Assembly (NCBI GenBank): GCA_964587835.1
Contig: CAZPMN010000004.1
Span: 14,351 to 78,350, forward strand
DNA: 64,000 nt
From: an uncultured bacterium
Lineage (GTDB): Bacteria > Auribacterota > Erginobacteria > Erginobacterales > Erginobacteraceae
Direction: 5' to 3'
Both the position numbers and the translations under genes were made by a program. This document shows, piece by piece, positions 1 to 64,000 of this stretch (position 1 is its first letter; the number at the start of each line of letters is the position of its first letter). Below the pieces are notes generated by a model. That model did not search any database. It was not told where the DNA came from and worked only from the letters and a program-made list of their open reading frames with translations.

Positions 1-1722
1 AAGATTTATACCGGTCCCAACCCCCCGCAGTCGGCGGCCCTCTGCCTGGCGATCGATCCCTCCAACCCGGACGCGATCTTTGCCGGCACCTTCTCCGGCC
101 TGGCCCGTACCCTGGACGGGGGCCAGACTTGGGACCGTCCGCCCGGCCGGATCGCCAATATGGTGATCACCCGGATCGCCGTGCATCCCTTTGACTCCCG
201 GATCGTGCTGGCGGGAACCGCCGGCTATGGAATATTCAAGAGCACCGACGGCGGGAGCGAGTGGAACCAGGTGCTCAATCGGGCCGGGGCTGGGGCCAAC
301 CGGGTGCTCTCAATCAGGTTCGCCTCCTCCCAGCCGGAGGTGATCTACGCCGGCACGGCCAGTGGGATCTACAAGAGCCTGGACGGCGGAGAGAGCTGGG
401 ATCCGGCCACCGGGATGGGACTCTCGCCCACCGTGCTGGTCCGTGACCTGGTTGTCTCCCCGATCAACCCCGACCAGGCGATTGTCGCCGGCGACCAGGG
501 TGTCTTCGGGACCGTCGACGGCGGACAGCTCTGGAGGAAGATCGCCTTCGGGACCGATTTCAACGGGAGCCGCTTTCTCGCCTTCGACCCCCTCGATCCG
601 GCCACGGTCTGGCTGCTCACCTCCAGCCGGGCTTTTCGGAGCGCTGCTCCCGATCTGCTCGATCTCTCCGATGGGGCGGAGCAGTCGTTGGCCGCCTGCG
701 GCGAGATCACGCTGAACGGAGAGGAACGCCACCGGATCTCCATCGAGAAGATCGACGAGGAGACGGGCGAGGTCACGGTCAGTATTCAGTCGGAACCGCG
801 GATCCTTACCCTCAAGGTCGGGGAGACCGCCGCGGTCGATCTGACCGGAGACGGGAACGAGGACCTCAACCTGACTCTGGAAAGCTTGGAAGGGGGTGTG
901 CCTCGCTTTCGACTCTGCCGGATCGCTCCCGAGCTGAGTGGTGAGGAGGCCGAGACGGCCGAGCTCATCCCCCCCGATCAGGTAACCTGCCTGGAGGACC
1001 TCGAGCCTTACTTCCGGATGGAGCCTACCTGGGTCGAGGTCCAGCAGGCCGCCGCCCGCTGGGCGGAAGTCCACCCGGAGAAGATCGCTGCCTGGCGGGC
1101 CGGGGCTTCTTGGAGAGCCCTCTTCCCAGAGGTCCAGCTGGACTACGACAACCGGGACCGGAGACGGGAGGATTACGAACAGGAGGAGGAGTACAGCTAC
1201 TCCCGGGATATTGAAGAGAGCTGGGAGGAGGCGGAGAGCTTCTCCTACGAAGAGCGGATCCAGTATCAAACCGCCTACACCGCGGGGACTTATGAAATCT
1301 TCCGCCGCGACAACGAGATCAATGACCATCAGCAATCCTGGGAAGAGTCCTATTCGACCGGTTACGGGGAGGGAGAGGAATACCAGGATACCGTCACCAT
1401 CCGAGATAATGACGAGAAGTCCTGGGGAATCCAGCTCGAGTGGGAATTGGGCGACTTCCTCTTCAACATCGATCAGGTCCGGATCAGCAGCGAGGTCCGC
1501 CGCTTGGTGGAACTGCGCCAGGACGTGGTTGAGCAGGTCAGCCTCTACTACTTCGACCGGAGGACCGCCCGGATCGATATGATCCTCAACCCGCCCGCCG
1601 ACCCCTTCTCCCGGGTCGAAATGCTTTTGCGGATCCAGCAGCTGGATGCCAGTCTCGACGCAATGACCGGGGGTTACTTCTCCCAGACAATCAAGGAGCG
1701 GGAACAGAACTGCCGACGTTGA
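1..1722 (+). CDS. BNR/Asp-box repeat (beta-propeller) protein, 5'-partial (frame open from nt 1); its C-terminal ~230 aa domain is paralogous to the next gene
   Basis: Frame 1 is open from nt 1 into track ORF 160..1722. Repeated S-x-D-G-G-x-x-W motifs (TLDGGQTW, STDGGSEW, SLDGGESW, TVDGGQLW). The C-terminal region (EPTWVEVQQAAARWAEVHPEKIAAW...RRLVELRQDV...TGGYFS) aligns with ORF 1842..2729. Confidence 0.7.
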   Translation, partial: KIYTGPNPPQSAALCLAIDPSNPDAIFAGTFSGLARTLDGGQTWDRPPGRIANMVITRIAVHPFDSRIVLAGTAGYGIFKSTDGGSEWNQVLNRAGAGANRVLSIRFASSQPEVIYAGTASGIYKSLDGGESWDPATGMGLSPTVLVRDLVVSPINPDQAIVAGDQGVFGTVDGGQLWRKIAFGTDFNGSRFLAFDPLDPATVWLLTSSRAFRSAAPDLLDLSDGAEQSLAACGEITLNGEERHRISIEKIDEETGEVTVSIQSEPRILTLKVGETAAVDLTGDGNEDLNLTLESLEGGVPRFRLCRIAPELSGEEAETAELIPPDQVTCLEDLEPYFRMEPTWVEVQQAAARWAEVHPEKIAAWRAGASWRALFPEVQLDYDNRDRRREDYEQEEEYSYSRDIEESWEEAESFSYEERIQYQTAYTAGTYEIFRRDNEINDHQQSWEESYSTGYGEGEEYQDTVTIRDNDEKSWGIQLEWELGDFLFNIDQVRISSEVRRLVELRQDVVEQVSLYYFDRRTARIDMILNPPADPFSRVEMLLRIQQLDASLDAMTGGYFSQTIKEREQNCRR

Positions 1723-1841
1723 TCGGAAAATATTTTCTGCGAAATAGAGAGTCAGTGTCTGATGAGAGGGGTCCTGGGCAGGGGATAATTCGCTTAATCA
1801 ATATGGCAAATTCGCGTAATTCGCAGTCAAAGGAGGCCGAT

Positions 1842-2729
1842 ATGTCCTTGAGGAATGTCATCCGCCCCTCGGTGGTGGTGCTCTTCACTATCCTGGTCCT
1901 GGTCAACCTCGGCGCCAGGAAAAAGAAATCCCCCGCGCCGGTGACCCTCTCCTGGAGCGGAGGGGGTTATTCCTCCACCCTGCCGGTGATTGAGAATATG
2001 GCCGATATGGAAGCTCTCTTCGCCCACGAGCCGACCTACCGGGAGATCCAGCAAGCGGCGATGCGGTTCGCCGAGGTCCACCCGGAGAAGATCGCCGCCT
2101 GGCGACAGGGGGCGTCCCTGAGGGCATTCCTCCCCGACATCCGCTACGACTACGACTGGGAAGACAGTACCGAGAAATACCTCCGGGAGCGGTGGGAGAC
2201 CAGTTATTCCCGTGATTACGGCTACGAGTACGGGGAGGCCTATACCACGGAGGACAACTATAACTACCAGTATGAGCAGCACGATACCATCCCCCCAACC
2301 GATACCGCCTGGACGCTCCGCGAGCAGTGGACCACCGCCGACAACAGCGGCTGGTCGAGCGAGGTGAGTTACGACCGGTCCACCGGGGATGAATACCTGA
2401 AGGAGGTCCGGGATCGTTCCGAACGGGATACCCGCTGGCGACTCCGGCTGGAGTGGGATCTGCGGGATTTTATCTATAATGAAGACCAGCGCCGAATCAG
2501 CGCGGAAGCCCGCCGGCTGGTCGAACTCCGCCAGGACGTCCTCCAGGAGATTAACACCTATTTCTTCGACCGCCGCCGGGCCCAGATCGAGATGCTCTAC
2601 TCTCCCCCGTCGGACGTCCGCGCCCGGATCGACCTCCAGCTCCAGATCGCCCGGGTGACCGCCAGTATCGACGCCCTGACCGGCGGCTACCTCTCCGCGG
2701 CCCTGGAGAAGGCCGAGGAAAAGAAGTAA
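1842..2729 (+). CDS. N-terminally membrane-anchored/secreted protein carrying the same conserved C-terminal domain as the upstream BNR protein (unknown function)
   Basis: ATG 1842 is preceded by AAGGAGG (1829-1835, 6-nt spacing). N-terminus MSLRNVIRPSVVVLFTILVLVNLGARKKK looks like a signal-anchor. Shared motifs with the upstream gene: EVHPEKIAAWR, RRLVELRQDV, TGGY. Confidence 0.6.
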   Translation: MSLRNVIRPSVVVLFTILVLVNLGARKKKSPAPVTLSWSGGGYSSTLPVIENMADMEALFAHEPTYREIQQAAMRFAEVHPEKIAAWRQGASLRAFLPDIRYDYDWEDSTEKYLRERWETSYSRDYGYEYGEAYTTEDNYNYQYEQHDTIPPTDTAWTLREQWTTADNSGWSSEVSYDRSTGDEYLKEVRDRSERDTRWRLRLEWDLRDFIYNEDQRRISAEARRLVELRQDVLQEINTYFFDRRRAQIEMLYSPPSDVRARIDLQLQIARVTASIDALTGGYLSAALEKAEEKK

Positions 2730-2763
2730 CGGGCCCGGCCAAACGGATCCGTCTCCAACCGCG

Positions 2764-3231
2764 ATGGGGTTATTCTCCTCGAATGTCGTCCTCCTCACCA
2801 TCCTTCTCCGGCTTTTGACCGACACCTCTCTGGCCGGCTTGGAGCGGGATCAATTCATCCAGGAAGGCCGGTACTGGCGCCAGCGCGCCCAGTCGGCCCC
2901 CCGCGCTTCCTACCGGAAGATCCACTTTTACGAGAAATCCCTGGCTGCCGACCCGGCGGTCGGTGCCACCCACCTGGAGTTGGCTGAAGTCTATTACGAA
3001 CTGGCCATTTCTTACGGGCATCGGGACCTCTTCGAGCGAGCCCTGGAGTCGCTCACCGCCGCCCTCGAGGTTGACCCGGGATTGGCCGCCGCTCACTACC
3101 GTCGGGGGACCATCCATTTTCTCCTCGGCGACTTCACGGCCAGCCGCCGGGAACTGGAGGCGGCCCGCCGCCTCGATCCCTCCTACCGGTCGGCCGAGAG
3201 CGGACTGCGGAGGCTGGGAGAGGTTCAATAG
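2764..3231 (+). CDS. TPR repeat protein
   Basis: TPR-like helical repeats (YYELAISYGHRDLFERALESLTAALEVDPGLAAAHYRRG...); hydrophobic N-terminus. Confidence 0.6.
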   Translation: MGLFSSNVVLLTILLRLLTDTSLAGLERDQFIQEGRYWRQRAQSAPRASYRKIHFYEKSLAADPAVGATHLELAEVYYELAISYGHRDLFERALESLTAALEVDPGLAAAHYRRGTIHFLLGDFTASRRELEAARRLDPSYRSAESGLRRLGEVQ

Positions 3232-3267
3232 TCGGGCTGTCCCGGTCCCGGAGAGCGGGTGAGAATT

Positions 3268-3945
3268 ATGCGGAAATCCCTGCAATGCTGTCAAAAGTTC
3301 TTCTCCCCCCCGGTGATTTCGGGCATTGTTTTCCTGGCGATTCTCCCTTCTCTCCGGGCCGGTCCCCCGGTCGATATCAATACCGCCGGGGTCGAGGAAC
3401 TCCAGACTCTTCCCGGGATCGGCCCCGCGCTGGCGAAGAGGATCATCATCGACCGCGAAGCTAACGGCCCCTTCCAAGAGCCTGAAAAAATAACCCGGGT
3501 CTTCGGGATCGGGGACGCCCGCTACCGGGAGATTCAGGACCTGATCACAGCCGGCCGGGTCGCGGTGCCGGTCAACCGGGCGCCCCCGCCCGACCGGGTC
3601 AACCTCAACACCGCCACCCAGGAGCAGCTGGAGACCTTGCCCGGGATCGGCCCCGTCCTTGCCCGCCGGATTATCGACTACCGGGAAAAAGAAGGCGGTT
3701 TCAAGCGGACGGAAGACCTGACGGCGGTCCGCGGGATCGGGCCCAAGACCTTTGCGAGCCTGAAAAACCTGGTTACCGTTTACGGCCAGGCCCTGGAACA
3801 AGTTGTCGCTCCCGGCGGCCCCGGGCCCCGGATCTCCGTTTCCCAGGATCTGAAGTGCTGGCGCTGCGGCCATACCTTCCAGGTGGAGGGATCCGTCAGG
3901 TCCGGGACCTGCCCCTCCTGCGGCGCCCCCTGGCGGGCCCGCTAA
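3268..3945 (+). CDS. comEA: ComEA-like DNA-binding protein with two helix-hairpin-helix modules and a C-terminal CxxC...CxxC zinc ribbon
   Basis: Two copies of the LxxLPGIGPxLAxRII HhH motif ([24 protein letters not shown]; [28 protein letters not shown]). C-terminal CWRCGH...CPSCG. RBS GGAGAG lies 13 nt upstream of ATG 3268 (the track alternative GTG is at 3259). Confidence 0.7.
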
Positions 3946-3953
3946 TAAACAAA

Positions 3954-3981
3954 GTAGGGGCGAGGCATGCCTCGCCCCTAC
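3954..3981. terminator. Perfect 28-nt palindrome (12-bp GC-rich stem, CATG loop) 9 nt after the comEA stop; candidate terminator hairpin, but without a clear U-tract
   Basis: gtaggggcgagg catg cctcgcccctac read directly at 3954-3981; downstream sequence is not T-rich. Confidence 0.35.
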
Positions 3982-4004
3982 CGCGACGATGATAATGATT
4001 TCTC

Positions 4005-4781
4005 GTGAGCGAGGTTGAGAAATACCGTTGCCTGGTAACCGCGCCGGACCTGGTTTCGGCCCGGGTCCGGCTCCGAGAGAGCAATTTGTTGGTCCAGGCG
4101 GACCGCGATCTTGCCCGGGAGGCCCGTTCGGTCCTCGGGCGGCGTCGGGGCGAGATTGAGGAGTATCTGTACCGGAATCCGGAGTGGGGCAGGAGTATGG
4201 TACCTATCCCGGAGCGGGGCGATGCTCCGGAAATAGTCAGGGCGATGTCCCGGGCCTCCGCGGCCTGCGGGGTCGGGCCGATGGCGACCGTGGCCGGCGC
4301 CCTGGCCTGGTTCGTGGGGCGGGAACTCTCCGCCCGTTCCGGCGAGGTAATCGTCGAGAACGGGGGCGATATCTACCTGGACCGTCGCCGAGAGAGGACG
4401 ATCCTGGTCTGGCCCGGGTCCGGGGAAATTTTTCCGGTCCGGGTCGGAATTAAAGTCCCCGTTTCTTCCTTACCGGCCGGGGTGGCGGCCTCTTCGGGCT
4501 CCTTCGGCCGGTCCTTAAGCTGGGGGAAGGTGGCGGTGGCGGTGGTGGTGGCGGTTGATTCACTGATTGCTGACGGAGCGGCTACTGCACTGGGAAATCG
4601 GGTCCCTGACGCCGCCGAGGCGACAATGGAAACCGCCCTGGAGTCGGTGATGGCCATCCCCGGCGTGACCGGGGGCCTGGTCCTCTGCCGGGGGATTCTG
4701 GCCGCTCGGGGGGATATCGAACTGGTCGACCTGGCCGCGGGGTCAGGGAAACAAGATACTTTGCGGGATGAGGGGAACTGA
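4005..4781 (+). CDS. Conserved hypothetical protein (resembles the UPF0280/ApbE-like family; assignment tentative), GTG start
   Basis: Gly/Ala-rich core (ACGVGPMATVAGALAWFVGREL...VENGGDIYL). Codon usage is consistent with neighbours. GTG at 4005. Confidence 0.45.
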   Translation: MSEVEKYRCLVTAPDLVSARVRLRESNLLVQADRDLAREARSVLGRRRGEIEEYLYRNPEWGRSMVPIPERGDAPEIVRAMSRASAACGVGPMATVAGALAWFVGRELSARSGEVIVENGGDIYLDRRRERTILVWPGSGEIFPVRVGIKVPVSSLPAGVAASSGSFGRSLSWGKVAVAVVVAVDSLIADGAATALGNRVPDAAEATMETALESVMAIPGVTGGLVLCRGILAARGDIELVDLAAGSGKQDTLRDEGN

Positions 4782-4807
4782 AGGCAGAAATTAGTAAAAA
4801 AAATCTG

Positions 4808-4835
4808 GTGACAATCCCTCTCTCCGTGGTATGCT
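4808..4835 (+). promoter_or_regulatory. Candidate sigma70-type promoter (GTGACA-N16-TGgTATGCT, extended -10) in the lower-GC spacer upstream of the 4967 gene
   Basis: Read at 4808-4835. Followed by RBS AAGGAG 8 nt before ATG 4967. Confidence 0.3.
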
Positions 4836-4966
4836 TTAATTACGGGGGATTAGGCTATTTTCTTCTCGGGATTATGCCGATCCAGGTAAAGGGAAATGGT
4901 CTGAATCAGATTTAATCGCCCCGGCATAATTTTAATTTCCAGATACTCAGAAAAAGGAGCAGGGCC

Positions 4967-7213
4967 ATGTCAGGATCTGCCAGGCACCTCCGGTCAACCA
5001 GCCGTGCCCTCTGGGCTGTCACCTCGCTTTGCTTGACTCTCATTCTCCTTCATCCCGGGGGAGCGCGGGGTCAAGCATTAATCAACGAAGGTTTCGACGC
5101 CTGGCCGACCAAGCCCGCCGGCTGGACTTTCAACGGCATCGCCGACGGCGATATATATACCACGGCGACGAATTATGGCCTGGCCTCTCCATCGCTCAAG
5201 CTGGATGCGAGCGGTGATTATATCACCACCGCCTCCTTCGCCGATCCCCAGGAGCTCTCCTTCTGGATCAAGGGGCAGGGGACCGCCGGATCGAGCAGTC
5301 TCCTGGTCGATGAATACTATTTCCCTAATTGGAACCGGATGACCGAGATCGTCCCCCTGCCCCTGACGGGTACGGATATCTCCGGCCTCCTCTTCAACCC
5401 TTCCGCCACCCTGGTCCGGTTCAGTTACAATCAGGATACCGGCGACCTGGCCTTTGACGATGTCCTGGTAACCGGCCTGGCCCCGACCCCCACGGCCTCC
5501 CCCACCCCCACCCTGACCCCGGATATCTACACCTCGCCTACCGCGAGCCCGACTCCACCGGTTATTTGCGAGGGCTTTGACGATTTCAAGGAACCGAACT
5601 GGGTGGTTCCGGCCGGCTGGACCTTCGTTGACATCACCGACAACTGGACGCAATCAGGGTATTATGGTGTGGCCTCTCCTTCGGTCAAGCTGGACAGCTC
5701 GGAACAGATCCTCTATACCGATACGATTTACCGTCCTTCCGAATTTACCTTCTGGTTGAAGGGTCAGGGCTCGGCCGGCAGCTGCACACTCTTTATTGAC
5801 GAATATTATTTCGGCTCGCCCGACGGCTGGTCGGAAGTCACGGCGATCAGTCTCTTCAATACCTGGTCGGCGGGGACCGTTCTTGGGCCCTATCCGCTGG
5901 ATTATCTGACCACCGAATTGTGGTTTTCCTTCCTTAGGGATGACGGCACCGACTGGACCCTGGCCCTGGACGATGTCTGTATCTACCAGGCCGAGGCCTC
6001 TCCCACGGTCACTCCGCCACCGCCGCCGTCCCCTTCGCCCACCCGGACCCCGCTACCCCCCACGCCCACCCCGATCTCCCGGCCCGGGCCGATCACCGGG
6101 CGGGTTTATGATCGGGTGACCGGAGTCGGGATTGCCAACGTCTATGTGGTGGCCCTGCCGGTGGACGCTCCCCGCCCGGACGGGGACCTGACCGACTCCC
6201 GCGGATACTACCGGATTGACGGTCCCCCCGGGGGGACGCTGGACGCCGGGATTTATAAGGTTTTCTGCTCCGCGGTCGAGGGTTTCGGGATCCGCCGCTA
6301 CCGGGACCAGTTTTACAACCAGAAAGACAGCGTGGAGGTGGCGGACCTGGTTGCTTCCAACAGCGCCGGCATCAACTTTCCGCTATATCGGGTTGGAGTC
6401 TATCCGACTCCGACCCTGCCCCCTTCCCCTCCGCCCACCCCGACTCCCATCCTGCGCATCTATACGGTCCGGGTTCTCAGCGGAGACTACGACGGAGACG
6501 GGTCGGCGGAGATCGCCGTCTTCCGACCTGCTTCGGGGTTCTGGGCGGTGCGGGGTTTAACCCGGGCCTATTACGGCCGTTCGGGCGATATCCCGGTCAG
6601 CGGGGATTATACCGGCGACGGTCTGTCGGAGATCGCCGTCTTCCGGCCTTCCTCCGGCCTCTGGGCGGTGAGGACGATCACCCGGTGTTATTACGGCCGT
6701 TCAGGAGATATCCCGGTCCCCGGAGATTACGACGGGGACGGGACGGCGGATGTCGCCGTCTTCCGCTCCTCCTCGGGGCTCTGGGCGATTCGAGGATTGA
6801 CCCGAGCTTACTTCGGCCGGGACGGGGACCATCCCATCCCCGGCGATTACAGCGGGGACGGGCAGTCCGATCTGGCCGTCTTCCGCGGTTCCTACTACGG
6901 CCTCTGGGCGGTTCGAGGATTGACCCGAGCTTATTTCGGCCGGGGCGGGGATCATCCCATCCCCGGCGATTACAGCGGGAACGGGCAGGCCGATCTGGCC
7001 GTCTTCCGCGGCACCTACGGGCTCTGGGCGGTCCGGGGATTGACCCAGATATATCACGGTCAGGAAGGCGATATCCCGGTCCCGGCCGGCTACCGCGGGG
7101 CGGTTTCCGCGGAAATCGCCGTCTTTCAGGAAAAGACCGGCCTCTGGAAGATCCGGGGCGTGACCCGGGTTTATTTCGGTCGTCCCGGGGCCGACCTCCC
7201 GGCGACCAGGTGA
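4967..7213 (+). CDS. Large secreted modular protein: signal peptide, two copies of a ~140-aa unknown domain, Pro/Thr linkers, a CarboxypepD_reg-like domain, and 6 FG-GAP-like ~40-aa repeats
   Basis: N-terminal signal peptide (LWAVTSLCLTLILLHPGGARG). Internal duplication (EGFDAWPTKPAGWTF...FWIKGQG... versus EGFDDFKEPNWVVPAGWTF...FWLKGQG...). Linkers PTPTASPTPTLTP. ITGRVYDRVTGVGI motif. Repeats GDYDGDGxxEIAVFRPSSGLWAVRGLTRAYYGRSGDIPVP x6. Confidence 0.8.
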   Translation: MSGSARHLRSTSRALWAVTSLCLTLILLHPGGARGQALINEGFDAWPTKPAGWTFNGIADGDIYTTATNYGLASPSLKLDASGDYITTASFADPQELSFWIKGQGTAGSSSLLVDEYYFPNWNRMTEIVPLPLTGTDISGLLFNPSATLVRFSYNQDTGDLAFDDVLVTGLAPTPTASPTPTLTPDIYTSPTASPTPPVICEGFDDFKEPNWVVPAGWTFVDITDNWTQSGYYGVASPSVKLDSSEQILYTDTIYRPSEFTFWLKGQGSAGSCTLFIDEYYFGSPDGWSEVTAISLFNTWSAGTVLGPYPLDYLTTELWFSFLRDDGTDWTLALDDVCIYQAEASPTVTPPPPPSPSPTRTPLPPTPTPISRPGPITGRVYDRVTGVGIANVYVVALPVDAPRPDGDLTDSRGYYRIDGPPGGTLDAGIYKVFCSAVEGFGIRRYRDQFYNQKDSVEVADLVASNSAGINFPLYRVGVYPTPTLPPSPPPTPTPILRIYTVRVLSGDYDGDGSAEIAVFRPASGFWAVRGLTRAYYGRSGDIPVSGDYTGDGLSEIAVFRPSSGLWAVRTITRCYYGRSGDIPVPGDYDGDGTADVAVFRSSSGLWAIRGLTRAYFGRDGDHPIPGDYSGDGQSDLAVFRGSYYGLWAVRGLTRAYFGRGGDHPIPGDYSGNGQADLAVFRGTYGLWAVRGLTQIYHGQEGDIPVPAGYRGAVSAEIAVFQEKTGLWKIRGVTRVYFGRPGADLPATR
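6482..7213 (+). repeat. Six tandem ~120-nt (40-aa) FG-GAP-like coding repeats (GDYxGDG..AVFRPSSGLWAVRG.TR.YFGR.GD.PVP)
   Basis: Periodicity visible directly at protein and DNA level. The same module recurs at 9672-10421 in the next gene. Confidence 0.7.
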
Positions 7214-7322
7214 GTTCCCGGCGCGCCCCAGCTATATTTGGCGGGGGTTCGGTATTGCCGTTCAGGAAGTCGGCTATGGAGCAGTCGCGGCCTCGCAAGG
7301 AACGACCAGAGGAGAGCTAATT

Positions 7323-10300
7323 ATGAATCGATCTCGGATTAAGAAGAAGGCGATTAGGTCTCTGGCCGCCCTGGCGGTCGCCTCTATCTTGACTTTTTCC
7401 CCGGGTCTGGCTGCTGCTCAGGCTGATATCCTCCCCTTCCAACCGGGCGACACCCTGGAGGAGATCCGCTACAAGATAGATTACAACGGTTACAGCTTCA
7501 CCGTGGAAGAGAACCGGATCTTTGGCTTGCCCGCCGAGGAGAAGGCTGCCCTCTTCAGCCGCCACCTTCCCCTCCATCCCCGTCGCTACAGTGTCAACGA
7601 CGAGATCGGGCCTCTGGCTCGGCATCTGGAAAAACAAGCGCTTCCCGATAGTTTCGACTGGCGGGATTACAACGGTACCGGTCGGGACTATATCGGGCCG
7701 GTCCGGGACCAGGGCAACTGCGGATCCTGTTACGCCTTCGGCGCGGCGGCCGCCGCCGAGGGTACCTATAACTACGCCAAGGGAAGATTCGGCGACAACC
7801 GGGCGGAATTCTCCGAGGCCTTCATCGCTTTCTGCCTGGACGACCATTACGAAGGATTCGCCGGCTGCGGCGGGGCCGATTACGACTACGATGAGCTGCA
7901 GGCCCTGGTCGATTACGGGATCTGCAGCGCCGCCGAATATCCCTATATGGATTATCAACAGCTCTGCCCTTTCGGCACCTACCCGGAGCTGACCAAGTTC
8001 AACTCCTGGCACCGGATCCCCTGCGGCGACATCGAAGCGATCAAGACTGCGATTATGACCTACGGGGTGGTCGATGCCGCAGTGTATGTCGGGGAGGCCT
8101 TCCAGGCTTACGCCAGCGGGGTTTACGAGGATGAGAATACCGACTGCTACTCCTCCCCCTGTTACTACACCCCGACCAACCACGCAATATCCCTGGTCGG
8201 CTGGGACGACAACCCCCCGGAGGGGGGAGGGGGGTGTTGGATTCTGCGCAACTCCTGGGGAGAGGATTGGGGCGAGGACGGATATATGCGGTTGCGCTAT
8301 GACGCCGCCCGGGTCTCCTGCGAGTGCTCCTATCTGATCTACGAGGAACCCCGGGGCGGCCCGCTTAGAATCGCCACCTTCAATGTCAGCGTCTGGGGAT
8401 CGATCCCTGGGGTGGAGACGAAGAGAACCTTCCAGGGCCTGTTACCGGACATCGCCCTCTTACAGGAGTGGGGGATGGCCGACGGGGCCCACCTGGGTTA
8501 CGTCGAGGAAGCCTTTGGACCGGATTTTTACTACTATCTTGGCTGGGCTCCCGGGGCCGCGATCAACCGGGAGCAGAATAACGGGGTGGTCAGCCGGTGG
8601 TTCATTCAGACCTGCGGGGACTGGCGGGATCCGACCGGGCCGTCCAACCGGGCCGCCTTCGCCTGGGCTGAGATCGACCTTCCCGGGCAGAACGATCTGC
8701 TGGCCGTCTCCGTACACCTGAAGGCGGGAGACTCCCTGGACGAGCGGGCCGAACGGGAAGCACAGGCCAACGCGATCAAGGACTATGTGGAAGATTACCA
8801 GACCGCCACGGGCTTTGACGGTTATGTCGTGGTCGCGGGGGACCTGAATTTTATGAGCATCGTCCAGGACGCGGCCGCCCTTTCCGTTTTTGAGAGTTTC
8901 CTCGAGGCAACCGATCATCGCCCGGCCGATCACACAGGCAACCAAAATACCAACTCCAACCGGGAAAGGCCTTACGACTGGCTGATGCCCAACGCATTGC
9001 TCAACAGCAGACATGCCGATCTGACCATCGGCAGCGGCGATTATATCTACCCGGAAGGGCTCGTCTTCGATAGCGACGTCTTCTGGTTCGAGGGGGGGGC
9101 TCCTTACCCGGCTCCGGCCTACGGCACCGAACTCTGGAACCTGCCCCCGGTCCGTTACGGAGACAGCCACAGCGGGGTGACCGACCATATGGCGGTGATG
9201 AAGGCGTTCGAGGCCCTGCCCGAACCCACTCCAACCCCGCTGGCTACCCGGACCCCACAGCTGGCGCCCACCCCCGTGGCGGTGCTGGGGCCGATCCGCG
9301 GTCGGGTCTATGACCGGGTGACGGGGGCGGGGATTTCCGGGGTTCATGTGCTGGCGTTGGGAAGCGGGGGGAGCGCGGGCGGATTATCCGGATCCAACGG
9401 CTGGTACCAGACCCGGGACCTGAGCGCCGGAACCTACGTCGTCTACGCCGACACCTTCGGCCAGCCCGATTACCGCCCGCAGTATTACGACCAGAAAGAT
9501 GAAGAGGGTCAGGCCACCCTGGTCGTTTCCAATTCCTCAGGAATCAATTTTCCGCTCTACCGTCGTTGGGCTTATCCCACCCCACCGCCGCCTCCCACCC
9601 CCCCCCGAGGTCCCTCGCCGACACCGCCTCCGCCGCCGACCCCGGACTGGCTTCCCTCCTGGATTGACAGTGCCGATTATGATGGCGATGGGGTCAGCGA
9701 GATCGGGATCTTCCGCCCCTCCAGCGGGCTCTGGGCGATCCGGGGCCTGACCCGGGTTTATTTCGGGAGGTCCGGTGACCTGCCCGTTCCGGGAGATTAT
9801 ACCGGGGATGGGACCTCCGACATCGCCGTCTTCCGGCCCTCCTCCGGCCTCTGGGCGATCCGGGGTTCGACCCGCGCGTATTTTGGCCGCCGCGGCGATC
9901 TGCCGGTCCCGGGGGACTACGGCTCCGCCGGCCGGGCCGGTATCGCCGTCTTCCGGCCCTCGTCAGGGCTCTGGGCGATCCGGAGTTTGACCCGGATTTA
10001 TTTCGGCCGTTCCGGCGATCTCCCGGTGCCCTATAATGAAAGCGGGGAGAAGAAGATAGCGGTCTTCCGGCCCCCATCCGGCCTCTGGGCGGTCCGGGGA
10101 TCAACCCGGGTTTACTTCGGTCGTTCCGGTGATATCCCGGTTCCCGGCCTGGCCACCAACCCCTCCGGTACGGTGCAGCTGGGATTTTTCCGGGAGGCAT
10201 CGGGCCTCTGGGCGGTTCGGGAAACAACCAGGGTTTATTACGGACGATCCGGCGACCGGCCGCTAGTGGTCAACCCTGTCGGACCGGTCCAGCTGGGAGT

Positions 10301-10421
10301 CTTCCGGGATGGGTCGGGGCTGTGGGCGATCCGGGGGACGACTCGGGCTTACTTCGGCCGGTCCGGCGATCTGCCGGTCTCCGGGCTGTCCATCAACCCC
10401 TCAGCCGCCAGCAGTCTTTAA
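7323..10421 (+). CDS. Secreted multidomain protein: papain-like C1A cysteine peptidase, an endonuclease/exonuclease/phosphatase (EEP) domain, a CarboxypepD_reg-like domain, a Pro-rich linker, and ~6 FG-GAP-like repeats
   Basis: Signal peptide (LAALAVASILTFSPGLAAAQA). C1 motifs QGNCGSCYAFGAAAAAEG (Cys), NHAISLVGWDD (His), WILRNSWGEDWGEDGYMRL (Asn/Trp). EEP motifs LRIATFNVSVWGS, VVAGDLNF, GVTDHMAV. IRGRVYDRVTGAGI. Repeats as in the previous gene. Confidence 0.85.
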   Translation: MNRSRIKKKAIRSLAALAVASILTFSPGLAAAQADILPFQPGDTLEEIRYKIDYNGYSFTVEENRIFGLPAEEKAALFSRHLPLHPRRYSVNDEIGPLARHLEKQALPDSFDWRDYNGTGRDYIGPVRDQGNCGSCYAFGAAAAAEGTYNYAKGRFGDNRAEFSEAFIAFCLDDHYEGFAGCGGADYDYDELQALVDYGICSAAEYPYMDYQQLCPFGTYPELTKFNSWHRIPCGDIEAIKTAIMTYGVVDAAVYVGEAFQAYASGVYEDENTDCYSSPCYYTPTNHAISLVGWDDNPPEGGGGCWILRNSWGEDWGEDGYMRLRYDAARVSCECSYLIYEEPRGGPLRIATFNVSVWGSIPGVETKRTFQGLLPDIALLQEWGMADGAHLGYVEEAFGPDFYYYLGWAPGAAINREQNNGVVSRWFIQTCGDWRDPTGPSNRAAFAWAEIDLPGQNDLLAVSVHLKAGDSLDERAEREAQANAIKDYVEDYQTATGFDGYVVVAGDLNFMSIVQDAAALSVFESFLEATDHRPADHTGNQNTNSNRERPYDWLMPNALLNSRHADLTIGSGDYIYPEGLVFDSDVFWFEGGAPYPAPAYGTELWNLPPVRYGDSHSGVTDHMAVMKAFEALPEPTPTPLATRTPQLAPTPVAVLGPIRGRVYDRVTGAGISGVHVLALGSGGSAGGLSGSNGWYQTRDLSAGTYVVYADTFGQPDYRPQYYDQKDEEGQATLVVSNSSGINFPLYRRWAYPTPPPPPTPPRGPSPTPPPPPTPDWLPSWIDSADYDGDGVSEIGIFRPSSGLWAIRGLTRVYFGRSGDLPVPGDYTGDGTSDIAVFRPSSGLWAIRGSTRAYFGRRGDLPVPGDYGSAGRAGIAVFRPSSGLWAIRSLTRIYFGRSGDLPVPYNESGEKKIAVFRPPSGLWAVRGSTRVYFGRSGDIPVPGLATNPSGTVQLGFFREASGLWAVRETTRVYYGRSGDRPLVVNPVGPVQLGVFRDGSGLWAIRGTTRAYFGRSGDLPVSGLSINPSAASSL
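9672..10421 (+). repeat. ~6 tandem FG-GAP-like 40-aa coding repeats, homologous to 6482-7213
   Basis: ADYDGDGVSEIGIFRPSSGLWAIRGLTRVYFGRSGDLPVP and following units. About 75% nt identity to the units in the upstream gene. Confidence 0.7.
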
Positions 10422-10493
10422 TCCGGTCGAGGAAAAATTTTGGCCATTTCCGGCTTCATCACGCCCGGTATTCGGGGATAAACCTTGGGGAGA

Positions 10494-10535
10494 AACCCCG
10501 GCCGCCGATCGGCCGGGGTTTCTTTTTCTGGTTTT
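10494..10535 (+). terminator. Rho-independent terminator after the 7323..10421 gene
   Basis: 11-bp GC stem aaccccggccg / cggccggggtt (loop ccgat) followed by tctttttctggttttctt. Confidence 0.7.
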
Positions 10536-10543
10536 CTTCGGTG

Positions 10544-11308
10544 ATGATCACCATCGCACATCGAGGGTTTTCCGCGGCCGCACCTGAAAATACGCTGGCG
10601 GCCTTCAGCAGGGCGATCCAGGCGGGATCGGATCTGGTCGAGATGGATCTTCGGCTCAGCCGGGACGCTCAGGTGATAGTTTTTCACGATCGCGAGCTTG
10701 ACCGGACCACCGATGGCGAAGGGCCGGCGGGGGAGAGGACCCTGGCCCAATTGAAGGAACTGGACGCCGGTTCCTGGTTCTCGCCGGAATTTGCCGGCGA
10801 GAAGATCCCTACCCTGGATGAGGTGCTGGAACTCTTCGCGCCGACCCGGACTGGGCTTTACCTGGAGCTGAAGATCGACCGGGGAGAAGAAAACGTTCGG
10901 GAGGAGCTGGTACCCCGGGTTCTGAATGTCCTGGCCGGCAGAGCGGTTCCGGAGCGGCTGTTTCTGGCTTCCTTTGATCATCCCGCTCTCCGCCTGGTTC
11001 GTTCCCTGGGCCCGGGACTCCCGACCGGCTTGATCTTCGGGGAGAAAGAGATCTGGGATCTTCTTCCCACGGGGGAACTGACCGGGCTGGATGTGCTCTC
11101 CGCCCGCTGGAATATTGTTACCGCCGCCCGGGTTGAAAAGGCCCGGAGGGCGGGGAAGGAGGTCTGGGCCTGGACCGTCAACCGGCGGGCGGAACTGGAT
11201 TCAGTCCGGGCCGCCGGGGTAGATGGGGTGGCCGGCAACGACCCGGACTGGCTCCGGAGGAATATTATCCTGCCAGATGAAAATTCACCACCGAGGAAAG
11301 GCAAATGA
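10544..11308 (+). CDS. ugpQ: Glycerophosphodiester phosphodiesterase (GDPD family)
   Basis: MITIAHRGFSAAAPENTLAAFSRAIQAGSDLVEMDLRLSRDAQVIVFHDRELDRTTDG is the classic GDPD N-terminal HR(G)...E.D...D...V.HD signature. An in-frame ATG sits after the terminator; the track ORF 10322.. extends upstream through the terminator. Confidence 0.8.
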   Translation: MITIAHRGFSAAAPENTLAAFSRAIQAGSDLVEMDLRLSRDAQVIVFHDRELDRTTDGEGPAGERTLAQLKELDAGSWFSPEFAGEKIPTLDEVLELFAPTRTGLYLELKIDRGEENVREELVPRVLNVLAGRAVPERLFLASFDHPALRLVRSLGPGLPTGLIFGEKEIWDLLPTGELTGLDVLSARWNIVTAARVEKARRAGKEVWAWTVNRRAELDSVRAAGVDGVAGNDPDWLRRNIILPDENSPPRKGK

Positions 11309-12660
11309 GAAAGATATTATTCCTGCTGCTGATCGGGGGGTTGATCTTCACGTCCTCCGCCGCTTCCCAGACCCGCTGGATGCGGCTCCATCCCGACGTT
11401 TCCTGGCGGTACCTGGAGCGCTGGGAGAAGGAGCACCAGTGGCTGACGCCGGCCCGGGCCGGCCGGCTCCACTTCCAAAAGCACGAAGTGGGGAGGGCGC
11501 GCCAATTGCTGGAGGAGGCGGTGAAAGAGGGAGCCGGGGACGGGCGACTGCTCTATGAACTTGGTTACAGCTGCCGTCTCCAGGGTGATGATGAGGCTGC
11601 CCTCGGCTATCTTCGGCAGGCTGCCCAAGCGCTGGCCCGGGATAATCCCGGCCACCTCTATCATTTCAACGCCCTCTATCTCTCCGGGATAATCCTCGAA
11701 GAGAGCGGGGATGAGGAAGAGGCCCTGGCCCTTTATTCCTCCGCGCTCGAACTCCGGCCGGAGATATCCGCTCTCCGTCACCGCCGGGCCTATCTCCTGG
11801 CCCGAAAGGGGGAATCGTCCGCTGCCCGGAAGGAGATCGGGCGGCTCCTGGAACAGGAGCCGGAATCGGGAACCGCCCTCTACCTGGCCGGTCTTCTGGC
11901 CCTGGAAGACGAAGACTACTCGACCGCCGAGACGTATCTGGAGAGGGCCCTTCAGGCCGGGTTTGATCCAGCCCCGACCCACTACGCCCTGGGGCGGCTG
12001 GCTGCTCTCCGGGATGATCCTGCCCGGGCCTTCCGGCAATACGAGAGCGCGCTGGCGGCCGATCCGCACCATCGGGATGCGCTGATAGCAGTGGCCAATC
12101 TCTCTTACCGGGAAGACGACCTGGAACGGGCGAGGGAGTATTTTGGGCTTCTCTCCGAACTGGAGCCGGACCGGGCCCGCTGGCACTACAATCTGGGCGT
12201 GATCTACCGGGATCTCGGGTTGAGCGATCTCTCCCGGCGTTCCTTGGACGAGGCCCGGCGCCTCGATCCGGATATTCTCTCCTCATCCCGGAGGGCGGGG
12301 GAGGATTCCGAACTGCTGGCCCGGGCGGGGGAGAGGCTGGAAGCGGGGGAGTACCGGGAGGCGGCCCAACTTTACCGACAGTCCCTGGCCGAGGACCCAT
12401 TCTTTATCCCCGCCCATTTCAACCTGGCGGTCGCCTACCGCCGGACCCGGCAGGGGAGGAGATCCCTCCGGCAGTACGAGCGGCTGCTGAGGATCGAACC
12501 CGATTACAGCCCGGCTCGTCTCAATGCCGGGATTATCGCGGTGGAACTGAAGGATCGTCCGTCTGGCGCCCTCCACCTCAGGAGATACCTAAACCTGGAA
12601 CCGGATTCTCCCCAGGCCGATCTCGCCCGGCGCTATCTCCGCGATATGCGCGGCTGGTAA
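11305..12660 (+). CDS. Secreted TPR repeat protein
   Basis: Signal peptide MRKILFLLLIGGLIFTSSAASQ; multiple TPR units (ALYSSALELRPE..., AFRQYESALAADPHH..., ARLNAGIIAVE...). Confidence 0.7.
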   Translation: MRKILFLLLIGGLIFTSSAASQTRWMRLHPDVSWRYLERWEKEHQWLTPARAGRLHFQKHEVGRARQLLEEAVKEGAGDGRLLYELGYSCRLQGDDEAALGYLRQAAQALARDNPGHLYHFNALYLSGIILEESGDEEEALALYSSALELRPEISALRHRRAYLLARKGESSAARKEIGRLLEQEPESGTALYLAGLLALEDEDYSTAETYLERALQAGFDPAPTHYALGRLAALRDDPARAFRQYESALAADPHHRDALIAVANLSYREDDLERAREYFGLLSELEPDRARWHYNLGVIYRDLGLSDLSRRSLDEARRLDPDILSSSRRAGEDSELLARAGERLEAGEYREAAQLYRQSLAEDPFFIPAHFNLAVAYRRTRQGRRSLRQYERLLRIEPDYSPARLNAGIIAVELKDRPSGALHLRRYLNLEPDSPQADLARRYLRDMRGW

Positions 12661-12712
12661 TAATTCTTCCCGCTTTGTCGTAATCCCGGGGTGGGGGTGG
12701 GTATATTCCGCA

Positions 12713-12754
12713 TTTTAAATTCTCCCGGCCCTGACGGGCCGGGAGAATTTAAAA
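12713..12754. terminator. Bidirectional rho-independent terminator between convergent genes
   Basis: Perfect 15-bp stem aaattctcccggccc tgac gggccgggagaattt, flanked by tttt on the left and aaaa on the right. It directly abuts the stop (12755-12757) of the minus-strand nuclease gene. Confidence 0.75.
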
Positions 12755-14536
12755 TCATTCGTACTCGGCGGCGGCCCGGGCCTCCTCCTCGGAATCAACG
12801 TACTCCATTGTCCGGATCGAGGAGTCGCCCATGATCTCCGATTTCAGGGGACAGGTCTCGAGGATATCACAGTTGCGGCAGTACTTGTTCTTCTTCGGCG
12901 GGAAGTGAGGGCTCTCCTCTCCGGCCGGGGGAGGGGATTCCTGGTAGAGCCGGACCTTTTCCTTGATCTCGGCCGCCACCGAGTCGATCGCCGCCACCAC
13001 CTCCGGGATGTCTTCCTCTCTCCGGGTGGTGACCATCCGCTCATCGAAGTTGGTCATCAGCAGGGAGAGCTGCTTGATCTTCAAGCCGAAAAGCGTCTGA
13101 CAGGCCCAGAAGTAGATGGTCAGCTGATCGTCCTCATCGACCGCCTCCTGGCTCCTTCTGGTCGGCTCGGTCTTGTAATCCAGGATCTCGTAGGTGCCGT
13201 CGTCCAGTTCGTCGATCCGGTCGATGAATCCGGTCATCACCGCGTTTTTTCCCAGAGGGACCTCGAAATAAGCTTCAATCGCCCAGGCCGGCTTGAATTT
13301 TCCGTCGGCGCAGTAGTGTCGATGGTAGCGGGTGATCTGGTCCACCCCCTGTTGGTAATATTTTTCCTTCTCCGCCTCGTCCCGGTACCCTTCCAGGTGG
13401 TTGTTAAAAGCCTCATCCCAGAGGGTGAGCAGGTGCTTGAGCGACCCCTTCCGATCCCCCTGGGGATCGTAATAGTTCTCAAAAGCCTCGTGGATCGCGG
13501 TGCCGAAGGAGAAGAAGGGTTTGGCTACCCGGCTGAAGCGGCCGTCGAGGTAGGAGCTTTTCCAGGCCCGGGGACAGCGCTTGTAGAGACTGAGTTTGGA
13601 ATAACTGAGCCGGAGTCGTTCCCGGAAGACTTCCGGGGTCTCGTCGGCCACCTCCCGCGGGGTTACCGGCCAGGCCGGGCAGACCTCCAGGTATTCGCAG
13701 GTGCTGCAGAGGGCCCCTTTTTCGGCCAGGGCCGCCGGATCATCCCGCCGCCGGAGTGCGGGAATGATCCGTCCCAGGAGCCCGAGGAGGGGATCGCGGC
13801 CCTTGGCCAGGGCGGCGATATTCTCGGCGGTCTCGTCGATCAGGCTGGAGACCTGCTTGATATCCTCGGCCGTCGGCGTGACCGTTACCTTCCGATTGGC
13901 CCGGAGAAAGTAGAAGCTGACCTTCGATACTTTCCCCTCCAGCCTCTTGTGGGCATTCGCCCCCAAATAAATGATGATCGCCTGGGGGTCCCGGGCGAGT
14001 TCAACCGGTTCTAATACGTTCTTGCCCGTCTTGTAGTTGATGACTTCATAGGTCCCGTCCGGGAGCAGGTCGACCCGGTCGGCCCGAGTGCTGACAAAAC
14101 ACTTTTTGGTCTTGGCCTTGACAAAGAGGCTTAAATACTTCACGTCGTGCTTCTCAGACGAGAATGTCCGGTAAAAATCGTTCAGGATACTTTCGGCCAG
14201 GGCTCGGTACTGCTTTTCCTCCCCGGCGTTCTGGTAGCCGGAAGAATCCCAGTTCCGGTCGAGGAGATTAAGCAGGAAGTCCCGGGAGGGGAGGGGAGTA
14301 TTCCCCTCCTTGTGAAAATATTCCAGGGCGTCGTGCAGAGACTTGTAAAAACTGAGACCGGCCCCAGGGCGGGGAGCGGCCGGTGCTTGGTCGATCTGGG
14401 CCAGCTTGTATTTCAGGGGACACTGAAGAAAGGTCTTGATCTTTCCCAGGGATAGCTTGATCGCCTCCATCTCTCCCTCCTTCGGGGAATAGGCGGCGGC
14501 GCCGCCGGATTTGTCTTCTACCTGTCGCCTTTCCAA
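12755..14536 (-). CDS. Tandem-duplicated PD-(D/E)XK nuclease (two Cas4/RecB/AddB-like nuclease domains, each with a 4-Cys Fe-S type motif)
   Basis: Domain 1: CPLKYK...DGTYEVINYKTGK...CSTCEYLEVCP. Domain 2: CPRAWK...DGTYEILDYKTE...CRNCDILETCP. The D..E.(D/N)YK motif and the C...CxxC..C pattern occur twice. Confidence 0.75.
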   Translation of the reverse strand: MERRQVEDKSGGAAAYSPKEGEMEAIKLSLGKIKTFLQCPLKYKLAQIDQAPAAPRPGAGLSFYKSLHDALEYFHKEGNTPLPSRDFLLNLLDRNWDSSGYQNAGEEKQYRALAESILNDFYRTFSSEKHDVKYLSLFVKAKTKKCFVSTRADRVDLLPDGTYEVINYKTGKNVLEPVELARDPQAIIIYLGANAHKRLEGKVSKVSFYFLRANRKVTVTPTAEDIKQVSSLIDETAENIAALAKGRDPLLGLLGRIIPALRRRDDPAALAEKGALCSTCEYLEVCPAWPVTPREVADETPEVFRERLRLSYSKLSLYKRCPRAWKSSYLDGRFSRVAKPFFSFGTAIHEAFENYYDPQGDRKGSLKHLLTLWDEAFNNHLEGYRDEAEKEKYYQQGVDQITRYHRHYCADGKFKPAWAIEAYFEVPLGKNAVMTGFIDRIDELDDGTYEILDYKTEPTRRSQEAVDEDDQLTIYFWACQTLFGLKIKQLSLLMTNFDERMVTTRREEDIPEVVAAIDSVAAEIKEKVRLYQESPPPAGEESPHFPPKKNKYCRNCDILETCPLKSEIMGDSSIRTMEYVDSEEEARAAAEYE

Positions 14537-14682
14537 CCTCCGGTTGAAGAGGCGAAGAATTTATAGTAGCACGGAGGAATCGCCGAAGAAAGATTAATTT
14601 GAATTGAACCGAGGAAGGATTGTGCTAATCTTATCGGCTGGCTGTGGTTTCCCTGCCGGGGCCGCCTCCGGTAACGGCTGCT

Positions 14683-16068
14683 ATGAAGGCAAATCTTCCC
14701 CACAAAAAGATTAACGCCCCCCGGGTGATCATGCTTTACTTCGCCGGGGCGATTCTGGTCGGGACGTTGTTCCTGATCCTTCCCTTCTCGACCCGCCCCC
14801 CCGGTCCGATGCATCCGGTGGACGCGCTCTTCACGGCCGCTTCCGCCGTCTGCGTGACCGGTCTGATCGTGGTCGATACCGGAACTTTTTTCACTCCCTT
14901 CGGGCAAACGGTGATTTTGATCCTGATCCAGCTCGGCGGGCTGGGGATTATGACCATGTCCACCTTCTTCCTGATCATGCTCCGGAGGCGCCTGACCCTG
15001 AAAGACCGCCTGGTCCTTAGGGACACCCTGGGGGAGAAGAAGATATCCGGCCTCCCCTCCCTGATCATCCTGATCGTCGGGATGACCGTTTTCCTGGAAA
15101 CCCTGGGGGGAATCTTCCTTTCCTGGAGGTTTTACCGGTTTTACGGATATCCCCTCGGTCGTTCCCTGGCCCATGGCTTCTTCCATTCCATTTCTGCTTT
15201 CTGCAACGCCGGTTTTGCTCTCTATTCCGACAGCCTGACTCGCTTTGCCGGCGACGGAGTGGTGATCGCGATTATGGGGGGGCTGATCCTACTCGGAGGA
15301 TTCGGTTTCGTAGTCTGGTTCAATCTGACCCATTTCTACTTCTGGCGCCGGGATCGTCTCCGCCGGGGCCAGATCCGCCTCCAGACCCGGATCGTGCTGG
15401 GAATCAGCGGGATCCTCCTGCTGGTAATGTTTTTCATCTTCCTGGGGGTGGAGTGGGATAATACCCTCCGGGGAAGATCGTTGGCGGAGAAATTGCTCTC
15501 CTCGTTCTTTCACGCCGTTACCCCCCGGACAGCCGGTTTTAATACCCTCCCGGTCTCCCGGATGCTCCCGGCAACGCTCTGGCTAATGATTATCATGATG
15601 TTTATCGGTGCTTCTCCCGGCAGTACCGGAGGCGGGATCAAGACTGTGACTTTTGCCGTGATTCTAGCCTCGGTCTATCGAATGGTGACCGGGCGCGATC
15701 AGATCCTGCTGGGAAAGAAGCGCATTGTTGAGGAGACGGCGGTCAAGGCGATCAGTATCGCCGTCCTCTCGCTGGCCCTGATCCTGACCTCGACTGGGCT
15801 CTTACTCCTGCTGGAAAGCCCCAGGGTTGGGGAGGTCTGCCGGACCGGCTATCTGGGAGAGATTTTCTTTGAGACCGTATCCGCTTTTGGGACGGTGGGA
15901 CTCTCAACCGGGGTGACCCCTGACCTGTCTTACCCGGGCAAACTGGTGATCATCGTAACGATGTTTCTCGGCCGGATCGGTCCGTTGACTCTTGCCCTCC
16001 TGGTTGGCCGGTACCGCCGATCGCGGCGGTCGATCCGCTACCCCCAGGAAGCGGTGATGGTTGGTTGA
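14683..16068 (+). CDS. trkH: Trk/Ktr-type potassium uptake membrane subunit (TrkH/KtrB family)
   Basis: Multiple M1-P-M2 repeats with selectivity-filter-like glycines (AVCVTGLIVVDTG, LIQLGGLGIMT, FCNAGFALYS, STGGGIKTVTFA). Start uncertain: track start 14644; ATGs at 14683 and 14731. Confidence 0.8.
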   Translation: MKANLPHKKINAPRVIMLYFAGAILVGTLFLILPFSTRPPGPMHPVDALFTAASAVCVTGLIVVDTGTFFTPFGQTVILILIQLGGLGIMTMSTFFLIMLRRRLTLKDRLVLRDTLGEKKISGLPSLIILIVGMTVFLETLGGIFLSWRFYRFYGYPLGRSLAHGFFHSISAFCNAGFALYSDSLTRFAGDGVVIAIMGGLILLGGFGFVVWFNLTHFYFWRRDRLRRGQIRLQTRIVLGISGILLLVMFFIFLGVEWDNTLRGRSLAEKLLSSFFHAVTPRTAGFNTLPVSRMLPATLWLMIIMMFIGASPGSTGGGIKTVTFAVILASVYRMVTGRDQILLGKKRIVEETAVKAISIAVLSLALILTSTGLLLLLESPRVGEVCRTGYLGEIFFETVSAFGTVGLSTGVTPDLSYPGKLVIIVTMFLGRIGPLTLALLVGRYRRSRRSIRYPQEAVMVG

Positions 16069-16189
16069 ACAAGGTTGCGCCCGGGATAAACCCGTCTCGA
16101 CCCGCCGGGAGGATGGAGAGAGAGAAGGGGGCGTCTGGTTGCCATCGATTCTTTCTGACCAACTTCGCGGCGGATATGCTATTATTACG

Positions 16190-16216
16190 GTAAAATTTTC
16201 CGGAGGAAAATTTTAC
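16190..16216 (+). promoter_or_regulatory. Perfect 12-bp inverted repeat (GTAAAATTTTCC gga GGAAAATTTTAC) overlapping the trkA Shine-Dalgarno, 1 nt before the ATG; candidate operator or RBS-sequestering hairpin
   Basis: Read directly at 16190-16216 with ATG at 16218. A related motif, GAAAAATTTTAC inside a 10-bp AT palindrome, recurs at 16903-16928 after the trkA stop. Confidence 0.4.
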
Positions 16217-16217
16217 A

Positions 16218-16904
16218 ATGAAACAATTCGTTGTTATCGGGGCCGGCCGCTTCGGTTCCGCGGTGGCCGTTACCCTGGCCCAGAAGGGGAAACAGGTGTT
16301 GGTCCTGGACAAGGATGAGCAGACGGTCCAGAGGATGAGCGAGATCGTTACCGAGGCAATGCAGATCGATGTCGCCGACCCCAGTTCACTGGCCGGTTTG
16401 GAACTAGGAGAGATGGACGTGGCCGTGGTCGGGATCGGCGGCAATCTGGAGGCCTCCATCCTGACCACCCTCCAGCTCAAGGAGATGGGGGTAAAGACGG
16501 TGGTGGCCAAGGCCAAGACCAATGCCGATAAGAAGATCCTCAGCCGGATCGGAGCCGACCGGATTGTCTTTCCGGAGCGGGATATGGGGATTCGCGTTGC
16601 CAACTCCCTGATCTCGCCGACCATATTCGACTATATCCAGGTCTCGCCCGGCTTCGGGATCGTGGAGACGAAAGTCCCTGAAGCCATCCGGGGACAGACC
16701 CTGGCCGAGGCCAATATCCGTTCCCGGTTTGGGATTGATATCGTCGCTATTCACCGCCGGGCGCCACAGCTGGACAAGAATGGACAATCGGAATTGAAAG
16801 CAACCCTCCTGATCGCTCCCGAAGCCTCCGAGGTGCTGGGGGAGAATGACAACCTGGTCATCATCGGGGAAGAGGGAAAGATCGAAAAGTTCAAATCTCT
16901 TTAA
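16218..16904 (+). CDS. trkA: Trk/Ktr NAD-binding regulatory subunit (TrkA-N plus TrkA-C)
   Basis: MKQFVVIGAGRFGSAVAVTLAQKGKQVLVLDKDEQ is a Rossmann GxGxxG fold, followed by a C-terminal TrkA-C-like region. Confidence 0.85.
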   Translation: MKQFVVIGAGRFGSAVAVTLAQKGKQVLVLDKDEQTVQRMSEIVTEAMQIDVADPSSLAGLELGEMDVAVVGIGGNLEASILTTLQLKEMGVKTVVAKAKTNADKKILSRIGADRIVFPERDMGIRVANSLISPTIFDYIQVSPGFGIVETKVPEAIRGQTLAEANIRSRFGIDIVAIHRRAPQLDKNGQSELKATLLIAPEASEVLGENDNLVIIGEEGKIEKFKSL

Positions 16905-16935
16905 AATTTTTCTCTCGAAAAATTTTACTATCGTG

Positions 16936-17253
16936 ATGAGCAAAATTCGTTTTTTCCATCGCAAGGAGAAGAAACTCCTGGAGAGGCTTGAACGGGAGCC
17001 CCAGTCCCCGGAAAACTATCTCCTCCTGGGCAAGCTCTATTTTCTCAACTCCGATTACTCGCGGGCTGCCCGGATTTATGAAAACGGCTTGAAGATTGCC
17101 CCCCGGGACAAATCCCTGCTCTTCAACTATGCGGTCACCCGGGAAGCCCAGCAGGACCTGGAAGGCGCCAAGGAGATGTTCCTCGAGATCCTCTCCATCG
17201 ACCCCAATGACCTCTCCGCCCAGGAACATCTCGACAGGCTCACCGATTTCTAA
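16936..17253 (+). CDS. Small TPR-like protein
   Basis: LLLGKLYFLNSDYSRAARIYENGLKIAPRDKSLLFNYAVTREAQQDLEGAKEMFLEILSIDPNDL. Internal ATG chosen; the track start 16846 overlaps trkA. Confidence 0.5.
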   Translation: MSKIRFFHRKEKKLLERLEREPQSPENYLLLGKLYFLNSDYSRAARIYENGLKIAPRDKSLLFNYAVTREAQQDLEGAKEMFLEILSIDPNDLSAQEHLDRLTDF

Positions 17254-17277
17254 CCCGGTGATTTTTCTCTCCTTGTT

Positions 17278-18051
17278 ATGAACTCAGCGGCGGCTTATTC
17301 CGGATTCCATCATCCGGGACCGCCGACTCCGGCCGTACGGACCCTGCTGACGATCAATGTCGTCTCTTTCCTGATCGGGCAGCTGGGAGGGGAGAGGGGC
17401 TTCTACGATCTCTTCGGGCTTACGGTCCCCGACGTCTTCAGCCATTTCCGAATCTATCAGTTTGTCACCTATCTCTTCGTCCACGGCGGCACCCTCCATC
17501 TGCTCTTCAATATGCTGATCCTCTTCTTCTTCGGGAGGGCGCTGGAGGCTTACTGGGGAACCAGGTATTTTCTTCGCTACTACTTCATCTCCGGGATCGG
17601 GGCCGGGATCTGTTCAATCCCCTTTATCTGGGGGGAGGGGGTCCCGCTGGTCGGTGCCTCGGGAGCGCTCTTCGCCCTCCTGATTGCTTTTGGAGTCCTC
17701 TTTCCGGATCGAGTGGTCACCTTCCTCCTCTTTTTTGTCATCCCGGTCCGGATGCGGGCCCGGCAGATGGTGGTGATCTTCGTCGGCCTGGAACTTCTCT
17801 TCCTCCTCAATCGGGATGGGGGAGGGGGGATAGCTCACTTCGCCCACCTGGGAGGTGCCCTGGTCGGGTTTCTCTATCTGCAATGGCCCCGATGGCGGCA
17901 AAGCATCTTTTTCCGGAAGCACCCGGTCGAACCGCGGATTTCCTATCGTGAGGAGTTGGACGCCGTCCTGGAAAAACTGGCCCGGGAAGGTTGGGGGGGA
18001 TTAAGCGAGGAAGAAAGGGGTTTTCTCCACGACTCCCGGCATAATCTTTGA
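17278..18051 (+). CDS. Rhomboid family intramembrane serine protease
   Basis: Six TM segments with GASGALFALL (catalytic Ser in GxSG) and AHLGGALVGFLY (catalytic His). Confidence 0.8.
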   Translation: MNSAAAYSGFHHPGPPTPAVRTLLTINVVSFLIGQLGGERGFYDLFGLTVPDVFSHFRIYQFVTYLFVHGGTLHLLFNMLILFFFGRALEAYWGTRYFLRYYFISGIGAGICSIPFIWGEGVPLVGASGALFALLIAFGVLFPDRVVTFLLFFVIPVRMRARQMVVIFVGLELLFLLNRDGGGGIAHFAHLGGALVGFLYLQWPRWRQSIFFRKHPVEPRISYREELDAVLEKLAREGWGGLSEEERGFLHDSRHNL

Positions 18052-18074
18052 CCCGGTATCGAGCAGGTATCTTT

Positions 18075-19202
18075 ATGTTCATCCGAACTCTGATGCTGAT
18101 TGCCTTCCTGACCGGTTTGGTCTGCCGGATTTCGCTTTCGGCTCCATCCCCCGGGGAAAAATGGGCTCAGCTGATTGAGCAGGCCTCGGCGCGGGGGGAA
18201 TACGGACTCGCCCTTGATTACCTCAGCCGGCTGGAGAGTTGCGAGCCGTCCAACCCCTCGCTGCGGCCGGCCCGGATCGAACTGCTCCAGTCCCTGGGCG
18301 CCCGGTACTATCAAGACCGGGATTTCCTCCGGGCCCGGGAGACCTATCTCCAGGCCCTGGACCTGGATCCGAGAAATTTCGGAGTCCTGAAGATGCTGGG
18401 AGAGATCGCCTACTACTCTCAGGAGCTGGAGGAGGCCGCCGATTACTGGAGCGAGGCCTTGAATCTTCAATCCGGTGATCGGGAACTGAGTCGGCTCCTG
18501 AAACAGCTGCGGCGGGAAGCGGCGGTGGAATCGGGTCTGGATGCCTCAGTGCTGGCCAACTTCGATATCCGCTATACCTCCAGTTCTAACTCCTATCACA
18601 TCAAGGAGATCGAAGACTGGCTGATGGAGGCCTACCGGGAGATCGGCTACGACTTCAAATACTACCCCGGCCGCCCGGTCGTGGTCCTCCTCTACACCCC
18701 GGAGGAGTTCTCCCGCGTCCGGTCCACCCCCTCCTGGGTCGGTGCCCTTTATGACGGCAAGGTTCGGCTGCCGGTCAGCGGAGACCACCTCTCTCCCCGC
18801 GACATCAAGAAGATACTCTGGCACGAATATACCCACGCCGTGATCAATGATATCACCGCCAACAACTGTCCGCGCTGGCTTCATGAGGGTCTGGCCCAGT
18901 ACCAGGAGTTCAAGGTAGATCCGGCGGGCGTGCCCGAACTGGACCGACGCCCCGATCGGTTGATTCCGCTCGATCAACTGGACCGGGCCTTCGGCTTCGA
19001 TCAGGACCCGGGCCGGGTCAGCCGCGCTTACCAACAGGCCTACTCCCTGGTTGATTACCTGCTCGGCCGCTACGGATTCTGGCGGCTCAACACCATCTTC
19101 GAGGAACTCCGGCGGGGGACTCCCTGGCGGGCGGCTTTTGAGCAGGAGCTGCTCCTACCGGTGGCCGATCTGGAAAGGGAATGGCTCGAGGAGATCCGGT
19201 GA
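18075..19202 (+). CDS. Secreted TPR-containing protein with a C-terminal HExxH putative zinc-metallopeptidase-like domain
   Basis: Signal peptide MFIRTLMLIAFLTGLVCRISLSA; TPR-like helices; WHEYTHAVINDI (HExxH) followed by a conserved E (WLHEGLAQY). Confidence 0.55.
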   Translation: MFIRTLMLIAFLTGLVCRISLSAPSPGEKWAQLIEQASARGEYGLALDYLSRLESCEPSNPSLRPARIELLQSLGARYYQDRDFLRARETYLQALDLDPRNFGVLKMLGEIAYYSQELEEAADYWSEALNLQSGDRELSRLLKQLRREAAVESGLDASVLANFDIRYTSSSNSYHIKEIEDWLMEAYREIGYDFKYYPGRPVVVLLYTPEEFSRVRSTPSWVGALYDGKVRLPVSGDHLSPRDIKKILWHEYTHAVINDITANNCPRWLHEGLAQYQEFKVDPAGVPELDRRPDRLIPLDQLDRAFGFDQDPGRVSRAYQQAYSLVDYLLGRYGFWRLNTIFEELRRGTPWRAAFEQELLLPVADLEREWLEEIR

Positions 19203-20077
19203 AGACCGTCGTAATCATCAACCCCACCGCCAGCCGGCTTCCCCCGGTTAAGAAGTTGCGCCGGCTGGAAAGAGAGCTGGCCCGGAGGAAGTTCCCGGTT
19301 ACGGTTTTCCGGACCGGCGGACCGCTGGAAGCGGTGGAACTGACCCGGAAGGCGGTGGAGGAGGGGAGTGAACTGGTGATCTCGATCGGGGGGGACGGCA
19401 CGCTGAACGAGGTGATCAATGGGATGGTTGGAACTTCCGCCCGGCTGGGGATTATCCCGGCGGGTTTAAGCAACGTTCTGGCTCGGGAATTGGAGATCCC
19501 CGACGACTTCGACCGGGCCCTGGCCGCTCTCCTCTACGGTCGAACCCGCCGGATCGATCTCGGCCTGATCAACGGCCGTTACTTTTCGATCATGGTCAGT
19601 GTCGGGCTGGACGCGGAAGCCGTCCGGATCGTCAACCCGACCGCCAAGCGCTTTCTCCGGCGCTATGCCTATCATTTGGCCGGTTTCCAGGCGCTGGCCT
19701 TCTTTCGCCCGCCGGCGTTCACCATCCTGGTGGACGGGGAAAAAAAACTTTCCGGCCGGGCCGCGGTAATCTCCAATTCCCGTTATTACGGCGGCCCCCA
19801 TCAGATTACCCCCGCCGCTCGGGCCGATGACGGGTTGCTTCATTGCTGTGTCTTCAAGCAGGGTAAACGCCGGGATTACGCCCGCTATTTCTGGGGGGTA
19901 CTGCGGAAGTCCCACCACCGTTTCGCCGACGTGCTCTTCACCACGGGGCGAACCGTGGAGATCAATACCCCGGGGCTGCCCATTCAAGCCGATGGTGATT
20001 ACGTGGGTCGGACCCCGGCCCGGATCCGGATTTTGCCCGGCCGGCTGGCGGTAGTGGTTCCGGGAAAAAACGAATAA
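19199..20077 (+). CDS. Diacylglycerol kinase catalytic domain family lipid kinase (YegS/DagK-like)
   Basis: VIINPTAS...VISIGGDGTLNEVINGM is the DAGK_cat GGDGT motif. GTG 19199 overlaps the TGA of the upstream gene (GTGA), with GAGGAG 6 nt upstream. The track ATG at 19181 would overlap by 22 nt. Confidence 0.75.
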   Translation: MKTVVIINPTASRLPPVKKLRRLERELARRKFPVTVFRTGGPLEAVELTRKAVEEGSELVISIGGDGTLNEVINGMVGTSARLGIIPAGLSNVLARELEIPDDFDRALAALLYGRTRRIDLGLINGRYFSIMVSVGLDAEAVRIVNPTAKRFLRRYAYHLAGFQALAFFRPPAFTILVDGEKKLSGRAAVISNSRYYGGPHQITPAARADDGLLHCCVFKQGKRRDYARYFWGVLRKSHHRFADVLFTTGRTVEINTPGLPIQADGDYVGRTPARIRILPGRLAVVVPGKNE

Positions 20078-20111
20078 AATTGTCCCGTCCCCGTCTAACC
20101 GGTAAAGGGTG

Positions 20112-20696
20112 ATGGAATATCCCGAAGACCTGGAACTGGTCCGTCGCTGTCAGAATGGGGATGTAGATTCGTTCCGGGGGCTGGTCGAGAAATACCAGGA
20201 GCGGCTCTATCTCCTGGTCTACGGAATAGTCCTCAACCGGGAAGAGGCCCGGGATTTAGTCCAGGAAGCATTCCTGAAAGCTTATCGATCCCTGGGAAAT
20301 TTCCGTGGGGAGTCGGGGTTTTACACCTGGCTCTACCGGATAGCCTTCAACTTGGCCCTGGACGAGAAGAGGAAGCGGGCCGGCCGGGAAACGATGGAGT
20401 ACGACGACTCCCGTAAAATCGACCCGGCTGCCGCCCCGGCCGGAATGCCTCCCCGCCCGGACCGCGCTCTCCTGGGCCGAGAGCTGCAGGAGGCGTTGCA
20501 CCGCGGCCTGAAGGAGCTTTCTCCGGTGCAGCGGGCAGCTATTGTTTTTCGGGAGTGGGAGGGGATGAGTTACGAGGAGATATCCCGCCAGATGCGCTGT
20601 TCCCGGGGCACGGTGATGTCCCGCCTGCATTACGCCCGGGAGAAGCTGCGGGAGGGCCTGCGTCCTTACCTGAGAGGCGCGGAATCAGGGGAATGA
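20112..20696 (+). CDS. ECF-type RNA polymerase sigma factor
   Basis: Region 2 (RLYLLVYGIVLNREEARDLVQEAFLKAYRSLGNFRGESGFYTWLYRIAFNLALD) and region 4 (LSPVQRAAIVFREWEGMSYEEISRQMRCSRGTVMSRLHYAREKLRE). Confidence 0.85.
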   Translation: MEYPEDLELVRRCQNGDVDSFRGLVEKYQERLYLLVYGIVLNREEARDLVQEAFLKAYRSLGNFRGESGFYTWLYRIAFNLALDEKRKRAGRETMEYDDSRKIDPAAAPAGMPPRPDRALLGRELQEALHRGLKELSPVQRAAIVFREWEGMSYEEISRQMRCSRGTVMSRLHYAREKLREGLRPYLRGAESGE

Positions 20697-21184
20697 CGAG
20701 AATGAGCAGACCGAACCCGATTTGTCGGAAGATGGAGAAACTTCTCGGCGCCTATTGCGACGAGGAGCTCTCTCCGTCCGCGGCCGGGAAGTGCGAGCGG
20801 CACTTGCGTTCTTGTTCCCGCTGCCGGCAGCTGGTCCGGGATTACCGGATGCTGAGTCATGACCTGGACCGGTTCGGCCGGCAGGTGGGGGAGGGGGGAG
20901 ATTGCTCGCTCTGGCCGGCGATCCGGGCCGGTCTCCTGGAAGAGAGGGATGCTCAAAGATCCCCCGGATCAGGAAAGGTATTCGCCCGGATCCTCCGTCC
21001 GACCTGGGTCGGTTTGGCCCTGAGCGCGGCGGCCGGCCTGATCCTGTTCTTCTCCGGGGTCTTCAGCACCGAGAGGCTTCCGGCCAATTACTGCCGAATT
21101 GAATCGATCTCCACCCCCGAACACAACTTGTTGATCCACCGCGGCCAGAGCGACGGGCTGACCATCATCTGGCTGACCGAGTGA
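20693..21184 (+). CDS. Anti-sigma factor (zinc-finger HC2-type, single TM)
   Basis: ATG overlaps the sigma stop (ATGA). CRKME...HLRSCSRCRQL Cys/His cluster; TM segment WVGLALSAAAGLILFFSGVF. Confidence 0.7.
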   Translation: MTRMSRPNPICRKMEKLLGAYCDEELSPSAAGKCERHLRSCSRCRQLVRDYRMLSHDLDRFGRQVGEGGDCSLWPAIRAGLLEERDAQRSPGSGKVFARILRPTWVGLALSAAAGLILFFSGVFSTERLPANYCRIESISTPEHNLLIHRGQSDGLTIIWLTE

Positions 21185-21192
21185 GGAAAATC

Positions 21193-21636
21193 ATGAAATC
21201 GACTTCCGGCTTGATCCTCTTGCTTCTGGCGGCATTGCTCACCCCGGTCCCGAGTTCGGGTGAGACAATGGAGGTAACCATCGATGTCCTCGAGCCGACC
21301 GACCGGCCCGGCGAACTTCCCCCGGGGCTGAGATACCTGGAGGAGACGATGAGCCGATCGCCGCTGAAATACCAGAACTATCTCAACCTGGCCACGGCCT
21401 TCCGGCAGATCCCTTTGGGCTGGGAAGAAACGATCCGGTTCCATCTCCGGCAGGATCTGAAATTAGTAATTATTCCTAATAAGCTGGAAGCCAGCCTGGT
21501 CCGGTTCCACCTCCGGCTTTGGTCCGATGGCCGGTTAATCCTCGACTCCGAATTGTCCCTGGCCCGGCGGGGGACGGTGATGATCGGCGCTCCCGGAACC
21601 CCCAACCTGATCATAGCCGTCTCTGAAGGGTTTTGA
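21193..21636 (+). CDS. Hypothetical secreted protein, third gene of the ECF sigma cassette
   Basis: Signal peptide MKSTSGLILLLLAALLTPVPSSG; GAGGA RBS 5 nt upstream of ATG 21193. Confidence 0.5.
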   Translation: MKSTSGLILLLLAALLTPVPSSGETMEVTIDVLEPTDRPGELPPGLRYLEETMSRSPLKYQNYLNLATAFRQIPLGWEETIRFHLRQDLKLVIIPNKLEASLVRFHLRLWSDGRLILDSELSLARRGTVMIGAPGTPNLIIAVSEGF

Positions 21637-21953
21637 TCATCATAACTGGAAATATCTCCCATCCGGACCGAAAGATCCGCACATCTTATCCCCAGGTTAT
21701 CCACACGGGCATAATTCCAGGTCATATTGCCCTCTGCCGCAAACAGTAACGCCACTGGACCCCTTATCTGCCCCGTATGCCTAAGTTTACATAAGGAACC
21801 TTATCATAACCAGTGTCAGATTAGGAAATATGGAAAATTCCGGGCTTCTGGGTTTGCTGGAAACTGCGGGCGTTCAGACTGGATTGAGACTGGGGGTACT
21901 TGCCGGCGGTGGCCAGGCTGAAGACGTATTGCGGGGAGCAAAAAATAGGTTGC

Positions 21954-22036
21954 GCGTCATTGCGAGGAGCGCAGCGACGAAGCAATCTCAACTTGCTGAC
22001 CAGGAAGAGATTGCTTCGCTGCGCTCGCAATGACGT
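21954..22036. repeat. Head-to-head pair of the GAGATTGCTTCG...CGCAATGAC palindromic repeat element forming an ~83-nt imperfect hairpin between convergent genes; likely terminator of the minus-strand kinase/HTH operon
   Basis: gcgtcattgcgaggagcgcagcgacgaagcaatctc - 17 nt - gagattgcttcgctgcgctcgcaatgacgtc. An A-run precedes it on the plus strand, which is a U-run after the hairpin on the minus transcript. Confidence 0.6.
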
Positions 22037-22068
22037 CGTTCGGAAATACAAACAATATGCTGGCCTGA

Positions 22069-22287
22069 TTAATAACTCTTAGCATTCCTCCGGTCCAGCC
22101 ACTCCTGGATCAGGATGGCCTTCCCCGGTTTGGGGAGTGCGCGCCGCCGGAGCCAGCGGTAGACCGTGTCCCGGGAGACTCCCGCCGCCCGCGCCAGGCC
22201 GGCCATATTGGCGTCAAAACCGCGGTGTCGTTCCCAGTAGGCGATCAGCCGCTCGGTGATTGAGAGGGATTGAGAGGAATCGTCCAT
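22069..22287 (-). CDS. Small helix-turn-helix DNA-binding protein, translationally coupled to the upstream sensor kinase
   Basis: LARAAGVSRDTVYRWLRRRALP is an HTH-like segment. Its start overlaps the stop of the kinase gene. Confidence 0.55.
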   Translation of the reverse strand: MDDSSQSLSITERLIAYWERHRGFDANMAGLARAAGVSRDTVYRWLRRRALPKPGKAILIQEWLDRRNAKSY

Positions 22288-24314
22288 TATGATCGGCTGG
22301 TTTCCGGGGCCGTGGGAAGGGTGAAGGTTATGGTCGTCCCCTGCCCCGGACGGCTAAAGACCGTGATCGTCCCCCCGTGTTCCTCCACGATCTTCCTGGC
22401 CAGGGTCAGTCCCAGGCCCATACCGCTCCGATGGCCTCCTTCGGGTGGCTCTCCCTGCCAGAATTTATCGAAGATTTTCGCCTGGGCCTCGCTGGGGATT
22501 CCCGGCCCCCGGTCGATTACCTGGAATTCAACCAGTGACCGGTTCCGGCCCCGCCGGGCCCGCAGACGGATAATTCCCCCCTCGGGACTGAACTTGACCG
22601 CGTTATCGAGCAGGCTGACTAAAACCTGGGTGGCACTGTCCTCGTCGGCGCGGATCAAGGGCAGGTCCTCGGGAACGTCCACCTCGATCCGGATCTTTCT
22701 CTCCCCGGCTGCGGACTCCATCAACCGGGCGCCTTGACGGAGGAGATTGGGAACCGACACTTCGGAGAGTTTGAGTTCTCTCTCCTGGTGCTGGGCGGCG
22801 AAGAAGAGCATCTTTTCGATCAGAGCGGTCAACCGCTCCAGGCTCTTGACCGAAACTTCCAGCCCCTCCCGCTGCAGGTCGGAGAGTTTGCCCAGTTTCT
22901 CCTCCAGCATTAGATGGAGATATCCGGTCATCGAGACCAAGGGCGTTCTCAGCTCCTTGCTGATGGAGGTAATGAATTCCGCTTTCAGGTTATCGAGTCC
23001 CTTTAACTTCTGATGGGCGTCCCGCAGACTGGCCAGACTCTCCCTCAGGTCGGAGAGGAGGTAGATCCCCTCGACCGCCCGGGCCAGTTCGTCGGCCAGG
23101 CTCTGGCAGATGAACTGGACCTCCCGATCCCGGCTGGAACGGTCCCGGAAACCGGCATAGAGCACGCCCAGAGCTCGGCCCTTGACCAGGAGTGGCATTG
23201 CTATCGACGAAGAGATGTCCCGTTCTTTCAGATAGAGGCTGAACCCGTCGCGGGCCGCGATTAAATTAGAGGGGACTTCCCGGAAAGCCGCTTCCTTGCG
23301 TGTCACCACCTCGGCCACCGGTGTCTCCGGCAGGGTGAAGAGGGTGCCCCGGGCTTCCTCGGGGGCGGGTTCGGGGATGAGGCGATGATAGACGAACTGA
23401 TCCCGGGGGTGGTCCTTCCCGCCCCGGCCCACCAGGGCGATCCCCAGTTCGTACCAGGGCCAGAGCGGGGCGTGGAGGAGCTCCTTTCGCGTCTCCCGGA
23501 TGGCCTGGTCGAGGTTACGGATTGCGTTAAGGTTGTGGGAGACCCGGCCCAGGAAGGCGAGGGTCAGGATCTTCCGGTGGAGGTTGTCCCTCATCCGTTC
23601 AATGCTTCCGGCGAGCCGCCCCACCTCGTCCTTCCCGGTAACGTTTAGAGGCCGGTCGAGAATCCCCTCCCCCATCTCCCGGGTCTTCTCCGTCAGTCGC
23701 GTCAGCGGGCGGGTGACGGAGTGGATCAGGGCCCAGGTCAGGAGCAGGAAGATCACTGTAATCGTTGCGGTGAAGTAAATCTGGAGGCGGATCAGCCGAT
23801 TCTCGATAAGCGCGATACCCTCCCGGGAGATCCCCAGATAGATCCGGCCGATTTTTCCCACCGGGTCGTCCAGCACGATATCCTGTTCCTGGTGATGGAC
23901 CCTCTCGGGTGGATAGGGTGGCTGGCCGTCGAACATTCTCTGCAATTGTCCGGAGGTGAGGCCGGTCTGGGTCACCTCGTCCCGGGGGCCGACGATGGCG
24001 GCGTAGCGGACATTATCCTGTCCGGCGGCGAAGTTGACGTACTGTTCCAGGAGCCGGTTGTCAACGTCGAAGAACCCCTGGTAAGCCGCGCTGATCGCCA
24101 CAATCTGGCCCATCGTTTGGGCCATCTCTCCGGCACCCGCGCTCAGGGCTCCACGCAGGTGGCGGATGGAGATCCAGGTGGTGATGATCGAGACGCAGAG
24201 GATCACGCTGAGCACCAGCAGGCCCAGTCGGGCGCCGAGATTGAGCTTGATCCGGTCGGTTTCCGACCGGACCGGGAAAAGCAGAGCGGGGGTCGATTTG
24301 CCTGAGGTTGCCAT
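22287..24314 (-). CDS. Sensor histidine kinase (TM, HAMP, GAF, HisKA, HATPase_c)
   Basis: HAMP (LTRLTEKTREMGEGILDRPLNVTGKDEVGRLAGSIERMRDNL); H-box (AEFITSISKELRTPLVSMTGYLHLM); ATPase N/G boxes (LLDNAVKFS, VIDRGPGIP, GMGLGLTLARKIVEEHGG). Confidence 0.85.
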   Translation of the reverse strand: MATSGKSTPALLFPVRSETDRIKLNLGARLGLLVLSVILCVSIITTWISIRHLRGALSAGAGEMAQTMGQIVAISAAYQGFFDVDNRLLEQYVNFAAGQDNVRYAAIVGPRDEVTQTGLTSGQLQRMFDGQPPYPPERVHHQEQDIVLDDPVGKIGRIYLGISREGIALIENRLIRLQIYFTATITVIFLLLTWALIHSVTRPLTRLTEKTREMGEGILDRPLNVTGKDEVGRLAGSIERMRDNLHRKILTLAFLGRVSHNLNAIRNLDQAIRETRKELLHAPLWPWYELGIALVGRGGKDHPRDQFVYHRLIPEPAPEEARGTLFTLPETPVAEVVTRKEAAFREVPSNLIAARDGFSLYLKERDISSSIAMPLLVKGRALGVLYAGFRDRSSRDREVQFICQSLADELARAVEGIYLLSDLRESLASLRDAHQKLKGLDNLKAEFITSISKELRTPLVSMTGYLHLMLEEKLGKLSDLQREGLEVSVKSLERLTALIEKMLFFAAQHQERELKLSEVSVPNLLRQGARLMESAAGERKIRIEVDVPEDLPLIRADEDSATQVLVSLLDNAVKFSPEGGIIRLRARRGRNRSLVEFQVIDRGPGIPSEAQAKIFDKFWQGEPPEGGHRSGMGLGLTLARKIVEEHGGTITVFSRPGQGTTITFTLPTAPETSRS

Positions 24315-24317
24315 AAC

Positions 24318-25388
24318 CTATCTGACCGGACCCCAGCGGCGGGGAGGCCAATACTTGAAAAAAACATTGCCCTGCAGGAACTTTTCCGGGACGAATCCCC
24401 AGTAACGGCTGTCCCGGCTGTTGGTGCTGTTATCTCCCAGCACGTAATAGTAGTCCTGCTCCAGGGTATAACTGGTTCGGGGGCGGCCGTCGATATAGAC
24501 GACCCCGTCCCGAATCTCCAGTTCCTTTCCGTCGTGGAGAACCAGGTTTTCCCAGGCCCTGCGGTTCCTGGGGTCGAGGGAGATCTCCATTCCCCGGGCC
24601 GGGACGGTGAACCTCTGTCCGGTCATCCCCCAGAGCGGCCCCCCCTCCGGTGAAAAGTCGACGTTGCGATAATAAACCTTCTCCATCTCCGGGGTGGAGA
24701 CCACTTGTCCGTCGGCCCAGATCTTTCCCGCGCGGATCTCGATCGTCTCCCCCGGCAGCCCCACCAGCCGCTTGACGTAGTCGATGGCTACGTCTTCCGG
24801 GTAATGAAAGACCACGATATCCCCCCTCCGGGGTTGGTGCAGTGCGGGCAGCTGAAGGTAAGGGAGCAGGATCGAGGTGAAGGGGATCCGGTCGGGTGTT
24901 TTGGCCCCGTAGATGAATTTATTGACCAGGATCTTGTCTCCAATATGTTCCAGTTTCAGCCGGCTTCCGTCGTAAGGGCAGGTCTTCTGGTCGTATCTTC
25001 CCTCCCGGCCGCAGGAAGGACAGACTTTCTTTACCCCGAGCAGGGTCGGGGTCATCGAACCGGTGGGAATCTTGAAGGGTTCAACGACGGCGGTCCGGAT
25101 CAGGAAGACCATTACCAGGGCGAAGATAATCGACTCGGCCCACTCCCGGAAAACTCCCTTCCGCAGCCGGGCCAGATCCCCCTGCAGGATTTCGGAGAGT
25201 TTCTTCAGGCGGGCTCGTCTTTGCCGGATATCCCCCTTCCGGCGGACCTCTCTCAGGCTGACCTCGGCCTTGCGCAGTTTTTCAGCGGCCTCGGCGGAGA
25301 GCTTTTTCTTCCTATGCCGCCTGATCCAGCGGGCGGCTTTTAGGGCCTTGCGGATTTCCCGGTTCAGTTTTCTCTCTTCTCGGCTCAT
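24318..25388 (-). CDS. lepB: Signal peptidase I (S26) with an ~80-aa basic N-terminal extension and an internal CxxC...CxxG zinc-ribbon-like insertion
   Basis: IPTGSMTPTLL (catalytic Ser), VKRLVGLPGETIEI (Lys), YVLGDNSTNSRDSRYWGFV. Insertion CPSCGREGRYDQKTCPYDGSRL. Confidence 0.8.
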   Translation of the reverse strand: MSREERKLNREIRKALKAARWIRRHRKKKLSAEAAEKLRKAEVSLREVRRKGDIRQRRARLKKLSEILQGDLARLRKGVFREWAESIIFALVMVFLIRTAVVEPFKIPTGSMTPTLLGVKKVCPSCGREGRYDQKTCPYDGSRLKLEHIGDKILVNKFIYGAKTPDRIPFTSILLPYLQLPALHQPRRGDIVVFHYPEDVAIDYVKRLVGLPGETIEIRAGKIWADGQVVSTPEMEKVYYRNVDFSPEGGPLWGMTGQRFTVPARGMEISLDPRNRRAWENLVLHDGKELEIRDGVVYIDGRPRTSYTLEQDYYYVLGDNSTNSRDSRYWGFVPEKFLQGNVFFKYWPPRRWGPVR

Positions 25389-25816
25389 CGATTTCCCGCT
25401 TCCGAATCCAGGTAATTCTGCAGGATCAGCTGGGCGGCCAGCCGGTCGGATTCCACCTTCCGCCGTGCCCGGCTCAGGTCACCCTCCAGCATCGCCTGCT
25501 CGGCGATTTTCGAAGTCAGGCGTTCATCCCGGAAGATTACCGGCAGCTCCAGGACAGCCTCCAGGCGCCTGCCCAGCCTTCGAGCCCGGCGGGTCCCCTC
25601 CCCTTCCGATCCGTCCATCCGCAGGGGAAGGCCGATCACTATCCGGGTCACCTCCAACTGCCGGGCCGTCTCGGCGATTTGGCGGATCGCTTCTCCGGTT
25701 GAATGTACCTCGATCGTCTTCAGGCCCTGGGCGGTAATCCCCAGCGGGTCGCTGACCGCCAGTCCGATCCGCTTTTCCCCGGTATCAATACCGAGTATTC
25801 TCGTTATTCCGTTCAA
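25385..25816 (-). CDS. ruvX: YqgF/RuvX-like Holliday junction resolvase / pre-16S rRNA nuclease
   Basis: ILGIDTGEKRIGLAVSDPLGITAQGL N-terminal signature; about 140 aa. Confidence 0.8.
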   Translation of the reverse strand: MNGITRILGIDTGEKRIGLAVSDPLGITAQGLKTIEVHSTGEAIRQIAETARQLEVTRIVIGLPLRMDGSEGEGTRRARRLGRRLEAVLELPVIFRDERLTSKIAEQAMLEGDLSRARRKVESDRLAAQLILQNYLDSEAGNR

Positions 25817-25826
25817 GGCCAGTAAC

Positions 25827-26900
25827 TTAGAGATATTTTCTTTGTCGGGGATTCCGGCGGATCCGCTCCACCAGTTTCTTTACATCTTGGGCCTGCTGCC
25901 GGGGACAGACCAGGACCGCGTCGTCGGTCGCTACCACCACCAGATCGGAGACCCCGACCAGTCCGATCAGGGGCCCCGTGCTGACCCCGAGGCAGTTGAA
26001 ACTTTCGTGAACGCTCAGCTCCCCCCTTCCCCGGTTTCCGTGACCGTCCGGAGAGAGATACTTGGTCAGGGCGGCCCAGGAACCTACATCGTCCCAGGCA
26101 AAGTCGGCGGCGGTGACCAGGACCTCCCGGTGCTTCTCCATAATTCCGTAATCGATGGAGACCGCGGGAAGTCCGGGGTAGACCCGGCGCAGGAAAGCCT
26201 CCCTTTGTCCGGCCGGGAGATTCCGAAGGGGTCTTAGTTTCCGGGCGACCTGGGGGAGGTGTTCCTCCAGGGCCCGGTCGATGGCCGGGAAGGACCAGAC
26301 AAAGATTCCGCTGTTCCAGGTATAGAGCGGGCTCTGGATCAGTCGGCCGGCCCGGCGCGCGTCCGGCTTCTCGATGAAACGATCCACCCGGTGGAATTCA
26401 CTTCCGCTGAAGCTGCCGACCTTCTTTCCCCGTCTGATGTATCCGTAACCGGTGGCGGGAAAGGTCGGAGTGATGCCGATGGTGACCAGGGCACCGGTTT
26501 CGTCCGCGGCGGCCGCCGCCGCCCGAAGCAGTTTCTGGAATTCCCGCTTCGGGGAGATGACGTGGTCGGCGGGCAGAATGACCATCACCGCCTCCGGATC
26601 CTCCCGGGCGATGGCGTAAGCGGCGAGGGCGACGCAGGGGGCGGTATTTTTCCCCATCGGTTCCTTTAAGATGTGGTTTTTCGGGATCTGGGGCAGCAGG
26701 CCGCGGATGGCTCCAGCCTGGTCGGAGGTGGTGACTACCCAGGTCCGTGACTCGTCGACCAGCGGCCGGAGACGGGCTGCGGTCTGTTCGATCATCGACT
26801 TGCGCCCGACGATCTGCAAAAGTTGCTTGGGGGTCGCCTGCCGGCTGAGCGGCCAGAACCGCTCTCCGCTACCCCCGGCCATGATAACTCCGTGAATCAT
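25827..26900 (-). CDS. manC: Mannose-1-phosphate guanylyltransferase (sugar nucleotidyltransferase domain)
   Basis: MIHGVIMAGGSGERFWPLSRQATPKQLL... nucleotidyltransferase G-loop. Internal ATG chosen (the track ORF 25827..26987 has a non-conserved N-terminal extension). Confidence 0.8.
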   Translation of the reverse strand: MIHGVIMAGGSGERFWPLSRQATPKQLLQIVGRKSMIEQTAARLRPLVDESRTWVVTTSDQAGAIRGLLPQIPKNHILKEPMGKNTAPCVALAAYAIAREDPEAVMVILPADHVISPKREFQKLLRAAAAAADETGALVTIGITPTFPATGYGYIRRGKKVGSFSGSEFHRVDRFIEKPDARRAGRLIQSPLYTWNSGIFVWSFPAIDRALEEHLPQVARKLRPLRNLPAGQREAFLRRVYPGLPAVSIDYGIMEKHREVLVTAADFAWDDVGSWAALTKYLSPDGHGNRGRGELSVHESFNCLGVSTGPLIGLVGVSDLVVVATDDAVLVCPRQQAQDVKKLVERIRRNPRQRKYL

Positions 26901-26983
26901 AACTGGTCTTCCCCGGTTCGGTTGAAAAGGGCTGACCTTATCGGAAATTGCGGGAGGGCGCCAGTAAATCTTTTCCTGGTCTC

Positions 26984-27709
26984 TCATCTCCCGGGGCGGG
27001 GAGATGGGATATCTTCCGCCGGTCCACCGAGAGATACGATTAGTTTTTCCAGCTCTCCGATCATAGTCAGCGGCTCCATCAGGATGGCGTCTTCGGAGAA
27101 ATGGATGACCGTCCAGCCTCGTTTTCTCAGCCAGCGGTCCCGCAAGCGGTCCTGCTGCTTCCGGGACGGTTGCTGGTGCCAGCGGCTATGATCGCACTCC
27201 AGGGCGATCCTGCCCTTCTGGCAGAAGATGGCGAAGTCGAGTCGGAACCGGCATCTTCGGCCTTCCCTGACCGCGAACTGGAAGCGGGCCGGTATCCCGG
27301 CGGCGTCAAGGGCCCTCCGGGCGATCTCTTCCAGGGGAGGGATGGCGAAGAGTTGGCCGATCTCCCGTGCCCGTAGGAGCCGGGAGAGGGTGGTGTAGGC
27401 GAAAGCCAGCCGGCGACGGAGCCGGTTCTGGACCGGCGGAGAGAGCTTTTTCCGCTCACCGAGTTCAAGTTTCCAATACCATTCCCCCGCTCGCAGATGA
27501 TCCGGCTCCCCGGGCAGGAGGCTGGCCCGCCGCCGTCTGGTGACCTTGGCGATCGGAGCGTACCAGCTGATTCGACCGCCTTCCCTCCCGCAGCGCTGGG
27601 TGGCGTAGAGAGCCAGATATTCCGCCCGCCGCCGCAGGCGGATCCGGGCGGGAATCCGGTACCAACCGTCCCTCACCGCCCTCTCCAGATCGTCTTTCCT
27701 CCTGACCAC
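26984..27709 (-). CDS. DUF559 (Vsr-like endonuclease fold) domain protein; start uncertain
   Basis: C-terminal FRLDFAIFCQKGRIALECDHSRWHQQPSRKQQDRLRDRWLRKRGWTVIHFSEDAI matches the DUF559 pattern. The track ORF extends to 27907 with an Arg/Pro-rich N-terminus overlapping the SBP gene by 92 nt. GTG at 27709 proposed. No ATG is available. Confidence 0.5.
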   Translation of the reverse strand: MVRRKDDLERAVRDGWYRIPARIRLRRRAEYLALYATQRCGREGGRISWYAPIAKVTRRRRASLLPGEPDHLRAGEWYWKLELGERKKLSPPVQNRLRRRLAFAYTTLSRLLRAREIGQLFAIPPLEEIARRALDAAGIPARFQFAVREGRRCRFRLDFAIFCQKGRIALECDHSRWHQQPSRKQQDRLRDRWLRKRGWTVIHFSEDAILMEPLTMIGELEKLIVSLGGPAEDIPSPRPGR

Positions 27710-27815
27710 CCCGATCAGGACGGTTCCCTGCTCTGTCTTGTCTGGGGAAGGAAATAAGCTTCCGGCCCTCCGGGCCGCCACAGGCGGCCGGGAGCCGCGT
27801 CCCCGACGGAAACGG

Positions 27816-29090
27816 TCAGCGGAGCCAGAGTTCGCCCTTGCGGAGGGCCGTCTCCAGGGATTCCCGGGGGGTGGACTTGCCGAGCAGGGCCGCCTTGACC
27901 GCGTCATTCAGATACTCCCGGATTTGGAGCCAGCGGGCCATTCTCGGTTCAAAGAAGGCCCATTCCATCTCCTCGACGGGGACCCGGCTGTCGGGCCGTC
28001 TCTGGAACTCCTCCCGCATCATCTCCAGTTCGAGGGAGGACCGCCGGATCGGCACGTAGCCGGTCCGCAGGGCCCAGCGGGCCGAATTCTCGGAATTGGT
28101 GAACCACTTGATGAATTCCCAGGCCGCTTGCTGGCGCCGGAGGGAGGAGCGGGAGAAGATCACGATGTTGGTCCCGTAGACCAGGGAACCCCGTTTCTGG
28201 CGGGCCGGGAGGGGGGCGATCCCCCAATCGAATTTGAGTTGCTTCCGCATGAAGGTTCTCGAGACGCAGGAGGCCACAATCATCGCCGTCTCGCCGGCGG
28301 CGAAATCCACCTGGTGCTGATAACCGCTGAGGTAAAAATCAGCGATCCGCTCCTTCCGAACCAGGTCAACCAGGAACTGGAGGGCCTCATCGCCTTGGGG
28401 CGAGGCAAAGAGCATCTCCTGGTCGGCCGGGTCGAAGATCTCCCCCCCGTTTTGAACCAGGAGACACTCGAAGTAGGTGGCGTGATCAGTGAATTTGAAG
28501 CCCCACTGGTTCGGCTGGCCGTCCCCGGTCAGATCCCGGGTCAGGACCCGGCAGGCTTCGGAGAATTCCGCCCAGGTCTCCGGCGGCCGGTCCGGGTTGA
28601 GCCCGGCCCGCCGGAAGAGATCCTTGTTGTAGTAGAGAACGGGGACCGATTTGTTAAAGGGGAGCGACATCAGTCTTCCCCCGTAGTGGCTGTTCTCAAC
28701 CAATACCGGGAAGAAATCCTCCTCCAGTTCTTGTTTGAAGTCGTCGGAGGCGAGTTCCCCCAGGTCGACCAGGGCCTCCCCCCCCATCAGGGTCGAGATC
28801 CAGGCTTCGTAGGCCTGGGCCAGATCGGGCTGGTTCCGGGCGACGATCGAGGCCAGGATCTTTTGTTTCAGGGCTTCGTAGCTGCCCATGCTCTGGGATT
28901 TGACGAAGATGTCGGGATGGGCGGCGTTGAACTCGTCTATCAGTTCATTGAGTACCTCCCCCAGCGGCCCTCCCATTGCGTGCCAGAAGCGTAAGGTTAT
29001 TTTTTCTTCCATCTTTTCGTCCGTTCCTTCGGAACAGCCGAAAAATGAAAGAAAAAAGATTAAAAAGATCAGGGAGACAAGATTTCTCAT
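27816..29090 (-). CDS. ABC transporter substrate-binding lipoprotein (carbohydrate, family 1 SBP)
   Basis: Lipobox LIFLIFFLSFFGCSEG; SBP_bac_1-like sequence. Internal ATG 29090 chosen; the region upstream of it (29091-29161) is AT-rich and intergenic. Confidence 0.8.
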   Translation of the reverse strand: MRNLVSLIFLIFFLSFFGCSEGTDEKMEEKITLRFWHAMGGPLGEVLNELIDEFNAAHPDIFVKSQSMGSYEALKQKILASIVARNQPDLAQAYEAWISTLMGGEALVDLGELASDDFKQELEEDFFPVLVENSHYGGRLMSLPFNKSVPVLYYNKDLFRRAGLNPDRPPETWAEFSEACRVLTRDLTGDGQPNQWGFKFTDHATYFECLLVQNGGEIFDPADQEMLFASPQGDEALQFLVDLVRKERIADFYLSGYQHQVDFAAGETAMIVASCVSRTFMRKQLKFDWGIAPLPARQKRGSLVYGTNIVIFSRSSLRRQQAAWEFIKWFTNSENSARWALRTGYVPIRRSSLELEMMREEFQRRPDSRVPVEEMEWAFFEPRMARWLQIREYLNDAVKAALLGKSTPRESLETALRKGELWLR

Positions 29091-29161
29091 GGTGCAATAA
29101 TGAAGAATCTGGTTCATTAGGATTTTTTTCAGGATGAAATTTTCGCAGAAAACTTCATCTA

Positions 29162-30475
29162 TCAACCTTTCATTCCGGAGCGGGTGATCCCCTCGACAAA
29201 ATGCTTCTGGGCCAGGAAGAAGATGACCAGGAGGGGAAGGACCGAGAAGGTGGAGGCGGCCATCAGAAGTTCCCAGTCGGTGCCGCTTTCCTGGTTGAAG
29301 ACCGCCAACCCGACCTGGAGCGGCCGCATCTCCGGAGTATTGGTCATCACCAGCGGCCAGAGGAGTTGGTTCCAGATCATGATAAAGGTAAAAAGCGATA
29401 CGGTCAGGATCACCGGGGCGGAGACCGGGAGGACGATCTGGAAGAGAGTCCGCAGCCGTCCGCAGCCGTCGATGCTGGCGGCGTCGAAGAGGTCCTGGGG
29501 TAGGGTCTCGAAATGCTGCCGCATAAAGTAGATGCCGAAGACCGCCCCCAGAAACGGGACCACCAGGGCGGCATAGGTGTTGACCCAGCCCAGCCAGGAG
29601 ATGATGGCGTAGTTGGGGATCAGGATTACCTGGCTGGGGATCATCATCGTGGCCAGGAGAAGAAGGAAGAGCGGTTCCTTGAGGGGAAACTTCATCCGGG
29701 CGAAGGCGTAGGCGGCCAGGGCTGAGGTGATCACCTGCCCGATGGTGACCAGAACGGAGACCAGCACGCTGTTGAAGAAGTAGCGGGCGAAGGGAGCCGC
29801 CTGCCAGGCTTTCTTGAAGTTCTCCCAGAGAAACCGTCTCCGGATGATCCGATCCCGGGAAACCGCGGTTACCTCTCCCCTCCTCTCTCCGGCCAGGATG
29901 ACCACCGGGACGGGTCGGGAGGGTTCAACCGCCTGCCCGGCGATCCGCCCGAGGTTCTCCCGGAGCCGCTCAAGTTCGTCCAGGAACCGCGCGCGGGCCG
30001 GGGGGGAAAGAATTTCCGGGATCCCGGAATCCCGCAGCCGGCGGTCGGCTTCATCGCTCAGGGCGGATATCCTCTTCTCGACCGCTTCGGGGGGACGGTA
30101 CCGGTTGAAGAACTTCTCGATCTCCAGCCGGAGGAAGCTGAAGGTATTGGTCAGGGTCGCCCGCAGCTCCGTCCGTCCCCTGATCTCACTGCCGATCGCC
30201 CCCGCGATTTCCCCTTCCCGAGCGGAGATCTCCCCCTCCAGGTCGAGGGAGAGGGCAAACTCCACCTGCTCCGGTTTTCCCTCCACTTCGATGTACTTCT
30301 TGGCTTCCGGGATCAGGGATACTCTCGCCGCCAGGACTTCCAGCGAGGACTTGAAAGAGGTGCTGATCATCCAGATAAAGGGGAAGACCATCGTCAAACT
30401 TCCCGCCAACAGGACCAGGTAGATCAGGAGCCGGGGGGAGATGATCTTGCCTTGGCTGGTTAATTGCTTCATCAC
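29162..30475 (-). CDS. Carbohydrate ABC transporter permease (MalG-like) with a large periplasmic insertion
   Basis: EAA loop DAASIDGCGRLRTLFQIVLPVSAPVI; multiple TMs. About 150-aa insert after TM1. Confidence 0.8.
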   Translation of the reverse strand: MMKQLTSQGKIISPRLLIYLVLLAGSLTMVFPFIWMISTSFKSSLEVLAARVSLIPEAKKYIEVEGKPEQVEFALSLDLEGEISAREGEIAGAIGSEIRGRTELRATLTNTFSFLRLEIEKFFNRYRPPEAVEKRISALSDEADRRLRDSGIPEILSPPARARFLDELERLRENLGRIAGQAVEPSRPVPVVILAGERRGEVTAVSRDRIIRRRFLWENFKKAWQAAPFARYFFNSVLVSVLVTIGQVITSALAAYAFARMKFPLKEPLFLLLLATMMIPSQVILIPNYAIISWLGWVNTYAALVVPFLGAVFGIYFMRQHFETLPQDLFDAASIDGCGRLRTLFQIVLPVSAPVILTVSLFTFIMIWNQLLWPLVMTNTPEMRPLQVGLAVFNQESGTDWELLMAASTFSVLPLLVIFFLAQKHFVEGITRSGMKG

Positions 30476-30490
30476 TGGTCGCTTTCCCGC

Positions 30491-31381
30491 CTAACTCTCG
30501 TAGGCGGCCTTTTTGCCGAGGACCTTCTTCTGTAGCACTGTCAGAAAGAGGATAATGAAGAAGAGCACGTAGGCGATCGCGCAGGCGTAGCCGAAGAGGT
30601 TGTTATTGAAGGCGGTCCGATAGAGGTAGAAAACCCCTGTGGTGGTGGATTGGAGCGGCCCGCCGCCGGGGGTGAGGATAAAGACCGGAACGAACATCTG
30701 GAAGGAAAAGATGGTGGAGATGGTGAGGAGGAAGAGCGTGGTCGGAAAGAGGAGCGGCCAGGTGATGAAACGGAACTTGGCCAGGGCGTTGGCCCCGTCG
30801 ATATCGGCGGCTTCGTAGTAGGAGGAGTTGATGTCCAGCAGCCGGGTCAGGAAGATCAGGATATTGAAGCCCATTGTCTTCCAGACAATGAAGAGGATGA
30901 TCGCGACCCGGGCCCAGGTGGGGTCCTGGAGCCACCGGATCTCACCGGGATCGGCCCCGAAGAGGGATCCGACGGCGTTGATGACCAGGTTGAGCAGTCC
31001 CCGGGGCTGAAGGATCCAGCGCCAGACAATGGCGATGGCGGTCATCGAGGCTATGTAGGGTATGAAGAAGGCGGTCCGAAAGAAACCGAGGCCGCGAATC
31101 TTCTTGCTCAACAGGACCGCCACCAGAAGGGAAAGGCCGAGTCCGAAGACGATTGATCCCAGGGAGAAGATGGCGGTATTGAGGAGGGAGAGGAGGAATT
31201 CCGAATCCTGAATGAGGATCAGGTAGTTTCTCAGGCCGATAAACTCGGAGGGGGAGACCATATCCCAGCGGAAGAAGCTGAGATAGAGGGCGTAGAACAT
31301 CGGGAGAATGAGAAAGACCAGGATCACCACGAAGGCGGGGAGGATGTAGAGCAAAGGACTGAATTTCGCGAGTCTGCTCAT
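30491..31381 (-). CDS. Carbohydrate ABC transporter permease (MalF/UgpA-like)
   Basis: EAA loop EAADIDGANALAKFRFITWPLLFPT; six TMs. Confidence 0.8.
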   Translation of the reverse strand: MSRLAKFSPLLYILPAFVVILVFLILPMFYALYLSFFRWDMVSPSEFIGLRNYLILIQDSEFLLSLLNTAIFSLGSIVFGLGLSLLVAVLLSKKIRGLGFFRTAFFIPYIASMTAIAIVWRWILQPRGLLNLVINAVGSLFGADPGEIRWLQDPTWARVAIILFIVWKTMGFNILIFLTRLLDINSSYYEAADIDGANALAKFRFITWPLLFPTTLFLLTISTIFSFQMFVPVFILTPGGGPLQSTTTGVFYLYRTAFNNNLFGYACAIAYVLFFIILFLTVLQKKVLGKKAAYES

Positions 31382-31392
31382 GGTCAGCTCAC

Positions 31393-31420
31393 CGCTTACT
31401 GCTTACTGCTTACTGCTTAT
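31393..31420. repeat. Heptanucleotide tandem repeat (plus strand cgcttac tgcttac tgcttac tgcttat; minus strand aagcagt aagcagt aagcagt aagcggt) spanning the stop of gene 31410..33272; gives stops in all three frames on the coding strand
   Basis: Read directly: four 7-nt units. The TAA of the upstream gene lies inside a unit, and TAA/TGA recur in all three frames across the 29-nt spacer before the next start (31381). Confidence 0.6.
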
Positions 31421-33272
31421 CGTCCTCCCCCACCCTCGCCGCCCGTTCCCGATGATAGGCGGCCAATCCCACGTCACCCGCAGCCTCAAAATAGAAGGCG
31501 AGGTTCTTCCGGTCTCGAACCGAGTTCGGATTGAGTTCCACCGCCCGTTGGAGGTGGTGGTAAAGCTGCTGGTTCTCGCCCTCTTCCCGGCTAGGGTCCG
31601 CCAGCAAGGAATGGGCCCGCCAGGAAATGGGGTCAATGGCCAGCGCACTCTGTCCTGCTTCCCGGGCCCGTTGCCGCTCACCCTGTTCCAGGTACAGACT
31701 GCAGAGGCGCAGGTCGGGTTCGGGGCTGTACGGCTCCCTCTCTTTCGCCTTCCGGTAGTGTCGTTCCGCCGCCGCCGGATCTCCTTTGTCCGCGGCGATC
31801 GATCCCAGGACCAGTTCAGCCCCCGCGAGTTCGGGATGAAGTGTCAGCGCCTGTTCCGCCAGTTTCCGGGCCTGGGTTGCCTTCCCCTCCATATTCGCCT
31901 TTTGTGCCCGAAAGAGCAAGCGATTTGTCTCGGAGCGCATCTCCACCCGGTGCCGGGAACGGGTGGCGAGGACCAGGAAGGGAAGCAGGATGGCCGCCGC
32001 GGCTACCCGCTTCATCCTCCGTTCCCTCAGGGAGCGCCAGAGAAAGATGATCGTTCCGGCCGCCGGGACGGCCAGGGCCGGAACCATCAGCAGCCGGCTT
32101 CTCCCCCGGAAGAAGAAAATGATTATCGCTGCCGCCTGGGCTGCCAGGTAGAAGAAGAACGGCTGCCCGGCCGGGCGTTGCCGGCAGAGAAGGAAGATGC
32201 CCAGCAGGGCCGGGGGGAGAATTATTCCGAAGCAGAGCAGCGGCAGACCGAAGAGCCTCCAGGCTTTCCCGGCCTCGGCCTCGGTGCCGAGATCGAAATA
32301 TTCCCGGGGGCTGAAGATCAGTCGGAACTTCCTGCCCAAAAGTCGCAGCTCCTCCCCGGGATGGTTGGTCAGGTAAAGCCATCCTTCCCGGAACCAGAAA
32401 CGGGAAACCCCGGCGGCATCCAGTTCCCGGCCGGTCCGTCTCTCGGCTTCCCGGCGGCTGTCGGTGATGATCCCGGTGGCTGAGGGGGTGAGGAAGAGCG
32501 GCGTTCGGAAACCACCGTTGGCCTCCGGATTGTTCCCGATATAGAAATTGATCCCCGAATGGGCGGTCAGGAGGACCGGCCCCCTGGACCTCCGACTGTT
32601 TCGGGCCGCGTACGGCAGCAGAACCGCCAGGATGCCGATGACGGTCAAAACCTCTCTCCAGAACAGTGCTGGTCCCCTCCCCCGCTCCCGGGGGATCCGG
32701 AAGAGGATCAGGAGAAGGGCGAAGAGCAAATTGCCGGGGGCGAAGATCGACGCCAGTCCGAGGAGAAATCCGCCGACCAACCAGGACAGGAGGTGTCCGG
32801 ACTTGGGCAGGTATGTCCACCAGGCCAGGGCGAGCAGGGAGAAGAAGAGGGCCGGGCCGGTCGGAAGCAGCCGGTTCTCAAAAAAGATGATCGGACCGTA
32901 GAAGACCACGATCAGCCCAGCCAGCAACCCTCCCCCCGGCCCCAATAATTTCCGGCCGATCAGGAAGGTCAACCCGCAGCCCAGTCCGCCCAGAAGGGCT
33001 TGAAAGGCCCAGACCAGTTTAGGACGTCTCCCCGCCGTTCGGTAGATGGTCGTCAGCAGGCTCGGATAACCGGGAAGGGCGTAAATTTCTCCCGGAAAGA
33101 ACGACCGCCCGGCCGCGTGAGCCGCGGCCAGGCGGTCGTAGTTGTACTCGTCCATCCCGGCGGGGAAGTCGTACCGGTTGGGATCAAACGCCCGCTCCGC
33201 CTGGAAAGCCCCCCGGACTGCTAACCCCAGCAGGGACACCGCCAGGAAGATCAGGATGTTCCTCTTCTCCAA
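31410..33272 (-). CDS. GT-C fold membrane glycosyltransferase (GT39/GT83, PMT/ArnT-like, with DE motif) fused to C-terminal TPR repeats
   Basis: N-terminal polytopic region with MDEYNYDRL (DE motif in loop 1) and many TMs. C-terminal TPR units (ARKLAEQALTLHPELAGAELVLGSIAADKGDPAAAERHYRKAKEREPYSPEPDLRL...). Confidence 0.7.
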   Translation of the reverse strand: MEKRNILIFLAVSLLGLAVRGAFQAERAFDPNRYDFPAGMDEYNYDRLAAAHAAGRSFFPGEIYALPGYPSLLTTIYRTAGRRPKLVWAFQALLGGLGCGLTFLIGRKLLGPGGGLLAGLIVVFYGPIIFFENRLLPTGPALFFSLLALAWWTYLPKSGHLLSWLVGGFLLGLASIFAPGNLLFALLLILFRIPRERGRGPALFWREVLTVIGILAVLLPYAARNSRRSRGPVLLTAHSGINFYIGNNPEANGGFRTPLFLTPSATGIITDSRREAERRTGRELDAAGVSRFWFREGWLYLTNHPGEELRLLGRKFRLIFSPREYFDLGTEAEAGKAWRLFGLPLLCFGIILPPALLGIFLLCRQRPAGQPFFFYLAAQAAAIIIFFFRGRSRLLMVPALAVPAAGTIIFLWRSLRERRMKRVAAAAILLPFLVLATRSRHRVEMRSETNRLLFRAQKANMEGKATQARKLAEQALTLHPELAGAELVLGSIAADKGDPAAAERHYRKAKEREPYSPEPDLRLCSLYLEQGERQRAREAGQSALAIDPISWRAHSLLADPSREEGENQQLYHHLQRAVELNPNSVRDRKNLAFYFEAAGDVGLAAYHRERAARVGEDDKQ

Positions 33273-33608
33273 TTACGCTTCCGGAGTCACTTCTCCGCCG
33301 GAGGTCTTACCCGGGGCGAGATTCTCCCGGATTGTATTCAGGTTCTCGGCGATCCGAAAGATGACGATGATCAGTTCCAGGTAGATCCTGGCCAGCAGCA
33401 TCATAACCAGGTAGATCACCGGGGAGAGGATTAAGAAGATCAATCCCATCCACCAGGATTCGCTGGCAAACCCGGTGATAATCATCACAATAACCCAGAT
33501 CCCCACTCCGACCATGGCCAGACCGAGCAGGAACTTGATCACCTTGGTGGTGACAAAATCCGAAAATGAGAAATCAAATATTGTCCTCAGAAAGCCTTTT
33601 TCCTGCAT
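33273..33608 (-). CDS. DUF4282-like small membrane protein
   Basis: LRTIFDFSFSDFVTTKVIKFLLGLAMVGVGIWVIVMI...ARIYLELIIVIFRIAENL. Confidence 0.55.
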   Translation of the reverse strand: MQEKGFLRTIFDFSFSDFVTTKVIKFLLGLAMVGVGIWVIVMIITGFASESWWMGLIFLILSPVIYLVMMLLARIYLELIIVIFRIAENLNTIRENLAPGKTSGGEVTPEA

Positions 33609-33652
33609 CGCCGATCCTCCTTGGTTTGGCCCGCGAAACCGATCGGGCCGGT

Positions 33653-34063
33653 TTAGGGGTTGACGTTGGTCAGGGACATAGTATCAAAATCTATCCGCCG
33701 GTAGTAGCAATTTCTTGCTTCTCCGAGGCGGTTTTTCGTATGGCAGATCCCTCCCCGGCGGGGCCGGACCCGGTAGAGGAGCGAGTTCTGCTCGCAGTTA
33801 ACGTAGGCCTCCACCAGCTCGAAGGTCTCCCCCGAGGTCTTGCCCTTCTCCCAGAGTTTGTTGCGGGAGGTGGACCAGAGAACCAGGGAGCGGGAAGCGA
33901 ATGACTTTCTCATCGCCTCCTCGTTGGTGTAGGCGACCAGGATCACCTCCCCGGTCCCGATATCCTGGACCGCCACCGGAATTACGTCCGGGCAATTCTC
34001 CGATACCTTCCGGATCTTGCCGAAATCCAGTTTCAGTTCCTTCCCTTCCTCCAGTTCCTTCAC
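33653..34063 (-). CDS. hisI: Phosphoribosyl-AMP cyclohydrolase
   Basis: LVLWSTSRNKLWEKGKTSGETFELVEAYVNCEQNSLLYRV...ICHTKNRL...CYY signature. GTG start with AAAGGAG RBS. Confidence 0.8.
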   Translation of the reverse strand: MKELEEGKELKLDFGKIRKVSENCPDVIPVAVQDIGTGEVILVAYTNEEAMRKSFASRSLVLWSTSRNKLWEKGKTSGETFELVEAYVNCEQNSLLYRVRPRRGGICHTKNRLGEARNCYYRRIDFDTMSLTNVNP

Positions 34064-34080
34064 AATTTCTCCTTTGCCGT

Positions 34081-34140
34081 CACTGCTTACCGCTTACTGC
34101 TCACTGCTTCCCGATTACTGATTGCCGATTACTGATTACT
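34081..34140. repeat. Degenerate heptad tandem repeats filling the hisA-hisI spacer (minus strand: TAATAAG TAATCAG TAATCGG CAATCAG TAATCGG GAAGCAG TGAGCAG TAAGCGG TAAGCAG TGA...)
   Basis: Read directly at 34081-34140: about 8 units of 7 nt. The hisA stop lies inside the array, and there are multiple TAA/TGA in all frames on the coding (minus) strand. Confidence 0.6.
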
Positions 34141-34867
34141 TATTACCCGCCGCCGCCCGGATCGCTTCCGACAAATCCAGCGTCCCCGCGTAGATCGCCT
34201 TCCCGGTGATAACCCCGGCCAGCCCTTTTCTTTCCAGTTTCTTCAGGTTGCGGATGTCTTCCAGGTTGGAGACCCCCCCGGCGGCGATAACCTGCAATCC
34301 GGTCTGTTCCAGAAAATTCTCCAGCGCGGTTAGGTTCGGCCCCTCCAGTGTCCCGTCGGCGGTGGTGTCGGTGTGGATGACCAGGGTGAAGCCGATCTTC
34401 TTCAGGTCTTGGCCCAGATCCTCCGCCTTCAGTTCGGTCTTCTCCTCCCAGCCCCGGACCATCACTCTCCCGTCCCGGGCGTCGATCGAGGGAATGACCC
34501 GGTCCCGGAATTCCCGGTGGATCTCCACCAGGAAATCGGGGTCGTTAACCGCCCTGCTGCCCACGATCACCCGGTTCACTCCCCCGGCCAGGAGCGTCTC
34601 GATCGTCTCCGGGTTCCTCACTCCACCCCCCAGTTCTACCGGGATGGAGACAGCGGAGATAATCTCCCTCACGGCCTTGAGGTTGCGAGGCTCCCCGGCA
34701 AAGGCCCCGTCGAGATCGACCACGTGGAGGAACTCCGCCCCTTCCCCCGCCCATCTCCGGGCCATCGCGGCCGGGTCCTCGGAGTAGACCGTCTCCCGAT
34801 CCGCCTTTCCCTGGTAAAGCCGGACGCAGCGCCCGGATTTAATATCGATTGCCGGCAGTATGATCAT
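34136..34867 (-). CDS. hisA: ProFAR isomerase (1-(5-phosphoribosyl)-5-[(5-phosphoribosylamino)methylideneamino]imidazole-4-carboxamide isomerase)
   Basis: MIILPAIDIKSGRCVRLYQG...VDLDGA...VELGGGVR...IAAGGVSNLEDI are HisA/HisF TIM-barrel signatures. Confidence 0.85.
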   Translation of the reverse strand: MIILPAIDIKSGRCVRLYQGKADRETVYSEDPAAMARRWAGEGAEFLHVVDLDGAFAGEPRNLKAVREIISAVSIPVELGGGVRNPETIETLLAGGVNRVIVGSRAVNDPDFLVEIHREFRDRVIPSIDARDGRVMVRGWEEKTELKAEDLGQDLKKIGFTLVIHTDTTADGTLEGPNLTALENFLEQTGLQVIAAGGVSNLEDIRNLKKLERKGLAGVITGKAIYAGTLDLSEAIRAAAGNK

Positions 34868-34874
34868 AGTTCTG

Positions 34875-34902
34875 TTTACTGCTCACTGCTTACCGCTCAC
34901 TG
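34875..34902. repeat. Four heptad units (minus strand CAGTGAG CGGTAAG CAGTGAG CAGTAAA) exactly filling the hisB-hisA spacer
   Basis: Plus strand tttactg ctcactg cttaccg ctcactg at 34875-34902, between the hisB stop (34913-34915) and the hisA ATG (34865-34867). Confidence 0.6.
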
Positions 34903-34912
34903 TTCCCCGACC

Positions 34913-35503
34913 CTACATCTTCCCCTTGGTCGAAGGCACCCCCTTGACCCGGGGATCAATCTCCACCGCCTCCCGCAGGGCCCGGCCCAGCCCCTTGAAG
35001 ACCGCTTCGATGGTGTGATGGACGTCCTCCCCGTAAAGGACGTTGATATGGAGGGCGAAGCGGCCCTCGGCGGTGAGGGCGCGAAAGAATTCCTTGAAGA
35101 GTCCGACGTTGAAATCCCCGATCTTGATCCGGCGGATTTTTGGGTTGTAGACCAGGAAACTCCGTCCCCCGATATCCACCGCCACCCCCGCTAGGGCCTC
35201 GTCCATCGGCAGGGAGGCCGACCCGTACCTGGCGATTCCCTGCTTCTCTCCCAGGGCCTGCAAGAGAGCCCGGCCCAGGCAGATCCCCAGGTCCTCGACC
35301 GTGTGATGATAATCCACCTCGAGGTCGCCCCGCGCCTTGACCTTGAGGTCAAAAAGGCCGTGGCGGCCGAAGAGTTCCAGCATATGATCGAAGAAAGGGA
35401 TCCCCGTATCGATCGCCGTCTTCCCCTCGCCGTCCAGGTTCAGCTGAATGGATATATCAGTCTCTTTGGTCTTTCTCTGCACCCGGGATAATCTTTTCTT
35501 CAT
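34913..35503 (-). CDS. hisB: Imidazoleglycerol-phosphate dehydratase
   Basis: RKTKETDISIQLNLDG...IPFFDHMLELFGRHG...DYHHTVEDLGICLG are IGPD metal-binding motifs. ATG 35503 has an AAGGA RBS; the track GTG is at 35509. Confidence 0.85.
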   Translation of the reverse strand: MKKRLSRVQRKTKETDISIQLNLDGEGKTAIDTGIPFFDHMLELFGRHGLFDLKVKARGDLEVDYHHTVEDLGICLGRALLQALGEKQGIARYGSASLPMDEALAGVAVDIGGRSFLVYNPKIRRIKIGDFNVGLFKEFFRALTAEGRFALHINVLYGEDVHHTIEAVFKGLGRALREAVEIDPRVKGVPSTKGKM

Positions 35504-35518
35504 AATCACCGTTCCTTT

Positions 35519-35546
35519 TAACCCGATTTATTCATAAATCGGGTTA
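35519..35546. promoter_or_regulatory. Perfect 13-bp inverted repeat (TAACCCGATTTAT tc ATAAATCGGGTTA) immediately upstream of the hisB RBS, in the 168-nt hisC-hisB spacer
   Basis: Read at 35519-35546. Not followed by a U-tract on either strand, so an operator or RNA hairpin is more likely than a terminator. Confidence 0.35.
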
Positions 35547-35593
35547 GTAAGCTCCCACTGGTCTTGCCGAACCACTGCCGGAATACCGGCACT

Positions 35594-35642
35594 TGGAAAT
35601 TGGATATTCCTTGTTGGATATTGGATATTCAGATATTCAATA
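35594..35642. repeat. TTGGATA-type heptad direct repeats (about 6 units) in the hisC-hisB spacer
   Basis: ttggaaa ttggata ttccttg ttggata ttggata ttcagata ttcaata read at 35594-35642. Confidence 0.45.
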
Positions 35643-35671
35643 ATCCTCCACCGGGGTGCCACATCTGAAAA

Positions 35672-36724
35672 TCAACCCTGGTCCGATAAAATCTCGCGGA
35701 TCGCCCCGGTCAGCAGGTCCATCTGCTCCGGGGTCCCGATACTGATCCGGATAAACTCTTGCAAGCGCGGAGTATCGAACCAGCGGACCAGGATCTTCCG
35801 TTCGAAGAGGGCCTCGTACAACTCCCCCGCTCTCCCCTCCGGCGGCCGTCCGAGGAGGAAGTTCGCCCCGGAGGGAATTACCCTGAATCCCAGATCAACC
35901 AGGGTATTCGCCAGGCGCTCCCTCTCCGCCACTATCCGAGCCGTGGTCTCCTGGAAATACTCCCGGTCGGCCAGGGCGGCGGCGGCGGCGGCGGCCGAGA
36001 CGGCGTTGAGGTTGTAGGAGTCCTTGACCTTCATCATCCCGGAGACGACCTCCTCCGAGGCGAAGGCGTAACCGACCCGCAATCCCGCCAGGGAGTAAGA
36101 CTTGGAGCAGGTCCGGGTGACCAGAAGGTTGGGGAAGTCGAGCAGCAGGGGGAGGGAGCTCTCCTCGGCGAAATCGACGTAGGCCTCGTCCACCAGCACC
36201 ATCCCTTCGGTCTTCCGGAGAAGACGCTCGATCGCCGCGATCGGGTAGATGGTGCCGGTAGGGGAGTTGGGCGAGGCGATCAGCTTGATCGCGGCCTTCG
36301 CCCCGAAAAACTCCTCGGGGAGTCCGAAGTCCTCATCAAGTTCATAAGCCGCCGGCTTTGCTCCCTGGATCCGAGCCAGGACCCCGAAGAGGCTGTAGGA
36401 GGGGGTCGGGAAGGCGACCCGGTCTCCTTCCCCGGCAAAGCAGCGCAGGGCCATCGCCAGCAGTTCGTCGGAACCGTTGCCGGCGATAATCCGTTCCACC
36501 GGGAGGCCGTAAACCTCGGCGATCACCTCTCTCAGCCGGACGGAGAGGGGATCGGGATAAAGGCGCAGGCTGTCCTCCCCGGTCTTCCGGATCGCCGCGG
36601 CCGCTCCGGGGGCGGGGGGATAGGGATTCTCGTTGGTGTTGAGCTTGACAAATCCCCCGCCCTTCGGCTGGAACCCGGGCTGGTATGGTTCCAGCCCGTC
36701 TATGTTGTTCCTGAACCAGTTCAT
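35672..36724 (-). CDS. hisC: Histidinol-phosphate aminotransferase
   Basis: Class II aminotransferase: LNTNENPYPP N-terminus; Lys region TCSKSYSLAGLRVGY. Confidence 0.85.
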   Translation of the reverse strand: MNWFRNNIDGLEPYQPGFQPKGGGFVKLNTNENPYPPAPGAAAAIRKTGEDSLRLYPDPLSVRLREVIAEVYGLPVERIIAGNGSDELLAMALRCFAGEGDRVAFPTPSYSLFGVLARIQGAKPAAYELDEDFGLPEEFFGAKAAIKLIASPNSPTGTIYPIAAIERLLRKTEGMVLVDEAYVDFAEESSLPLLLDFPNLLVTRTCSKSYSLAGLRVGYAFASEEVVSGMMKVKDSYNLNAVSAAAAAAALADREYFQETTARIVAERERLANTLVDLGFRVIPSGANFLLGRPPEGRAGELYEALFERKILVRWFDTPRLQEFIRISIGTPEQMDLLTGAIREILSDQG

Positions 36725-36772
36725 AAGTTTTCGCGCAGATACGGCAGGCCAGGCATTCCTGTCTGACCTAGT

Positions 36773-38047
36773 TTAATCTGTCATTTTTACGCTTCGAGTA
36801 TTAAGTCGGACCCGGACGGAGAGGAGGTGGTTATCGAGCCCTTCCAACTCCGCCAGCGTTTCCAGAGCCGAAAAATCATTCTTCAGCGCCCGCCTCGTGT
36901 AACGGAGCAGGCTGCTCTTCTTGAGAAAGTCATTGACCGTCAGGGGCGAGGAGAAACGAGCCGCTCCCCCGGTGGGGAGGACGTGACTGGGGCCAGCGAC
37001 ATAGTCTCCCGCCGCCACCGGGCTCAGCTCCCCGATGAAGATCGCCCCGGCGTTCCTGATCCGAGCCAGCGCGGCTTCCGGGGCGGACGTCATAATCTCC
37101 AGGTGCTCGGGGGCGATCCGGTTGACCAATTCAATACCCTCTTTCAGGCTCCGGACCCGGACCAGAAAAATTCCTTCGCGTTTCCCGCCGCCCCCCGCTC
37201 TTGCGACCTCTTCCGCCACCGCCGCCGCCAGACGCTTGGAAGTGGTGATCAGGATCGCCGCTCCGCCCGGCCCGTGTTCGGCCTGGGCCAGGAGATCGGC
37301 GGCGATATGGTCCGGCGCGGCCTTCCCGTCGGCCAGGATCGCCACCTCGCTCGGCCCGGCCAGGCTGTCGATCCCCACCACTCCGAAGACCTCCTTCTTG
37401 GCCAGGGTGACGTAGATATTCCCCGGTCCAGCGATCAGATCAACTCTTGGGATCGTCCGGGTACCGAAGGCCAGGGCGGCCACCGCCTGAGCCCCCCCGA
37501 TCCTATAAATCTCCCTGATCCCCAAAAAATCAGCGGTGGCCAACAGGTAGGGGTTAACGGTCCCGGACTTTCCCGGCGGGGTAACGATCACGATCCTCCG
37601 AACCCCGGCCAGCCGGGCCGGGACCACGGCCATCAAAACCGTCGAGACCAGCGGCGCCCTCCCCCCGGGGACGTAAATCCCCGCCGACTCCACCGGGGTG
37701 ACCCGTTCCCCCCACTCCAGTCCGTCCCCCCTTCCCCGCCGCCAGGACTTCTCCCGAATTGGGCGGTAAAACCTGGAGATATTCCTCTCCGCCCGCCGCA
37801 GAGCAGCCCGCAGCTTCGGGGTCAGGGACTTTCGGGCTTTTTGCATCTCGGCCGGGGAGACCGCAAAGGACTTGAGCCTCACCCCGTCAAAGGCCAGGGT
37901 GTACTCCCGCAGGGCCGCGTCACCCCGCTCCTGCACCTCCCCGACGATCTTTCGCACCGCCGCAACCTTCTCCGGCGGAAAGGCCGCCCCCTCCATCCAC
38001 CGGAGTAGCTTCTCCCCGGCTGACTTGTTGTACTCAATTACCTTCAT
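36773..38047 (-). CDS. hisD: Histidinol dehydrogenase
   Basis: HisD signatures (GIYVPGGRAPLVSTVLM, AGPSEVAILAD, QAEHGPGG, HLEI). Confidence 0.85.
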   Translation of the reverse strand: MKVIEYNKSAGEKLLRWMEGAAFPPEKVAAVRKIVGEVQERGDAALREYTLAFDGVRLKSFAVSPAEMQKARKSLTPKLRAALRRAERNISRFYRPIREKSWRRGRGDGLEWGERVTPVESAGIYVPGGRAPLVSTVLMAVVPARLAGVRRIVIVTPPGKSGTVNPYLLATADFLGIREIYRIGGAQAVAALAFGTRTIPRVDLIAGPGNIYVTLAKKEVFGVVGIDSLAGPSEVAILADGKAAPDHIAADLLAQAEHGPGGAAILITTSKRLAAAVAEEVARAGGGGKREGIFLVRVRSLKEGIELVNRIAPEHLEIMTSAPEAALARIRNAGAIFIGELSPVAAGDYVAGPSHVLPTGGAARFSSPLTVNDFLKKSSLLRYTRRALKNDFSALETLAELEGLDNHLLSVRVRLNTRSVKMTD

Positions 38048-38072
38048 AACTGTTTGTGAAAGTTATACTTAA

Positions 38073-38648
38073 TTAATGACTGCCTTTTAGCTTCCGGATC
38101 AGGGCCAGTTTGAGCATATGGGTGATCACCACGTGGACGTCCTCGACCTCCTCGTAGGAGGAGCTTTTAACCACGATCGGGATGGTGGCCAGAGAGGCCA
38201 GCTGGCCTCCCCCCTTTCCGGTCAGGCCGATGACGATCGCCCCGGCCTCGCGGCCATACTCTGCCGCCCGCAGGACGTTGGGCGAGTTACCGGAGGCGGA
38301 GAGGGCCATCACCACGTCCCCCCTCTTCAGATAGTTCTTCAGCGGTTCGACGAAGACCTTCTCGTAACTGTCGTCGTTGGCCCAGGCGGTCAGCAACGGC
38401 GCGCAGTCGTTGAGGCAGAAGGCCTTCACCCGGGGCTCGCCCTCGACGATACAACCCTTGACCAGGTCGCAGACGAAGTGGGAGGAGGCGGCGGCGCAGG
38501 CCCCGTTGCCGAAGGCGAAGATCTGATTCCCTTTCCTGACCGCTTCTTCCAGGGCCTCGACCGCCCGCTCCATCTCGGGGAAGGGAAGCTCGCTCAAACA
38601 CTGCCGGATCCGTTCGCTGTAATTTCTTAAGAATTCATCCATCCTCAT
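38073..38648 (-). CDS. gmhA: SIS-domain sugar-phosphate isomerase, phosphoheptose isomerase-like
   Basis: FAFGNGACAAASSHFVCDL and SASGNSPNVL motifs; 192 aa. ATG overlaps the upstream gene's TGA (ATGA). The track ORF to 38807 has an Arg/Gly-rich artefactual extension. Confidence 0.7.
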   Translation of the reverse strand: MRMDEFLRNYSERIRQCLSELPFPEMERAVEALEEAVRKGNQIFAFGNGACAAASSHFVCDLVKGCIVEGEPRVKAFCLNDCAPLLTAWANDDSYEKVFVEPLKNYLKRGDVVMALSASGNSPNVLRAAEYGREAGAIVIGLTGKGGGQLASLATIPIVVKSSSYEEVEDVHVVITHMLKLALIRKLKGSH

Positions 38649-40315
38649 TTCTCTCCCGGGCCCGATTTCCGGACCTCTTCCTTGATCCGCTGGATATGTC
38701 CCCTCCCCATCCCCTTGACCTCGCAGCCGAGTTCGAAGTAGCGGCGGATCTCGGCGTCGGAGAGGATGCCGAAACAGTCGATCACCGCGATCGGTCGCCC
38801 CGCCCATCCAACTATCTTCTCCGGGACAAGACCGAGGTATTGCTGGTGTGGGACCGCCAGGATCAGGCCGTCGGCCCCTTTTAGCAAGGCCTCGAGTTCC
38901 TTGCCGACCCGGAGTTCGGTCAGTCCGTCCTGGTTCCGGAAGAACCGGGCCCAGGAGTGGCCGGGGGCGGGGTAGGTATCCTGCTTCTCGAACTCGTACC
39001 AGTGCTCGAGGTAAGGGTCGTGGACCTTCATCTCGGCTCCCATCTCGGTCAATTTGCGGACCACCAGCTCGCTCCCTGAATAACGGCTGTCGCCGACGTC
39101 CTGGCGGTAACTCGCTCCGCAGATCAGGATCGATTTTCCGGCGACGTTCTTGCCCATATTCCGCAGAGCGTCCCGGGTCAGCTCGGCGGCGTGAAGGGCC
39201 CGGGTGTCGTTGATGTCGATGGCGGTGGGGGTGATCTTAAAGAGGCTGTCGCCGTCGGCGAAACCGAGAATATGTTTGTAGGCCCAGTAGCCCAGCCCCC
39301 CGTCCTTGGGCAGGCAGTAGCCGCCGATCCCGGGGCCGGGGAAAATGATATTACTGTGGGTGGGCCGCATCTTGATCGCCTTGATCACCTTGATCAGGTC
39401 GACCCCGTTGCGCTCGGCGAAGAGCGACCACTCGTTGAGGAAAGCCAGGATGGCCGCCCGGTAGGAGTTTTCGACGATCTTAGTCGTCTCCGATTCGATC
39501 GGTCGGTCCATCACCGTCAGTGGAAAGTCTGCGGTGTTGAGGACCTCCCGGAGAAACTTCTCCACCCTCCGGCGGGCTTCGTTCTCGCAGCCTGAGCAGA
39601 CCCGCCAGAAGTCCTGGATGCTGGCCACGTAGTCCCGCCCGGGCATCACCCGCTCGAAACTGTGGGCTAGGAGAGGTATGCTCTCTAATCCCCGTTCCTC
39701 AAAAGCCCTCTTCAGAATCGGCCAGGCCACGAACTCGGTGGTCCCGGGGGCGACCGTGGTCTCGATCAGGACCAGGCAGTCGGGCCGGATGTAGCGGCCG
39801 ATGGTCTTCATCGTTGCCTCCAGGGCGGCCATATCGGCCTCCCCGGAACGCATGTTGCCCAGCTCTTTTTTGGAAAAGTCGCACTGGACATCGACCACCA
39901 CGCAGTCGGCCAGGGCGAGGCACTCGCTGTTGTAGGTGGCGGTCAGGGTCCCGGCCTCGAGGACGCAGTGCCGGATCAGGCGGTCGACTTCGGGGTCCTC
40001 GGCTTTGACCGGGGATTCGCCCCGGTTGAGCAGCGGGATCTTCCAGTAACTGCGGACCGAGGGCCGTTGGCAGCCGATCACGAATTTGCTGTGTTCCCCC
40101 GATTCGTCCCGGGCGTCGGCCACGATCGCTGCCATCACCGCCCCGACGAATCCCACCCCCATCACCACCACCACCTCCCTCCCCTCCCGCCGGGCGGCGT
40201 CGGCCAGTTGGCGCACCCGGTTCAGTTCACCCGCGTATTCCCCCGGCTCTGGAAGGGTAAACTTCTCCCCGGAGGGACTGGCCGAGAAATTCAGCTTTGG
40301 TTTATCTTCAGGCAT
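38645..40315 (-). CDS. Nucleotide-sugar dehydrogenase (UDP-glucose/GDP-mannose dehydrogenase family) with ~45-aa N-terminal extension
   Basis: VVVMGVGFVGAVMAAIVA (NAD-binding); GPGIGGYCLPKDG (catalytic Cys); C-terminal UDPG_MGDP_dh_C-like. Confidence 0.8.
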   Translation of the reverse strand: MPEDKPKLNFSASPSGEKFTLPEPGEYAGELNRVRQLADAARREGREVVVVMGVGFVGAVMAAIVADARDESGEHSKFVIGCQRPSVRSYWKIPLLNRGESPVKAEDPEVDRLIRHCVLEAGTLTATYNSECLALADCVVVDVQCDFSKKELGNMRSGEADMAALEATMKTIGRYIRPDCLVLIETTVAPGTTEFVAWPILKRAFEERGLESIPLLAHSFERVMPGRDYVASIQDFWRVCSGCENEARRRVEKFLREVLNTADFPLTVMDRPIESETTKIVENSYRAAILAFLNEWSLFAERNGVDLIKVIKAIKMRPTHSNIIFPGPGIGGYCLPKDGGLGYWAYKHILGFADGDSLFKITPTAIDINDTRALHAAELTRDALRNMGKNVAGKSILICGASYRQDVGDSRYSGSELVVRKLTEMGAEMKVHDPYLEHWYEFEKQDTYPAPGHSWARFFRNQDGLTELRVGKELEALLKGADGLILAVPHQQYLGLVPEKIVGWAGRPIAVIDCFGILSDAEIRRYFELGCEVKGMGRGHIQRIKEEVRKSGPGEK

Positions 40316-40480
40316 GGGGTCAACCTCATTGGCATTGCCGGCTTAAGGTTTTCACAGTAATCGCGCGTGCGGTCCTCCCCCGGTCTTTGTCCGAAAGACC
40401 AGACTGACCGGCAGTATAATCTAACTGAACCCTCCAGGCAAACAAGAATAGACCTCCCCCTCACCCCGGAGAAGGTAAGT

Positions 40481-42190
40481 TCACCCCGGCGAGTTCGGGG
40501 AGAGAAGTATCCGCCATCCCGGATCAAGGGGGGAAGCCCGCCGACGGTAGACGGTGACGGTCAGGCCGAGATCGGGAAAGTCCCGGCTGCGCCAGGTCTC
40601 AACCAACCCCCGCCGGGCCGCTTCCTCCACGATTTTTCGGGGCCGGTCTACGCGATCTCCCAGCATACTCTGGTTGGAAAGGGTGAGATAGGGCGAGTCG
40701 GGATGTATCCGGAGGACGGCGAAAAAGGCGCAGCGGGGATCTAGATTCCCCACAATTGTTCGCCGTTGGACCAGCCCATGCCATTGCCAGAGGTGGGCTG
40801 AGGCGCAGTTGAGCTGGAAGAGGACCGCCAGGGGATACCCGGGTTTGGTGTTGTTCCAGATAAAATCAAGCACATCCTCCACACTATTCGATCCCAAGCG
40901 GTCGCCGTGCTTCGGCGAGAGGATGTTCTTCGGCTGGTAGATGAAATCCGGGTAGCGGGCCAGGCCGAAAAAGGCTTTCCGGGGCACCCTCTTCGGGGCC
41001 GGTAGGTTGAGCGAGCCCAGGGCGTTGTTTCCGATGATCCGGACGTATTCCGGGAGCCGGGGGAGATCCCCGGCGAGAAGGATCAACCAAACCAGGACGG
41101 TCAGGCGCACGGTCCGGCGATGCAACTGCCGTACCAGGTCGGCCAGGAAGAGGGCGGTCAGGAGGAAGAGGGCCGCCACTGCGGGGGTGGCGATGAACCG
41201 TTCCTGGAGGTTGGGGCTGCGGGCGATCGGAAGCAGGCTTCCCCAGAAGAGGAGGAAGAGAAGCCGGACTCTGAGGTCCCGCCATCTCCGGGCGGCCCAA
41301 ATCAGTCCGCCCAGGTAGGCGGGGAAGAGCCAGGGGGAGAAGGAGTAGGCGGTGAGCAGGGCCCGGGGATAATAGAGAACCCGGTCGCTCATCTCCAGGT
41401 GGAGGAAATCCCATCCGCTGGTCTCGCTTATCCGGTAGAGGATGATGTTGATCTTATCCCCGGCATTTCCTCCGGCCAGCCAGAGAAGCCAGACGCCGGC
41501 GAATGCCGCCGCAAGGATCCAGATCCGATTTAATTCCGCCCGGCATCGCTCGCGGTCCTTCTTTGACAATATGATGCTCAGCCAGAATATGACCAGGCTG
41601 AATCCGAAGAAGATGGCGTAGATGTACTTGGTGAAGTAGAGCAGGGAAAGAAAGACCCCGGCGACGATATACCATATCGGCCGCTGCCCGTCCCGGGCGG
41701 TCAGGTAGGCCAGCAGGGCCGCCAGGGTCAGGAACGTCCCCAGAGATTCGGCCATCGCCGTCCCCGCCAGGTAGCAGAAGAGCGGAGAAAAAACCAGGAG
41801 CCCGGCCGCGATCATCCCGGCCCCTGCACGACCGAAAGAGGCTGCCTTCCGGCCCGTCAGGTAGATGAGGAAGACCGCCCCGACGTTCATCACCAGGCTC
41901 ATAAACCGGGCGGCCTGGTAGGTATATCCCCCGATCAGCAGGAAGACCGAGGAAACCCAGTAATGGAAAAAGGGCCAGTAGATCTGCCGGTTGGTCAGGT
42001 TCCAGAAACCGGCGAAATCTAACTCACTGAGCTGCTCGGCCATCGCCAGGCTGATCAGGGAACGGTGCGCCTCGTCCCAGCCGAACGGCCCCTGGGGCCG
42101 AATCAGGTATAGGTAAATAAAAACTCCCTGCAGAATAATCGCAGATAAAACCGCTGTAATGGCTATGCGGCTGCTGAAGCCCGTTTTCAT
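40481..42190 (-). CDS. GT-C fold polytopic membrane glycosyltransferase (GT39/GT83, ArnT/PMT-like)
   Basis: 12+ TMs; GWDEAHRSL (DE motif) in the first loop; overall ArnT/PMT-like topology. Confidence 0.65.
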   Translation of the reverse strand: MKTGFSSRIAITAVLSAIILQGVFIYLYLIRPQGPFGWDEAHRSLISLAMAEQLSELDFAGFWNLTNRQIYWPFFHYWVSSVFLLIGGYTYQAARFMSLVMNVGAVFLIYLTGRKAASFGRAGAGMIAAGLLVFSPLFCYLAGTAMAESLGTFLTLAALLAYLTARDGQRPIWYIVAGVFLSLLYFTKYIYAIFFGFSLVIFWLSIILSKKDRERCRAELNRIWILAAAFAGVWLLWLAGGNAGDKINIILYRISETSGWDFLHLEMSDRVLYYPRALLTAYSFSPWLFPAYLGGLIWAARRWRDLRVRLLFLLFWGSLLPIARSPNLQERFIATPAVAALFLLTALFLADLVRQLHRRTVRLTVLVWLILLAGDLPRLPEYVRIIGNNALGSLNLPAPKRVPRKAFFGLARYPDFIYQPKNILSPKHGDRLGSNSVEDVLDFIWNNTKPGYPLAVLFQLNCASAHLWQWHGLVQRRTIVGNLDPRCAFFAVLRIHPDSPYLTLSNQSMLGDRVDRPRKIVEEAARRGLVETWRSRDFPDLGLTVTVYRRRASPLDPGWRILLSPNSPG

Positions 42191-43275
42191 TTGCCTTGAG
42201 TCTCAATGAATTCACTGAATGGGACGAATGACTTGCCCTTAACCAAGGGATAATAATGGCGCATAAAATCTCGGTTAACAGCGGTCAAGCACTCGCCGCC
42301 ATACTGGTTGAACCAGTTCAGTTTCAGCGCCCGGTTCCGAATCTTCTCGAGGGGCTCTTTGAAGATATTGCCGAAGACGATATGCATAAAGGGGCACCCG
42401 CAGACATCCCCGTAAGGGGTAAAGTAGAGTACTTCCTTGAGGGCGGGACAGCCCCAGCCCCCATAGTTATTATCAAGGTCTCGGACCACGAATGGGTAGT
42501 TCTTCCGCAGGCGGTAGTAATAATCGCGGTCCTCCTGAGAGAGCATAACTTCCGGGTTCCCGGTCCAGTAACCGAGCGGTCGGGCATAGATGGTCTCCAG
42601 CATAATCCTGTTCCGATGTGAGTAGTCTAAAATCTTCTTCAGTCCCTCCGAGTAAAGATTATCCTTGTGCACCGTGGTGTTGATAACAATCTTGATCTTA
42701 TGCTTCCGGCAGAGCTCGATGTCCTCCATTATTTTGGCGTAGCTACCCGGGTGGTTGCGGAACCGGTCGTGTTCTTCGGCGATGCCGCTGTCCACGCTGA
42801 AGTAGAGGGTATCTATGCCTGTTGAGGCCAGCTTTTCAATGGTTGGTTCGTCGAGGAGGGAGCCGTTGGTTGTAATGATAATGTGGTTTCTCCGCGGGCG
42901 GAAAGCCTCAATGATATCGAAGATGTCTTTACGGATGAACGGTTCCCCACCCTGGAGAGAGAAGACCACTGCCCCGAGTCTTTCCATCTCACGGCAGACC
43001 CTTCGGTAGTCGTCAATCGTCATCACCCGGCGCGGTATGGGACTCTTCAGATTTTCCGCGTAACAATGCGAACAACGGAAGTTGCAGGCATATGTGATAG
43101 CGAAATCAGCCCCCCGAAGGTTGAATTTTTTGATCCCAAGAAGCCTCCAGAATTTGGCCCGGACCAGGTTCCGGACCAATCGGAGCAGGAACATCGGTTT
43201 TCTCCAGTGGAACCCGTATTTGACAATGACGTAAAGACGAAAATAGACTCTTTTAAAAATGTTCATATCTTTCAA
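42187..43275 (-). CDS. Radical SAM protein with C-terminal SPASM/twitch-type Cys cluster
   Basis: ITYACNFRCSHCYA (CX3CX2C), FSLQGGEPFIRKD, C-terminal GGWGCPALKEVLYFTPYGDVCGCPF. Start TTG at 43275 or ATG at 43266. Confidence 0.75.
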   Translation of the reverse strand: MKDMNIFKRVYFRLYVIVKYGFHWRKPMFLLRLVRNLVRAKFWRLLGIKKFNLRGADFAITYACNFRCSHCYAENLKSPIPRRVMTIDDYRRVCREMERLGAVVFSLQGGEPFIRKDIFDIIEAFRPRRNHIIITTNGSLLDEPTIEKLASTGIDTLYFSVDSGIAEEHDRFRNHPGSYAKIMEDIELCRKHKIKIVINTTVHKDNLYSEGLKKILDYSHRNRIMLETIYARPLGYWTGNPEVMLSQEDRDYYYRLRKNYPFVVRDLDNNYGGWGCPALKEVLYFTPYGDVCGCPFMHIVFGNIFKEPLEKIRNRALKLNWFNQYGGECLTAVNRDFMRHYYPLVKGKSFVPFSEFIETQGK

Positions 43276-43290
43276 TCCAATCGTTCATGG

Positions 43291-44328
43291 TTAGTGTTTC
43301 TGGACAAATCCGACTAGCGTCCCAGCGACGCGGCTGATCTCCCCTGCTCCGTAGCCGATGTGGGTCAGGCAGATAGCCAGGAATACATGAAGTACCAAAC
43401 GCGGTCTACCAGCCCGGAATGCGGACCAGATACTTTGGGCCAGAACCAAGGGAAAGTATAATAAGGGTGCAAAAAAATATGCTCGAAAAAAGCCAAGGCC
43501 GGAGAGAACCAAGGCAATCACCAATAGCGCTGGTAACGCGTAGGCCAGGTTCAGCATTTCCGGATGCCGGACCAGAAGAGTCCCCCGGGCGCGGCCGTAT
43601 CTCAACATATTTCTCCACCAGCTCTTTGGAGAAGGGCGATACTTGTGAAATACCATTGGCCGGGGATCGTAGAAAAGCCTCCGACCGAACCTCAGGATCC
43701 GATAGGAGAACTCAGCATCCTCCCCCTCGCTCTTCAGCTCTTCATCGAAGTAGCCGAGCTCCTTGAAAAGAGCTTTTTCGTAGATAACGTTAAGCGTCGG
43801 CAGATCGACCACGTTTTTCTTCCGCTTAAGGTTTTTCCCACTCACCCTCCCCCCGCTGGCTAGATAGGTATTGAGTCCAATCTTCACCGCTATGGCGAAG
43901 TCACCGGCCTCCTCCGGGATCAATGCCGGGCCGCCGACAGCAGCGACCTGATTATCCGCAGCGGTCGCTTCCCGCCAAGCCAGGACCAAGTTTGCGATCC
44001 ATTCCGGGGGGACCACGCAGTCGGCGTCGGTAAAGGCGACCAGTCCGAACCGGGCTTGCCGAACTCCGGTATTCCGGGCCGCCGCGGTGCCCCTCTTCGG
44101 CTCCCGGACGTACCGAATCCGCCGATCCCGCTTTGCATAGGATTCAATGATGGGAATTGTCCCGTCGGTGGAGTCTCCGTCCACCACTAGGACCTCATAG
44201 TCCCCGGCCCGGTAGCTCTGGCCCAGGAGGGATTCCAGGCAGGCGGCGATGTTCTCCCTCTCGTTGTAGCTGACCACGATGATGGAGACATTCATTCCGG
44301 ACTGGTTGTCGGCACCGGGGTGATTCAT
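43291..44328 (-). CDS. Family 2 glycosyltransferase with C-terminal TM region
   Basis: VSIIVVSYNERENI...YEVLVVDGDSTDGT...FTDADCVV are GT2 DxD/ED motifs. ATGA overlap with the upstream gene. Confidence 0.8.
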   Translation of the reverse strand: MNHPGADNQSGMNVSIIVVSYNERENIAACLESLLGQSYRAGDYEVLVVDGDSTDGTIPIIESYAKRDRRIRYVREPKRGTAAARNTGVRQARFGLVAFTDADCVVPPEWIANLVLAWREATAADNQVAAVGGPALIPEEAGDFAIAVKIGLNTYLASGGRVSGKNLKRKKNVVDLPTLNVIYEKALFKELGYFDEELKSEGEDAEFSYRILRFGRRLFYDPRPMVFHKYRPSPKSWWRNMLRYGRARGTLLVRHPEMLNLAYALPALLVIALVLSGLGFFRAYFFAPLLYFPLVLAQSIWSAFRAGRPRLVLHVFLAICLTHIGYGAGEISRVAGTLVGFVQKH

Positions 44329-45785
44329 CTTTTCGGCCGTACCCGTTCGCGGAGCAGATAGCGGAGGTATTTGGCGGCGGATCGGATGGTCCTCCGTCCC
44401 TCGGCCGGGTGGGTGAACAGCTGGACCAATTTTTTGATCATGTAGCGAAGGTTAAAGTGGTAACGGCGGTAGGCCCGCTCGCAAAAATCCTCCAGTTCTT
44501 CCCGGGAAAGCCCGGGGAAATCCAGGACACAGTTGTGAGCGAGGGCCGGCGTCAGCCACTGTCGGTAATCCTCTGTCAGGAGATAATCGTTCTCCTTGGC
44601 CCAGTGGTAGGCCTCGGTCCCCGGGTAGACGATCAGGGGATAGAACTGCATACTGTCGCAGTCCAGCTCTTTCGCCAGCCGGAAACTCTTCTCCAGGGTT
44701 TCCCGGGTCTCCCCGGGGAGCCCGGCGATCAGGCAGCCGTGGACCAGGAGCCCGGCCCGTTTCGCGTCCCGGGCGAACCGGGGGTAATCGGCCGCCCGCA
44801 GATTTTTCTTCATCCCGTCGAGAATCGCCTGTTCCCCGCTCTCGAAACCTACGGTCACCAGGCGGCATCCGGCCGCCTTCATCAGCGCCATCAGCTCGTA
44901 GTCCAGGTCGGCCCGAACATTGCAGTACCACTTGAGGCGGTTTCCCCGGTCGATCAGCAAACGGCAGAATTTCTCCACCCGCGTCCGGTCGATGGTAAAG
45001 GTGTCATCCTCGATCCCGATTTCACGGACCTCGGGGAGTTGCTCCGCCACGTAGGAAAACTCGGCGGCGATATTCTCCGGACTTCGGATCCGGTACCGGT
45101 GTCCGTGAAATACCTGGGGATAGACACAGTAGAAACAGCGGTGGGGGCAGCCGCGGCCGGTGATGATCATTACCATCGGGTAATCGGCGGCGGCGAAATA
45201 GTAATTCCGGACGTCGAGGTGCTTTTTATAAACCTCGCTTAGAAAGGGAAGCGAATCAAGATCTTCAATATATTTCCTCGGGCCGGTGTTCCGAGTTGAG
45301 GATCCTTCCCGCAGGACCAGGCCGCTTACGGAGGAAGGGCTCCCCCCGGCCTGAAGGCAGGCCGCTAGGTCCCGAAGGGTATAGTCATATTCGCCGATGG
45401 CCACCGCCTCCACCCCGGCATTCAAGTTCAGGGTTGCTTCCGGGAGCGCCGAGGGATGTGTCCCGACCAGTACCGTATAACTTGAGGGATGCCGGTCCTT
45501 GATCATCCCGGCTACCCCGACGTCATTGTAGATGCTCGGGGTGCTGGTATTAACCACCGCCAGTTCCGGAGTGAACCCATCGATCCGAGCCATAGTTTCC
45601 CCGACGTCGATACCCTCGGCGGGAGCGTCCAGGAGCAAGATCTGATGTTTTTCTCTCTCCAGCACTCCGGCGGCGAAGGCCAGCCAGAAGGGATAATAGA
45701 GCGTCCCCCCCTTGGTTACAGCCGGACTCCGCTGCTCCCGGGAATAGCGGGGATGGAAGGGGGGGTTGAGAAGGAGGATCTTCAT
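44325..45785 (-). CDS. B12-binding domain radical SAM protein
   Basis: MKILLLNPPF... cobalamin-binding-like N-domain (VLVGTHPSALPEA), then ITGRGCPHRCFYCVYPQ (CX3CX2C). Confidence 0.8.
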   Translation of the reverse strand: MKILLLNPPFHPRYSREQRSPAVTKGGTLYYPFWLAFAAGVLEREKHQILLLDAPAEGIDVGETMARIDGFTPELAVVNTSTPSIYNDVGVAGMIKDRHPSSYTVLVGTHPSALPEATLNLNAGVEAVAIGEYDYTLRDLAACLQAGGSPSSVSGLVLREGSSTRNTGPRKYIEDLDSLPFLSEVYKKHLDVRNYYFAAADYPMVMIITGRGCPHRCFYCVYPQVFHGHRYRIRSPENIAAEFSYVAEQLPEVREIGIEDDTFTIDRTRVEKFCRLLIDRGNRLKWYCNVRADLDYELMALMKAAGCRLVTVGFESGEQAILDGMKKNLRAADYPRFARDAKRAGLLVHGCLIAGLPGETRETLEKSFRLAKELDCDSMQFYPLIVYPGTEAYHWAKENDYLLTEDYRQWLTPALAHNCVLDFPGLSREELEDFCERAYRRYHFNLRYMIKKLVQLFTHPAEGRRTIRSAAKYLRYLLRERVRPKR

Positions 45786-46438
45786 TTCCGCGCCTGGATG
45801 ATGATATCCGCCCGGAGCAGATGATGGAAGACCCAGTTGACAGCCGGGGGAAAACGATATACACAGCTGCTCTTCCGGGTGGAAATAACCCGGAAATAGC
45901 GGCCGACCAGTCGCCGGAACCGGGCGACAGTTAATTCCCTTTCGTGGGTATGGTCACGGATCAGCAACTTGTAGAGCAGGTTGCAGGCCGCGTACTTCAT
46001 ATTGGTCCCGATGACCAGGATCCCTCCCGGTTTCAGGACGCGGTGCAGTTCTTTCAGCAGCCTTTCCTGATCCCGGGTATGTTCTATCACGTTATAGCAG
46101 AGTATCCGGTCGAAGGAATCGCTCCTGAAGCTCAATCTGAACAGATCTTCCCGGAGGAGATCAAGCTCGGGATACTGTCTTTTGGCCAGTTTGAGCGCGG
46201 CGGCCGAGAAGTCTACCCCTACCCCCCTACTCCCCGGCGTGCAGACATAGTCCAGGAGGTATCCGATCCCGGTTCCGGCGTCCAGAACGATATCCCCTGC
46301 CCTGGGGTCTAATAATCTCTTGCTCCAGTAAAAACTGGGAATGGTATCCAGATCGTAAGCCGGGAGAGCTCCGTGGTGGCTTTGATAATACCCCTCGGTA
46401 TAGGCCTCGGGGTAGCTTCTCCGGCTTCGATCTTTCAT
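45782..46438 (-). CDS. Class I SAM-dependent methyltransferase
   Basis: DIVLDAGTGIGYLLDY (motif I), VLKPGGILVIGT. ATG 46438 chosen; the track ORF to 46957 has an Arg/Gly/Pro-rich extension. Confidence 0.7.
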   Translation of the reverse strand: MKDRSRRSYPEAYTEGYYQSHHGALPAYDLDTIPSFYWSKRLLDPRAGDIVLDAGTGIGYLLDYVCTPGSRGVGVDFSAAALKLAKRQYPELDLLREDLFRLSFRSDSFDRILCYNVIEHTRDQERLLKELHRVLKPGGILVIGTNMKYAACNLLYKLLIRDHTHERELTVARFRRLVGRYFRVISTRKSSCVYRFPPAVNWVFHHLLRADIIIQARK

Positions 46439-46449
46439 ATTCAACCCAT

Positions 46450-47850
46450 TCAGCGGGGAGACACCGCTTCCCGGAGCACGTTCCAGAGCGCCCCGGTCAG
46501 CTGAACCAGACGTCGGGGGGACTTGAGCTCTCCCACCAGGGAGAGGATATATCCGGGCCGGAGGTAAAATCTCAGGTAGGCCCGGCGGACCAGCGCCCGG
46601 ATTCTTCCGGCCGAGAGGTTTCCCTCCCAGATCCGGTAGACCCCTTCGCCAAAACTGAACCTGGTATAGGCGGCCTTCTCCGATCCGGCCATCTCTTCCA
46701 GCTCGGTCCCGGGAAAGATGACGGTTCCGCCCCAGCTGGTGGTATAGGGGCGGAGGTGGAGAGCGAGGGCGATCGACCGTTCCACGGTCTCCTCCGTCTC
46801 CCCGGGGAGGCCGATCATAAAGTAGGCGTGGGTCTTGATCCCCGCCTTCCGGGTCCAGGCAAAGGCTTCCTCCACCTGTCTTAAATTGTATCCCTTTTTG
46901 GCGGTATCCAGTACCTCCTGGGAGCCGGACTCCACGCCGTAGGAGATCAGCCAGCACCCCGCCTCTTTCATCAAGCCGAGCAGTTCGGGGTTGACCAGGT
47001 CCACCCGGGTGGTGCAGGACCAGGCGATCCGGATGCCCTCTTCCAGCAGCCGGTGGCAGAAGGTCTGAGCCCAGTCTTGCTTCAGGGTCAGGTTGTCATC
47101 ATAGAAATGCAGTTCCTTTACCCCATAGTCGGTCTGGAGTTTTCTGATCTCCTCGATAACGTTCCTTGAACTTCGATAGCGGATAGTCTTGCCGAAGGCG
47201 GCTCGGGAGCAGTAGACGCATTGGAAGGGACAGCCCCGGGTCGCCATAATGCTCGAGTAGGTTCCGTATCTTCCGTAGGGGGGGTGGGTCCGGTAGCGTC
47301 TCCAGGGAAATAGGTGGCGGGCCGGGAAGGGGATCTGGTCGAGATCCTTTAAGAAGCCCCGCGGAGGGGTCAGACGAACCGCTCCCTCCTCTCGGTAGGC
47401 TATCCCCCTGACCTTGGAGAGGGGAAGTTCTCCCCGCAGAACTCGGAGTATCTCCAGCAGAGTCTCCTCTCCTTCTCCCGCCACTGCCAAAGAGAGCCCG
47501 GGGTTCTCATCCAGGCACTCCCGGGGACGCGCCGAGGCGTGCACCCCTCCCAGAATGACCTCTGCCTCGGGGGCCGCCGCTCGAGCTATCTTGATAGCTT
47601 TTTGTGCCTGAGGGTAGACCGGGCTCATCGCCGTGACTCCGACCAGTCGGGGACGATACTCCCGGATCTGCCGCCTGATTTCTTCCTCGCTCAACCGGTC
47701 GGCCCAGGCGTCGATCACCCGGACCGGATAGCGATTTTTCTCTAAGATCGCGGCCAGGTAGGCCAAACCCAGCGGTAGAACCGGGTAGGAACCCTGAGCT
47801 GGTGGGTTGACCAGCAGGACCTTGAGTTGTTCCGGATCCGGCACGCTCAC
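46450..47850 (-). CDS. B12-binding domain radical SAM protein
   Basis: LKVLLVNPPAQ...VILGGVHASARPRE (B12-binding-like), MATRGCPFQCVYCS (CX3CX2C). GTG 47850 overlaps the upstream TGA (GTGA). Confidence 0.8.
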   Translation of the reverse strand: MSVPDPEQLKVLLVNPPAQGSYPVLPLGLAYLAAILEKNRYPVRVIDAWADRLSEEEIRRQIREYRPRLVGVTAMSPVYPQAQKAIKIARAAAPEAEVILGGVHASARPRECLDENPGLSLAVAGEGEETLLEILRVLRGELPLSKVRGIAYREEGAVRLTPPRGFLKDLDQIPFPARHLFPWRRYRTHPPYGRYGTYSSIMATRGCPFQCVYCSRAAFGKTIRYRSSRNVIEEIRKLQTDYGVKELHFYDDNLTLKQDWAQTFCHRLLEEGIRIAWSCTTRVDLVNPELLGLMKEAGCWLISYGVESGSQEVLDTAKKGYNLRQVEEAFAWTRKAGIKTHAYFMIGLPGETEETVERSIALALHLRPYTTSWGGTVIFPGTELEEMAGSEKAAYTRFSFGEGVYRIWEGNLSAGRIRALVRRAYLRFYLRPGYILSLVGELKSPRRLVQLTGALWNVLREAVSPR

Positions 47851-49214
47851 GCCTCCCGTCGCAAGAGTTGCTCGAGATAGATACCCGCGAAGAAAAATAG
47901 CATGGGCATACCGGTCATAAAGGCCCGGCTGGCGGTGTTTCCGACGTACTTGGAAAAGGAGCTGAAGACAAATGGTGCGGCGGTCACCGCCAATGTGAGC
48001 AGTACCGAGGGGTAGAGGATGGAGAACTCCTTTCGCTGGATGAAGAAGAAACCTGACAACAGGATCGGAAGAAATACCATCCAGAAGATGTTGAAGTTGC
48101 CCGCATCGAAGAGGTAATGCCCGAAGGCACGAAATGTCTCCGGGTGGAACTCCGGCGCCCGGTCCTGGGGCGCCAGCCCCAGCATAATCGAACGACTCCA
48201 CTTCAGCCAGAACCAGGGGATATTCGGCAAGAGAACGATCGAGAGCCAGAGAAGGGAATTTTTCATGATCCGGATGATCTTCCACCCCTTCGCCATCTGT
48301 CCCAGGAATAGCAGGGGGATCGCCCCGGCGGCTCCCAGAACCATCATCTCTTCCTTGACCCCCAGCCCGACCGCGCCGAAGGAGGCGGAAAGAATAAGAT
48401 AAATCGTCCTCTCCTCCCTAATCCAACGGTAGAGGTAGGCCGTTGCCCCCAGGAAGTATAAACCGATCACAATATCGAAGTAGGCAAATCCGGCGCTGAA
48501 GACCAGCAGGGGCAGGCTAAGAAGTCCGTATGTGAGCGGGAAGGCCACCGCTGTGGAGAGAAATGGGCGGAGACAGTAATAGAAGACAAGTCCCAGGCAG
48601 AGGTAATAGAAGAAAGTGTTGGAATTGACCAGTCGGTCCGACCACCGGTTCAGTGAGAGCCCGATCCAGGTCTTGAAGAGGGGGATCCCGTTGGGGTAGT
48701 GAGGGTTTTTGGCCCCGAGAAAATCCGGATGGCTTTCGTCGAGTATTATCGATTTGTGATGGTAATAAACTTTGCCTTTCAGGTTCCAGAAGGAGACGCT
48801 GTCGTCAAAGTAGGTGGGACTGACGGCGATGGTGTACGAGATGGAGGCGAGTTTTCCGGCCAGGAGAACGCCCAGGAATATCGCCAGGTATCTTCCGCTC
48901 TTGCCCTGATCGGAAAGCGCCCCGGGCTGCAGCGGAAGACCTTCCACCTTGCCTGCCCGCCGCCGTCGCGTCAGCCCTGCCAGGAGCAGGCAAGGCCAGA
49001 AAGCCGCCGAGGAAGTCCAGAAAGTCAGAGGCAGGCCGAGAAACCCCAGGTAAAACATAAAGTAAGTAAGCACGCCGCTGCCCAGGGCGAACCCAAGTGC
49101 CCACCTCTCCCCGGCGGCTAACTGAACCTTGCCCCGTTCCAGGAGAACGATCAGGCAATACCCGATAACTGTGGGGACGGCGTAAGCCAGGAGTAATCTT
49201 AAGATGGTGAGCAC
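47847..49214 (-). CDS. Polytopic membrane protein (about 12 TMs), putative glycan polymerase/ligase or GT-C-like; function unknown
   Basis: Hydrophobicity pattern only; no diagnostic motif recognised. Confidence 0.45.
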   Translation of the reverse strand: MLTILRLLLAYAVPTVIGYCLIVLLERGKVQLAAGERWALGFALGSGVLTYFMFYLGFLGLPLTFWTSSAAFWPCLLLAGLTRRRRAGKVEGLPLQPGALSDQGKSGRYLAIFLGVLLAGKLASISYTIAVSPTYFDDSVSFWNLKGKVYYHHKSIILDESHPDFLGAKNPHYPNGIPLFKTWIGLSLNRWSDRLVNSNTFFYYLCLGLVFYYCLRPFLSTAVAFPLTYGLLSLPLLVFSAGFAYFDIVIGLYFLGATAYLYRWIREERTIYLILSASFGAVGLGVKEEMMVLGAAGAIPLLFLGQMAKGWKIIRIMKNSLLWLSIVLLPNIPWFWLKWSRSIMLGLAPQDRAPEFHPETFRAFGHYLFDAGNFNIFWMVFLPILLSGFFFIQRKEFSILYPSVLLTLAVTAAPFVFSSFSKYVGNTASRAFMTGMPMLFFFAGIYLEQLLRREA

Positions 49215-49218
49215 GGTG

Positions 49219-50358
49219 CTATTCCCTTCCGGCTTTGATCTCCATAATGCTGAGCAAGAAGGAGGAGAAAATTGTTTGCGTTCCGATTATGACGAACGTC
49301 AGGCCGAGGATCGCCAGCCGCAGTTCGTAGATAGCCCCGGCGAGGGCGAAAAATTTGACCAGGAGGTAGACCAGGATTGCGAAGCCGCCGGCGGCGATCA
49401 CCGTTCCCAGGATCACTCCGCGATGGAGATTGAATTTCCGGTAAAACCCCTCGATGAAGGGGTCGCTGATGATCTTCTCCTGGTAACTGTAGGCCTTGGC
49501 ATACAAACCCAAATTTATGATCTGGTAGCCGAGGATGGCCAGGAGGCTTCCCAGGACCATAAAGTGCTGGTCGTAGCCGTGGCCGCCGATCCAGATCGGC
49601 CCCCGCAGCAGTGCCAGCAGGGGGATGAAACCCAGGACCAGCAGTACCGTACCCGGAACCAGGAAGAGGTGGGTGGGACTGTACATCAGCATAAAGCGCA
49701 GGTGCCGGAAGCCGTCGGGGAGCGGCCGGAGATGGGGCTTTCTCTCCCCGGGGGAGTGGTGAAGGGTGATTGGGACCTCTCTGATCTTCAGCCCGAGGAG
49801 GGAGGCCTTGATCACCATCTCGGAGGCAAACTCCATCCCGGGCGTTTTGAGCTTCATCCGTTCAAAAGCCTCCCGGGTGAAGGACCTCATTCCGCAATGG
49901 GCGTCGCCGATTTGAGTCTTGTAGATGAGGTTGAGAAAAGTGGAGAGGAAGGGATTCCCAATATGCCGGTTGGCCCAGGGCATCGCCCCCGGCTCGATCT
50001 CCCCCTTCAGGCGGTTTCCGATCACCATATCGTAGCCTTCCCGCAGCGGGGTGATGAACCTCTCCAGGTCGGTGAAGTCGTAGGTATCGTCGGAATCACC
50101 GATGATGATGTACCGGCCGTTCGCTTCCGGGATCCCGCCGAGATAGGCGGCGCCGTATCCCTTTCTTCCCACCGGCACGACCCTGGCCCCGGCCGATCGG
50201 GCGATCTCTTTCGAGCCGTCGGTGGAGCCGTTGTCGGCCACGATCACCTCCCCGGCAATTCCCAGTTCTTCCAGGGTGGAGAGAGCCTTCCTGACGCAGC
50301 TGCCGACAGTGGCTGCTTCGTTGAGACAGGGCATAACTACTGAAACTTCAGGGGTCAT
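49219..50358 (-). CDS. GT2 polyprenyl-phosphate sugar synthase-like glycosyltransferase (DPM1/GtrB/ArnC-like) with C-terminal TMs
   Basis: VSVVMPCLNEAATV...VIVADNGSTDGS...IIIGDSDDTYD are GT2 motifs, plus two C-terminal TM helices typical of GtrB/ArnC. Confidence 0.8.
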   Translation of the reverse strand: MTPEVSVVMPCLNEAATVGSCVRKALSTLEELGIAGEVIVADNGSTDGSKEIARSAGARVVPVGRKGYGAAYLGGIPEANGRYIIIGDSDDTYDFTDLERFITPLREGYDMVIGNRLKGEIEPGAMPWANRHIGNPFLSTFLNLIYKTQIGDAHCGMRSFTREAFERMKLKTPGMEFASEMVIKASLLGLKIREVPITLHHSPGERKPHLRPLPDGFRHLRFMLMYSPTHLFLVPGTVLLVLGFIPLLALLRGPIWIGGHGYDQHFMVLGSLLAILGYQIINLGLYAKAYSYQEKIISDPFIEGFYRKFNLHRGVILGTVIAAGGFAILVYLLVKFFALAGAIYELRLAILGLTFVIIGTQTIFSSFLLSIMEIKAGRE

Positions 50359-51548
50359 CAGTCTACCTCGTCTTCCCGGAAGATAAAGGAGTCGGCTTCA
50401 AGCCGGGAGCGGATTGAACCCGGTCGGGAGATAAAGCGCTTGCCGGTTTCATCCCGGCGGACCAGGCGGCGGGTCTCCGGGTCAAACCGGATCTGGGGGT
50501 TTTGATAGACCGCATGGTAAGGAATTTTTTCCCCGGGAAGGTAACGGTTCCAGGTGGAGGATTTGATGCCCCGGGGATAGAGGAAATACTGGATCCGGCA
50601 GTCGAAGGGCCACATCGGCGTCGAGTAGAAATTATACCGGACCGTCTTCGGGATGACCTCCCGGCAGAGATCGACGAAGCCGTAGAAATTTCCCAGGGCC
50701 GGGAAAGTCTTCTCTCCCGGCGGCGGCTTGACATAAGAATCGTGGATTCCTTTTATGGTCTGGTATTGGCTGTAGCTCTCCCGGACATCGTAGAGCACCC
50801 AGACCGCAAGCAGAATTAGCGCGGTCCGCAGGACGATCCGGCTCCGCCCCTTGCCCCGGGACCGAATATAGAAGATCGCCGCTGCCAGGAATACCGCTAT
50901 CGCCAGGATATTCAGCCAGCTGACGAATGACTTGCCGAAAATTCTCGGGCCGTTCAGCGAATTGATCGACCCCAGGTTCAACCTCCGGGGCAGGAGAAAT
51001 TCCCGCCACTGGTCGGCAAGGTAAAGTGCAAGGGAAAACGGCCTGATCTCTATGGAATCGATCTCCACCCAGCCGGGGCGGCCCCCGAAGGCCAGTCCCA
51101 GCCTCCCGGCCTCTCCGGCCGGAGAGATCCAGAAAGTATGAAAGTTGGCGTCGAGGGGAGGTTGAACAGGATCCGAAACCGGAACCATCAAGCCATCCCG
51201 GTCCTGTCCGAGGATCAGGAAGTTGCGGGGAGACTGGATCCGGAGGCGTACCCTCAGATAAGCTTTCGCCTCGGTCGGTGGCGCCGGATCCGCCGGCGGG
51301 TAGAGCTGGAACCTTTCTCCTCCCAGCACCTGAAGCCCTGCCGGAACCGGGCCTCCGGCCTCGATCCCCTCCCCTCTCCAGCCGGCGAAATCCCGGCCGG
51401 TTTCGAATATCCGGGGAGCGGACTCCCCGGCTGGGGCGGACGTTAAGGGGAAGATCAGCAGTCCGACCCCGGCGAGGACAGCCAGGGCCGATTGGTTTCC
51501 CAGTGTCAATTCTTTCAAGACAAACCGCCCGATTACGATTGTGGACAA
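50358..51548 (-). CDS. Hypothetical membrane-anchored/secreted protein (TTG start)
   Basis: N-terminal hydrophobic segment, internal TM; no recognisable domain. Confidence 0.45.
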   Translation of the reverse strand: MSTIVIGRFVLKELTLGNQSALAVLAGVGLLIFPLTSAPAGESAPRIFETGRDFAGWRGEGIEAGGPVPAGLQVLGGERFQLYPPADPAPPTEAKAYLRVRLRIQSPRNFLILGQDRDGLMVPVSDPVQPPLDANFHTFWISPAGEAGRLGLAFGGRPGWVEIDSIEIRPFSLALYLADQWREFLLPRRLNLGSINSLNGPRIFGKSFVSWLNILAIAVFLAAAIFYIRSRGKGRSRIVLRTALILLAVWVLYDVRESYSQYQTIKGIHDSYVKPPPGEKTFPALGNFYGFVDLCREVIPKTVRYNFYSTPMWPFDCRIQYFLYPRGIKSSTWNRYLPGEKIPYHAVYQNPQIRFDPETRRLVRRDETGKRFISRPGSIRSRLEADSFIFREDEVD

Positions 51549-51573
51549 AATGGCTTTTGCTTCTCAACAGGTT

Positions 51574-51619
51574 GAGATTGCTTCGGCCCCTCCGCTTCGC
51601 TTCGGGCCCTCGCAATGAC
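51574..51619. repeat. Copy B of the GAGATTGCTTCG...CTCGCAATGAC palindromic repeat element (46 nt), 26 nt upstream of the start of gene 50358..51548
   Basis: gagattgcttcggcccctccgcttcgcttcgggccctcgcaatgac read directly. Confidence 0.6.
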
Positions 51620-51829
51620 CAAAAATTGGCAAAATTGACAATTGCCGGACAGCCTCACCAGCCCGTGGATATGTCCGTAAATCATCCATTTATTGTTTAG
51701 GATAAATCGCGGAAGTCGGGTTAACCCAGGTTACACTTTGCGTTCCGGGCAGAAATGTAACAGTTTTTCTGGGGGCCCGCAAACAGTAAGACCGTGCCTT
51801 TGCCGGTCCGACTTCGGATGAAGATGAAT

Positions 51830-53860
51830 TCAGGGAACAGTCAGCGCGGTGGGAAGGTAGAGGATCTGATGCTGGTCAAGCAGCTGATCGGGTGAGATCC
51901 CCCAGATCCGGGGGAGGTAGTTGAGGGCCATTGCGGTGTCGAAGTGGCGGTAAAAAGCAGCCGATGCCTCCGGGGGAAGCCTCAGCCCCTGTTTCCGGCT
52001 CAGGCCGAGCAGGTACAGGTCCCAGGTACCGGGGGCCGGGTCTTCCGGGAAGAGGATGTTGGCCCGGATCCGGACCGTTTCCCCTTCCCGCCAGCGGTTG
52101 GTCGGGTACACCCGGTAGGGAGCCATCAGGAACTGCTGGATCACCCGGTCGGGGGCGTTTCGGTTGACCAAGCGGACGACAAAGAGGATATCGTCCAGAG
52201 GTGTCTGTGCCGCCCGAAGATCGGCTGAGAATTCCAGGACTGGGAAGCCGAGCTCCTCCCGCGTTAGCGCCTGGGCCAGGCCGAACTCCAGGCCCGGGAA
52301 CCCCGCCGCCGGCCGGAAGTTCCCCTCCCCCGCCGGGACCGTTTGGACCACCCCGGGGGCGAAGCTCTCCCCCCGCCGGAAGAGGGTCAGGGAGTTGACC
52401 GTCGCCGCCAGCTCCCACTTCCCCTCCCGGAGAAAGGCGTTGACCGCCCGGTCTCCGCCAGGGGTGTAGAAGTCGTAGAAGGTCAGCCAGTCGTTGAAGT
52501 CGGCCAGGATATATTCCGCCCTCTCCCCCATCACCTTCACGTGGCCGGCCCAGTCCGGACGCCGCGAGGATGCATAAAGGTGGTAGAAGAAGAACATCTG
52601 CGGGCGGCTGGAGAGCTTCGGCGTGAACTCGAAGGTGGCCGCCACCGGGGCCGGAGGGGGAATAGTTTCCAACATCGTCTCCCGGACAGCGTCCTCGGGG
52701 GCAAACCGCCAGCCCGGGAACTGCTCTCCCAGCCGGGGGACGGGGCCGAAACTCCAGGCCGTGAACAGGGAGATCAGGACAATCGCCGCCGCCAGGTGCG
52801 GGCCCCTCCCCCGCAACGACCGCCACTTGAGCAGGTTCCCCAGGCCGAGGGCGGCGGAGGCAAAGACCATCGGGGTGATGATCGAGGAGTACTGGTAACG
52901 GATGGAGAAGTGGCTGAACCGCTCCGAGAGCAGCCCCTCGGCCGTCGAGATCAGCACCATCAGGAGGCCGGAGGGCGAGAAGAGGGGCAGCAGGCCCACC
53001 GGGGAGATGAGCTGCCAGAGATAGGTGAGCTTGGGACCGGTCAGGACACCCCCCAGGACGTATCCTGGCCGGGTGGCCAGGGTGAGGAGGATCCGCCCCG
53101 GGGAGTCCCCCAGCCAGCCGAAGAACGACTCCACCATCTGCGGACTCTCCACCGGGGCCGGAACCGCCAGACTGGGGATCAAACCCTCGCAGAGATAGAA
53201 CCAGGCCGGGCCGGCCAGGAGCGGCACCAGGGCCCAGCGGTAGAGGGACCAGAAACCTTCCCGGCCTTCCCGGCGCACGGTGATCAGGGCGTAGACCCCG
53301 AGGGCGAAGACGGGGATGGCGACATCCTGTCGCACCGAGAGGGCCGCCGCCACGAAAGCCAGGTACCACCCCCATCGCCTGCCCTGGAGAAAGTAAAATG
53401 CATAGAGCAGCAGGGGCGTGGCGAAGGCGATCGGGTGGAACTCAAAGAGGTTGACGTGCTGGAGGGCGGGATAAGCCAGGTAGGCGAAGGTCAGCGCCAG
53501 ACCCGGGAGAGCTCCGGTCCGCCTCCGGGCGATCAGAAAGACCGCCCCGGCCCCGGAGGCCAGGGCGACGGACTGGAGGACGAGGAGCAGGGGCGGACCG
53601 GGCCAGACCAGGTAGAGCGGCAGGAGGGGCAGCAGGATAAACCACTTGTGCCCGCTGAGCAGGGCGGCCGTCCCGTACTCCGGCGAGACCAGCACCCCGT
53701 GGCCGGCGTTGAAGACGGTCTGGTTGATCGCCGCCAGGTCCATATCGTGGAAGGAGAAGGACCGGTAGCGCACCAAGGCGATTGCCGAAAATACGGCGGC
53801 ATAGACCGCTATCAGCGTCAGAATCGGCAGGATAACCTTCCAATTACGTTTAATTTTCAC
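51830..53860 (-). CDS. DUF2079-like large polytopic membrane protein
   Basis: N-terminal YRSFSFHDMDLAAINQTVFNAGHG resembles the DUF2079 signature; many TMs. Confidence 0.55.
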   Translation of the reverse strand: MKIKRNWKVILPILTLIAVYAAVFSAIALVRYRSFSFHDMDLAAINQTVFNAGHGVLVSPEYGTAALLSGHKWFILLPLLPLYLVWPGPPLLLVLQSVALASGAGAVFLIARRRTGALPGLALTFAYLAYPALQHVNLFEFHPIAFATPLLLYAFYFLQGRRWGWYLAFVAAALSVRQDVAIPVFALGVYALITVRREGREGFWSLYRWALVPLLAGPAWFYLCEGLIPSLAVPAPVESPQMVESFFGWLGDSPGRILLTLATRPGYVLGGVLTGPKLTYLWQLISPVGLLPLFSPSGLLMVLISTAEGLLSERFSHFSIRYQYSSIITPMVFASAALGLGNLLKWRSLRGRGPHLAAAIVLISLFTAWSFGPVPRLGEQFPGWRFAPEDAVRETMLETIPPPAPVAATFEFTPKLSSRPQMFFFYHLYASSRRPDWAGHVKVMGERAEYILADFNDWLTFYDFYTPGGDRAVNAFLREGKWELAATVNSLTLFRRGESFAPGVVQTVPAGEGNFRPAAGFPGLEFGLAQALTREELGFPVLEFSADLRAAQTPLDDILFVVRLVNRNAPDRVIQQFLMAPYRVYPTNRWREGETVRIRANILFPEDPAPGTWDLYLLGLSRKQGLRLPPEASAAFYRHFDTAMALNYLPRIWGISPDQLLDQHQILYLPTALTVP

Positions 53861-54672
53861 TGGGAATTATATCCCGGGAGTCTTCGGGGGGGATCCCCGG
53901 AGAGCGCGGGTTTTTGTGCTATCAATAAAGATTCCCAGGGCTTGCTATAAATATTTATGAATCCGGTTTCCGACATCATCCTTCTTATCTTAATCGGGTT
54001 GCTTAACCACACTGCATCAGAGTCATCAGAGATGTATGTTTCTTCGTCGATTTGGGGATCAAGATAAAGAGGCATCTTCGATCTGGTCAGCCAGGAAAAC
54101 ATCTCTCTGAGAGCGGTTCCGGGCATTACCTTGAAGATTAGTTGGGCGTAGAGAAGATAAATAAAACCTTTCGGTTTAAGTATCCGGTATATCTGTTGAA
54201 TAAGCTGTTCCGGGTAAATTGTGTGTTCAATGAAAAATCTTGATATGACCAGATCCGCAAATTCTGGAGGTAATTGCGGATTGATTGCATCCATTCTGCG
54301 GAAATCAATATTGTTATGGTCTGGGGAGATGAGTCGCCCGGCATATTCACCAAGATCGATTGCCCAGATCCGTTTATGCGGAAGATGGGTCGATATGGCG
54401 ACAGGCAGATCACCGGCTCCGCAGCCGAGATCAACGATGTTATTTGCTTCCCGGCAGAGTTCCAGGAAAGATTTACGCCGGCACATATCTTGCCATATAT
54501 CTCGGGATTCAAGGGTGGAAAAATAACGATCAGCCTGATGGGATTGATAATATTCGCGCACCTTTTGATCTATCGCCTTCGGCTGATTACCGATATACCG
54601 CCGCAATCTTCTTCCCCGCATAGCCTGGAGTAACCGGACGGCCGGGTTGGGTGTCTTTTTCGGGGTAGTCAT
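53857..54672 (-). CDS. Class I SAM-dependent methyltransferase
   Basis: VDLGCGAGDLPVAIS (motif I), ILKPKGFIYL (motif III-like). Confidence 0.7.
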   Translation of the reverse strand: MTTPKKTPNPAVRLLQAMRGRRLRRYIGNQPKAIDQKVREYYQSHQADRYFSTLESRDIWQDMCRRKSFLELCREANNIVDLGCGAGDLPVAISTHLPHKRIWAIDLGEYAGRLISPDHNNIDFRRMDAINPQLPPEFADLVISRFFIEHTIYPEQLIQQIYRILKPKGFIYLLYAQLIFKVMPGTALREMFSWLTRSKMPLYLDPQIDEETYISDDSDAVWLSNPIKIRRMMSETGFINIYSKPWESLLIAQKPALSGDPPRRLPGYNSQ

Positions 54673-54723
54673 TGCTTCTGAATCAGTGGCGCTGGATTAA
54701 ATTATCCAAGGGGGATGAAGCGA

Positions 54724-55446
54724 TTAATTCCCATCCTCCTTGGTTGGATGATAGAGGACGAAACGGTAAAACAAGGATTTAGGCAGAAAAATATTCCCCA
54801 ACCCATCAATGAGCAGACCGACCGGAATGGTTATCAGCCAGATCGGGAGATATCGCAAGGGAGTCTTCAGGACCAGGGGACTGAAATATAGCAACCCCAG
54901 ATGAAGGAGGAATCTTCCCGGCCCTTCCCGCCAGTTTCCAATTCCCAGTTGGCTGGCCGAGGTCCGCTTTCTTCGGAAGGTGAAAAAAAACTCCAGATGC
55001 CCCAGAAACCCCTTTCTCCTCTTTTCCGCGAGGTCAAATCCGTGCTGCCTCATCAGTTCTTCTAACTCGTTCTCTCCGAAGACTCGGACGTGGTGAATCT
55101 CCAAGGGATAGGAGGGGCGGAGGCGGGCCAGCCATTCTTCCGACTTCCAATAGGGAACCTCGGCGATCACTTCTCCCCCGGGTTTGAGACAACGGCGGAT
55201 CTCTCCCAGGGCAGCATCTAGGTCGTCAATATGCTCGAGCACGTCTCGGGCTTCTATCGCGTCAAAAACCCCGTCTCTGAACCCTAACCGCTCACCGCTC
55301 ATAGCCAGGAAAATCAATTTGGGATAGCGCCGGGCGGCGATGTCGAGATCGAGGAGGGAGATATCGACCCCGAATACAATTTTTCTCCGGGAAAGAAGCG
55401 AGGTGTTGTAGCCCTGCCCGCAGCCCAGTTCGAGAACCTTTTTCAT
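54724..55446 (-). CDS. Class I SAM-dependent methyltransferase with C-terminal TM segment
   Basis: VLELGCGQGYNTSLL (motif I), VFDAIEARDVLEHI, CLKPGGEV. Confidence 0.7.
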   Translation of the reverse strand: MKKVLELGCGQGYNTSLLSRRKIVFGVDISLLDLDIAARRYPKLIFLAMSGERLGFRDGVFDAIEARDVLEHIDDLDAALGEIRRCLKPGGEVIAEVPYWKSEEWLARLRPSYPLEIHHVRVFGENELEELMRQHGFDLAEKRRKGFLGHLEFFFTFRRKRTSASQLGIGNWREGPGRFLLHLGLLYFSPLVLKTPLRYLPIWLITIPVGLLIDGLGNIFLPKSLFYRFVLYHPTKEDGN

Positions 55447-55489
55447 CCTCGCAATGACAAGGCGCTGTATTTTGAGTTCCGGGTAAAAT

Positions 55490-56467
55490 TCAGCCGCGGA
55501 ATTTCAGGGACTGCCGGGTCCTCAGGTAGGCCCGCCATTTCCCGACTACCAGCCGGGTCCGCTCCAGATATTCCCGGTCACTGAGTACTCTCTGGTTTTG
55601 AACCCTGGTGTGCTCCCGGGCGATATCTCTCCAGGAGAGGAGATTATCCAGCCAGGCTCTACAGTAAGCTTCCCGGACGGTCTGGAGCTGGGCGGCCAGA
55701 AGCAGATAACCGACCTCAAGGCAATTAACCAGGAGGTAGATTGGGATGATCAGGAAGAGAGTGGGATAGGAATAATTCTTCAAAACACTCCGTATATTGT
55801 TTCTTTCCCCGAGGTATCTCCTTTGAATGGTCCAGGTCGGGACTCCTCCCCCGGTCAGATGGTAAAAGCGGCAGCCGTCGGCCGGATAAACCTCCTCTCC
55901 GAGCAGTAAGGCCCGCCAGCAGAGATCGATCTCCTCGTGGAAGATAAACATCTTCTCGTCAAAGCCGCCCAGCCGGGCGAATAGCTTGCTGGAGATGATG
56001 AAGGCACAGCCGGGAGCCGTGCAGGACTTGCCCTCCCGGAAGGAACACCCATAGCCGAGAAAGTCAAAACCGTCGCGCTGGCCGATAAAAAGCTGCCCGT
56101 CATAGCTATACTCCCGAGCGGCGATGATCCCGGCCAGGGGGTTGTCCGCGATGAACCTGGAGAGTTCCCGGACGAAGTCCTGCGCCAGCCTGGCGTCGTT
56201 GTTCAGGAAGACCAGGTACCCCCCCTGGGCGAGTTTCGCGGCCGCGTTATTGGCCCCGGTGTAGCCGAGGTTCTCTTCCAGGGCCAGCACCTCCACCTCG
56301 GGATAGTTCTCCCGGACAAACTCCTTCGATCCGTCGGAGGAGTTGTTGTCGGCCAGGATCACCTCATAGTTGTCGGTGTTCTGGCTCCGGATGGATTGAA
56401 AACAGGGGCCGAGAAACTCCTTCCCGTTCCAGTTGAGAACGATGATGCTGATCAGGGGATCTTTCAT
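55490..56467 (-). CDS. Family 2 glycosyltransferase
   Basis: ISIIVLNWNGKEFL...YEVILADNNSSDGS...FLNNDARL. ATG 56467 with RBS GGATGGAGAG; the track ORF reads on through the upstream repeat element. Confidence 0.8.
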   Translation of the reverse strand: MKDPLISIIVLNWNGKEFLGPCFQSIRSQNTDNYEVILADNNSSDGSKEFVRENYPEVEVLALEENLGYTGANNAAAKLAQGGYLVFLNNDARLAQDFVRELSRFIADNPLAGIIAAREYSYDGQLFIGQRDGFDFLGYGCSFREGKSCTAPGCAFIISSKLFARLGGFDEKMFIFHEEIDLCWRALLLGEEVYPADGCRFYHLTGGGVPTWTIQRRYLGERNNIRSVLKNYSYPTLFLIIPIYLLVNCLEVGYLLLAAQLQTVREAYCRAWLDNLLSWRDIAREHTRVQNQRVLSDREYLERTRLVVGKWRAYLRTRQSLKFRG

Positions 56468-56568
56468 GGACTCTCCATCCTCCGTCGCCGGAAAACTATA
56501 GCAATCCCGCCCGTTTTGGGATAGTTTTTCCCTGAATTTGATAGCTGTTTCGATCCAGGCAGCGAGTT

Positions 56569-56615
56569 GAGATTGCTTCGTCGGCCAGAAAGCTTTCGGG
56601 CCTCCTCGCAATGAC
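56569..56615. repeat. Copy C of the GAGATTGCTTCG...CTCGCAATGAC palindromic repeat element in the divergent promoter region between the GT2 gene (minus) and the rSAM gene (plus)
   Basis: gagattgcttcgtcggccagaaagctttcgggcctcctcgcaatgac read directly. A partial terminus-like gattcgcaatgatacc recurs at ~56663. Confidence 0.6.
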
Positions 56616-56672
56616 GTGCAACCTATTTTATACTATCCTCAGTGACATTCTTTCCGGACACGATGATTCGCA

Positions 56673-57704
56673 ATGATACCGCTCTATAAGACCTGGCTGA
56701 TCCAGATCGAGATCACCAACGCCTGCACCTTCCAGTGCGCCAACTGCACCCGGTACGTCGGCCATCACCGCCAGCCCTACTTTATGGGGCTGAAAGAGAT
56801 CGAGCGGGCGGTCGACTCCCTGGAAGGCTTCGGGGGCGGGATCGGGATTATGGGTGGCGAGCCCACCCTCCACCCGGAGTTTCCCCGGATCTGCGAACTG
56901 CTCCGGAAGAAGGTCCCCCCGGAGAAATGCGGGATCTGGACCTCGGGCTACCGGTGGAATGAATACCGGGACCTGATCAAGGAGACCTTCAAATACGCCG
57001 TCAGCTTCAACGACCACAGCGATCCCAAGCAGAAGCACCAACCGGTCTTCGTTGCCATCGACGAGGTGATTCGGGACAAGGATCTGATGTGGGACCTGAT
57101 CGATCACTGCTGGGTCCAGGAGACCTGGTCTCCCTCGATCAACCCGAAGGGGGCCTTCTTCTGCGAGGTGGCGGCGGCGATGGATCTCTTTCTCGATGGT
57201 CCCGGCGGTTACCCGGTGGAGAAAGGCTGGTGGATCCGGGACCCGGAACACTTCCGCGACCAGGTTGAGCGTTACTGTCGCCGGTGCGGGGCGGCCCTGC
57301 CGATGCAGTGCGCCTCCAACCGGGATGCCGCCGACCTGATCTCTCCGGGCAATCTCGAGTTGTTTAAGAAGCACGGTTCGCCCAAGGTTCTCCAGGGCCG
57401 GTACCGGCTATTTTCCGAGCCGATGGACGACCGGGTCCGGGAGTTGCAGAAGGAGTGGGCTCCCCAGAATTACCTGGGGGTCCGGACCGGTCGGATGATC
57501 AAGAAGATCCTGCCTCTCCGGCACATCCTGCTCTTTCTCGGGGAATTCAAGCGGAAGAAGGATCTCAAACTGGACGAACTCTGGCTCCTCAACCGGGGAA
57601 CCTATAACACCCGGCGGGTCTGGGTCCGGATCAAGCGGAAGCTATTCGAGACCAAGCCGCCTCCGGAGATGTTTCCCCCGGTCCCCGTTCGGAAGGCCAA
57701 GTGA
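56673..57704 (+). CDS. Radical SAM domain protein
   Basis: IQIEITNACTFQCANCTRY (CX3CX2C), GIMGGEPTLHPEF. Confidence 0.7.
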   Translation: MIPLYKTWLIQIEITNACTFQCANCTRYVGHHRQPYFMGLKEIERAVDSLEGFGGGIGIMGGEPTLHPEFPRICELLRKKVPPEKCGIWTSGYRWNEYRDLIKETFKYAVSFNDHSDPKQKHQPVFVAIDEVIRDKDLMWDLIDHCWVQETWSPSINPKGAFFCEVAAAMDLFLDGPGGYPVEKGWWIRDPEHFRDQVERYCRRCGAALPMQCASNRDAADLISPGNLELFKKHGSPKVLQGRYRLFSEPMDDRVRELQKEWAPQNYLGVRTGRMIKKILPLRHILLFLGEFKRKKDLKLDELWLLNRGTYNTRRVWVRIKRKLFETKPPPEMFPPVPVRKAK

Positions 57705-58687
57705 AACCCCTGGTCTCCGCGATCATCCCCGCCCACGGCCGCGTTTCCCCGGTCCTGGCCTGCCTGAATTCCCTCTCCGCCTCTGATTACGACCGTCTGG
57801 AGATCATCGTCGTGGACGACTGCTCCCCGGAGAACATCTCGGCCCGGGTGGCGGCGGAATTCCCCTCGGTCCGGACGGTGCGGCTGCCGGAGAACCGGGG
57901 GGCCGCCGGGGCGAGGAACGAGGGGATGCGCCACGCCCGGGGAGAGTACTTCTTCTTTGTCGACAGCGATGTCCTGGTCGAAAGCAACACCCTGGGACTC
58001 CTGGTCGAGGCCGCCGCCCGCGAGCCGGCTTGCGGTGCAATCGGTCCGGTGGTCCGCTACCGCTCCAGTCGTCGGACCTACTTCGTCCGGACCCGGATCG
58101 ACCTGGATACCGGCCGGACCTATTACGACCGGGAGCTTCCCCGGGAGGGCGGGGTGCTGGAGACGCACCATATCCCCTGCCTCTGGCTGGTCGCCCGGAA
58201 GGTGGTCGAGAAGGTAGGGATAATGGATCCGATCTACCGGACTTACTACGAGGAATCGGACTGGCAGGGCCGGATGGGCCGGGCGGGGTTCCGGAACCTG
58301 GTCTGTCTCTCCGCCGCCGCCGATCACGATGTCCCGGACAGCCGGGGCATCGCCGGGATCCTCGCCGGGATGTCCGCGGGGGATCCGGACAAGGCGGTTT
58401 ACCACCTCTACCACCTGGCAAGAAACCGGACCATCTTTATGAAGAAGTTCGCCGGGCGGCTCCAGTACCTCCGGTTCCTCTTTCTCTACAACCAGCTCTT
58501 CTTCCTCTATTACTCCTTCAGGCTGATCTCCCGGTCCGGGCCGGCCTTTGCCGGCGCCTACCTCCGCGGTTTCCTCCGCGGGCTGTTCGATGCCCGCCGG
58601 GTCGCCCGGATCGTCAAGGGGACGGAAGACCGGGAGAGGCTTCCGCTTCCGCCCCTTTCCGGATCAAGTCCCCCCTCCTCCGTCTGA
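57701..58687 (+). CDS. Family 2 glycosyltransferase
   Basis: VSAIIPAHGR...LEIIVVDDCSPEN...FFFVDSDVLV. GTG overlaps the upstream TGA. Confidence 0.8.
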   Translation: MKPLVSAIIPAHGRVSPVLACLNSLSASDYDRLEIIVVDDCSPENISARVAAEFPSVRTVRLPENRGAAGARNEGMRHARGEYFFFVDSDVLVESNTLGLLVEAAAREPACGAIGPVVRYRSSRRTYFVRTRIDLDTGRTYYDRELPREGGVLETHHIPCLWLVARKVVEKVGIMDPIYRTYYEESDWQGRMGRAGFRNLVCLSAAADHDVPDSRGIAGILAGMSAGDPDKAVYHLYHLARNRTIFMKKFAGRLQYLRFLFLYNQLFFLYYSFRLISRSGPAFAGAYLRGFLRGLFDARRVARIVKGTEDRERLPLPPLSGSSPPSSV

Positions 58688-59368
58688 ACCGTTCCGGGCA
58701 GCGCCCGCCTCCACAAAGTAGGTTGACCAGCCGCGCTTCCGCCGGTATTCCCGACCCCGCCCTGCCTCCAGGAATTCCTTCCCCGGAACCTCGCGGCGCG
58801 CCAGCCACTTGCAGGGGTAGAAGAGGAGCATACTTAAGACCTCGAAGAATCCGCCGGCGGACCAGACCCGGAGGGGCTGAAAGCCGCTTCGGGCCAGTAT
58901 ATTCAGGAGTTTATCGCGGCGGTAATGACGGTGGCCCGCGTACCAGGCGGGGTCGGTCAGGGTTGACCGGAGATCGAATTTGGGCGTCGAGAGCAGGAGC
59001 CGACCGTCGGGCTTGAGAACCCGCCTGACCTCCCGGAGGGATTCGCCGACCGAATCCGTCGCCAGGTGTTCGAGAACCTCCCACATCACCACCAGATCGA
59101 ACCATTCACCTCGGAAGGGCAGCGCGGGAAGCCGGCCCCGGAGGAATTCGGCGCCGGGCACCTCGCGGGCGGCGGCAGCCAGACTTTTCTGGTCCCGGTC
59201 GAGCCCCACCGCCCGACGGCAGCCTACCTTCACCACCCCCGCCTCGAACCAGCCGTTTCCGCAGCCGATGTCAAGGACTGCCTGTTTCGTCAGATCTCCC
59301 GCCGCCGCCACCGATGCCGTGTGCCTTCCCGTCCAGCGGGCGGCGATTGATTCGGAATATCTTTTCAT
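58664..59368 (-). CDS. Class I SAM-dependent methyltransferase
   Basis: VLDIGCGNGWF (motif I), DLVVMWEVLEHL, VLKPDGRLLL. ATGA overlap with the upstream GT2. Confidence 0.7.
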   Translation of the reverse strand: MKRYSESIAARWTGRHTASVAAAGDLTKQAVLDIGCGNGWFEAGVVKVGCRRAVGLDRDQKSLAAAAREVPGAEFLRGRLPALPFRGEWFDLVVMWEVLEHLATDSVGESLREVRRVLKPDGRLLLSTPKFDLRSTLTDPAWYAGHRHYRRDKLLNILARSGFQPLRVWSAGGFFEVLSMLLFYPCKWLARREVPGKEFLEAGRGREYRRKRGWSTYFVEAGAARNGSDGGGGT

Positions 59369-60195
59369 CTCTGTCCGGAGATTGGGGAAGCGAGATAAAC
59401 CAGGCCGACCGCCAGTCTTAGAAAGATCATCCCGCCGGCCAGAAGCGGATGACAGATCAGCTTCTTCCACTTCCTCTCTTCCAGGAATACGCCGAGGTAG
59501 CGATAGTAGAGGCCGAACTGTTTCTTGATCTCGGGGTCTTCTCTCCCCCACTTGGCGATATATTCGGCGAAACCCCGGCTATAGTAACGTTTCTTCGCCA
59601 GATAATGGCGGAGGCAGAACAGGCCCTCGTTGTGGAAGATCACCGCATCGGCGAGTCCTGCCTTTCCGCCGGCCCGGAGCCGGCGGTCAAAGTCCCAGTC
59701 TTCAGGGCCGTTGAGATTTTCGTCGAAACCGCCGATCTTTAGGGCCGCCGCCCGGGGGAAGAACCGGGCGGCATCAATGCAGGTCCCGTCGTAAAAACTT
59801 CGCTCAAAGTCACGGACCTTGATCCAGAACCCCTCCCCGATAATGCGTTCCGGGATATAAAGGCCGGCCAGCCCCTCGCGACTGGACTTCTCCAGGCACT
59901 TCCCGATCAGTCCCTCCCCCAGGACCATATCAGCATCGAGGTAGAGGATGTACCTTCCCCGGGCCTGGGCGATCCCGAAGTTCCGCTGGGCCGAGCGCTC
60001 GGGACCGTGGTCGAAGACCAAATGGGTGAACCGGGAGGCGATCTCCTTGGTCCGATCGGAGGAATCGTTATCAACCACGATGATCTCCAGTTTCTCCCGG
60101 GGGTAGTCCTGGCGGAGAACCGACTCCAGGCAGGAGGCGATGTGCTTCTCCTCGTTCCGGGTGGTAACAACTATCGAGACGTCGATCAGTGCCAT
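59365..60195 (-). CDS. Family 2 glycosyltransferase
   Basis: VSIVVTTRNEEKHI...LEIIVVDNDSSDRT...ILYLDADMVL. Confidence 0.8.
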   Translation of the reverse strand: MALIDVSIVVTTRNEEKHIASCLESVLRQDYPREKLEIIVVDNDSSDRTKEIASRFTHLVFDHGPERSAQRNFGIAQARGRYILYLDADMVLGEGLIGKCLEKSSREGLAGLYIPERIIGEGFWIKVRDFERSFYDGTCIDAARFFPRAAALKIGGFDENLNGPEDWDFDRRLRAGGKAGLADAVIFHNEGLFCLRHYLAKKRYYSRGFAEYIAKWGREDPEIKKQFGLYYRYLGVFLEERKWKKLICHPLLAGGMIFLRLAVGLVYLASPISGQR

Positions 60196-60247
60196 AAATA
60201 GACGATAGCTTCCCTTTCCTGATGTGGCACTCCAACGGAGTGCCACA

Positions 60248-61603
60248 TCATATCAGTACGTTTTTTTCCTCTGACTCTGACTGGGGGTTTATCTCCATCC
60301 CTAGCCCTGTCGGACGCTGGAAGAGGCTCGGGGTGAGGAAGAGAGTTCCCAGGAAAGAGAGGCAGCCGAAGATGTTGAGGATGAGGAGAACCTCCCGCAG
60401 ACCGGGATGCCAGAGATAGATCGCCGCCGCCTGACCCACCGCGGCGATCAGGAGAAACTTGATGAACCGGGTGGAGCCGACCGAGAGGTTGTAGAAAATC
60501 TCCAACCAGAGCAGAGAATAGAAACTCATTGCCAGGGCGAAGAGGCCGACCAGGGAGACAATCTCGGAGTCGGTCTTTCCGGTCAGGATTCCCAAAACCA
60601 GACTCGGAGCCAGCCAGCAGACCGCGGTCGCTGAACCCGAGAGCAGCGCGGCTAGTTTCAAACCCCGGTGGAAGAGGTGGATGCTGGAGGAGTTGATAGC
60701 CTTGAGCGAGGCGGCCTTGGGAAAAACCACCAGGGCCACCGCGGCCGGGAGAAAGAGGATAATCTTCCCCACCATCTGGGCCACCGAGTAGTAGCCCGCT
60801 TCCTGCGGGGAGAAGAAGGCCTTGACCAGGGTAATGTCTATGTTGGTTAGGATGGCGAAAGAGAGCAAGGCCAGCATCGTGGGGATGATATATCGGTAGA
60901 TCGGTCCCATTGTCGGGGAGGGCAGCACCGATGGCAAGGTGCGGCGGCGGAAATATCCCCGGATCAGCCGGACCCCGATCAGGAGCATCAGGGCCGGGGC
61001 GAATAAATAGCCGGAGAGTGCCCCCGCCACTCCGGCTCCGGCCAGAACCAATCCGATTCCGAGAACAAGCTTGGTCAGGGCGTAGGAGACATTGAGGAGG
61101 GCCAGGGGGCTGAACTTCTGGGCCCCCTGGAGAAAGGCCGCCGGGAGGCAGGCGGGCAGGTGGACCGCCACTACCAGGCCCAGGATGTAGAAGAGGCTGA
61201 CGGCGTCAATCTGCTGGGCCCGGGCCAGGGGGCCGGCGGCGATAAAAAAGACCAGCAGGAGTCCTCCCGCTCCGATTCCCAGGTCGCGGCCGGCTCGTTT
61301 CACGGTTGCCGCCGCCATGGCCAGCCTTCCCCGGGCGATCTCCTCGGCGAAGAACCTGGCCAGGGCCGGCTGGATGGCGGCGGTCAGCTGGCCGAAGAAG
61401 ACGGTGAAGACCACCAGGGAGTTGAGGACGCCGTAGTTCTCCACCTCGAGGAGACGGACCATCAGGAGGTGGAAGATGAGGTTGATCACCCCGGCCAGTT
61501 GGGTCCCGGCCATCGTGATCCCGGCGTGGCGGATGAAGTCGTCTCTTAAAATTTTTTTTCCAAAAATTTTAAGATCGAGGATTCTGTTCTTGAAATCTTC
61601 CAT
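60248..61603 (-). CDS. wzx: Polysaccharide biosynthesis protein / Wzx-like flippase (MOP superfamily)
   Basis: About 12-14 TMs, typical PST-family length and architecture. ATG 61603 chosen. Confidence 0.7.
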   Translation of the reverse strand: MEDFKNRILDLKIFGKKILRDDFIRHAGITMAGTQLAGVINLIFHLLMVRLLEVENYGVLNSLVVFTVFFGQLTAAIQPALARFFAEEIARGRLAMAAATVKRAGRDLGIGAGGLLLVFFIAAGPLARAQQIDAVSLFYILGLVVAVHLPACLPAAFLQGAQKFSPLALLNVSYALTKLVLGIGLVLAGAGVAGALSGYLFAPALMLLIGVRLIRGYFRRRTLPSVLPSPTMGPIYRYIIPTMLALLSFAILTNIDITLVKAFFSPQEAGYYSVAQMVGKIILFLPAAVALVVFPKAASLKAINSSSIHLFHRGLKLAALLSGSATAVCWLAPSLVLGILTGKTDSEIVSLVGLFALAMSFYSLLWLEIFYNLSVGSTRFIKFLLIAAVGQAAAIYLWHPGLREVLLILNIFGCLSFLGTLFLTPSLFQRPTGLGMEINPQSESEEKNVLI

Positions 61604-61608
61604 CGATC

Positions 61609-61699
61609 GAGATTGCTTCCTGCCTGCCGGCAAGCGGGCGTCGCCCTTTTGTCGGGGCACGGCATGCCGTGCCCCGACATCGGGCCGGATCGCAATGAC
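61609..61699. repeat. Copy D of the GAGATTGCTTCC...CGCAATGAC palindromic repeat element (91 nt) filling the spacer between the B12-rSAM stop and the flippase start; contains a perfect 28-nt palindrome
   Basis: gagattgcttcc...gtcggggcacggcatgccgtgccccgac...cgcaatgac; perfect palindrome at 61651-61678. Confidence 0.6.
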
Positions 61700-61704
61700 A
61701 GTGT

Positions 61705-63210
61705 CTATTGAAAGTCGCGGAGGTGGCCCCAGACCTTCTTCCCGGCCCGGAGAAAGTATCGGATATCCGACCAGTTTCGGATACTGATGACTTTCCGGGC
61801 CAGGAAGAGGGGATTATAAGCAATCGAGTACATTCCTCGAACCAGTTTCATCAAATCCTTCTCCGGGAAGGGAGTCTTCATCACCGGCCGTTTCATATCA
61901 TAGTTGGGCCAGTCTTCGGTTAGCAGCCAGCCATTCTCCTTACACTCTTGATAGAGGGGGGTTCCAGGATACGGAACCACCACCGTTGCCTGCATCGTAT
62001 AGGCCCAGCCCTTCTTCAACAGGAAGCGACCCAGTTCAAAGGTGTTCCGGGCCTGTTCGTAACTTTCCCAGGGGTAACCGAACATAATCGTGATGTGGGG
62101 ATAGAGGCCGGCCCGGCGGGCATTCCGGCAGGAATCGATGATCGTCTCCACCTTCAGGTTCTTGTTCAGTCGGTCCAGGGTTTCCTGGTTGCCGCTCTCC
62201 AGTCCGAAGAGGAGGAAGCGGAAGCCCGCTTCCTTCATCAGCCGGTAATCATCCGCCGAGGCGGCCCCGAAGCGGAAGTTGCAGTCGAACCCCACCTTCC
62301 GGTTAAAGCCGCGATCCACCGCCCCCCGGCAGAAATCGCGCAGCCATTCGCCCCGGGGGAAGGTCCCGGTATCGTCCATTATCTCCCGGACCGGGTACCG
62401 GCCGGTGATTTGCCCGATCTCGTCGAGAACATTTCCCACCGTCCGGACCCGGAACTTCGGATAGAGTCCGGTCCAACTGCAGAAGGTGCACTTTCCCCAC
62501 CAGCAGTCCCGCCCGCTCATAATGTAGGTCCCCGGAGTCCGTCGATAGTTGCCGTTCCGGTAGGCGTAGAGTTCCCACTTGGTCAGTTCCCGGTCGATGA
62601 AGGGGACTCCATCGAGATCGTGGTTGAGTTGGAAGGGGCCGGTGTTCTTGATCTCTCCGCCGTCGCGGTACCAGATTCCCGCAGGGAGGGAATGGGGTGT
62701 TGGGGAATGGAGAATGGATTTTGGGGAATGGGGAATGGGGAATGGGGAATGGTCCAGAACCCGGCAGAGATCGCGGAGGAGGAAGTCGTAGTCGCCGCCG
62801 GTGAGGACGTAATCGACCGGCGAGTTGGCCAGGGACTCTTCGGGGAGAGCGGTGACGTGGTCACCACAAAGAACAGTAAGCGGTAAGCGGTGAGCGGTAA
62901 GCGGCAACTGCTTGATCTCGCTGATGAGCTTCCAGTGCTCCCGGATCACCGGGGTCTTGGTCTCAAAGACGATCAGATCGGGTTTCTCCCGCTCCAGCAT
63001 CCGGAAGTATGCCTCCCGCTCGATCCCTTCGGCGGCGCAGTCGTTCCAGATCACCCGATAGCCGGCATCGCGGAGCATCGTGGCGGCGGAGGCCGGGACC
63101 ACCGGATAGATGAAGGTCGGCTCGCTGAAGTACTGGAACTGCCGGTTCTGCCCCAGTGTGGGAAACCCCTTGGCTCTATCGAGGGGCGGGTATGAGAAGA
63201 TAATCTTCAC
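61705..63210 (-). CDS. B12-binding domain radical SAM protein carrying two in-frame insertions encoded by heptad tandem repeats
   Basis: MKIIFSYPP... B12-binding-like N-domain; SGRDCWWGKCTFCSW Cys motif; radical SAM core (FGLESGNQETL). Linker residues HSPFPIPHSPKSILHSPTPHS are encoded by ggggaat repeats, and LPLTAHRLPLTVL by cggtaag repeats. Confidence 0.8.
   Translation of the reverse strand: MKIIFSYPPLDRAKGFPTLGQNRQFQYFSEPTFIYPVVPASAATMLRDAGYRVIWNDCAAEGIEREAYFRMLEREKPDLIVFETKTPVIREHWKLISEIKQLPLTAHRLPLTVLCGDHVTALPEESLANSPVDYVLTGGDYDFLLRDLCRVLDHSPFPIPHSPKSILHSPTPHSLPAGIWYRDGGEIKNTGPFQLNHDLDGVPFIDRELTKWELYAYRNGNYRRTPGTYIMSGRDCWWGKCTFCSWTGLYPKFRVRTVGNVLDEIGQITGRYPVREIMDDTGTFPRGEWLRDFCRGAVDRGFNRKVGFDCNFRFGAASADDYRLMKEAGFRFLLFGLESGNQETLDRLNKNLKVETIIDSCRNARRAGLYPHITIMFGYPWESYEQARNTFELGRFLLKKGWAYTMQATVVVPYPGTPLYQECKENGWLLTEDWPNYDMKRPVMKTPFPEKDLMKLVRGMYSIAYNPLFLARKVISIRNWSDIRYFLRAGKKVWGHLRDFQ
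62685..62752. repeat. GGGGAAT-type heptad tandem array (4 perfect units at 62723-62750 plus degenerate flanking units) inside the B12-rSAM coding region
   Basis: ggagggaatggggtgttggggaatggagaatggattttggggaatggggaatggggaatggggaatgg read directly. Confidence 0.6.
62874..62908. repeat. CAGTAAG/CGGTAAG/CGGTGAG heptad array inside the B12-rSAM coding region, same family as the his-operon spacers but stop-bearing orientation on the non-coding (plus) strand
   Basis: cagtaag cggtaag cggtgag cggtaag cggcaac read at 62874-62908. Confidence 0.6.
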
Positions 63211-63294
63211 GAGTAATCAGCACTACCAATGGTTGGAAGGTGGAAGTTTAACATATTTTCCGTGATTGAAATGGCGATTATTCTGATTGTGCTG

Positions 63295-63323
63295 TTGACA
63301 GAAACTCACTATAAGTGTATGTT
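63295..63323 (+). promoter_or_regulatory. Sigma70-like promoter TTGACA-N17-TATGTT upstream of the vapB/vapC pair in a low-GC spacer
   Basis: Read at 63295-63323. RBS GGGAGG lies 8 nt before ATG 63369. Confidence 0.5.
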
Positions 63324-63368
63324 AAGTGTGTTTATCTGAGCAACTATTCAGTTGAAGGGAGGTTGATT

Positions 63369-63611
63369 ATGGCCGTGAAGACCATCACAATCGATATGGA
63401 AGCTTATGAGTTGCTGGCCGCGGAGAAGAACGGGAAAGAATCGTTCAGCCGGGTGATTAAGCGGAAATTGCGGCCGGTACATACTGCGGATAATCTATTG
63501 CGCAATCTTGCTAAGATCGAGTTATCCGACAGCACCCTGGATCGGACTGAAGAAATCATCCGGGCCCGGCGGGACTCCATTGCGGATTCTCCGGTGATAG
63601 AAAAGGAGTAA
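63369..63611 (+). CDS. vapB: Type II antitoxin (VapB-like, small predicted-antitoxin family)
   Basis: MAVKTITIDMEAYELLAAEKNGKESFSRVIKRKL; 80 aa. Its stop is 6 nt before the ATG of a PIN-domain gene. Confidence 0.7.
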   Translation: MAVKTITIDMEAYELLAAEKNGKESFSRVIKRKLRPVHTADNLLRNLAKIELSDSTLDRTEEIIRARRDSIADSPVIEKE

Positions 63612-63617
63612 CCGGCG

Positions 63618-64000
63618 ATGTTTATCGACACTTCCTTATGCATAGATTTGTTGCGGGAACAGAAGAGGCATATTGAAGGCCCGGCGATACGAAAGTTGAA
63701 ATCTCTTCCCGGGGTTGAACTCTTCGCGCCGGTTTTTGTCCTCTGTGAACTTATGGCGGGGGCCTGCCTGTCTGTTGATCCTGCGGGGGAAAAAGAACGG
63801 GTCCAGGCACTCTCCGCGATGCTGACTGTTGTCTATCCGGACTATCCTTTCGCGGATAGTTACGGCGAGACGGAAGCGCAGTTAAGAAAGGCAGGGTTCC
63901 CAATTCCGACGATGGATCTTTTGATCGGGGTTTCCGCCAAAATGCATAACCTGCCCTTAATTACCAGGGACGCGGAACATTTTCAGAGGATTCCCGGTTT
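63618..64000 (+). CDS. vapC: PIN-domain toxin VapC, 3'-partial (runs off the window end)
   Basis: MFIDTSLCIDLL (conserved Asp4)...DLLIGVSAKMHNLPLITRD; no stop before nt 64000, so it is absent from the ORF track. Confidence 0.75.
   Translation, partial: MFIDTSLCIDLLREQKRHIEGPAIRKLKSLPGVELFAPVFVLCELMAGACLSVDPAGEKERVQALSAMLTVVYPDYPFADSYGETEAQLRKAGFPIPTMDLLIGVSAKMHNLPLITRDAEHFQRIPG

What the first reader, a model, noticed from the sequence alone, without database searches (positions are those of the whole stretch)
38073..63210. ~25-kb glycan/glycolipid biosynthesis supercluster unusually enriched in radical SAM enzymes and methyltransferases
Twenty-one co-oriented, mostly overlapping genes: GmhA-like isomerase, nucleotide-sugar dehydrogenase, 5 GT2 (one DPM1/ArnC-like polyprenyl-P-sugar synthase), 2-3 GT-C/DUF2079 polytopic membrane proteins, Wzx-like flippase, 4 class I SAM methyltransferases, 3 B12-binding rSAM, 1 SPASM rSAM and 1 further rSAM. 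Five radical SAM enzymes in a glycan cluster is highly atypical. B12-rSAMs usually do C-methylation or other radical alkylations, so this implies heavily C-modified sugars or lipids. No precursor-peptide ORF was found, which argues against a RiPP interpretation. Pervasive ATGA/GTGA overlaps indicate a single translationally coupled operon.
Basis: partly seen in the sequence, partly recalled or inferred. Interest (0 to 1): 0.75.

Follow-up and report, generated by a model that had tools for sequence, protein, structure and literature searches.

The report
Mosaic envelope-glycan locus with radical SAM enzymes
This is a real cell-surface sugar-polymer gene cluster, probably from a little-known bacterial phylum (Candidatus Auribacterota), that has acquired a mobile cassette of uncharacterised radical SAM sugar-tailoring enzymes found in many anaerobes, including a pig pathogen's plasmid.

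Summary
The 21 genes and their family assignments are real: 5 radical SAM (rSAM) proteins, 4 class I methyltransferases, 5 GT2, 3 GT-C-type membrane proteins, a Wzx-like flippase, a nucleotide-sugar dehydrogenase and a SIS isomerase. Two corrections apply. G16 and G17 lie on the + strand, so there are at least three transcription units. The locus is also a mosaic rather than one unit.

A backbone (G21, G20, G19, G18, G13, G12, G11, G9, G3, G1) is conserved next to the his operon in three Candidatus Auribacterota genomes. The block G8-G4, with G10, G2 and G16, is absent or different there. Its core is an rSAM (G6), a membrane GT2 (G5) and an rSAM/SPASM protein (G4). This core recurs at 40-63% identity in many anaerobic phyla and on Lawsonia intracellularis plasmid A.

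G6 scores best against the HpnJ model (below its cut-off; 34% identity to genuine HpnJ), not against any methylase family. No precursor peptide was found.

Best reading: a strain-variable envelope-glycan locus whose sugars are tailored by O-methylation and by anaerobic radical chemistry of unknown type. Similar multi-rSAM glycan loci recur, and I found no functional study of one.

The parts
38073..38648 (-). G1, SIS-domain sugar-phosphate isomerase of the GmhA/DiaA type. Part of the backbone.
   Evidence: Pfam SIS_2 69 bits. GmhA models 94-102 bits, below their cut-offs. Orthologs of 60-75% identity lie next to hisD in Auribacterota. ATGA overlap with the G2 stop.
38645..40315 (-). G2, nucleotide-sugar dehydrogenase (556 aa). 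Not in the backbone.
   Evidence: All three UDPG_MGDP_dh domains. TIGR03026 188.6 bits against a cut-off of 189.8. Best equivalog model is UDP-ManNAc dehydrogenase at 138 bits, far below its cut-off. Absent from L087, L088 and L089.
40481..42190 (-). G3, GT-C glycosyltransferase of the PMT_2 (ArnT/PMT-like) family. Part of the backbone.
   Evidence: PF13231 37 bits against a cut-off of 26.1. Orthologs of 36% identity in L088 and L089, downstream of the G9 ortholog.
42187..43266 (-). G4, radical SAM enzyme with a SPASM-type C-terminal domain. Part of the cassette.
   Evidence: Radical_SAM 93 bits, SPASM 28 bits, motif CNFRCSHC. Homologs of 40-57% identity lie beside G6 homologs in many phyla. 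No equivalog model reached.
43291..44328 (-). G5, GT2 glycosyltransferase with a hydrophobic C-terminal tail read as membrane-spanning. Part of the cassette.
   Evidence: Glycos_transf_2 113 bits. The hydrophobic tail is read from the translation and was not tested with a topology tool. A homologous GT2 is directly adjacent to the G6 homolog in 57 of 81 genome loci. ATGA overlap with G6.
44325..45785 (-). G6, class-B-architecture radical SAM enzyme, sister family of HpnJ. Core of the cassette.
   Evidence: B12-binding 35 bits plus Radical_SAM 74 bits. HpnJ model 376 bits against a cut-off of 577.6, matched over its full length. 34% identity to annotated HpnJ of Mycetohabitans. More than 6400 homologs, 50-66% identical across phyla.
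45782..46438 (-). G7, class I SAM methyltransferase. Part of the cassette.
   Evidence: Methyltransf_11 81 bits. A methyltransferase family clusters near G6 homologs in 24 loci. It is not G7's own family: only 3 loci hold a G7 hit covering at least 60% of it, at no more than 30% identity. ATGA overlap with G6.
46450..47850 (-). G8, B12-binding radical SAM enzyme. Part of the cassette.
   Evidence: B12-binding 83 bits plus Radical_SAM 104 bits. Best model is BchE at 233 bits against a cut-off of 481. A 43% homolog in Syntrophobacter L031 lies just upstream of the G4-G6-G5 homologs.
47847..49214 (-). G9, polytopic membrane protein with a GT-C fold, restricted to Auribacterota. Part of the backbone.
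   Evidence: Only 14 homologs, and all named ones are Auribacterota. Model pLDDT 82.5, pTM 0.87. Top PDB matches are STT3, EmbB, ALG3, ALG9, DPY19 and PimE. Y135-F136-D137-D138 is invariant across the family; the model places it in the loop after the fourth long helix (H105-131).
49219..50358 (-). G10, GT2 of the polyprenyl-phosphate-sugar synthase type (DPM1/AglJ/ArnC-like), with a C-terminal membrane domain.
   Evidence: AglJ model 169 bits, dolichyl-P-hexose transferase 92, PpgS 69, ArnC 57, all below their cut-offs. PF26629 GT2_TM_C is on record for this protein. Homologs of 55-58% identity lie directly upstream of G6 homologs in L003 and L004. No counterpart lies between G11 and G9 in the other Auribacterota.
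50358..51548 (-). G11, membrane protein of unknown family with a carbohydrate-binding-module-like beta-sandwich, read as facing outward. Constant partner of G9. Part of the backbone.
   Evidence: No Pfam or NCBIfam hit. Orthologs of 47-50% identity lie immediately upstream of the G9 ortholog in L087, L088 and L089. The model has an N-terminal helix, then a beta-sandwich at residues 58-170 that matches CBM6/16/22/29/61 at E about 1e-5. The outward orientation is inferred, not tested. The family is small.
51830..53860 (-). G12, DUF2079 polytopic membrane protein. Part of the backbone.
   Evidence: PF09852 153 bits. Orthologs of 41-48% identity in L087, L088 and L089. GTGA overlap with G13.
53857..54672 (-). 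G13, class I SAM methyltransferase. Part of the backbone.
   Evidence: Methyltransf_11 51 bits. A 43% ortholog precedes the DUF2079 gene in L087. GC3 is 0.485, an outlier.
54724..55446 (-). G14, class I SAM methyltransferase.
   Evidence: Methyltransf_23 76 bits. No clear ortholog in the relatives.
55490..56467 (-). G15, GT2 glycosyltransferase. ATG 56467 is the preferred start.
   Evidence: Glycos_transf_2 91 bits. The longer TTG start at 56611 lies inside an intergenic repeat.
56673..57704 (+). G16, radical SAM enzyme of an uncharacterised family, on the + strand.
   Evidence: Radical_SAM 45.6 bits, motif CTFQCANC near the N-terminus. No PDB relative by sequence. About 1600 homologs, named only 'radical SAM' or 'hypothetical'. 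In two other contigs it lies among or beside glycosyltransferase genes. Absent from L087.
57701..58687 (+). G17, GT2 glycosyltransferase, on the + strand and translationally coupled to G16.
   Evidence: Glycos_transf_2 119 bits. GTGA overlap with G16. Its 3' end overlaps that of G18 by 24 nt, convergently. A GT2 of opposite orientation occupies the same place in L087 (32% identity).
58664..59368 (-). G18, class I SAM methyltransferase. Part of the backbone.
   Evidence: Methyltransf_11 67 bits. 49% ortholog in L087. ATGA overlap with G19.
59365..60246 (-). G19, GT2 glycosyltransferase. Part of the backbone.
   Evidence: Glycos_transf_2 91 bits. Orthologs of 60-63% identity in L087 and L089.
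60248..61603 (-). G20, Wzx-like (MOP family) flippase. Part of the backbone.
   Evidence: Polysacc_synt 50 bits, Polysacc_synt_3 42 bits. Orthologs of 48-52% identity.
61705..63210 (-). G21, class-B-like radical SAM enzyme with a CX4CX2C motif. First gene of the backbone.
   Evidence: Radical_SAM 51 bits. B12-binding 28 bits, below the cut-off. HpnJ model 134 bits. Orthologs of 71-75% identity in L087 and L089 carry the same CWWG[KR]CTFC motif.

Best explanation
The region is a cell-envelope glycan or glycoconjugate biosynthesis locus, probably from a Candidatus Auribacterota (PVC group) bacterium. It is built from two layers.

Layer 1 is a phylum-conserved backbone next to the his operon:
- a class-B-like rSAM enzyme (G21), a Wzx-like flippase (G20), GT2 enzymes (G19, G17, G15) and O-methyltransferase-type enzymes (G18, G13);
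- three GT-C-type membrane transferases (G12 DUF2079, G9, G3 PMT_2);
- a membrane protein with a CBM-like domain (G11) and a SIS isomerase (G1).

Layer 2 is strain-specific and horizontally mobile:
- the G8-G7-G6-G5-G4 block, which sits in the slot between G9 and G3;
- the polyprenyl-phosphate-sugar-synthase-like GT2 (G10), the nucleotide-sugar dehydrogenase (G2) and the rSAM enzyme G16.

Proposed working (inferred, not shown):
1. Cytoplasmic GT2 enzymes assemble a lipid-linked oligosaccharide, which the flippase exports.
2. G10 makes a polyprenyl-phosphate monosaccharide.
3. The GT-C enzymes use that donor outside the membrane to extend the glycan or attach it to its acceptor. The acceptor is unknown: protein, lipid or polysaccharide.
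4. The class I methyltransferases O-methylate sugars.
5. The rSAM enzymes perform oxygen-independent tailoring of nucleotide- or lipid-linked sugars. G6, together with its constant partner GT2 (G5), would remodel a membrane-bound sugar in the way proposed for HpnJ, or perform a dehydration or deoxygenation. A methyl transfer is not the first expectation for G6.

The variable layer would give strain-specific surface chemistry, as in O-antigen and capsule loci.
For: - Family assignments of all 21 genes.
- GT-C fold of G9 and CBM-like domain of G11.
- Taxon: G9 has only 14 homologs, and all named ones are Auribacterota.
- Backbone synteny next to hisD in Euphemobacter (L087), an unnamed relative (L088) and Tritonobacter (L089). 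Orthologs are 36-75% identical, and the content between G9 and G3 differs in each genome.
- Cassette mobility: G6 homologs are 50-66% identical across Chloroflexota, Omnitrophota, Scalindua, Magnetococcales, Desulfobacterota, Patescibacteria and Firmicutes. A GT2 is adjacent in 57 of 81 loci. G4-like rSAM, SIS, GHMP kinase, NTP-transferase, DUF218 and a small GT2 with DUF2304 recur nearby. By contrast G2, G3, G9, G11, G12 and G20 are never near G6 homologs elsewhere.
- A 55% ortholog of G6 lies on Lawsonia plasmid A, in a glycan cluster with six methyltransferases.
- GC3 is lower in G4, G5 and G7 (0.67-0.68) than in the neighbouring G1-G3 and hisD (0.78-0.83), and G13 is an outlier at 0.485.
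- G10 homologs sit directly upstream of G6 homologs in the two closest loci.
- G6 against HpnJ: 376 bits over the full length, 34% identity to annotated HpnJ.
- HpnJ and Cds are reported or proposed to contract lipid-linked sugars to cyclitols (PMC13459092).
Against: - No initiating phosphoglycosyltransferase, Wzy polymerase, chain-length regulator or outer-membrane exporter was recognised in the window. The assembly route is therefore incomplete, or its genes lie elsewhere.
- The acceptor and the product are unknown.
- None of the five rSAM proteins reaches the cut-off of any characterised family, so their chemistry is only an analogy. C-methylation by G8, G21 or even G6 cannot be excluded.
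- The GHMP kinase and nucleotidyltransferase that accompany the cassette elsewhere are missing here. The sugar being tailored may therefore differ.
- The taxon assignment rests on glycan-locus genes and synteny, not on marker genes.
- The Foldseek E-values for G9 are weak (0.05 and above), although the top hits are consistent.
Confidence: 0.7

Rival explanations
1. All 21 genes form one dedicated pathway for a glycan or glycolipid that is heavily C-methylated, and the three B12-type rSAM enzymes act as cobalamin-dependent C-methyltransferases.
For: G6 and G8 have Pfam-supported B12-binding plus rSAM domains. Most characterised class B enzymes are methylases (PMC12931638, PMC9204698). Four further methyltransferases in the locus show that methylation is a theme. 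Tight gene overlaps are present.
Against: No methylase family model is reached. HpnR, TsrM, PhpK, KedN5 and Mmp10-type models score 50-150 bits against cut-offs of 360-700, while HpnJ and BchE score highest. The B12-binding match of G21 is below threshold. The locus is a mosaic with two genes on the opposite strand.
Confidence: 0.15
2. A lipid head-group pathway. G5 glycosylates a membrane lipid and G6 contracts the sugar to a carbocyclic cyclitol ether, as proposed for HpnI/HpnJ on hopanoids and for Cds on archaeal tetraethers. On this view the locus mainly makes a glycolipid rather than a polysaccharide.
For: G6 is the sister family of HpnJ. G5 has a hydrophobic C-terminal tail and is its constant neighbour. 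Ring contraction of lipid-linked sugars by rSAM enzymes has precedent (PMC13459092).
Against: No squalene-hopene cyclase, HpnH, HpnI or HpnK, and no lipid-synthesis gene, was found in the window or among the recurrent neighbours. G5 does not match the HpnI model. Many carriers, such as Patescibacteria and Dehalococcoidia, are not known hopanoid producers (my own knowledge). The flippase, five GT2 and three GT-C enzymes point to an oligo- or polysaccharide.
Confidence: 0.1
3. A RiPP or other secondary-metabolite cluster, in which the rSAM/SPASM and B12-rSAM enzymes modify a peptide or small molecule and the glycosyltransferases decorate it.
For: G4 has the rSAM/SPASM architecture typical of peptide maturases, and several NCBIfam maturase models match weakly. 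ApyD and RiPP C-methylase models match G8 at 92-166 bits.
Against: No precursor-like ORF lies in any gap, and the gaps are short. There is no peptidase, leader-recognition protein or ABC exporter. The G4 family travels with sugar-activation genes. All matches are far below the model cut-offs.
Confidence: 0.03

Closest known systems
HpnI/HpnJ/HpnK step of bacteriohopanepolyol side-chain synthesis (formation of BHT cyclitol ether)
   Same: G6 aligns over its full length with the HpnJ model (376 bits) and is 34% identical to annotated HpnJ. Like hpnJ beside hpnI, it is paired with a GT2 that appears membrane-anchored.
   Different: The score is below the HpnJ cut-off of 577.6. No HpnI, HpnK, HpnH or cyclase is in the window. 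The context is a flippase and GT-C glycan locus. The family occurs in phyla not known for hopanoids. HpnJ's own reaction has never been shown in vitro (PMC13459092).
Three-component polyprenyl-phosphate-sugar glycosylation systems (ArnC/ArnT, GtrA/GtrB/GtrC, DPM1/PMT, AglJ-type)
   Same: G10 resembles AglJ, DPM1 and ArnC-type synthases. Three GT-C-type membrane proteins (G3, G9, G12) could use such a donor outside the membrane.
   Different: All similarities are below the equivalog cut-offs. No GtrA- or ArnE/F-type small flippase was found. The donor sugar and the acceptor are unknown. No described system of this kind that I know of includes rSAM tailoring enzymes.
Wzx/Wzy-dependent O-antigen, capsule and S-layer glycan loci with variable regions
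   Same: It has a Wzx-like flippase, several GT2 enzymes, sugar-nucleotide enzymes and methyltransferases. It shows the mosaic pattern of conserved flanks around an exchangeable middle, with heterogeneous GC3.
   Different: No initiating transferase, Wzy, Wzz or Wza was recognised. Five rSAM enzymes are present.
Plasmid-borne glycan clusters with rSAM genes in gut anaerobes: Lawsonia intracellularis plasmid A and the Brachyspira hyodysenteriae 36-kb plasmid
   Same: Lawsonia plasmid A carries a 55% ortholog of G6 with a SIS protein, GT2 enzymes and six class I methyltransferases. The Brachyspira plasmid carries six rSAM genes among glycosyltransferase and rfb genes (PMC4267127).
   Different: Lawsonia also has a GHMP kinase and a HAD hydrolase (a heptose-type activation set) that the window lacks, and different large membrane proteins (DUF2142, DUF6077). 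The Brachyspira rSAM genes did not appear as homologs of G4, G6 or G8. Neither cluster has a known product.
AprD4, the radical SAM diol dehydratase of apramycin biosynthesis (PDB 6fd2)
   Same: It is the best solved-structure relative by sequence of G6, G8 and G21 (84, 97 and 36 bits). It is a sugar-modifying rSAM enzyme with a B12-like N-terminal domain that does not bind cobalamin (PMC12931638).
   Different: The match covers only the rSAM core and is shared by all three proteins, so it says nothing specific about any of them. The partner reductase AprD3 and aminoglycoside genes are absent.

Membership tests
HpnJ (hopanoid-associated radical SAM protein, TIGR03471) | Score at or above the curated equivalog cut-off of 577.6 bits | tested here: not met
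   G6 376 bits, G8 188 bits, G21 134 bits.
HpnJ (hopanoid-associated radical SAM protein, TIGR03471) | Genomic context with hpnI, hpnK, hpnH and squalene-hopene cyclase | tested here: not met
   None of these was found in the window or among the recurrent neighbours of G6 homologs. Genuine hpnJ in Mycetohabitans lies beside hpnK.
Class B (cobalamin-dependent) radical SAM enzymes | N-terminal B12-binding Rossmann domain followed by a radical SAM core with a cysteine triad | tested here: met
   Met for G6 (35.2 bits) and G8 (83.4 bits), against a cut-off of 32.1, both with CX3CX2C. G21 is below threshold (28.1 bits) and has CX4CX2C.
Class B (cobalamin-dependent) radical SAM enzymes | Actual cobalamin binding and use | not testable with these tools
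   AprD4 and ArsL show that this architecture does not guarantee cobalamin binding (PMC12931638).
Characterised B12-rSAM methyltransferases (HpnR, TsrM, PhpK, KedN5, Mmp10-type, RiPP C-methylases) | Score at or above the curated cut-off of any of these family models | tested here: not met
   All scores are 48-168 bits against cut-offs of 282-700. HpnP, GenK and Fom3 models did not appear in the shown hit lists (best 25 for G6 and G8, all 16 for G21).
RiPP maturation system with an rSAM/SPASM maturase | A precursor-peptide gene next to the maturase | tested here: not met
   The gaps hold only short ORFs with no support, and the G5/G4 and G4/G3 junctions leave no room.
RiPP maturation system with an rSAM/SPASM maturase | Membership of a named maturase family | tested here: not met
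   Best maturase models score 62-99 bits against cut-offs of 400-850.
Wzx/Wzy-dependent polysaccharide locus | MOP-family flippase | tested here: met
   G20: Polysacc_synt 50.3 bits against 28.2; Polysacc_synt_3 41.8 bits against 23.
Wzx/Wzy-dependent polysaccharide locus | Initiating phosphoglycosyltransferase, Wzy polymerase and chain-length/export proteins | tested here: not met
   No such Pfam or NCBIfam family was found among the 21 genes or the other window ORFs scanned. Wzy proteins are hard to recognise, so their absence is not proven.
Polyprenyl-phosphate-sugar synthase plus GT-C glycosylation system (ArnC/ArnT, GtrB/GtrC, AglJ type) | GT2 synthase of the DPM1/GtrB/ArnC/AglJ type | tested here: inconclusive
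   G10: AglJ 169 bits against 325, dolichyl-P-hexose transferase 92 against 375, ArnC 57 against 529. GT2_TM_C domain is on record.
Polyprenyl-phosphate-sugar synthase plus GT-C glycosylation system (ArnC/ArnT, GtrB/GtrC, AglJ type) | GT-C fold transferase | tested here: met
   G3 is PMT_2 above the cut-off. The G9 model matches GT-C structures. G12 is DUF2079; that DUF2079 belongs to the GT-C clan is my own recollection and was not tested. A profile comparison of G9 with G3 and G12 was uninformative.
GDP/ADP-heptose pathway (GmhA, HddA/HldE, GmhB, HddC) | GmhA equivalog together with a kinase, a phosphatase and a nucleotidyltransferase | tested here: not met
   G1 is below the GmhA cut-offs. 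No homolog of the L031 GHMP kinase or NTP-transferase is in the window. These genes do accompany the cassette in L031 and on Lawsonia plasmid A.

The most novel reading that the evidence does not exclude
The pair formed by the HpnJ-like rSAM enzyme (G6) and its constant partner GT2 (G5) is a widespread, mobile two-enzyme unit. It would convert a membrane-bound sugar into a ring-rearranged building block, either carbocyclic (cyclitol-type) or deoxygenated, for envelope glycans of strict anaerobes. That would make it an oxygen-independent route to a class of surface sugars not yet described. The unit is more than 50% identical from Patescibacteria to anammox bacteria and the pathogen Lawsonia.
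Probability: 0.15. Interest if true: 0.8.

Novelty: new variant of a known kind. Interest (0 to 1): 0.55.

Why it matters
Surface glycans of uncultivated anaerobes are almost unknown. This locus adds three things.

- A whole phylum (Auribacterota) keeps a dedicated glycan locus with three GT-C enzymes and a conserved rSAM enzyme carrying an unusual CX4CX2C motif.
- A very widespread and highly conserved rSAM family, sister to HpnJ, moves between phyla together with a GT2 and sugar genes, yet has no known reaction.
- The same family sits on plasmid A of Lawsonia intracellularis. That plasmid is reported to be transcribed only in the pathogenic variant (PMC3463550). A culturable organism is therefore available in which the chemistry, and a possible role in host interaction, could be tested.

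The result would bear on rSAM enzymology (non-methylating class B enzymes), on anaerobic routes to modified sugars, and on surface variation.

Tried and rejected
- Rfam scan (gathering thresholds) and tRNA scan of the whole window: nothing, so no cobalamin or SAM riboswitch was detected.
- Promoter and terminator consensus scans: no more sites than in shuffled sequence, so they were not used.
- Literature searches for multi-rSAM glycan clusters, DUF2079 and anammox S-layer glycan genes. There were no hits for DUF2079. The Kuenenia S-layer glycan paper reports methylated sugars but does not link them to rSAM genes.
- Exact-sequence look-ups to find the NCBI record and organism name: only a 15-kb Logan contig of run SRR8186049 was returned.
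- hhalign of the G9 family profile against G3 and G12: probabilities of 1-2%, uninformative.
- PDB sequence search for G16: no hit. For G4 only generic rSAM matches came back (SkfB, MoaA, BlsE, about 40 bits).
- The AprD4 match was first read as specific to G6. It turned out to be shared by G8 and G21, so it was dropped as specific evidence.
- Plasmid searches with G4 and G8: no close homologs, and no Brachyspira hit.
- A lipid reading based on the weak Tes and GDGT-MAS matches of G16 and G4 (26-33 bits) was rejected as generic rSAM similarity.

Full report
**What is in the sequence**

I numbered the genes G1 to G21 from low to high coordinate.

| Gene(s) | Assignment |
|---|---|
| G1 | SIS_2-domain isomerase of the GmhA/DiaA type |
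| G2 | 556-aa nucleotide-sugar dehydrogenase |
| G3 | PMT_2 GT-C transferase |
| G4 | radical SAM (rSAM) enzyme with a SPASM domain |
| G5, G10, G15, G17, G19 | GT2 glycosyltransferases |
| G6, G8 | B12-binding plus rSAM |
| G7, G13, G14, G18 | class I SAM methyltransferases |
| G9, G11 | membrane proteins with no Pfam match |
| G12 | DUF2079 |
| G16 | rSAM enzyme without an accessory domain |
| G20 | Polysacc_synt (Wzx-like) flippase |
| G21 | rSAM enzyme whose B12-binding match is just below Pfam's cut-off |

- Four rSAM proteins have the canonical CX3CX2C motif. G21 has CX4CX2C.
- Eight junctions are 4-nt ATGA/GTGA overlaps.

**Two errors in the observation**

- G16 (56673-57704) and G17 (57701-58687) are encoded on the + strand. 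The minus-strand ORFs over them translate to low-complexity sequence.
- The region therefore holds at least three transcription units: G21-G18 (-), G16-G17 (+) and G15-G1 (-). They are separated by a 205-nt divergent gap and a 24-nt convergent overlap. The long unit also has internal gaps of 281 nt (G12/G11) and 165 nt (G3/G2).
- Consensus promoter and terminator scans were no better than shuffled sequence. Rfam (gathering thresholds) and tRNA scans found nothing.

**The unknown membrane proteins**

- G9 has only 14 homologs among 5.8 billion clustered proteins. Every named one comes from Candidatus Auribacterota (Euphemobacter, Tritonobacter, 'Aureabacteria'), and one carries PMT_2.
- An AlphaFold model of G9 built from these sequences (pLDDT 82.5, pTM 0.87) has GT-C enzymes as its best PDB matches: STT3, EmbB, ALG3, ALG9, DPY19 and PimE. 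Foldseek probabilities are 0.93-1.0, although E-values are only 0.05-0.9.
- A YFDD motif is invariant in the G9 family, and the model places it in a loop between membrane helices.
- G11 belongs to a small family (156 representatives at E up to 1e-3). Its model shows an N-terminal helix, a beta-sandwich resembling carbohydrate-binding modules (Foldseek E about 1e-5), two long helices and a C-terminal alpha/beta domain.
- The locus therefore holds three GT-C-type proteins, plus a protein I read as a glycan-binding membrane partner.

**The locus is a mosaic**

Looking up G9 homologs gave three syntenic loci next to the his operon.

- L087, Euphemobacter frigidus, has orthologs of G21 (75%), G20 (48%), G19 (63%), G18 (49%), G13 (43%), G12 (48%), G11 (50%), G9 (43%) and G1 (60%). 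It lacks G2 to G8, G10 and G16.
- L089, Tritonobacter, runs G21-G20-G19-G18 ... G12-G11-G9-G3, with nothing between G9 and G3.
- L088 has two GT2 genes, an unknown gene and a single B12-rSAM gene in that slot.
- In the window the slot holds G8-G7-G6-G5-G4. G10 is inserted between G11 and G9, and G2 between G3 and G1.
- GC3 is lower in G4, G5 and G7 (0.67-0.68) than in the flanking G1-G3 and hisD (0.78-0.83), and G13 is an outlier at 0.485.

**The cassette is widespread and mobile**

- G6 has more than 6400 homologs. They remain 50-66% identical across Chloroflexota/Dehalococcoidia, Omnitrophota, Scalindua/Brocadiaceae, Magnetococcales, Desulfobacterota, Patescibacteria, Dependentiae and Oscillospiraceae.
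- In 81 genome loci a G5-like GT2 is directly adjacent in 57.
- Other recurrent neighbours are G4-like rSAM genes, further B12-rSAM genes, a methyltransferase, a small GT2 with DUF2304, DUF218, SIS, a GHMP kinase and a sugar 4,6-dehydratase.
- A Syntrophobacter contig (L031) reads: small GT2, DUF2304, TPR protein, NTP-transferase, GHMP kinase, SIS, DUF218, G8-like, G4-like, G6-like, G5-like, methyltransferase, GT4. That is a heptose-type activation set followed by the rSAM block.
- Homologs of G2, G3, G9, G11, G12 and G20 are never found near G6 elsewhere.
- The two closest G6 relatives (63%) have a G10-like GT2 immediately upstream.
- A 55% ortholog lies on the 27-kb plasmid A of Lawsonia intracellularis. 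Its neighbours are a SIS protein, a GHMP kinase, a HAD-IIIA hydrolase, GT2 genes, two DUF2304 genes, a second rSAM gene, six class I methyltransferases and two large DUF membrane proteins.
- A transcriptome study reports that plasmid A is expressed only in the pathogenic variant. It lists LIA017 ('bchE, Fe-S oxidoreductase') among the most expressed plasmid A genes (PMC3463550). I did not verify that LIA017 is the G6 ortholog.
- The G16 family (about 1600 members, unnamed) also lies among or beside glycosyltransferase genes in the two other contigs examined.

**How unusual is the rSAM density?**

It is unusual against textbook polysaccharide loci. Among relatives it is less so.

- Of 41 G6-centred loci of at least 19 kb, 22 hold at least 3 rSAM ORFs and 7 hold at least 5. 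A Scalindua locus has seven. These loci were selected for containing G6, so the figures describe recurrence, not background frequency.
- A 36-kb Brachyspira hyodysenteriae plasmid with six rSAM genes among glycosyltransferase and rfb genes was linked to virulence in 2014 (PMC4267127). It did not appear as homologous in my plasmid searches.
- I found no paper that assigns a reaction to any of these families.

**What the rSAM enzymes may do**

No rSAM protein reaches a curated family cut-off.

- G6 scores 376 bits on HpnJ over the full length (cut-off 577.6; next best BchE at 139) and is 34% identical to annotated HpnJ.
- G8 scores best on BchE (233 bits). G21 scores best on HpnJ (134 bits).
- Methylase models (HpnR, TsrM, PhpK, KedN5, Mmp10-type) score much lower.
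- The best solved relative of all three is AprD4. It is a sugar diol dehydratase that does not bind cobalamin, but the match is generic to the rSAM core (PMC12931638).
- HpnJ is inferred from genetics to contract hopanoid-bound glucosamine to a cyclitol ether. The archaeal Cds is proposed to do the same on tetraether-bound glucose. Neither has been reconstituted (PMC13459092).
- The inference that B12-type domains imply C-methylated sugars is therefore not supported for G6 and is open for G8 and G21.
- A RiPP role is unlikely. The gaps hold no credible precursor ORF, and G4 travels with sugar genes.

**Most likely working, and its weak points**

Shown: the gene families, the backbone-and-cassette structure, and the wide distribution of the cassette.

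Inferred:
1. GT2 enzymes build a lipid-linked glycan on the cytoplasmic face, and G20 flips it.
2. G10 supplies a polyprenyl-phosphate sugar.
3. G3, G9 (working with G11) and G12 transfer sugars outside the membrane to an unknown acceptor.
4. The four methyltransferases O-methylate.
5. The rSAM enzymes tailor sugars without oxygen.

Weak points:
- No initiating transferase, polymerase or exporter was recognised.
- The kinase and nucleotidyltransferase that accompany the cassette elsewhere are absent here.
- The taxon call rests on this locus alone.

**Verdict**

It is not a single operon, its rSAM richness recurs in anaerobes, and C-methylation is not the best-supported chemistry. It is a new variant of a known kind, a variable envelope-glycan locus.

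Its most valuable component is an uncharacterised, very widespread HpnJ-like rSAM enzyme with a partner GT2, for which Lawsonia offers an experimental handle. Interest is moderate (0.55). It would be high if the ring-rearrangement reading proved true.

Noticed in passing
window 51570-51625, 56550-56620, 55447-55458, 21956-22034: A short intergenic repeat (core GTCATTGCGAGG, followed in three copies by GAAGCAATCTCAAC) lies in the G12/G11 gap, in the G15/G16 divergent gap, just upstream of the G14 start, and as an inverted pair near 22 kb. There are 5 core matches against 0.32 expected. It makes the long TTG start of G15 unlikely.
   Followed up: partly
window 61705-63210 (G21, aa 236-244); L087 and L089 orthologs: G21 has a non-canonical CX4CX2C iron-sulfur motif (CWWGKCTFC). 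It is conserved in Auribacterota orthologs that are 71-75% identical. The other four rSAM proteins have CX3CX2C.
   Followed up: partly
L090 (Lawsonia intracellularis plasmid 1/A, NC_008012.1): Apart from partition and toxin-antitoxin genes, most of the 27-kb plasmid is a glycan cluster. It holds a 55% ortholog of G6, a second rSAM gene, six class I methyltransferases, a SIS protein, a GHMP kinase, a HAD-IIIA hydrolase, GT2 genes, two DUF2304 genes, DUF2142 and DUF6077. The literature reports that the plasmid is transcribed only in the pathogenic variant.
   Followed up: partly
L002 (Candidatus Scalindua, GCA_031316235.1, locus 393-13145): Seven rSAM genes (five with a B12-binding domain) lie in a row with DUF218, a GT2, a methyltransferase and a DegT-type aminotransferase. 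This is an even denser version of the cassette.
   Followed up: no
window 53857-54672 (G13): The GC3 of this methyltransferase gene is 0.485, against 0.64-0.86 for its neighbours, although an ortholog exists in Euphemobacter. The cause is unknown.
   Followed up: no
window 49204-50343 (+): A 379-aa ORF on the + strand mirrors G10 almost exactly. Its translation is low-complexity, so it is an antisense artefact of the GC-rich gene. The same holds for 52343-53950 (+) over G12.
   Followed up: yes
window 63370-64000 (+): A small antitoxin-like ORF is followed by an overlapping ORF whose N-terminal sequence looks like a PIN-domain (VapC-like) toxin. The pair lies just beyond the start of G21 and has the best promoter-like site of the scanned region (63295-63323). 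The assignment was read from the sequence only.
   Followed up: no
window 160-12660 and 25827-27907: Upstream genes encode large secreted or surface-type proteins: a Sortilin/BNR-like protein, an FG-GAP repeat protein, a 1032-aa papain-family protease with a CarboxypepD_reg domain, and TPR proteins. A mannose-1-phosphate guanylyltransferase-like gene lies at 25827-26987, about 11 kb from the cluster, next to a DUF559/MTES_1575 endonuclease-like gene.
   Followed up: no
L089 (Tritonobacter, locus 13233-21407): Directly after the backbone locus come a TMEM260-like (protein O-mannosyltransferase-type) gene and four large TPR-repeat proteins. This hints that proteins could be the glycosylation targets in this phylum.
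   Followed up: no

Follow-up and report, generated by a model that had tools for sequence, protein, structure and literature searches.

In-frame heptanucleotide tandem repeats in a B12-binding radical SAM gene and other loci of Auribacterota and Omnitrophota

Tandem repeats with a heptanucleotide unit have been on record in bacteria since 1990, and to our knowledge there is still no explanation for their excess over repeats of other lengths. The STRR heptanucleotides of heterocystous cyanobacteria, for example CCCCAAT, were reportedly described by Mazel et al. in 1990 and are said to lie mainly in non-coding DNA; we know of no description of STRR repeats occupying orthologous loops of conserved enzymes. 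The TAACTGA repeats of marine Beggiatoaceae, cyanobacteria, and Bacteroidetes are dispersed 7-nt tandem repeats of 2 to 6 copies (MacGregor 2015, PMC4679880). In the forward orientation, TAACTGA has stops in all three frames and lies in the gap that separates a stop codon from the start of the following gene, often with that stop codon inside the repeat; in the reverse orientation it is open in all frames and is found in a few ORFs, read as cyclic LSVISYQ (PMC4679880). Xanthomonas has the G-quadruplex-forming heptamer GGGAATC, and Nostoc has GGGGA(C/T)T, with a preference for four units, a strong intergenic bias, and G-rich repeats that are scarcer on the coding strand (Rehm et al. 2015, PMC4692102). 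In Haemophilus influenzae, 7-bp repeats control HMW1A, an example of SSR phase variation (PMC8262952). We found no paper on heptamer repeats in Omnitrophota or PVC bacteria. Here we describe such repeats in the window, the whole 64,000-nucleotide stretch of DNA analyzed, and in its relatives.

Host gene and in-gene arrays

The gene in question, its two arrays, and the two genes that come after it are as follows.

61705-63210, minus strand: class B (cobalamin-binding) radical SAM gene, an intact ORF of 501 aa that hosts both arrays
62874-62908, minus strand: site-1 array, about 5 units (TRF 62876-62904, 4.1 copies, 90% matches)
62688-62752, minus strand: site-2 array, nine units, 63 nt, 21 codons (TRF 9.1 copies)
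60248-61660: Polysacc_synt flippase-like gene, after the radical SAM gene
59365-60246: GT2 glycosyltransferase gene, after the flippase-like gene

By its domains and cysteines, the 501-aa protein is predicted to be a class B (cobalamin-dependent) radical SAM enzyme. Pfam Radical_SAM matched aa 234-393 with 50.9 bits (cutoff 29.5), and Pfam B12-binding matched aa 41-137 with 28.1 bits, slightly below its cutoff of 32.1. Residues C236, C241, and C244 were invariant among 47 homologues, with a spacing of Cx4Cx2C and not the canonical CxxxCxxC. No equivalog was reached in NCBIfam, where the best match was HpnJ at 134 bits (cutoff 578) along with BchE, both far under their cutoffs. The gene order of radical SAM, flippase, and GT2 was also present in loci L124 and L125. 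The AlphaFold model of the enzyme had a mean pLDDT of 87, and the nearest solved structure, AprD4 (6fd2), aligned to the radical SAM core only and was uninformative on the loops.

The site-1 array reads CAGTAAG, CGGTAAG, CGGTGAG, CGGTAAG, and CGGCAAC on the plus strand; its unit is CRGTAAG on that strand and CTTACCG or CTCACCG on the coding strand. Its predicted translation is LPLTAHRLPLTVL (aa 102-114), which includes LPLTAHRLPLT (aa 102-112), and with its final degenerate unit (ACTGTTC) the array passes over into the Thr-Val-Leu codons, which are conserved and belong to strand 111-115. At site 2, the coding-strand unit CCATTCC (equivalent to CCCCATT) is present in 4 perfect and 5 degenerate copies, with a perfect (GGGGAAT)4 at 62723-62750 of the plus strand, and the predicted translation is HSPFPIPHSPKSILHSPTPHS (aa 154-174). 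A unit of CTTACCG would be read on the coding strand as a cyclic heptapeptide of the LTAYRLP type, and CCCCATT as HSPFPIP. The site-2 array of the window was the longest among all orthologues, the others having 3.0-5.3 copies. Of the short periods, period 7 alone gave long self-matching runs when the window was scanned (3, versus 0 in shuffles), and the 7-nt structure of the arrays exceeds chance.

The original prediction of two in-frame heptamer arrays in a B12-radical-SAM gene was thus reproduced in coordinates, units, and peptides. It had also placed both segments in the linker between the two domains, which held in part. In the AlphaFold model both sites are low-confidence loops. The segment beginning with HSP, at site 2, is at the edge of the B12-binding part, with helix 141-153 before it, strand 179-183 after it, and a pLDDT below 50 for residues 158-168. 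The segment beginning with LPLT, at site 1, is instead a loop inside the B12-binding domain, leading from helix 89-99 to strand 111-115.

Orthologues and reading frame

The orthologue set consisted of 103 alleles from Auribacterota and Omnitrophota, across which length varied at these two loops only. In an alignment of 47 homologues, the array positions were the sole length-variable sites and had near-invariant residues on both sides, and alignment with orthologues confirmed both segments as in-frame insertions in hypervariable loops. Self-identity of the site DNA at lag 7 was 0.45 for site 1 and 0.41 for site 2, compared with 0.24-0.28 at lags 3, 5, 6, 8, and 9. A lag-7 identity of at least 0.5 was reached at one or more sites in 65 of the 103 alleles, and at any other lag in no more than 6; the remaining 38 had no periodicity at either site. 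The original prediction would have been undermined by orthologous linkers free of repeats, yet orthologues do carry repeat structure, so this is a lineage-wide phenomenon and not a single-gene curiosity.

The repeat units at both loops varied by lineage, with an in-gene composition of A 0.30, C 0.31, G 0.17, and T 0.23. Close relatives showed gradual drift of units, such as CTTACCG, CTCACCG, and ATCACCG at site 1, and kept CCCCATT at site 2 in L004. Copy number was narrowly distributed across orthologues around a median of 4.1, and the shortest loops were 8 and 11 aa. Among arrays of at least 3 copies in 1.19 Mb (loci and window), 93 had period 7 and no more than 14 had any other period. In the loci alone, with period-7 arrays of at least 2.8 copies counted, 49 of 93 arrays fell within the radical SAM gene, which makes up 10.7% of 1.1 Mb (P = 1e-23); this is a density of 0.41 per kb in the gene and 0.044 per kb outside it, a 9-fold difference. 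The radical SAM arrays clustered at +300 and +460 nt of the gene.

No frame disruption was found at either array in any of 80 genome loci searched by tblastn; the sole two frame breaks among these loci (L004 and L055) were a single extra C each, outside the arrays. Likewise, 0 of 43 metagenome alleles were out of frame at either site in a degenerate-flank scan that allowed any gap length. Length differences between close strains were assessed in ten protein clusters of 90% identity with about 80 members. Members of the same cluster (at least 90% identity) differed by 7-aa blocks within the arrays, equal to 3 units, giving lengths within clusters of 501/508/515/536 aa, 509/502 aa, and 504/511 aa. 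At about 89% identity, whole units were switched between alleles (RLETGDWRLETV versus RLSTIDYRPLIV).

One frameshifted allele was found among the approximately 80 cluster members, a count that leaves aside C-terminal fragments starting at an internal Met. This allele (P0126, from L124) had lost exactly 8 units (56 nt) compared to L125, and its downstream frame was still open. Two further candidate OFF alleles did not hold up. P0131 from L126 was an artefact that turns into unrelated sequence 60 nt before the contig end, and P0128 lies on a contig of 1.1 kb in which the site-1 array passes directly into the site-2 array, either by deletion or by assembly collapse.

Arrays in other genes and between genes

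The radical SAM gene is not the unique host of these arrays, since HisF and Rpe also carry them, again in loops that are orthologous. An equivalent array was present at one loop in 38 of 120 HisF homologues. The HisF and Rpe arrays belong to independent loci, with units one mismatch apart, and the same arrays were also found at fixed loops of PGM and TyrRS.

Four intergenic arrays were present in the window.

31387-31419, minus strand: site-1 unit family, plus-strand GCTCACC GCTTACT x3.7, in the mRNA (CAGTAAG)n
34082-34146, minus strand: about 9 units, plus-strand CTTACCG, CTTACTG, CTCACTG, and ATTACTG
34872-34902, minus strand: plus-strand TTTACTG, CTCACTG, CTTACCG, and CTCACTG
35593-35639, minus strand: a different unit, TTGGATA, about 5 copies

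The first three have CTYACYG in common with site 1 and belong to its unit family, but are oriented the other way. The his operon of the window thus carries this family between its genes in the orientation with stops in all frames. They end 5-18 nt before the next start, and two of them contain the upstream stop codon. The array at 31387-31419 has stops in all frames on the mRNA, holds the stop codon of a TPR gene (31410-33272), and ends 5 nt ahead of the start of an ABC permease gene (30491-31381). The array at 34082-34146 holds the stop codon of a His_biosynth gene (34136-34867) and ends 18 nt ahead of the GTG with which the PRA-CH gene (33653-34063) starts, and the array at 34872-34902 has the IGPD stop (34913) on one side and the His_biosynth start (34867) on the other. 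The TTGGATA array sits in the gap that separates a histidinol-phosphate aminotransferase-like gene (35672-36724) from the IGPD gene (34913-35509). As originally proposed, the site-1 array has stops in all three frames on the plus strand, and the unit family is used in both orientations. Among in-gene units, 42 of 51 were stop-free as read, and 19 of 51 would be stop-free if reversed.

Units were also shared between sites and genes. In 11 of 98 genes, sites 1 and 2 had at least 3 direct 7-mers in common (mean of 1.3 and maximum of 6 in 2000 permutations), and inverted sharing occurred in 5 of 98 (mean of 0.7, maximum of 4). An identical 60-nt element bearing a hairpin was present at sites 1 and 2 of L060, the unit ACGCTTC was common to two genes of L067, and the unit CCATCAG of hisF in L057 was that of radical SAM site 2 in L009. 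The heptapeptides LSAIRYPLSA and LSTVNCQLST were found in the radical SAM and HisF families alike. Array units inside and outside of genes, however, were not significantly closer for pairs from the same locus than for pairs from different loci (approximately 15-60 kb per genome). The sharing across sites and genes points to exchange between loci.

Explanations and relation to known repeats

The explanation we favor, with a probability of roughly 0.55, is that the arrays are local copies of a dispersed heptanucleotide repeat family of the STRR or TAACTGA type, tolerated in loops and not acting as a switch. As part of this explanation, the family would pervade the PVC lineage of Auribacterota and Omnitrophota, and the arrays described here would be an in-ORF form of the dispersed heptamer repeats already on record for cyanobacteria, Beggiatoaceae, and Xanthomonas. 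The explanation is built on direct observations, namely the arrays and their positions, periodicity, frame conservation, 7-aa polymorphism, the 8-unit frameshift allele, the arrays in other genes, and the orientation rule. The repeats would be a phenomenon of the DNA itself; between co-directional genes they would take the orientation with stops in three frames, and within genes only the opposite, stop-free orientation would survive. Three units (21 nt) would be read in all three phases to give a cyclic heptapeptide. Units would be gained, lost, and homogenized by replication slippage together with unequal exchange or conversion, and purifying selection within genes would pass only net changes divisible by three, typically 3 units or 7 aa, that are stop-free in orientation and located in insertion-tolerant loops. 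In the cobalamin-binding half, two surface loops, each leading from a helix to a strand, would be such places and would have been occupied, turned over, and re-homogenized in most relatives. Out-of-frame products of slippage would arise and then be removed, and for this reason the gene would not be a switch. We infer that the arrays are translated and that the encoded peptides are neutral, probably tolerated passengers in flexible loops.

Slippage alone does not explain all of these data. Single 7-nt steps need out-of-frame intermediates, which are hard to reconcile with perfect arrays of 4-5 units in an essential gene like hisF. The whole-unit switches at about 89% identity also argue against slippage alone, as does the above-chance sharing of units between sites 1 and 2, which would call for exchange between loci. 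The 9-fold enrichment over neighboring sequence is not accounted for by tolerant loops alone, and the narrow copy number (median 4.1) hints at some constraint.

These observations leave some room for a copying process, although we consider it unlikely that the arrays are copied actively. Growth would then not be local; gene conversion, or a putative templated or mobile mechanism, would bring in pre-formed blocks from arrays elsewhere in the genome, and those that are in frame, stop-free, and in tolerant loops would survive. Such copying would fit the direct (11/98) and inverted (5/98) sharing above permutations, the 60-nt element of L060, the occurrence of CCATCAG in hisF and at radical SAM site 2, the recurrence of heptapeptides across both families, the whole units swapped between alleles, and a site-1 unit in the window that is the same as that of its intergenic arrays; stepwise growth by 7 nt would, moreover, be implausible for essential genes. 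However, the arrays had no associated transposase, terminal inverted repeats, or other machinery. The gradual unit drift in close relatives fits vertical inheritance, arrays inside and outside of genes of the same locus were no more alike, in terms of significance, than those of different loci, and the unit switches could be recombination tracts from other strains. An active lineage-wide system, in which a putative dedicated mechanism writes or copies heptamer arrays to specific positions, among them fixed internal sites in conserved housekeeping genes and both loops of the radical SAM enzyme, and re-homogenizes them for a function at the DNA or RNA level, is likewise a doubtful proposition; if true, it would be a new genome-wide sequence signal tolerated in coding regions and not a set of passive microsatellites.

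Tentatively, the arrays could instead be functional nucleic-acid elements, selected as putative regulator sites of the kind proposed for the TAACTGA and Nostoc heptamers, as template-strand G-quadruplexes, or as sites where translation or transcription pauses between one folding unit and another, with the coding sequence accommodating them; this, too, we hold to be improbable. Arrays are present at the same positions phylum-wide although their units change, copy number is narrow at about 4, the same preference as in G-rich heptamers (Rehm et al. 2015, PMC4692102), and the intergenic copies are just 5' of start codons, like those of Beggiatoaceae and Nostoc. The (GGGGAAT)4 at site 2 is predicted to be a canonical G4 motif: GGGGAATGGGGAATGGGGAATGGGG at 62723-62747 was the sole canonical G4x4 motif on the plus strand of the window, and the predicted MFE of (GGGGAAT)4 was -38 kcal/mol with G-quadruplexes and -4.2 kcal/mol without them (ViennaRNA gquad option). 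As a general explanation, however, G4 formation was rejected, since most orthologous units are neither G- nor C-rich. In addition, copies in ORFs and copies between genes are reverse complements of each other, so that an RNA-binding factor for one kind would fail to bind the other; neither site is periodic in 38 of 103 alleles; and direct repeats of heptamers predict no secondary structure (MacGregor, PMC4679880).

The original prediction was that the enzyme might be phase-variable through slipped-strand mispairing. On this reading, the enzyme would be toggled ON and OFF often, which could be useful in an envelope-polysaccharide cluster. The unit length is indivisible by 3, four units are perfect, the arrays lie within the first third of the ORF, and the neighbors are a flippase and a glycosyltransferase. 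Unit number is also polymorphic among strains, and there is one natural allele frameshifted by the loss of 8 units with the remainder of the gene intact. Nevertheless, phase variation was not borne out and is, in our view, quite improbable. None of 123 independently assembled alleles (0/80 genome orthologues and 0/43 metagenome alleles) was out of frame at either site, a frameshift at an array was seen in just 1 of about 80 cluster members, the arrays are short and often imperfect, and 38 of 103 orthologue alleles are non-periodic at both sites. Equivalent arrays are, furthermore, fixed in loops of HisF and ribulose-phosphate epimerase as well as PGM and TyrRS; ON/OFF switching makes no sense for arrays that sit in essential housekeeping enzymes such as the first two.

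Selection at the protein level, in which loops of S/T/P/L-rich cyclic heptapeptides would be useful for linking or for interactions and the period in the DNA would be a by-product, is very improbable. The loops vary in length but are never missing altogether, their sites are constant, and their peptides are loop-friendly. However, selection on protein cannot make a 7-nt periodicity because each codon phase differs, the peptides are unconserved and can differ entirely from one close allele to another, the loops are down to a minimum of 8 and 11 aa in some orthologues, and pLDDT is low at the loops. A sequencing or assembly artefact can practically be dismissed: repeats can mislead assemblers, and L126 and L127 look like such cases, but the ORF is intact, like arrays occupy the same two sites in more than 60 independently assembled relatives, and the arrays (29-65 nt) are below typical read length.

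Taken together, these data add Auribacterota and Omnitrophota, two uncultured phyla of the PVC group, to the lineages in which the heptamer phenomenon is seen. They suggest that such repeats persist for a long time inside conserved enzymes, in the same loops, with a predicted three-phase translation and 3-unit turnover, which would account for unusual loops of low complexity that are inserted in proteins of Omnitrophota (such as LSTIDYRPLT and LSAIRYPLSA). The 123 natural alleles are a data set on the evolution of non-triplet repeats under reading-frame constraint, and annotators are warned that such genes are not phase-variable or frameshifted by default.

STRR repeats form genome-wide tandem heptamer families of few units per genome, and the arrays described here may do likewise; the site-2 unit CCCCATT is one base from STRR1, CCCCAAT. 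Compared to the heptamers of Rehm et al., (GGGGAAT)4 has exactly the four G-tracts that a G4 needs, and its G-rich strand is the non-coding strand, in keeping with the coding-strand scarcity reported there, but the site-2 array is inside an ORF and the orthologous arrays are mostly not G-rich. Contingency loci likewise have a unit that is not a multiple of 3 and a unit number that varies among strains; true ones, however, have frequent OFF alleles, long homogeneous tracts, and surface or restriction genes as hosts, whereas here 0 of 123 alleles were out of frame, arrays had about 4 units, and arrays were present in HisF and Rpe. In relation to TAACTGA, none of the window units (CTTACCG, CTTACTG, CTCACTG, ATTACTG, TTGGATA, and CCCCATT) is the same, although TAACTGA in its rotated form ATAACTG differs from ATTACTG at a single position, and the hosts here are PVC (Auribacterota/Omnitrophota). 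In-ORF copies in BOGUAY are mostly in hypothetical proteins or protein ends, whereas those described here are in fixed internal loops of enzymes, orthologous phylum-wide. The intergenic arrays at 31387-31419, 34082-34146, and 34872-34902, on the other hand, show the stop-overlapping, start-proximal layout of TAACTGA (PMC4679880). In their period-7 excess, this intergenic layout, and the stop-free orientation of the in-ORF copies, the arrays have the properties of the STRR and TAACTGA class of repeats.

Heptamer arrays in the radical SAM gene and its orthologues

Both arrays lie in a single B12-binding radical SAM (rSAM) gene and are named here by the loops that hold them.

61705-63210, minus strand: rSAM gene, one intact ORF of 501 aa with Pfam domains B12-binding (aa 41-137) and Radical_SAM (aa 234-393)
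62874-62908, within this ORF: site 1 array, plus strand CAGTAAG CGGTAAG CGGTGAG CGGTAAG CGGCAAC; coding-strand units CTTACCG/CTCACCG; encodes LPLTAHRLPLT (aa 102-112)
62688-62752, within this ORF: site 2 array of 9.1 copies, including 4 perfect plus-strand GGGGAAT units at 62723-62750; coding-strand unit CCATTCC (= CCCCATT); 63 nt (9 units, 21 codons) encode HSPFPIPHSPKSILHSPTPHS (aa 154-174)

Direct reading of the region and a Tandem Repeats Finder scan bore out the original prediction of heptad arrays in this gene, and the site 1 array does present stops in all frames on the plus strand, as had been claimed. Among short periods, only period 7 gave long runs of self-match in the window (3, compared to 0 in shuffles). 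Both segments had also been taken for the interdomain linker. In an AlphaFold model of the protein (mean pLDDT 87), site 1 was the loop joining helix 89-99 to strand 111-115, and site 2 the loop joining helix 141-153 to strand 179-183, with pLDDT <50 at residues 158-168. These positions place site 1 within the cobalamin-binding domain, so that only site 2 is linker-like.

A protein search returned thousands of rSAM homologues; the closest were 59-85% identical and came from PVC-group, 'Ca. Euphemobacter', 'Ca. Tritonobacter', and Omnitrophota MAGs, the nearest relative with a name being 'Ca. Erginobacter occultus' (phylum Ca. Auribacterota). When 47 homologues were aligned, the array-encoded segments fell at the only two length-variable positions of the family, consistent with the claim that they are insertions, and the flanks were almost invariant (…EIK / TVLxGDHVTALPEES… for site 1, …GGDYDFLLxxLC / LEPGIWYR… for site 2). 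Many homologues had heptamer-like translated peptides at these sites (LPITDHRSPIT, STIDHRPLT, LNAIRYPLSA, STINYQLST, QSPIPNPQ).

Alleles were sampled from 80 orthologous loci (species-representative genomes) and from metagenome contigs (43 alleles), and DNA of both sites was taken from 103 alleles to assess periodicity. Mean self-identity at lag 7 was 0.45 for site 1 and 0.41 for site 2, reaching at least 0.5 at either site in 65 of the 103 alleles; at lags 3, 5, 6, 8, and 9 it was 0.25-0.28 and 0.24-0.27, respectively, reaching 0.5 in at most 6 alleles. The orthologues thus share the repeat structure, with units that are lineage-specific (CTATCGA, translated LSTIDYR; TTACCAA, LPITNYQ; GTNACTG, LVTGDWQ; and others). 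Across loci and window (1.19 Mb), Tandem Repeats Finder detected 93 period-7 arrays with 3 or more copies, compared to no more than 14 for any other period. In the loci alone (1.12 Mb), the rSAM gene made up 10.7% of bases yet held 49 of 93 period-7 arrays of at least 2.8 copies, a density of 0.41 per kb compared to 0.044 per kb in the remaining sequence (binomial P = 1e-23), and these clustered at +295-315 and +441-485 nt. Copy number in orthologues had a median of 4.1 and a range of 3.0-5.3, making the 9-copy site 2 array of the window the longest in the set.

Other features were observed in the window. A perfect 30-nt palindrome with no loop (TGTCGGGGCACGGCA / TGCCGTGCCCCGACA; 61650-61679) occupies the spacer directly after the rSAM stop codon (61705), upstream of or overlapping the GTG codon annotated as the Polysacc_synt start; it might act as a terminator hairpin or an attenuator, or represent a REP-like element. 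Two ORFs diverge from the rSAM gene: one of 98 aa (63315-63611) with a weak NCBIfam match (NF010249, 37 bits; cutoff 90) and, after it, one with a PIN domain (63618-63998) that continues past the window end; the two look like a VapBC-type toxin-antitoxin pair. Tandem repeats at 6481-7046 and 9709-10376 (Tandem Repeats Finder; periods 114-123 nt, 74-85% identity), when translated by eye, resemble FG-GAP/VCBS-type repeats (…GDYNGDGQADIAVFR…GLWAVRG…) of large secreted proteins.

Arrays in housekeeping genes and intergenic spacers

Heptamer arrays were not confined to the rSAM gene. The other array-bearing genes of the fetched loci were housekeeping genes, namely those for HisF (loci L057 and L032), ribulose-phosphate 3-epimerase (Rpe; L076 and L067), phosphoglucomutase (L076 and L025), TyrRS, DegT aminotransferase, GT2, and 4-alpha-glucanotransferase. 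The two HisF arrays shared one alignment position, as did the two Rpe arrays, and each pair of units differed by one mismatch (CCATCAG and CCATTAG; GTGCAAA and GCGCAAA). In a search with L057 HisF, homologues were 250-317 aa long, and 38 of the 120 closest had an insert of at least 5 aa at one loop, immediately N-terminal to WEVY. The inserts were of the rSAM heptapeptide types (LSAIRYPLSA, LTVDCRPLT, STINHQPST, LSTVNCQLST, RPSSFVLRPSS), and CCATCAG was identical between L057 hisF and site 2 of the L009 rSAM gene.

Four further arrays of the window lie in short intergenic spacers flanked by genes that both run on the minus strand.

31387-31419: includes the TPR gene stop (TAA); 5 nt separate its end from the ABC permease start
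34082-34146: includes the His_biosynth stop; 18 nt separate its end from the PRA-CH start
34872-34902: between the IGPD stop and the His_biosynth start
35593-35639: unit TTGGATA; aminotransferase-IGPD spacer

On the plus strand, the first three are built from CTTACYG, CTCACYG, and ATTACTG. In mRNA they read (CAGTAAG)n, which has a stop in each frame and is the reverse complement of the site 1 array as read in rSAM mRNA. The site 1 family is therefore used in both orientations, as had been proposed. Among orthologues, 42 of 51 in-gene units were stop-free as read; only 19 would be if reversed.

Possible exchange of arrays, structure, and reading frame

There is evidence that arrays were exchanged between sites and not only slipped. 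Of 98 genes, 11 had three or more directly oriented 7-mers common to their sites 1 and 2 (2000 permutations: mean 1.3, maximum 6), and 5 had three or more such 7-mers in the inverted orientation (mean 0.7, maximum 4). Locus L060 had the same ~60-nt complex element in both loops, in which AACTTTC heptamers flank two small GGCGGA/TCCGCC hairpins and which encodes LSTFSAKGGSA[AT]GGNF[RQ]LST. In L054, site 1 was itself palindromic and held both orientations of the site 2 unit (GTGGCGA and TCGCCAC); the loops could pair over ~30 nt in mRNA or extrude as a cruciform. Site 1 units were wholly different between ~89% identical alleles (RLETGDWRLETV and RLSTIDYRPLIV), and hairpin-bearing inserts were nested within arrays, as at L055 site 1. 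This favors exchange between arrays. Against it, the site 1 unit drifted gradually among close relatives (window CTTACCG, L001 CTCACYG, L002 CTCACCG, L004 ATCACCG), and the similarity of in-gene to out-of-gene arrays within a locus was not significantly above that between loci. As a rival to slippage with exchange, copying of arrays between loci by a separate mechanism is unlikely. The site 2 unit CCCCATT was common to the window (9 copies) and L004 (3.9 copies).

The L055 site 1 region (10300-10440) contains a perfect 10-bp-stem hairpin (GAACCCTGAT A ATCAGGGTTC) between arrays of three units (CTTACCG, CCGGTCA, CTGATTA/CCGATCA), all in frame and predicted to be translated as loop. The 54-aa site 2 loop of L002 combines a direct duplication of 34 nt (CCCCAATACTTCGGCAAGCTCAGCACATGTT x2) with FDFAQG-type sequence, indicating that rSAM loops collect non-heptamer repeats too.

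Selection of the arrays for a function at the nucleic-acid level seems improbable. The (GGGGAAT)4 run, the sole G4x4 motif on the window plus strand, was predicted to form a quadruplex, its MFE being -38 kcal/mol when the gquad option was on and -4.2 when it was off. The G-rich strand is the template strand, and the mRNA has the C-rich strand. Most orthologous arrays were neither G- nor C-rich, which ruled out G4 as a family-wide explanation; G4 formation may be particular to the window array. The only minus-strand G4x4 motif of the window was a (CCCCCA)5.5 hexamer array at 5481-5513.

The original prediction had raised phase variation of the enzyme. A slipped-strand switch would be expected to leave a sizeable fraction of alleles from independent assemblies out of frame. 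Metagenome contigs were scanned with a degenerate pattern on the invariant flanks (ETKTP … GDHVTA … GGDYDF … GIWY), both sites being free-length gaps, and both gaps were divisible by three in 43 of 43 alleles. Together with the 80 genome loci (tblastn, window protein as query), no array was out of frame in 123 alleles. The only two frame changes in the 80 loci, one extra C each in the MAG loci L004 (~nt 185) and L055 (~nt 10279), were well outside the arrays and are probably consensus errors; they would cause the rSAM gene to be mis-annotated as split.

Unit number can change, since full-length members of protein clusters of at least 90% identity differed by whole 7-aa blocks (three heptamer units), all within arrays (501/508/515/536 aa; 509 and 502; 504 and 511). 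One clear out-of-frame allele was present among ~80 cluster members (P0126, on the 20.8-kb contig L124). Its site 2 array had 6 units compared to 14 in the intact, 90-96% identical L125 allele, a difference of exactly 56 nt (8 units), and the downstream frame was still fully open. Non-triplet changes therefore do occur, though rarely in assemblies. Arrays also occupy fixed loops of essential enzymes (HisF, Rpe), where they cannot be contingency switches. Taken together, these data do not support a regular switch, and true phase variation by array slippage is quite improbable. In another cluster member, P0128 (L127, a 1140-nt contig), the frame jumps directly from the site 1 to the site 2 array at the common unit TCAACCG, deleting ~150 nt that encode GDHVTALPEES…GGDYDF, by either recombination between the arrays or assembly collapse.

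Origin of the arrays and known heptamer repeats

A protein-level role of the array-encoded loops is highly unlikely. We favor, with a probability of roughly 0.55, a dispersed family of heptanucleotide repeats of which the arrays are copies located within ORFs. Such copies would persist only in the stop-free orientation, at a length that is a multiple of three, and in a loop that tolerates insertions, and presumed slippage and exchange (conversion) would maintain their periodicity. The in-ORF-copy reading accounts for the conserved sites, lineage-specific units, 7-aa polymorphism, rare frameshift allele, and presence in housekeeping genes. It does not explain the preference for period 7, the 9-fold rSAM enrichment over neighbours, or the means by which essential genes renew perfect arrays of 4-5 units while avoiding out-of-frame intermediates.

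Heptamer families are already known, TAACTGA, GGGNATC, and STRR among them, and in-ORF 'reverse' copies have been mentioned in passing. Our literature search found no report of heptamer repeats in Omnitrophota, Auribacterota, or other PVC bacteria, nor of orthologous, phylum-wide occupancy of fixed conserved-enzyme loops by heptamers. Nostoc heptamers occur near start codons (10.1101/2022.06.06.494920). Xanthomonas GGGAATC and Nostoc GGGGA(C/T)T repeats form G4 in vitro, prefer four units, and are located mostly in intergenic DNA (Rehm et al. 2015, PMC4692102); the window (GGGGAAT)4 is related to them but lies within an ORF. TAACTGA 'forward' repeats have three-frame stops, extend over the stop codon of the preceding gene, and sit a short distance ahead of the next start, whereas the 'reverse' repeats are open and occur in a few ORFs as LSVISYQ (MacGregor 2015, PMC4679880). 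The first three window intergenic arrays share the 'forward' layout, and site 1 matches the 'reverse' orientation.
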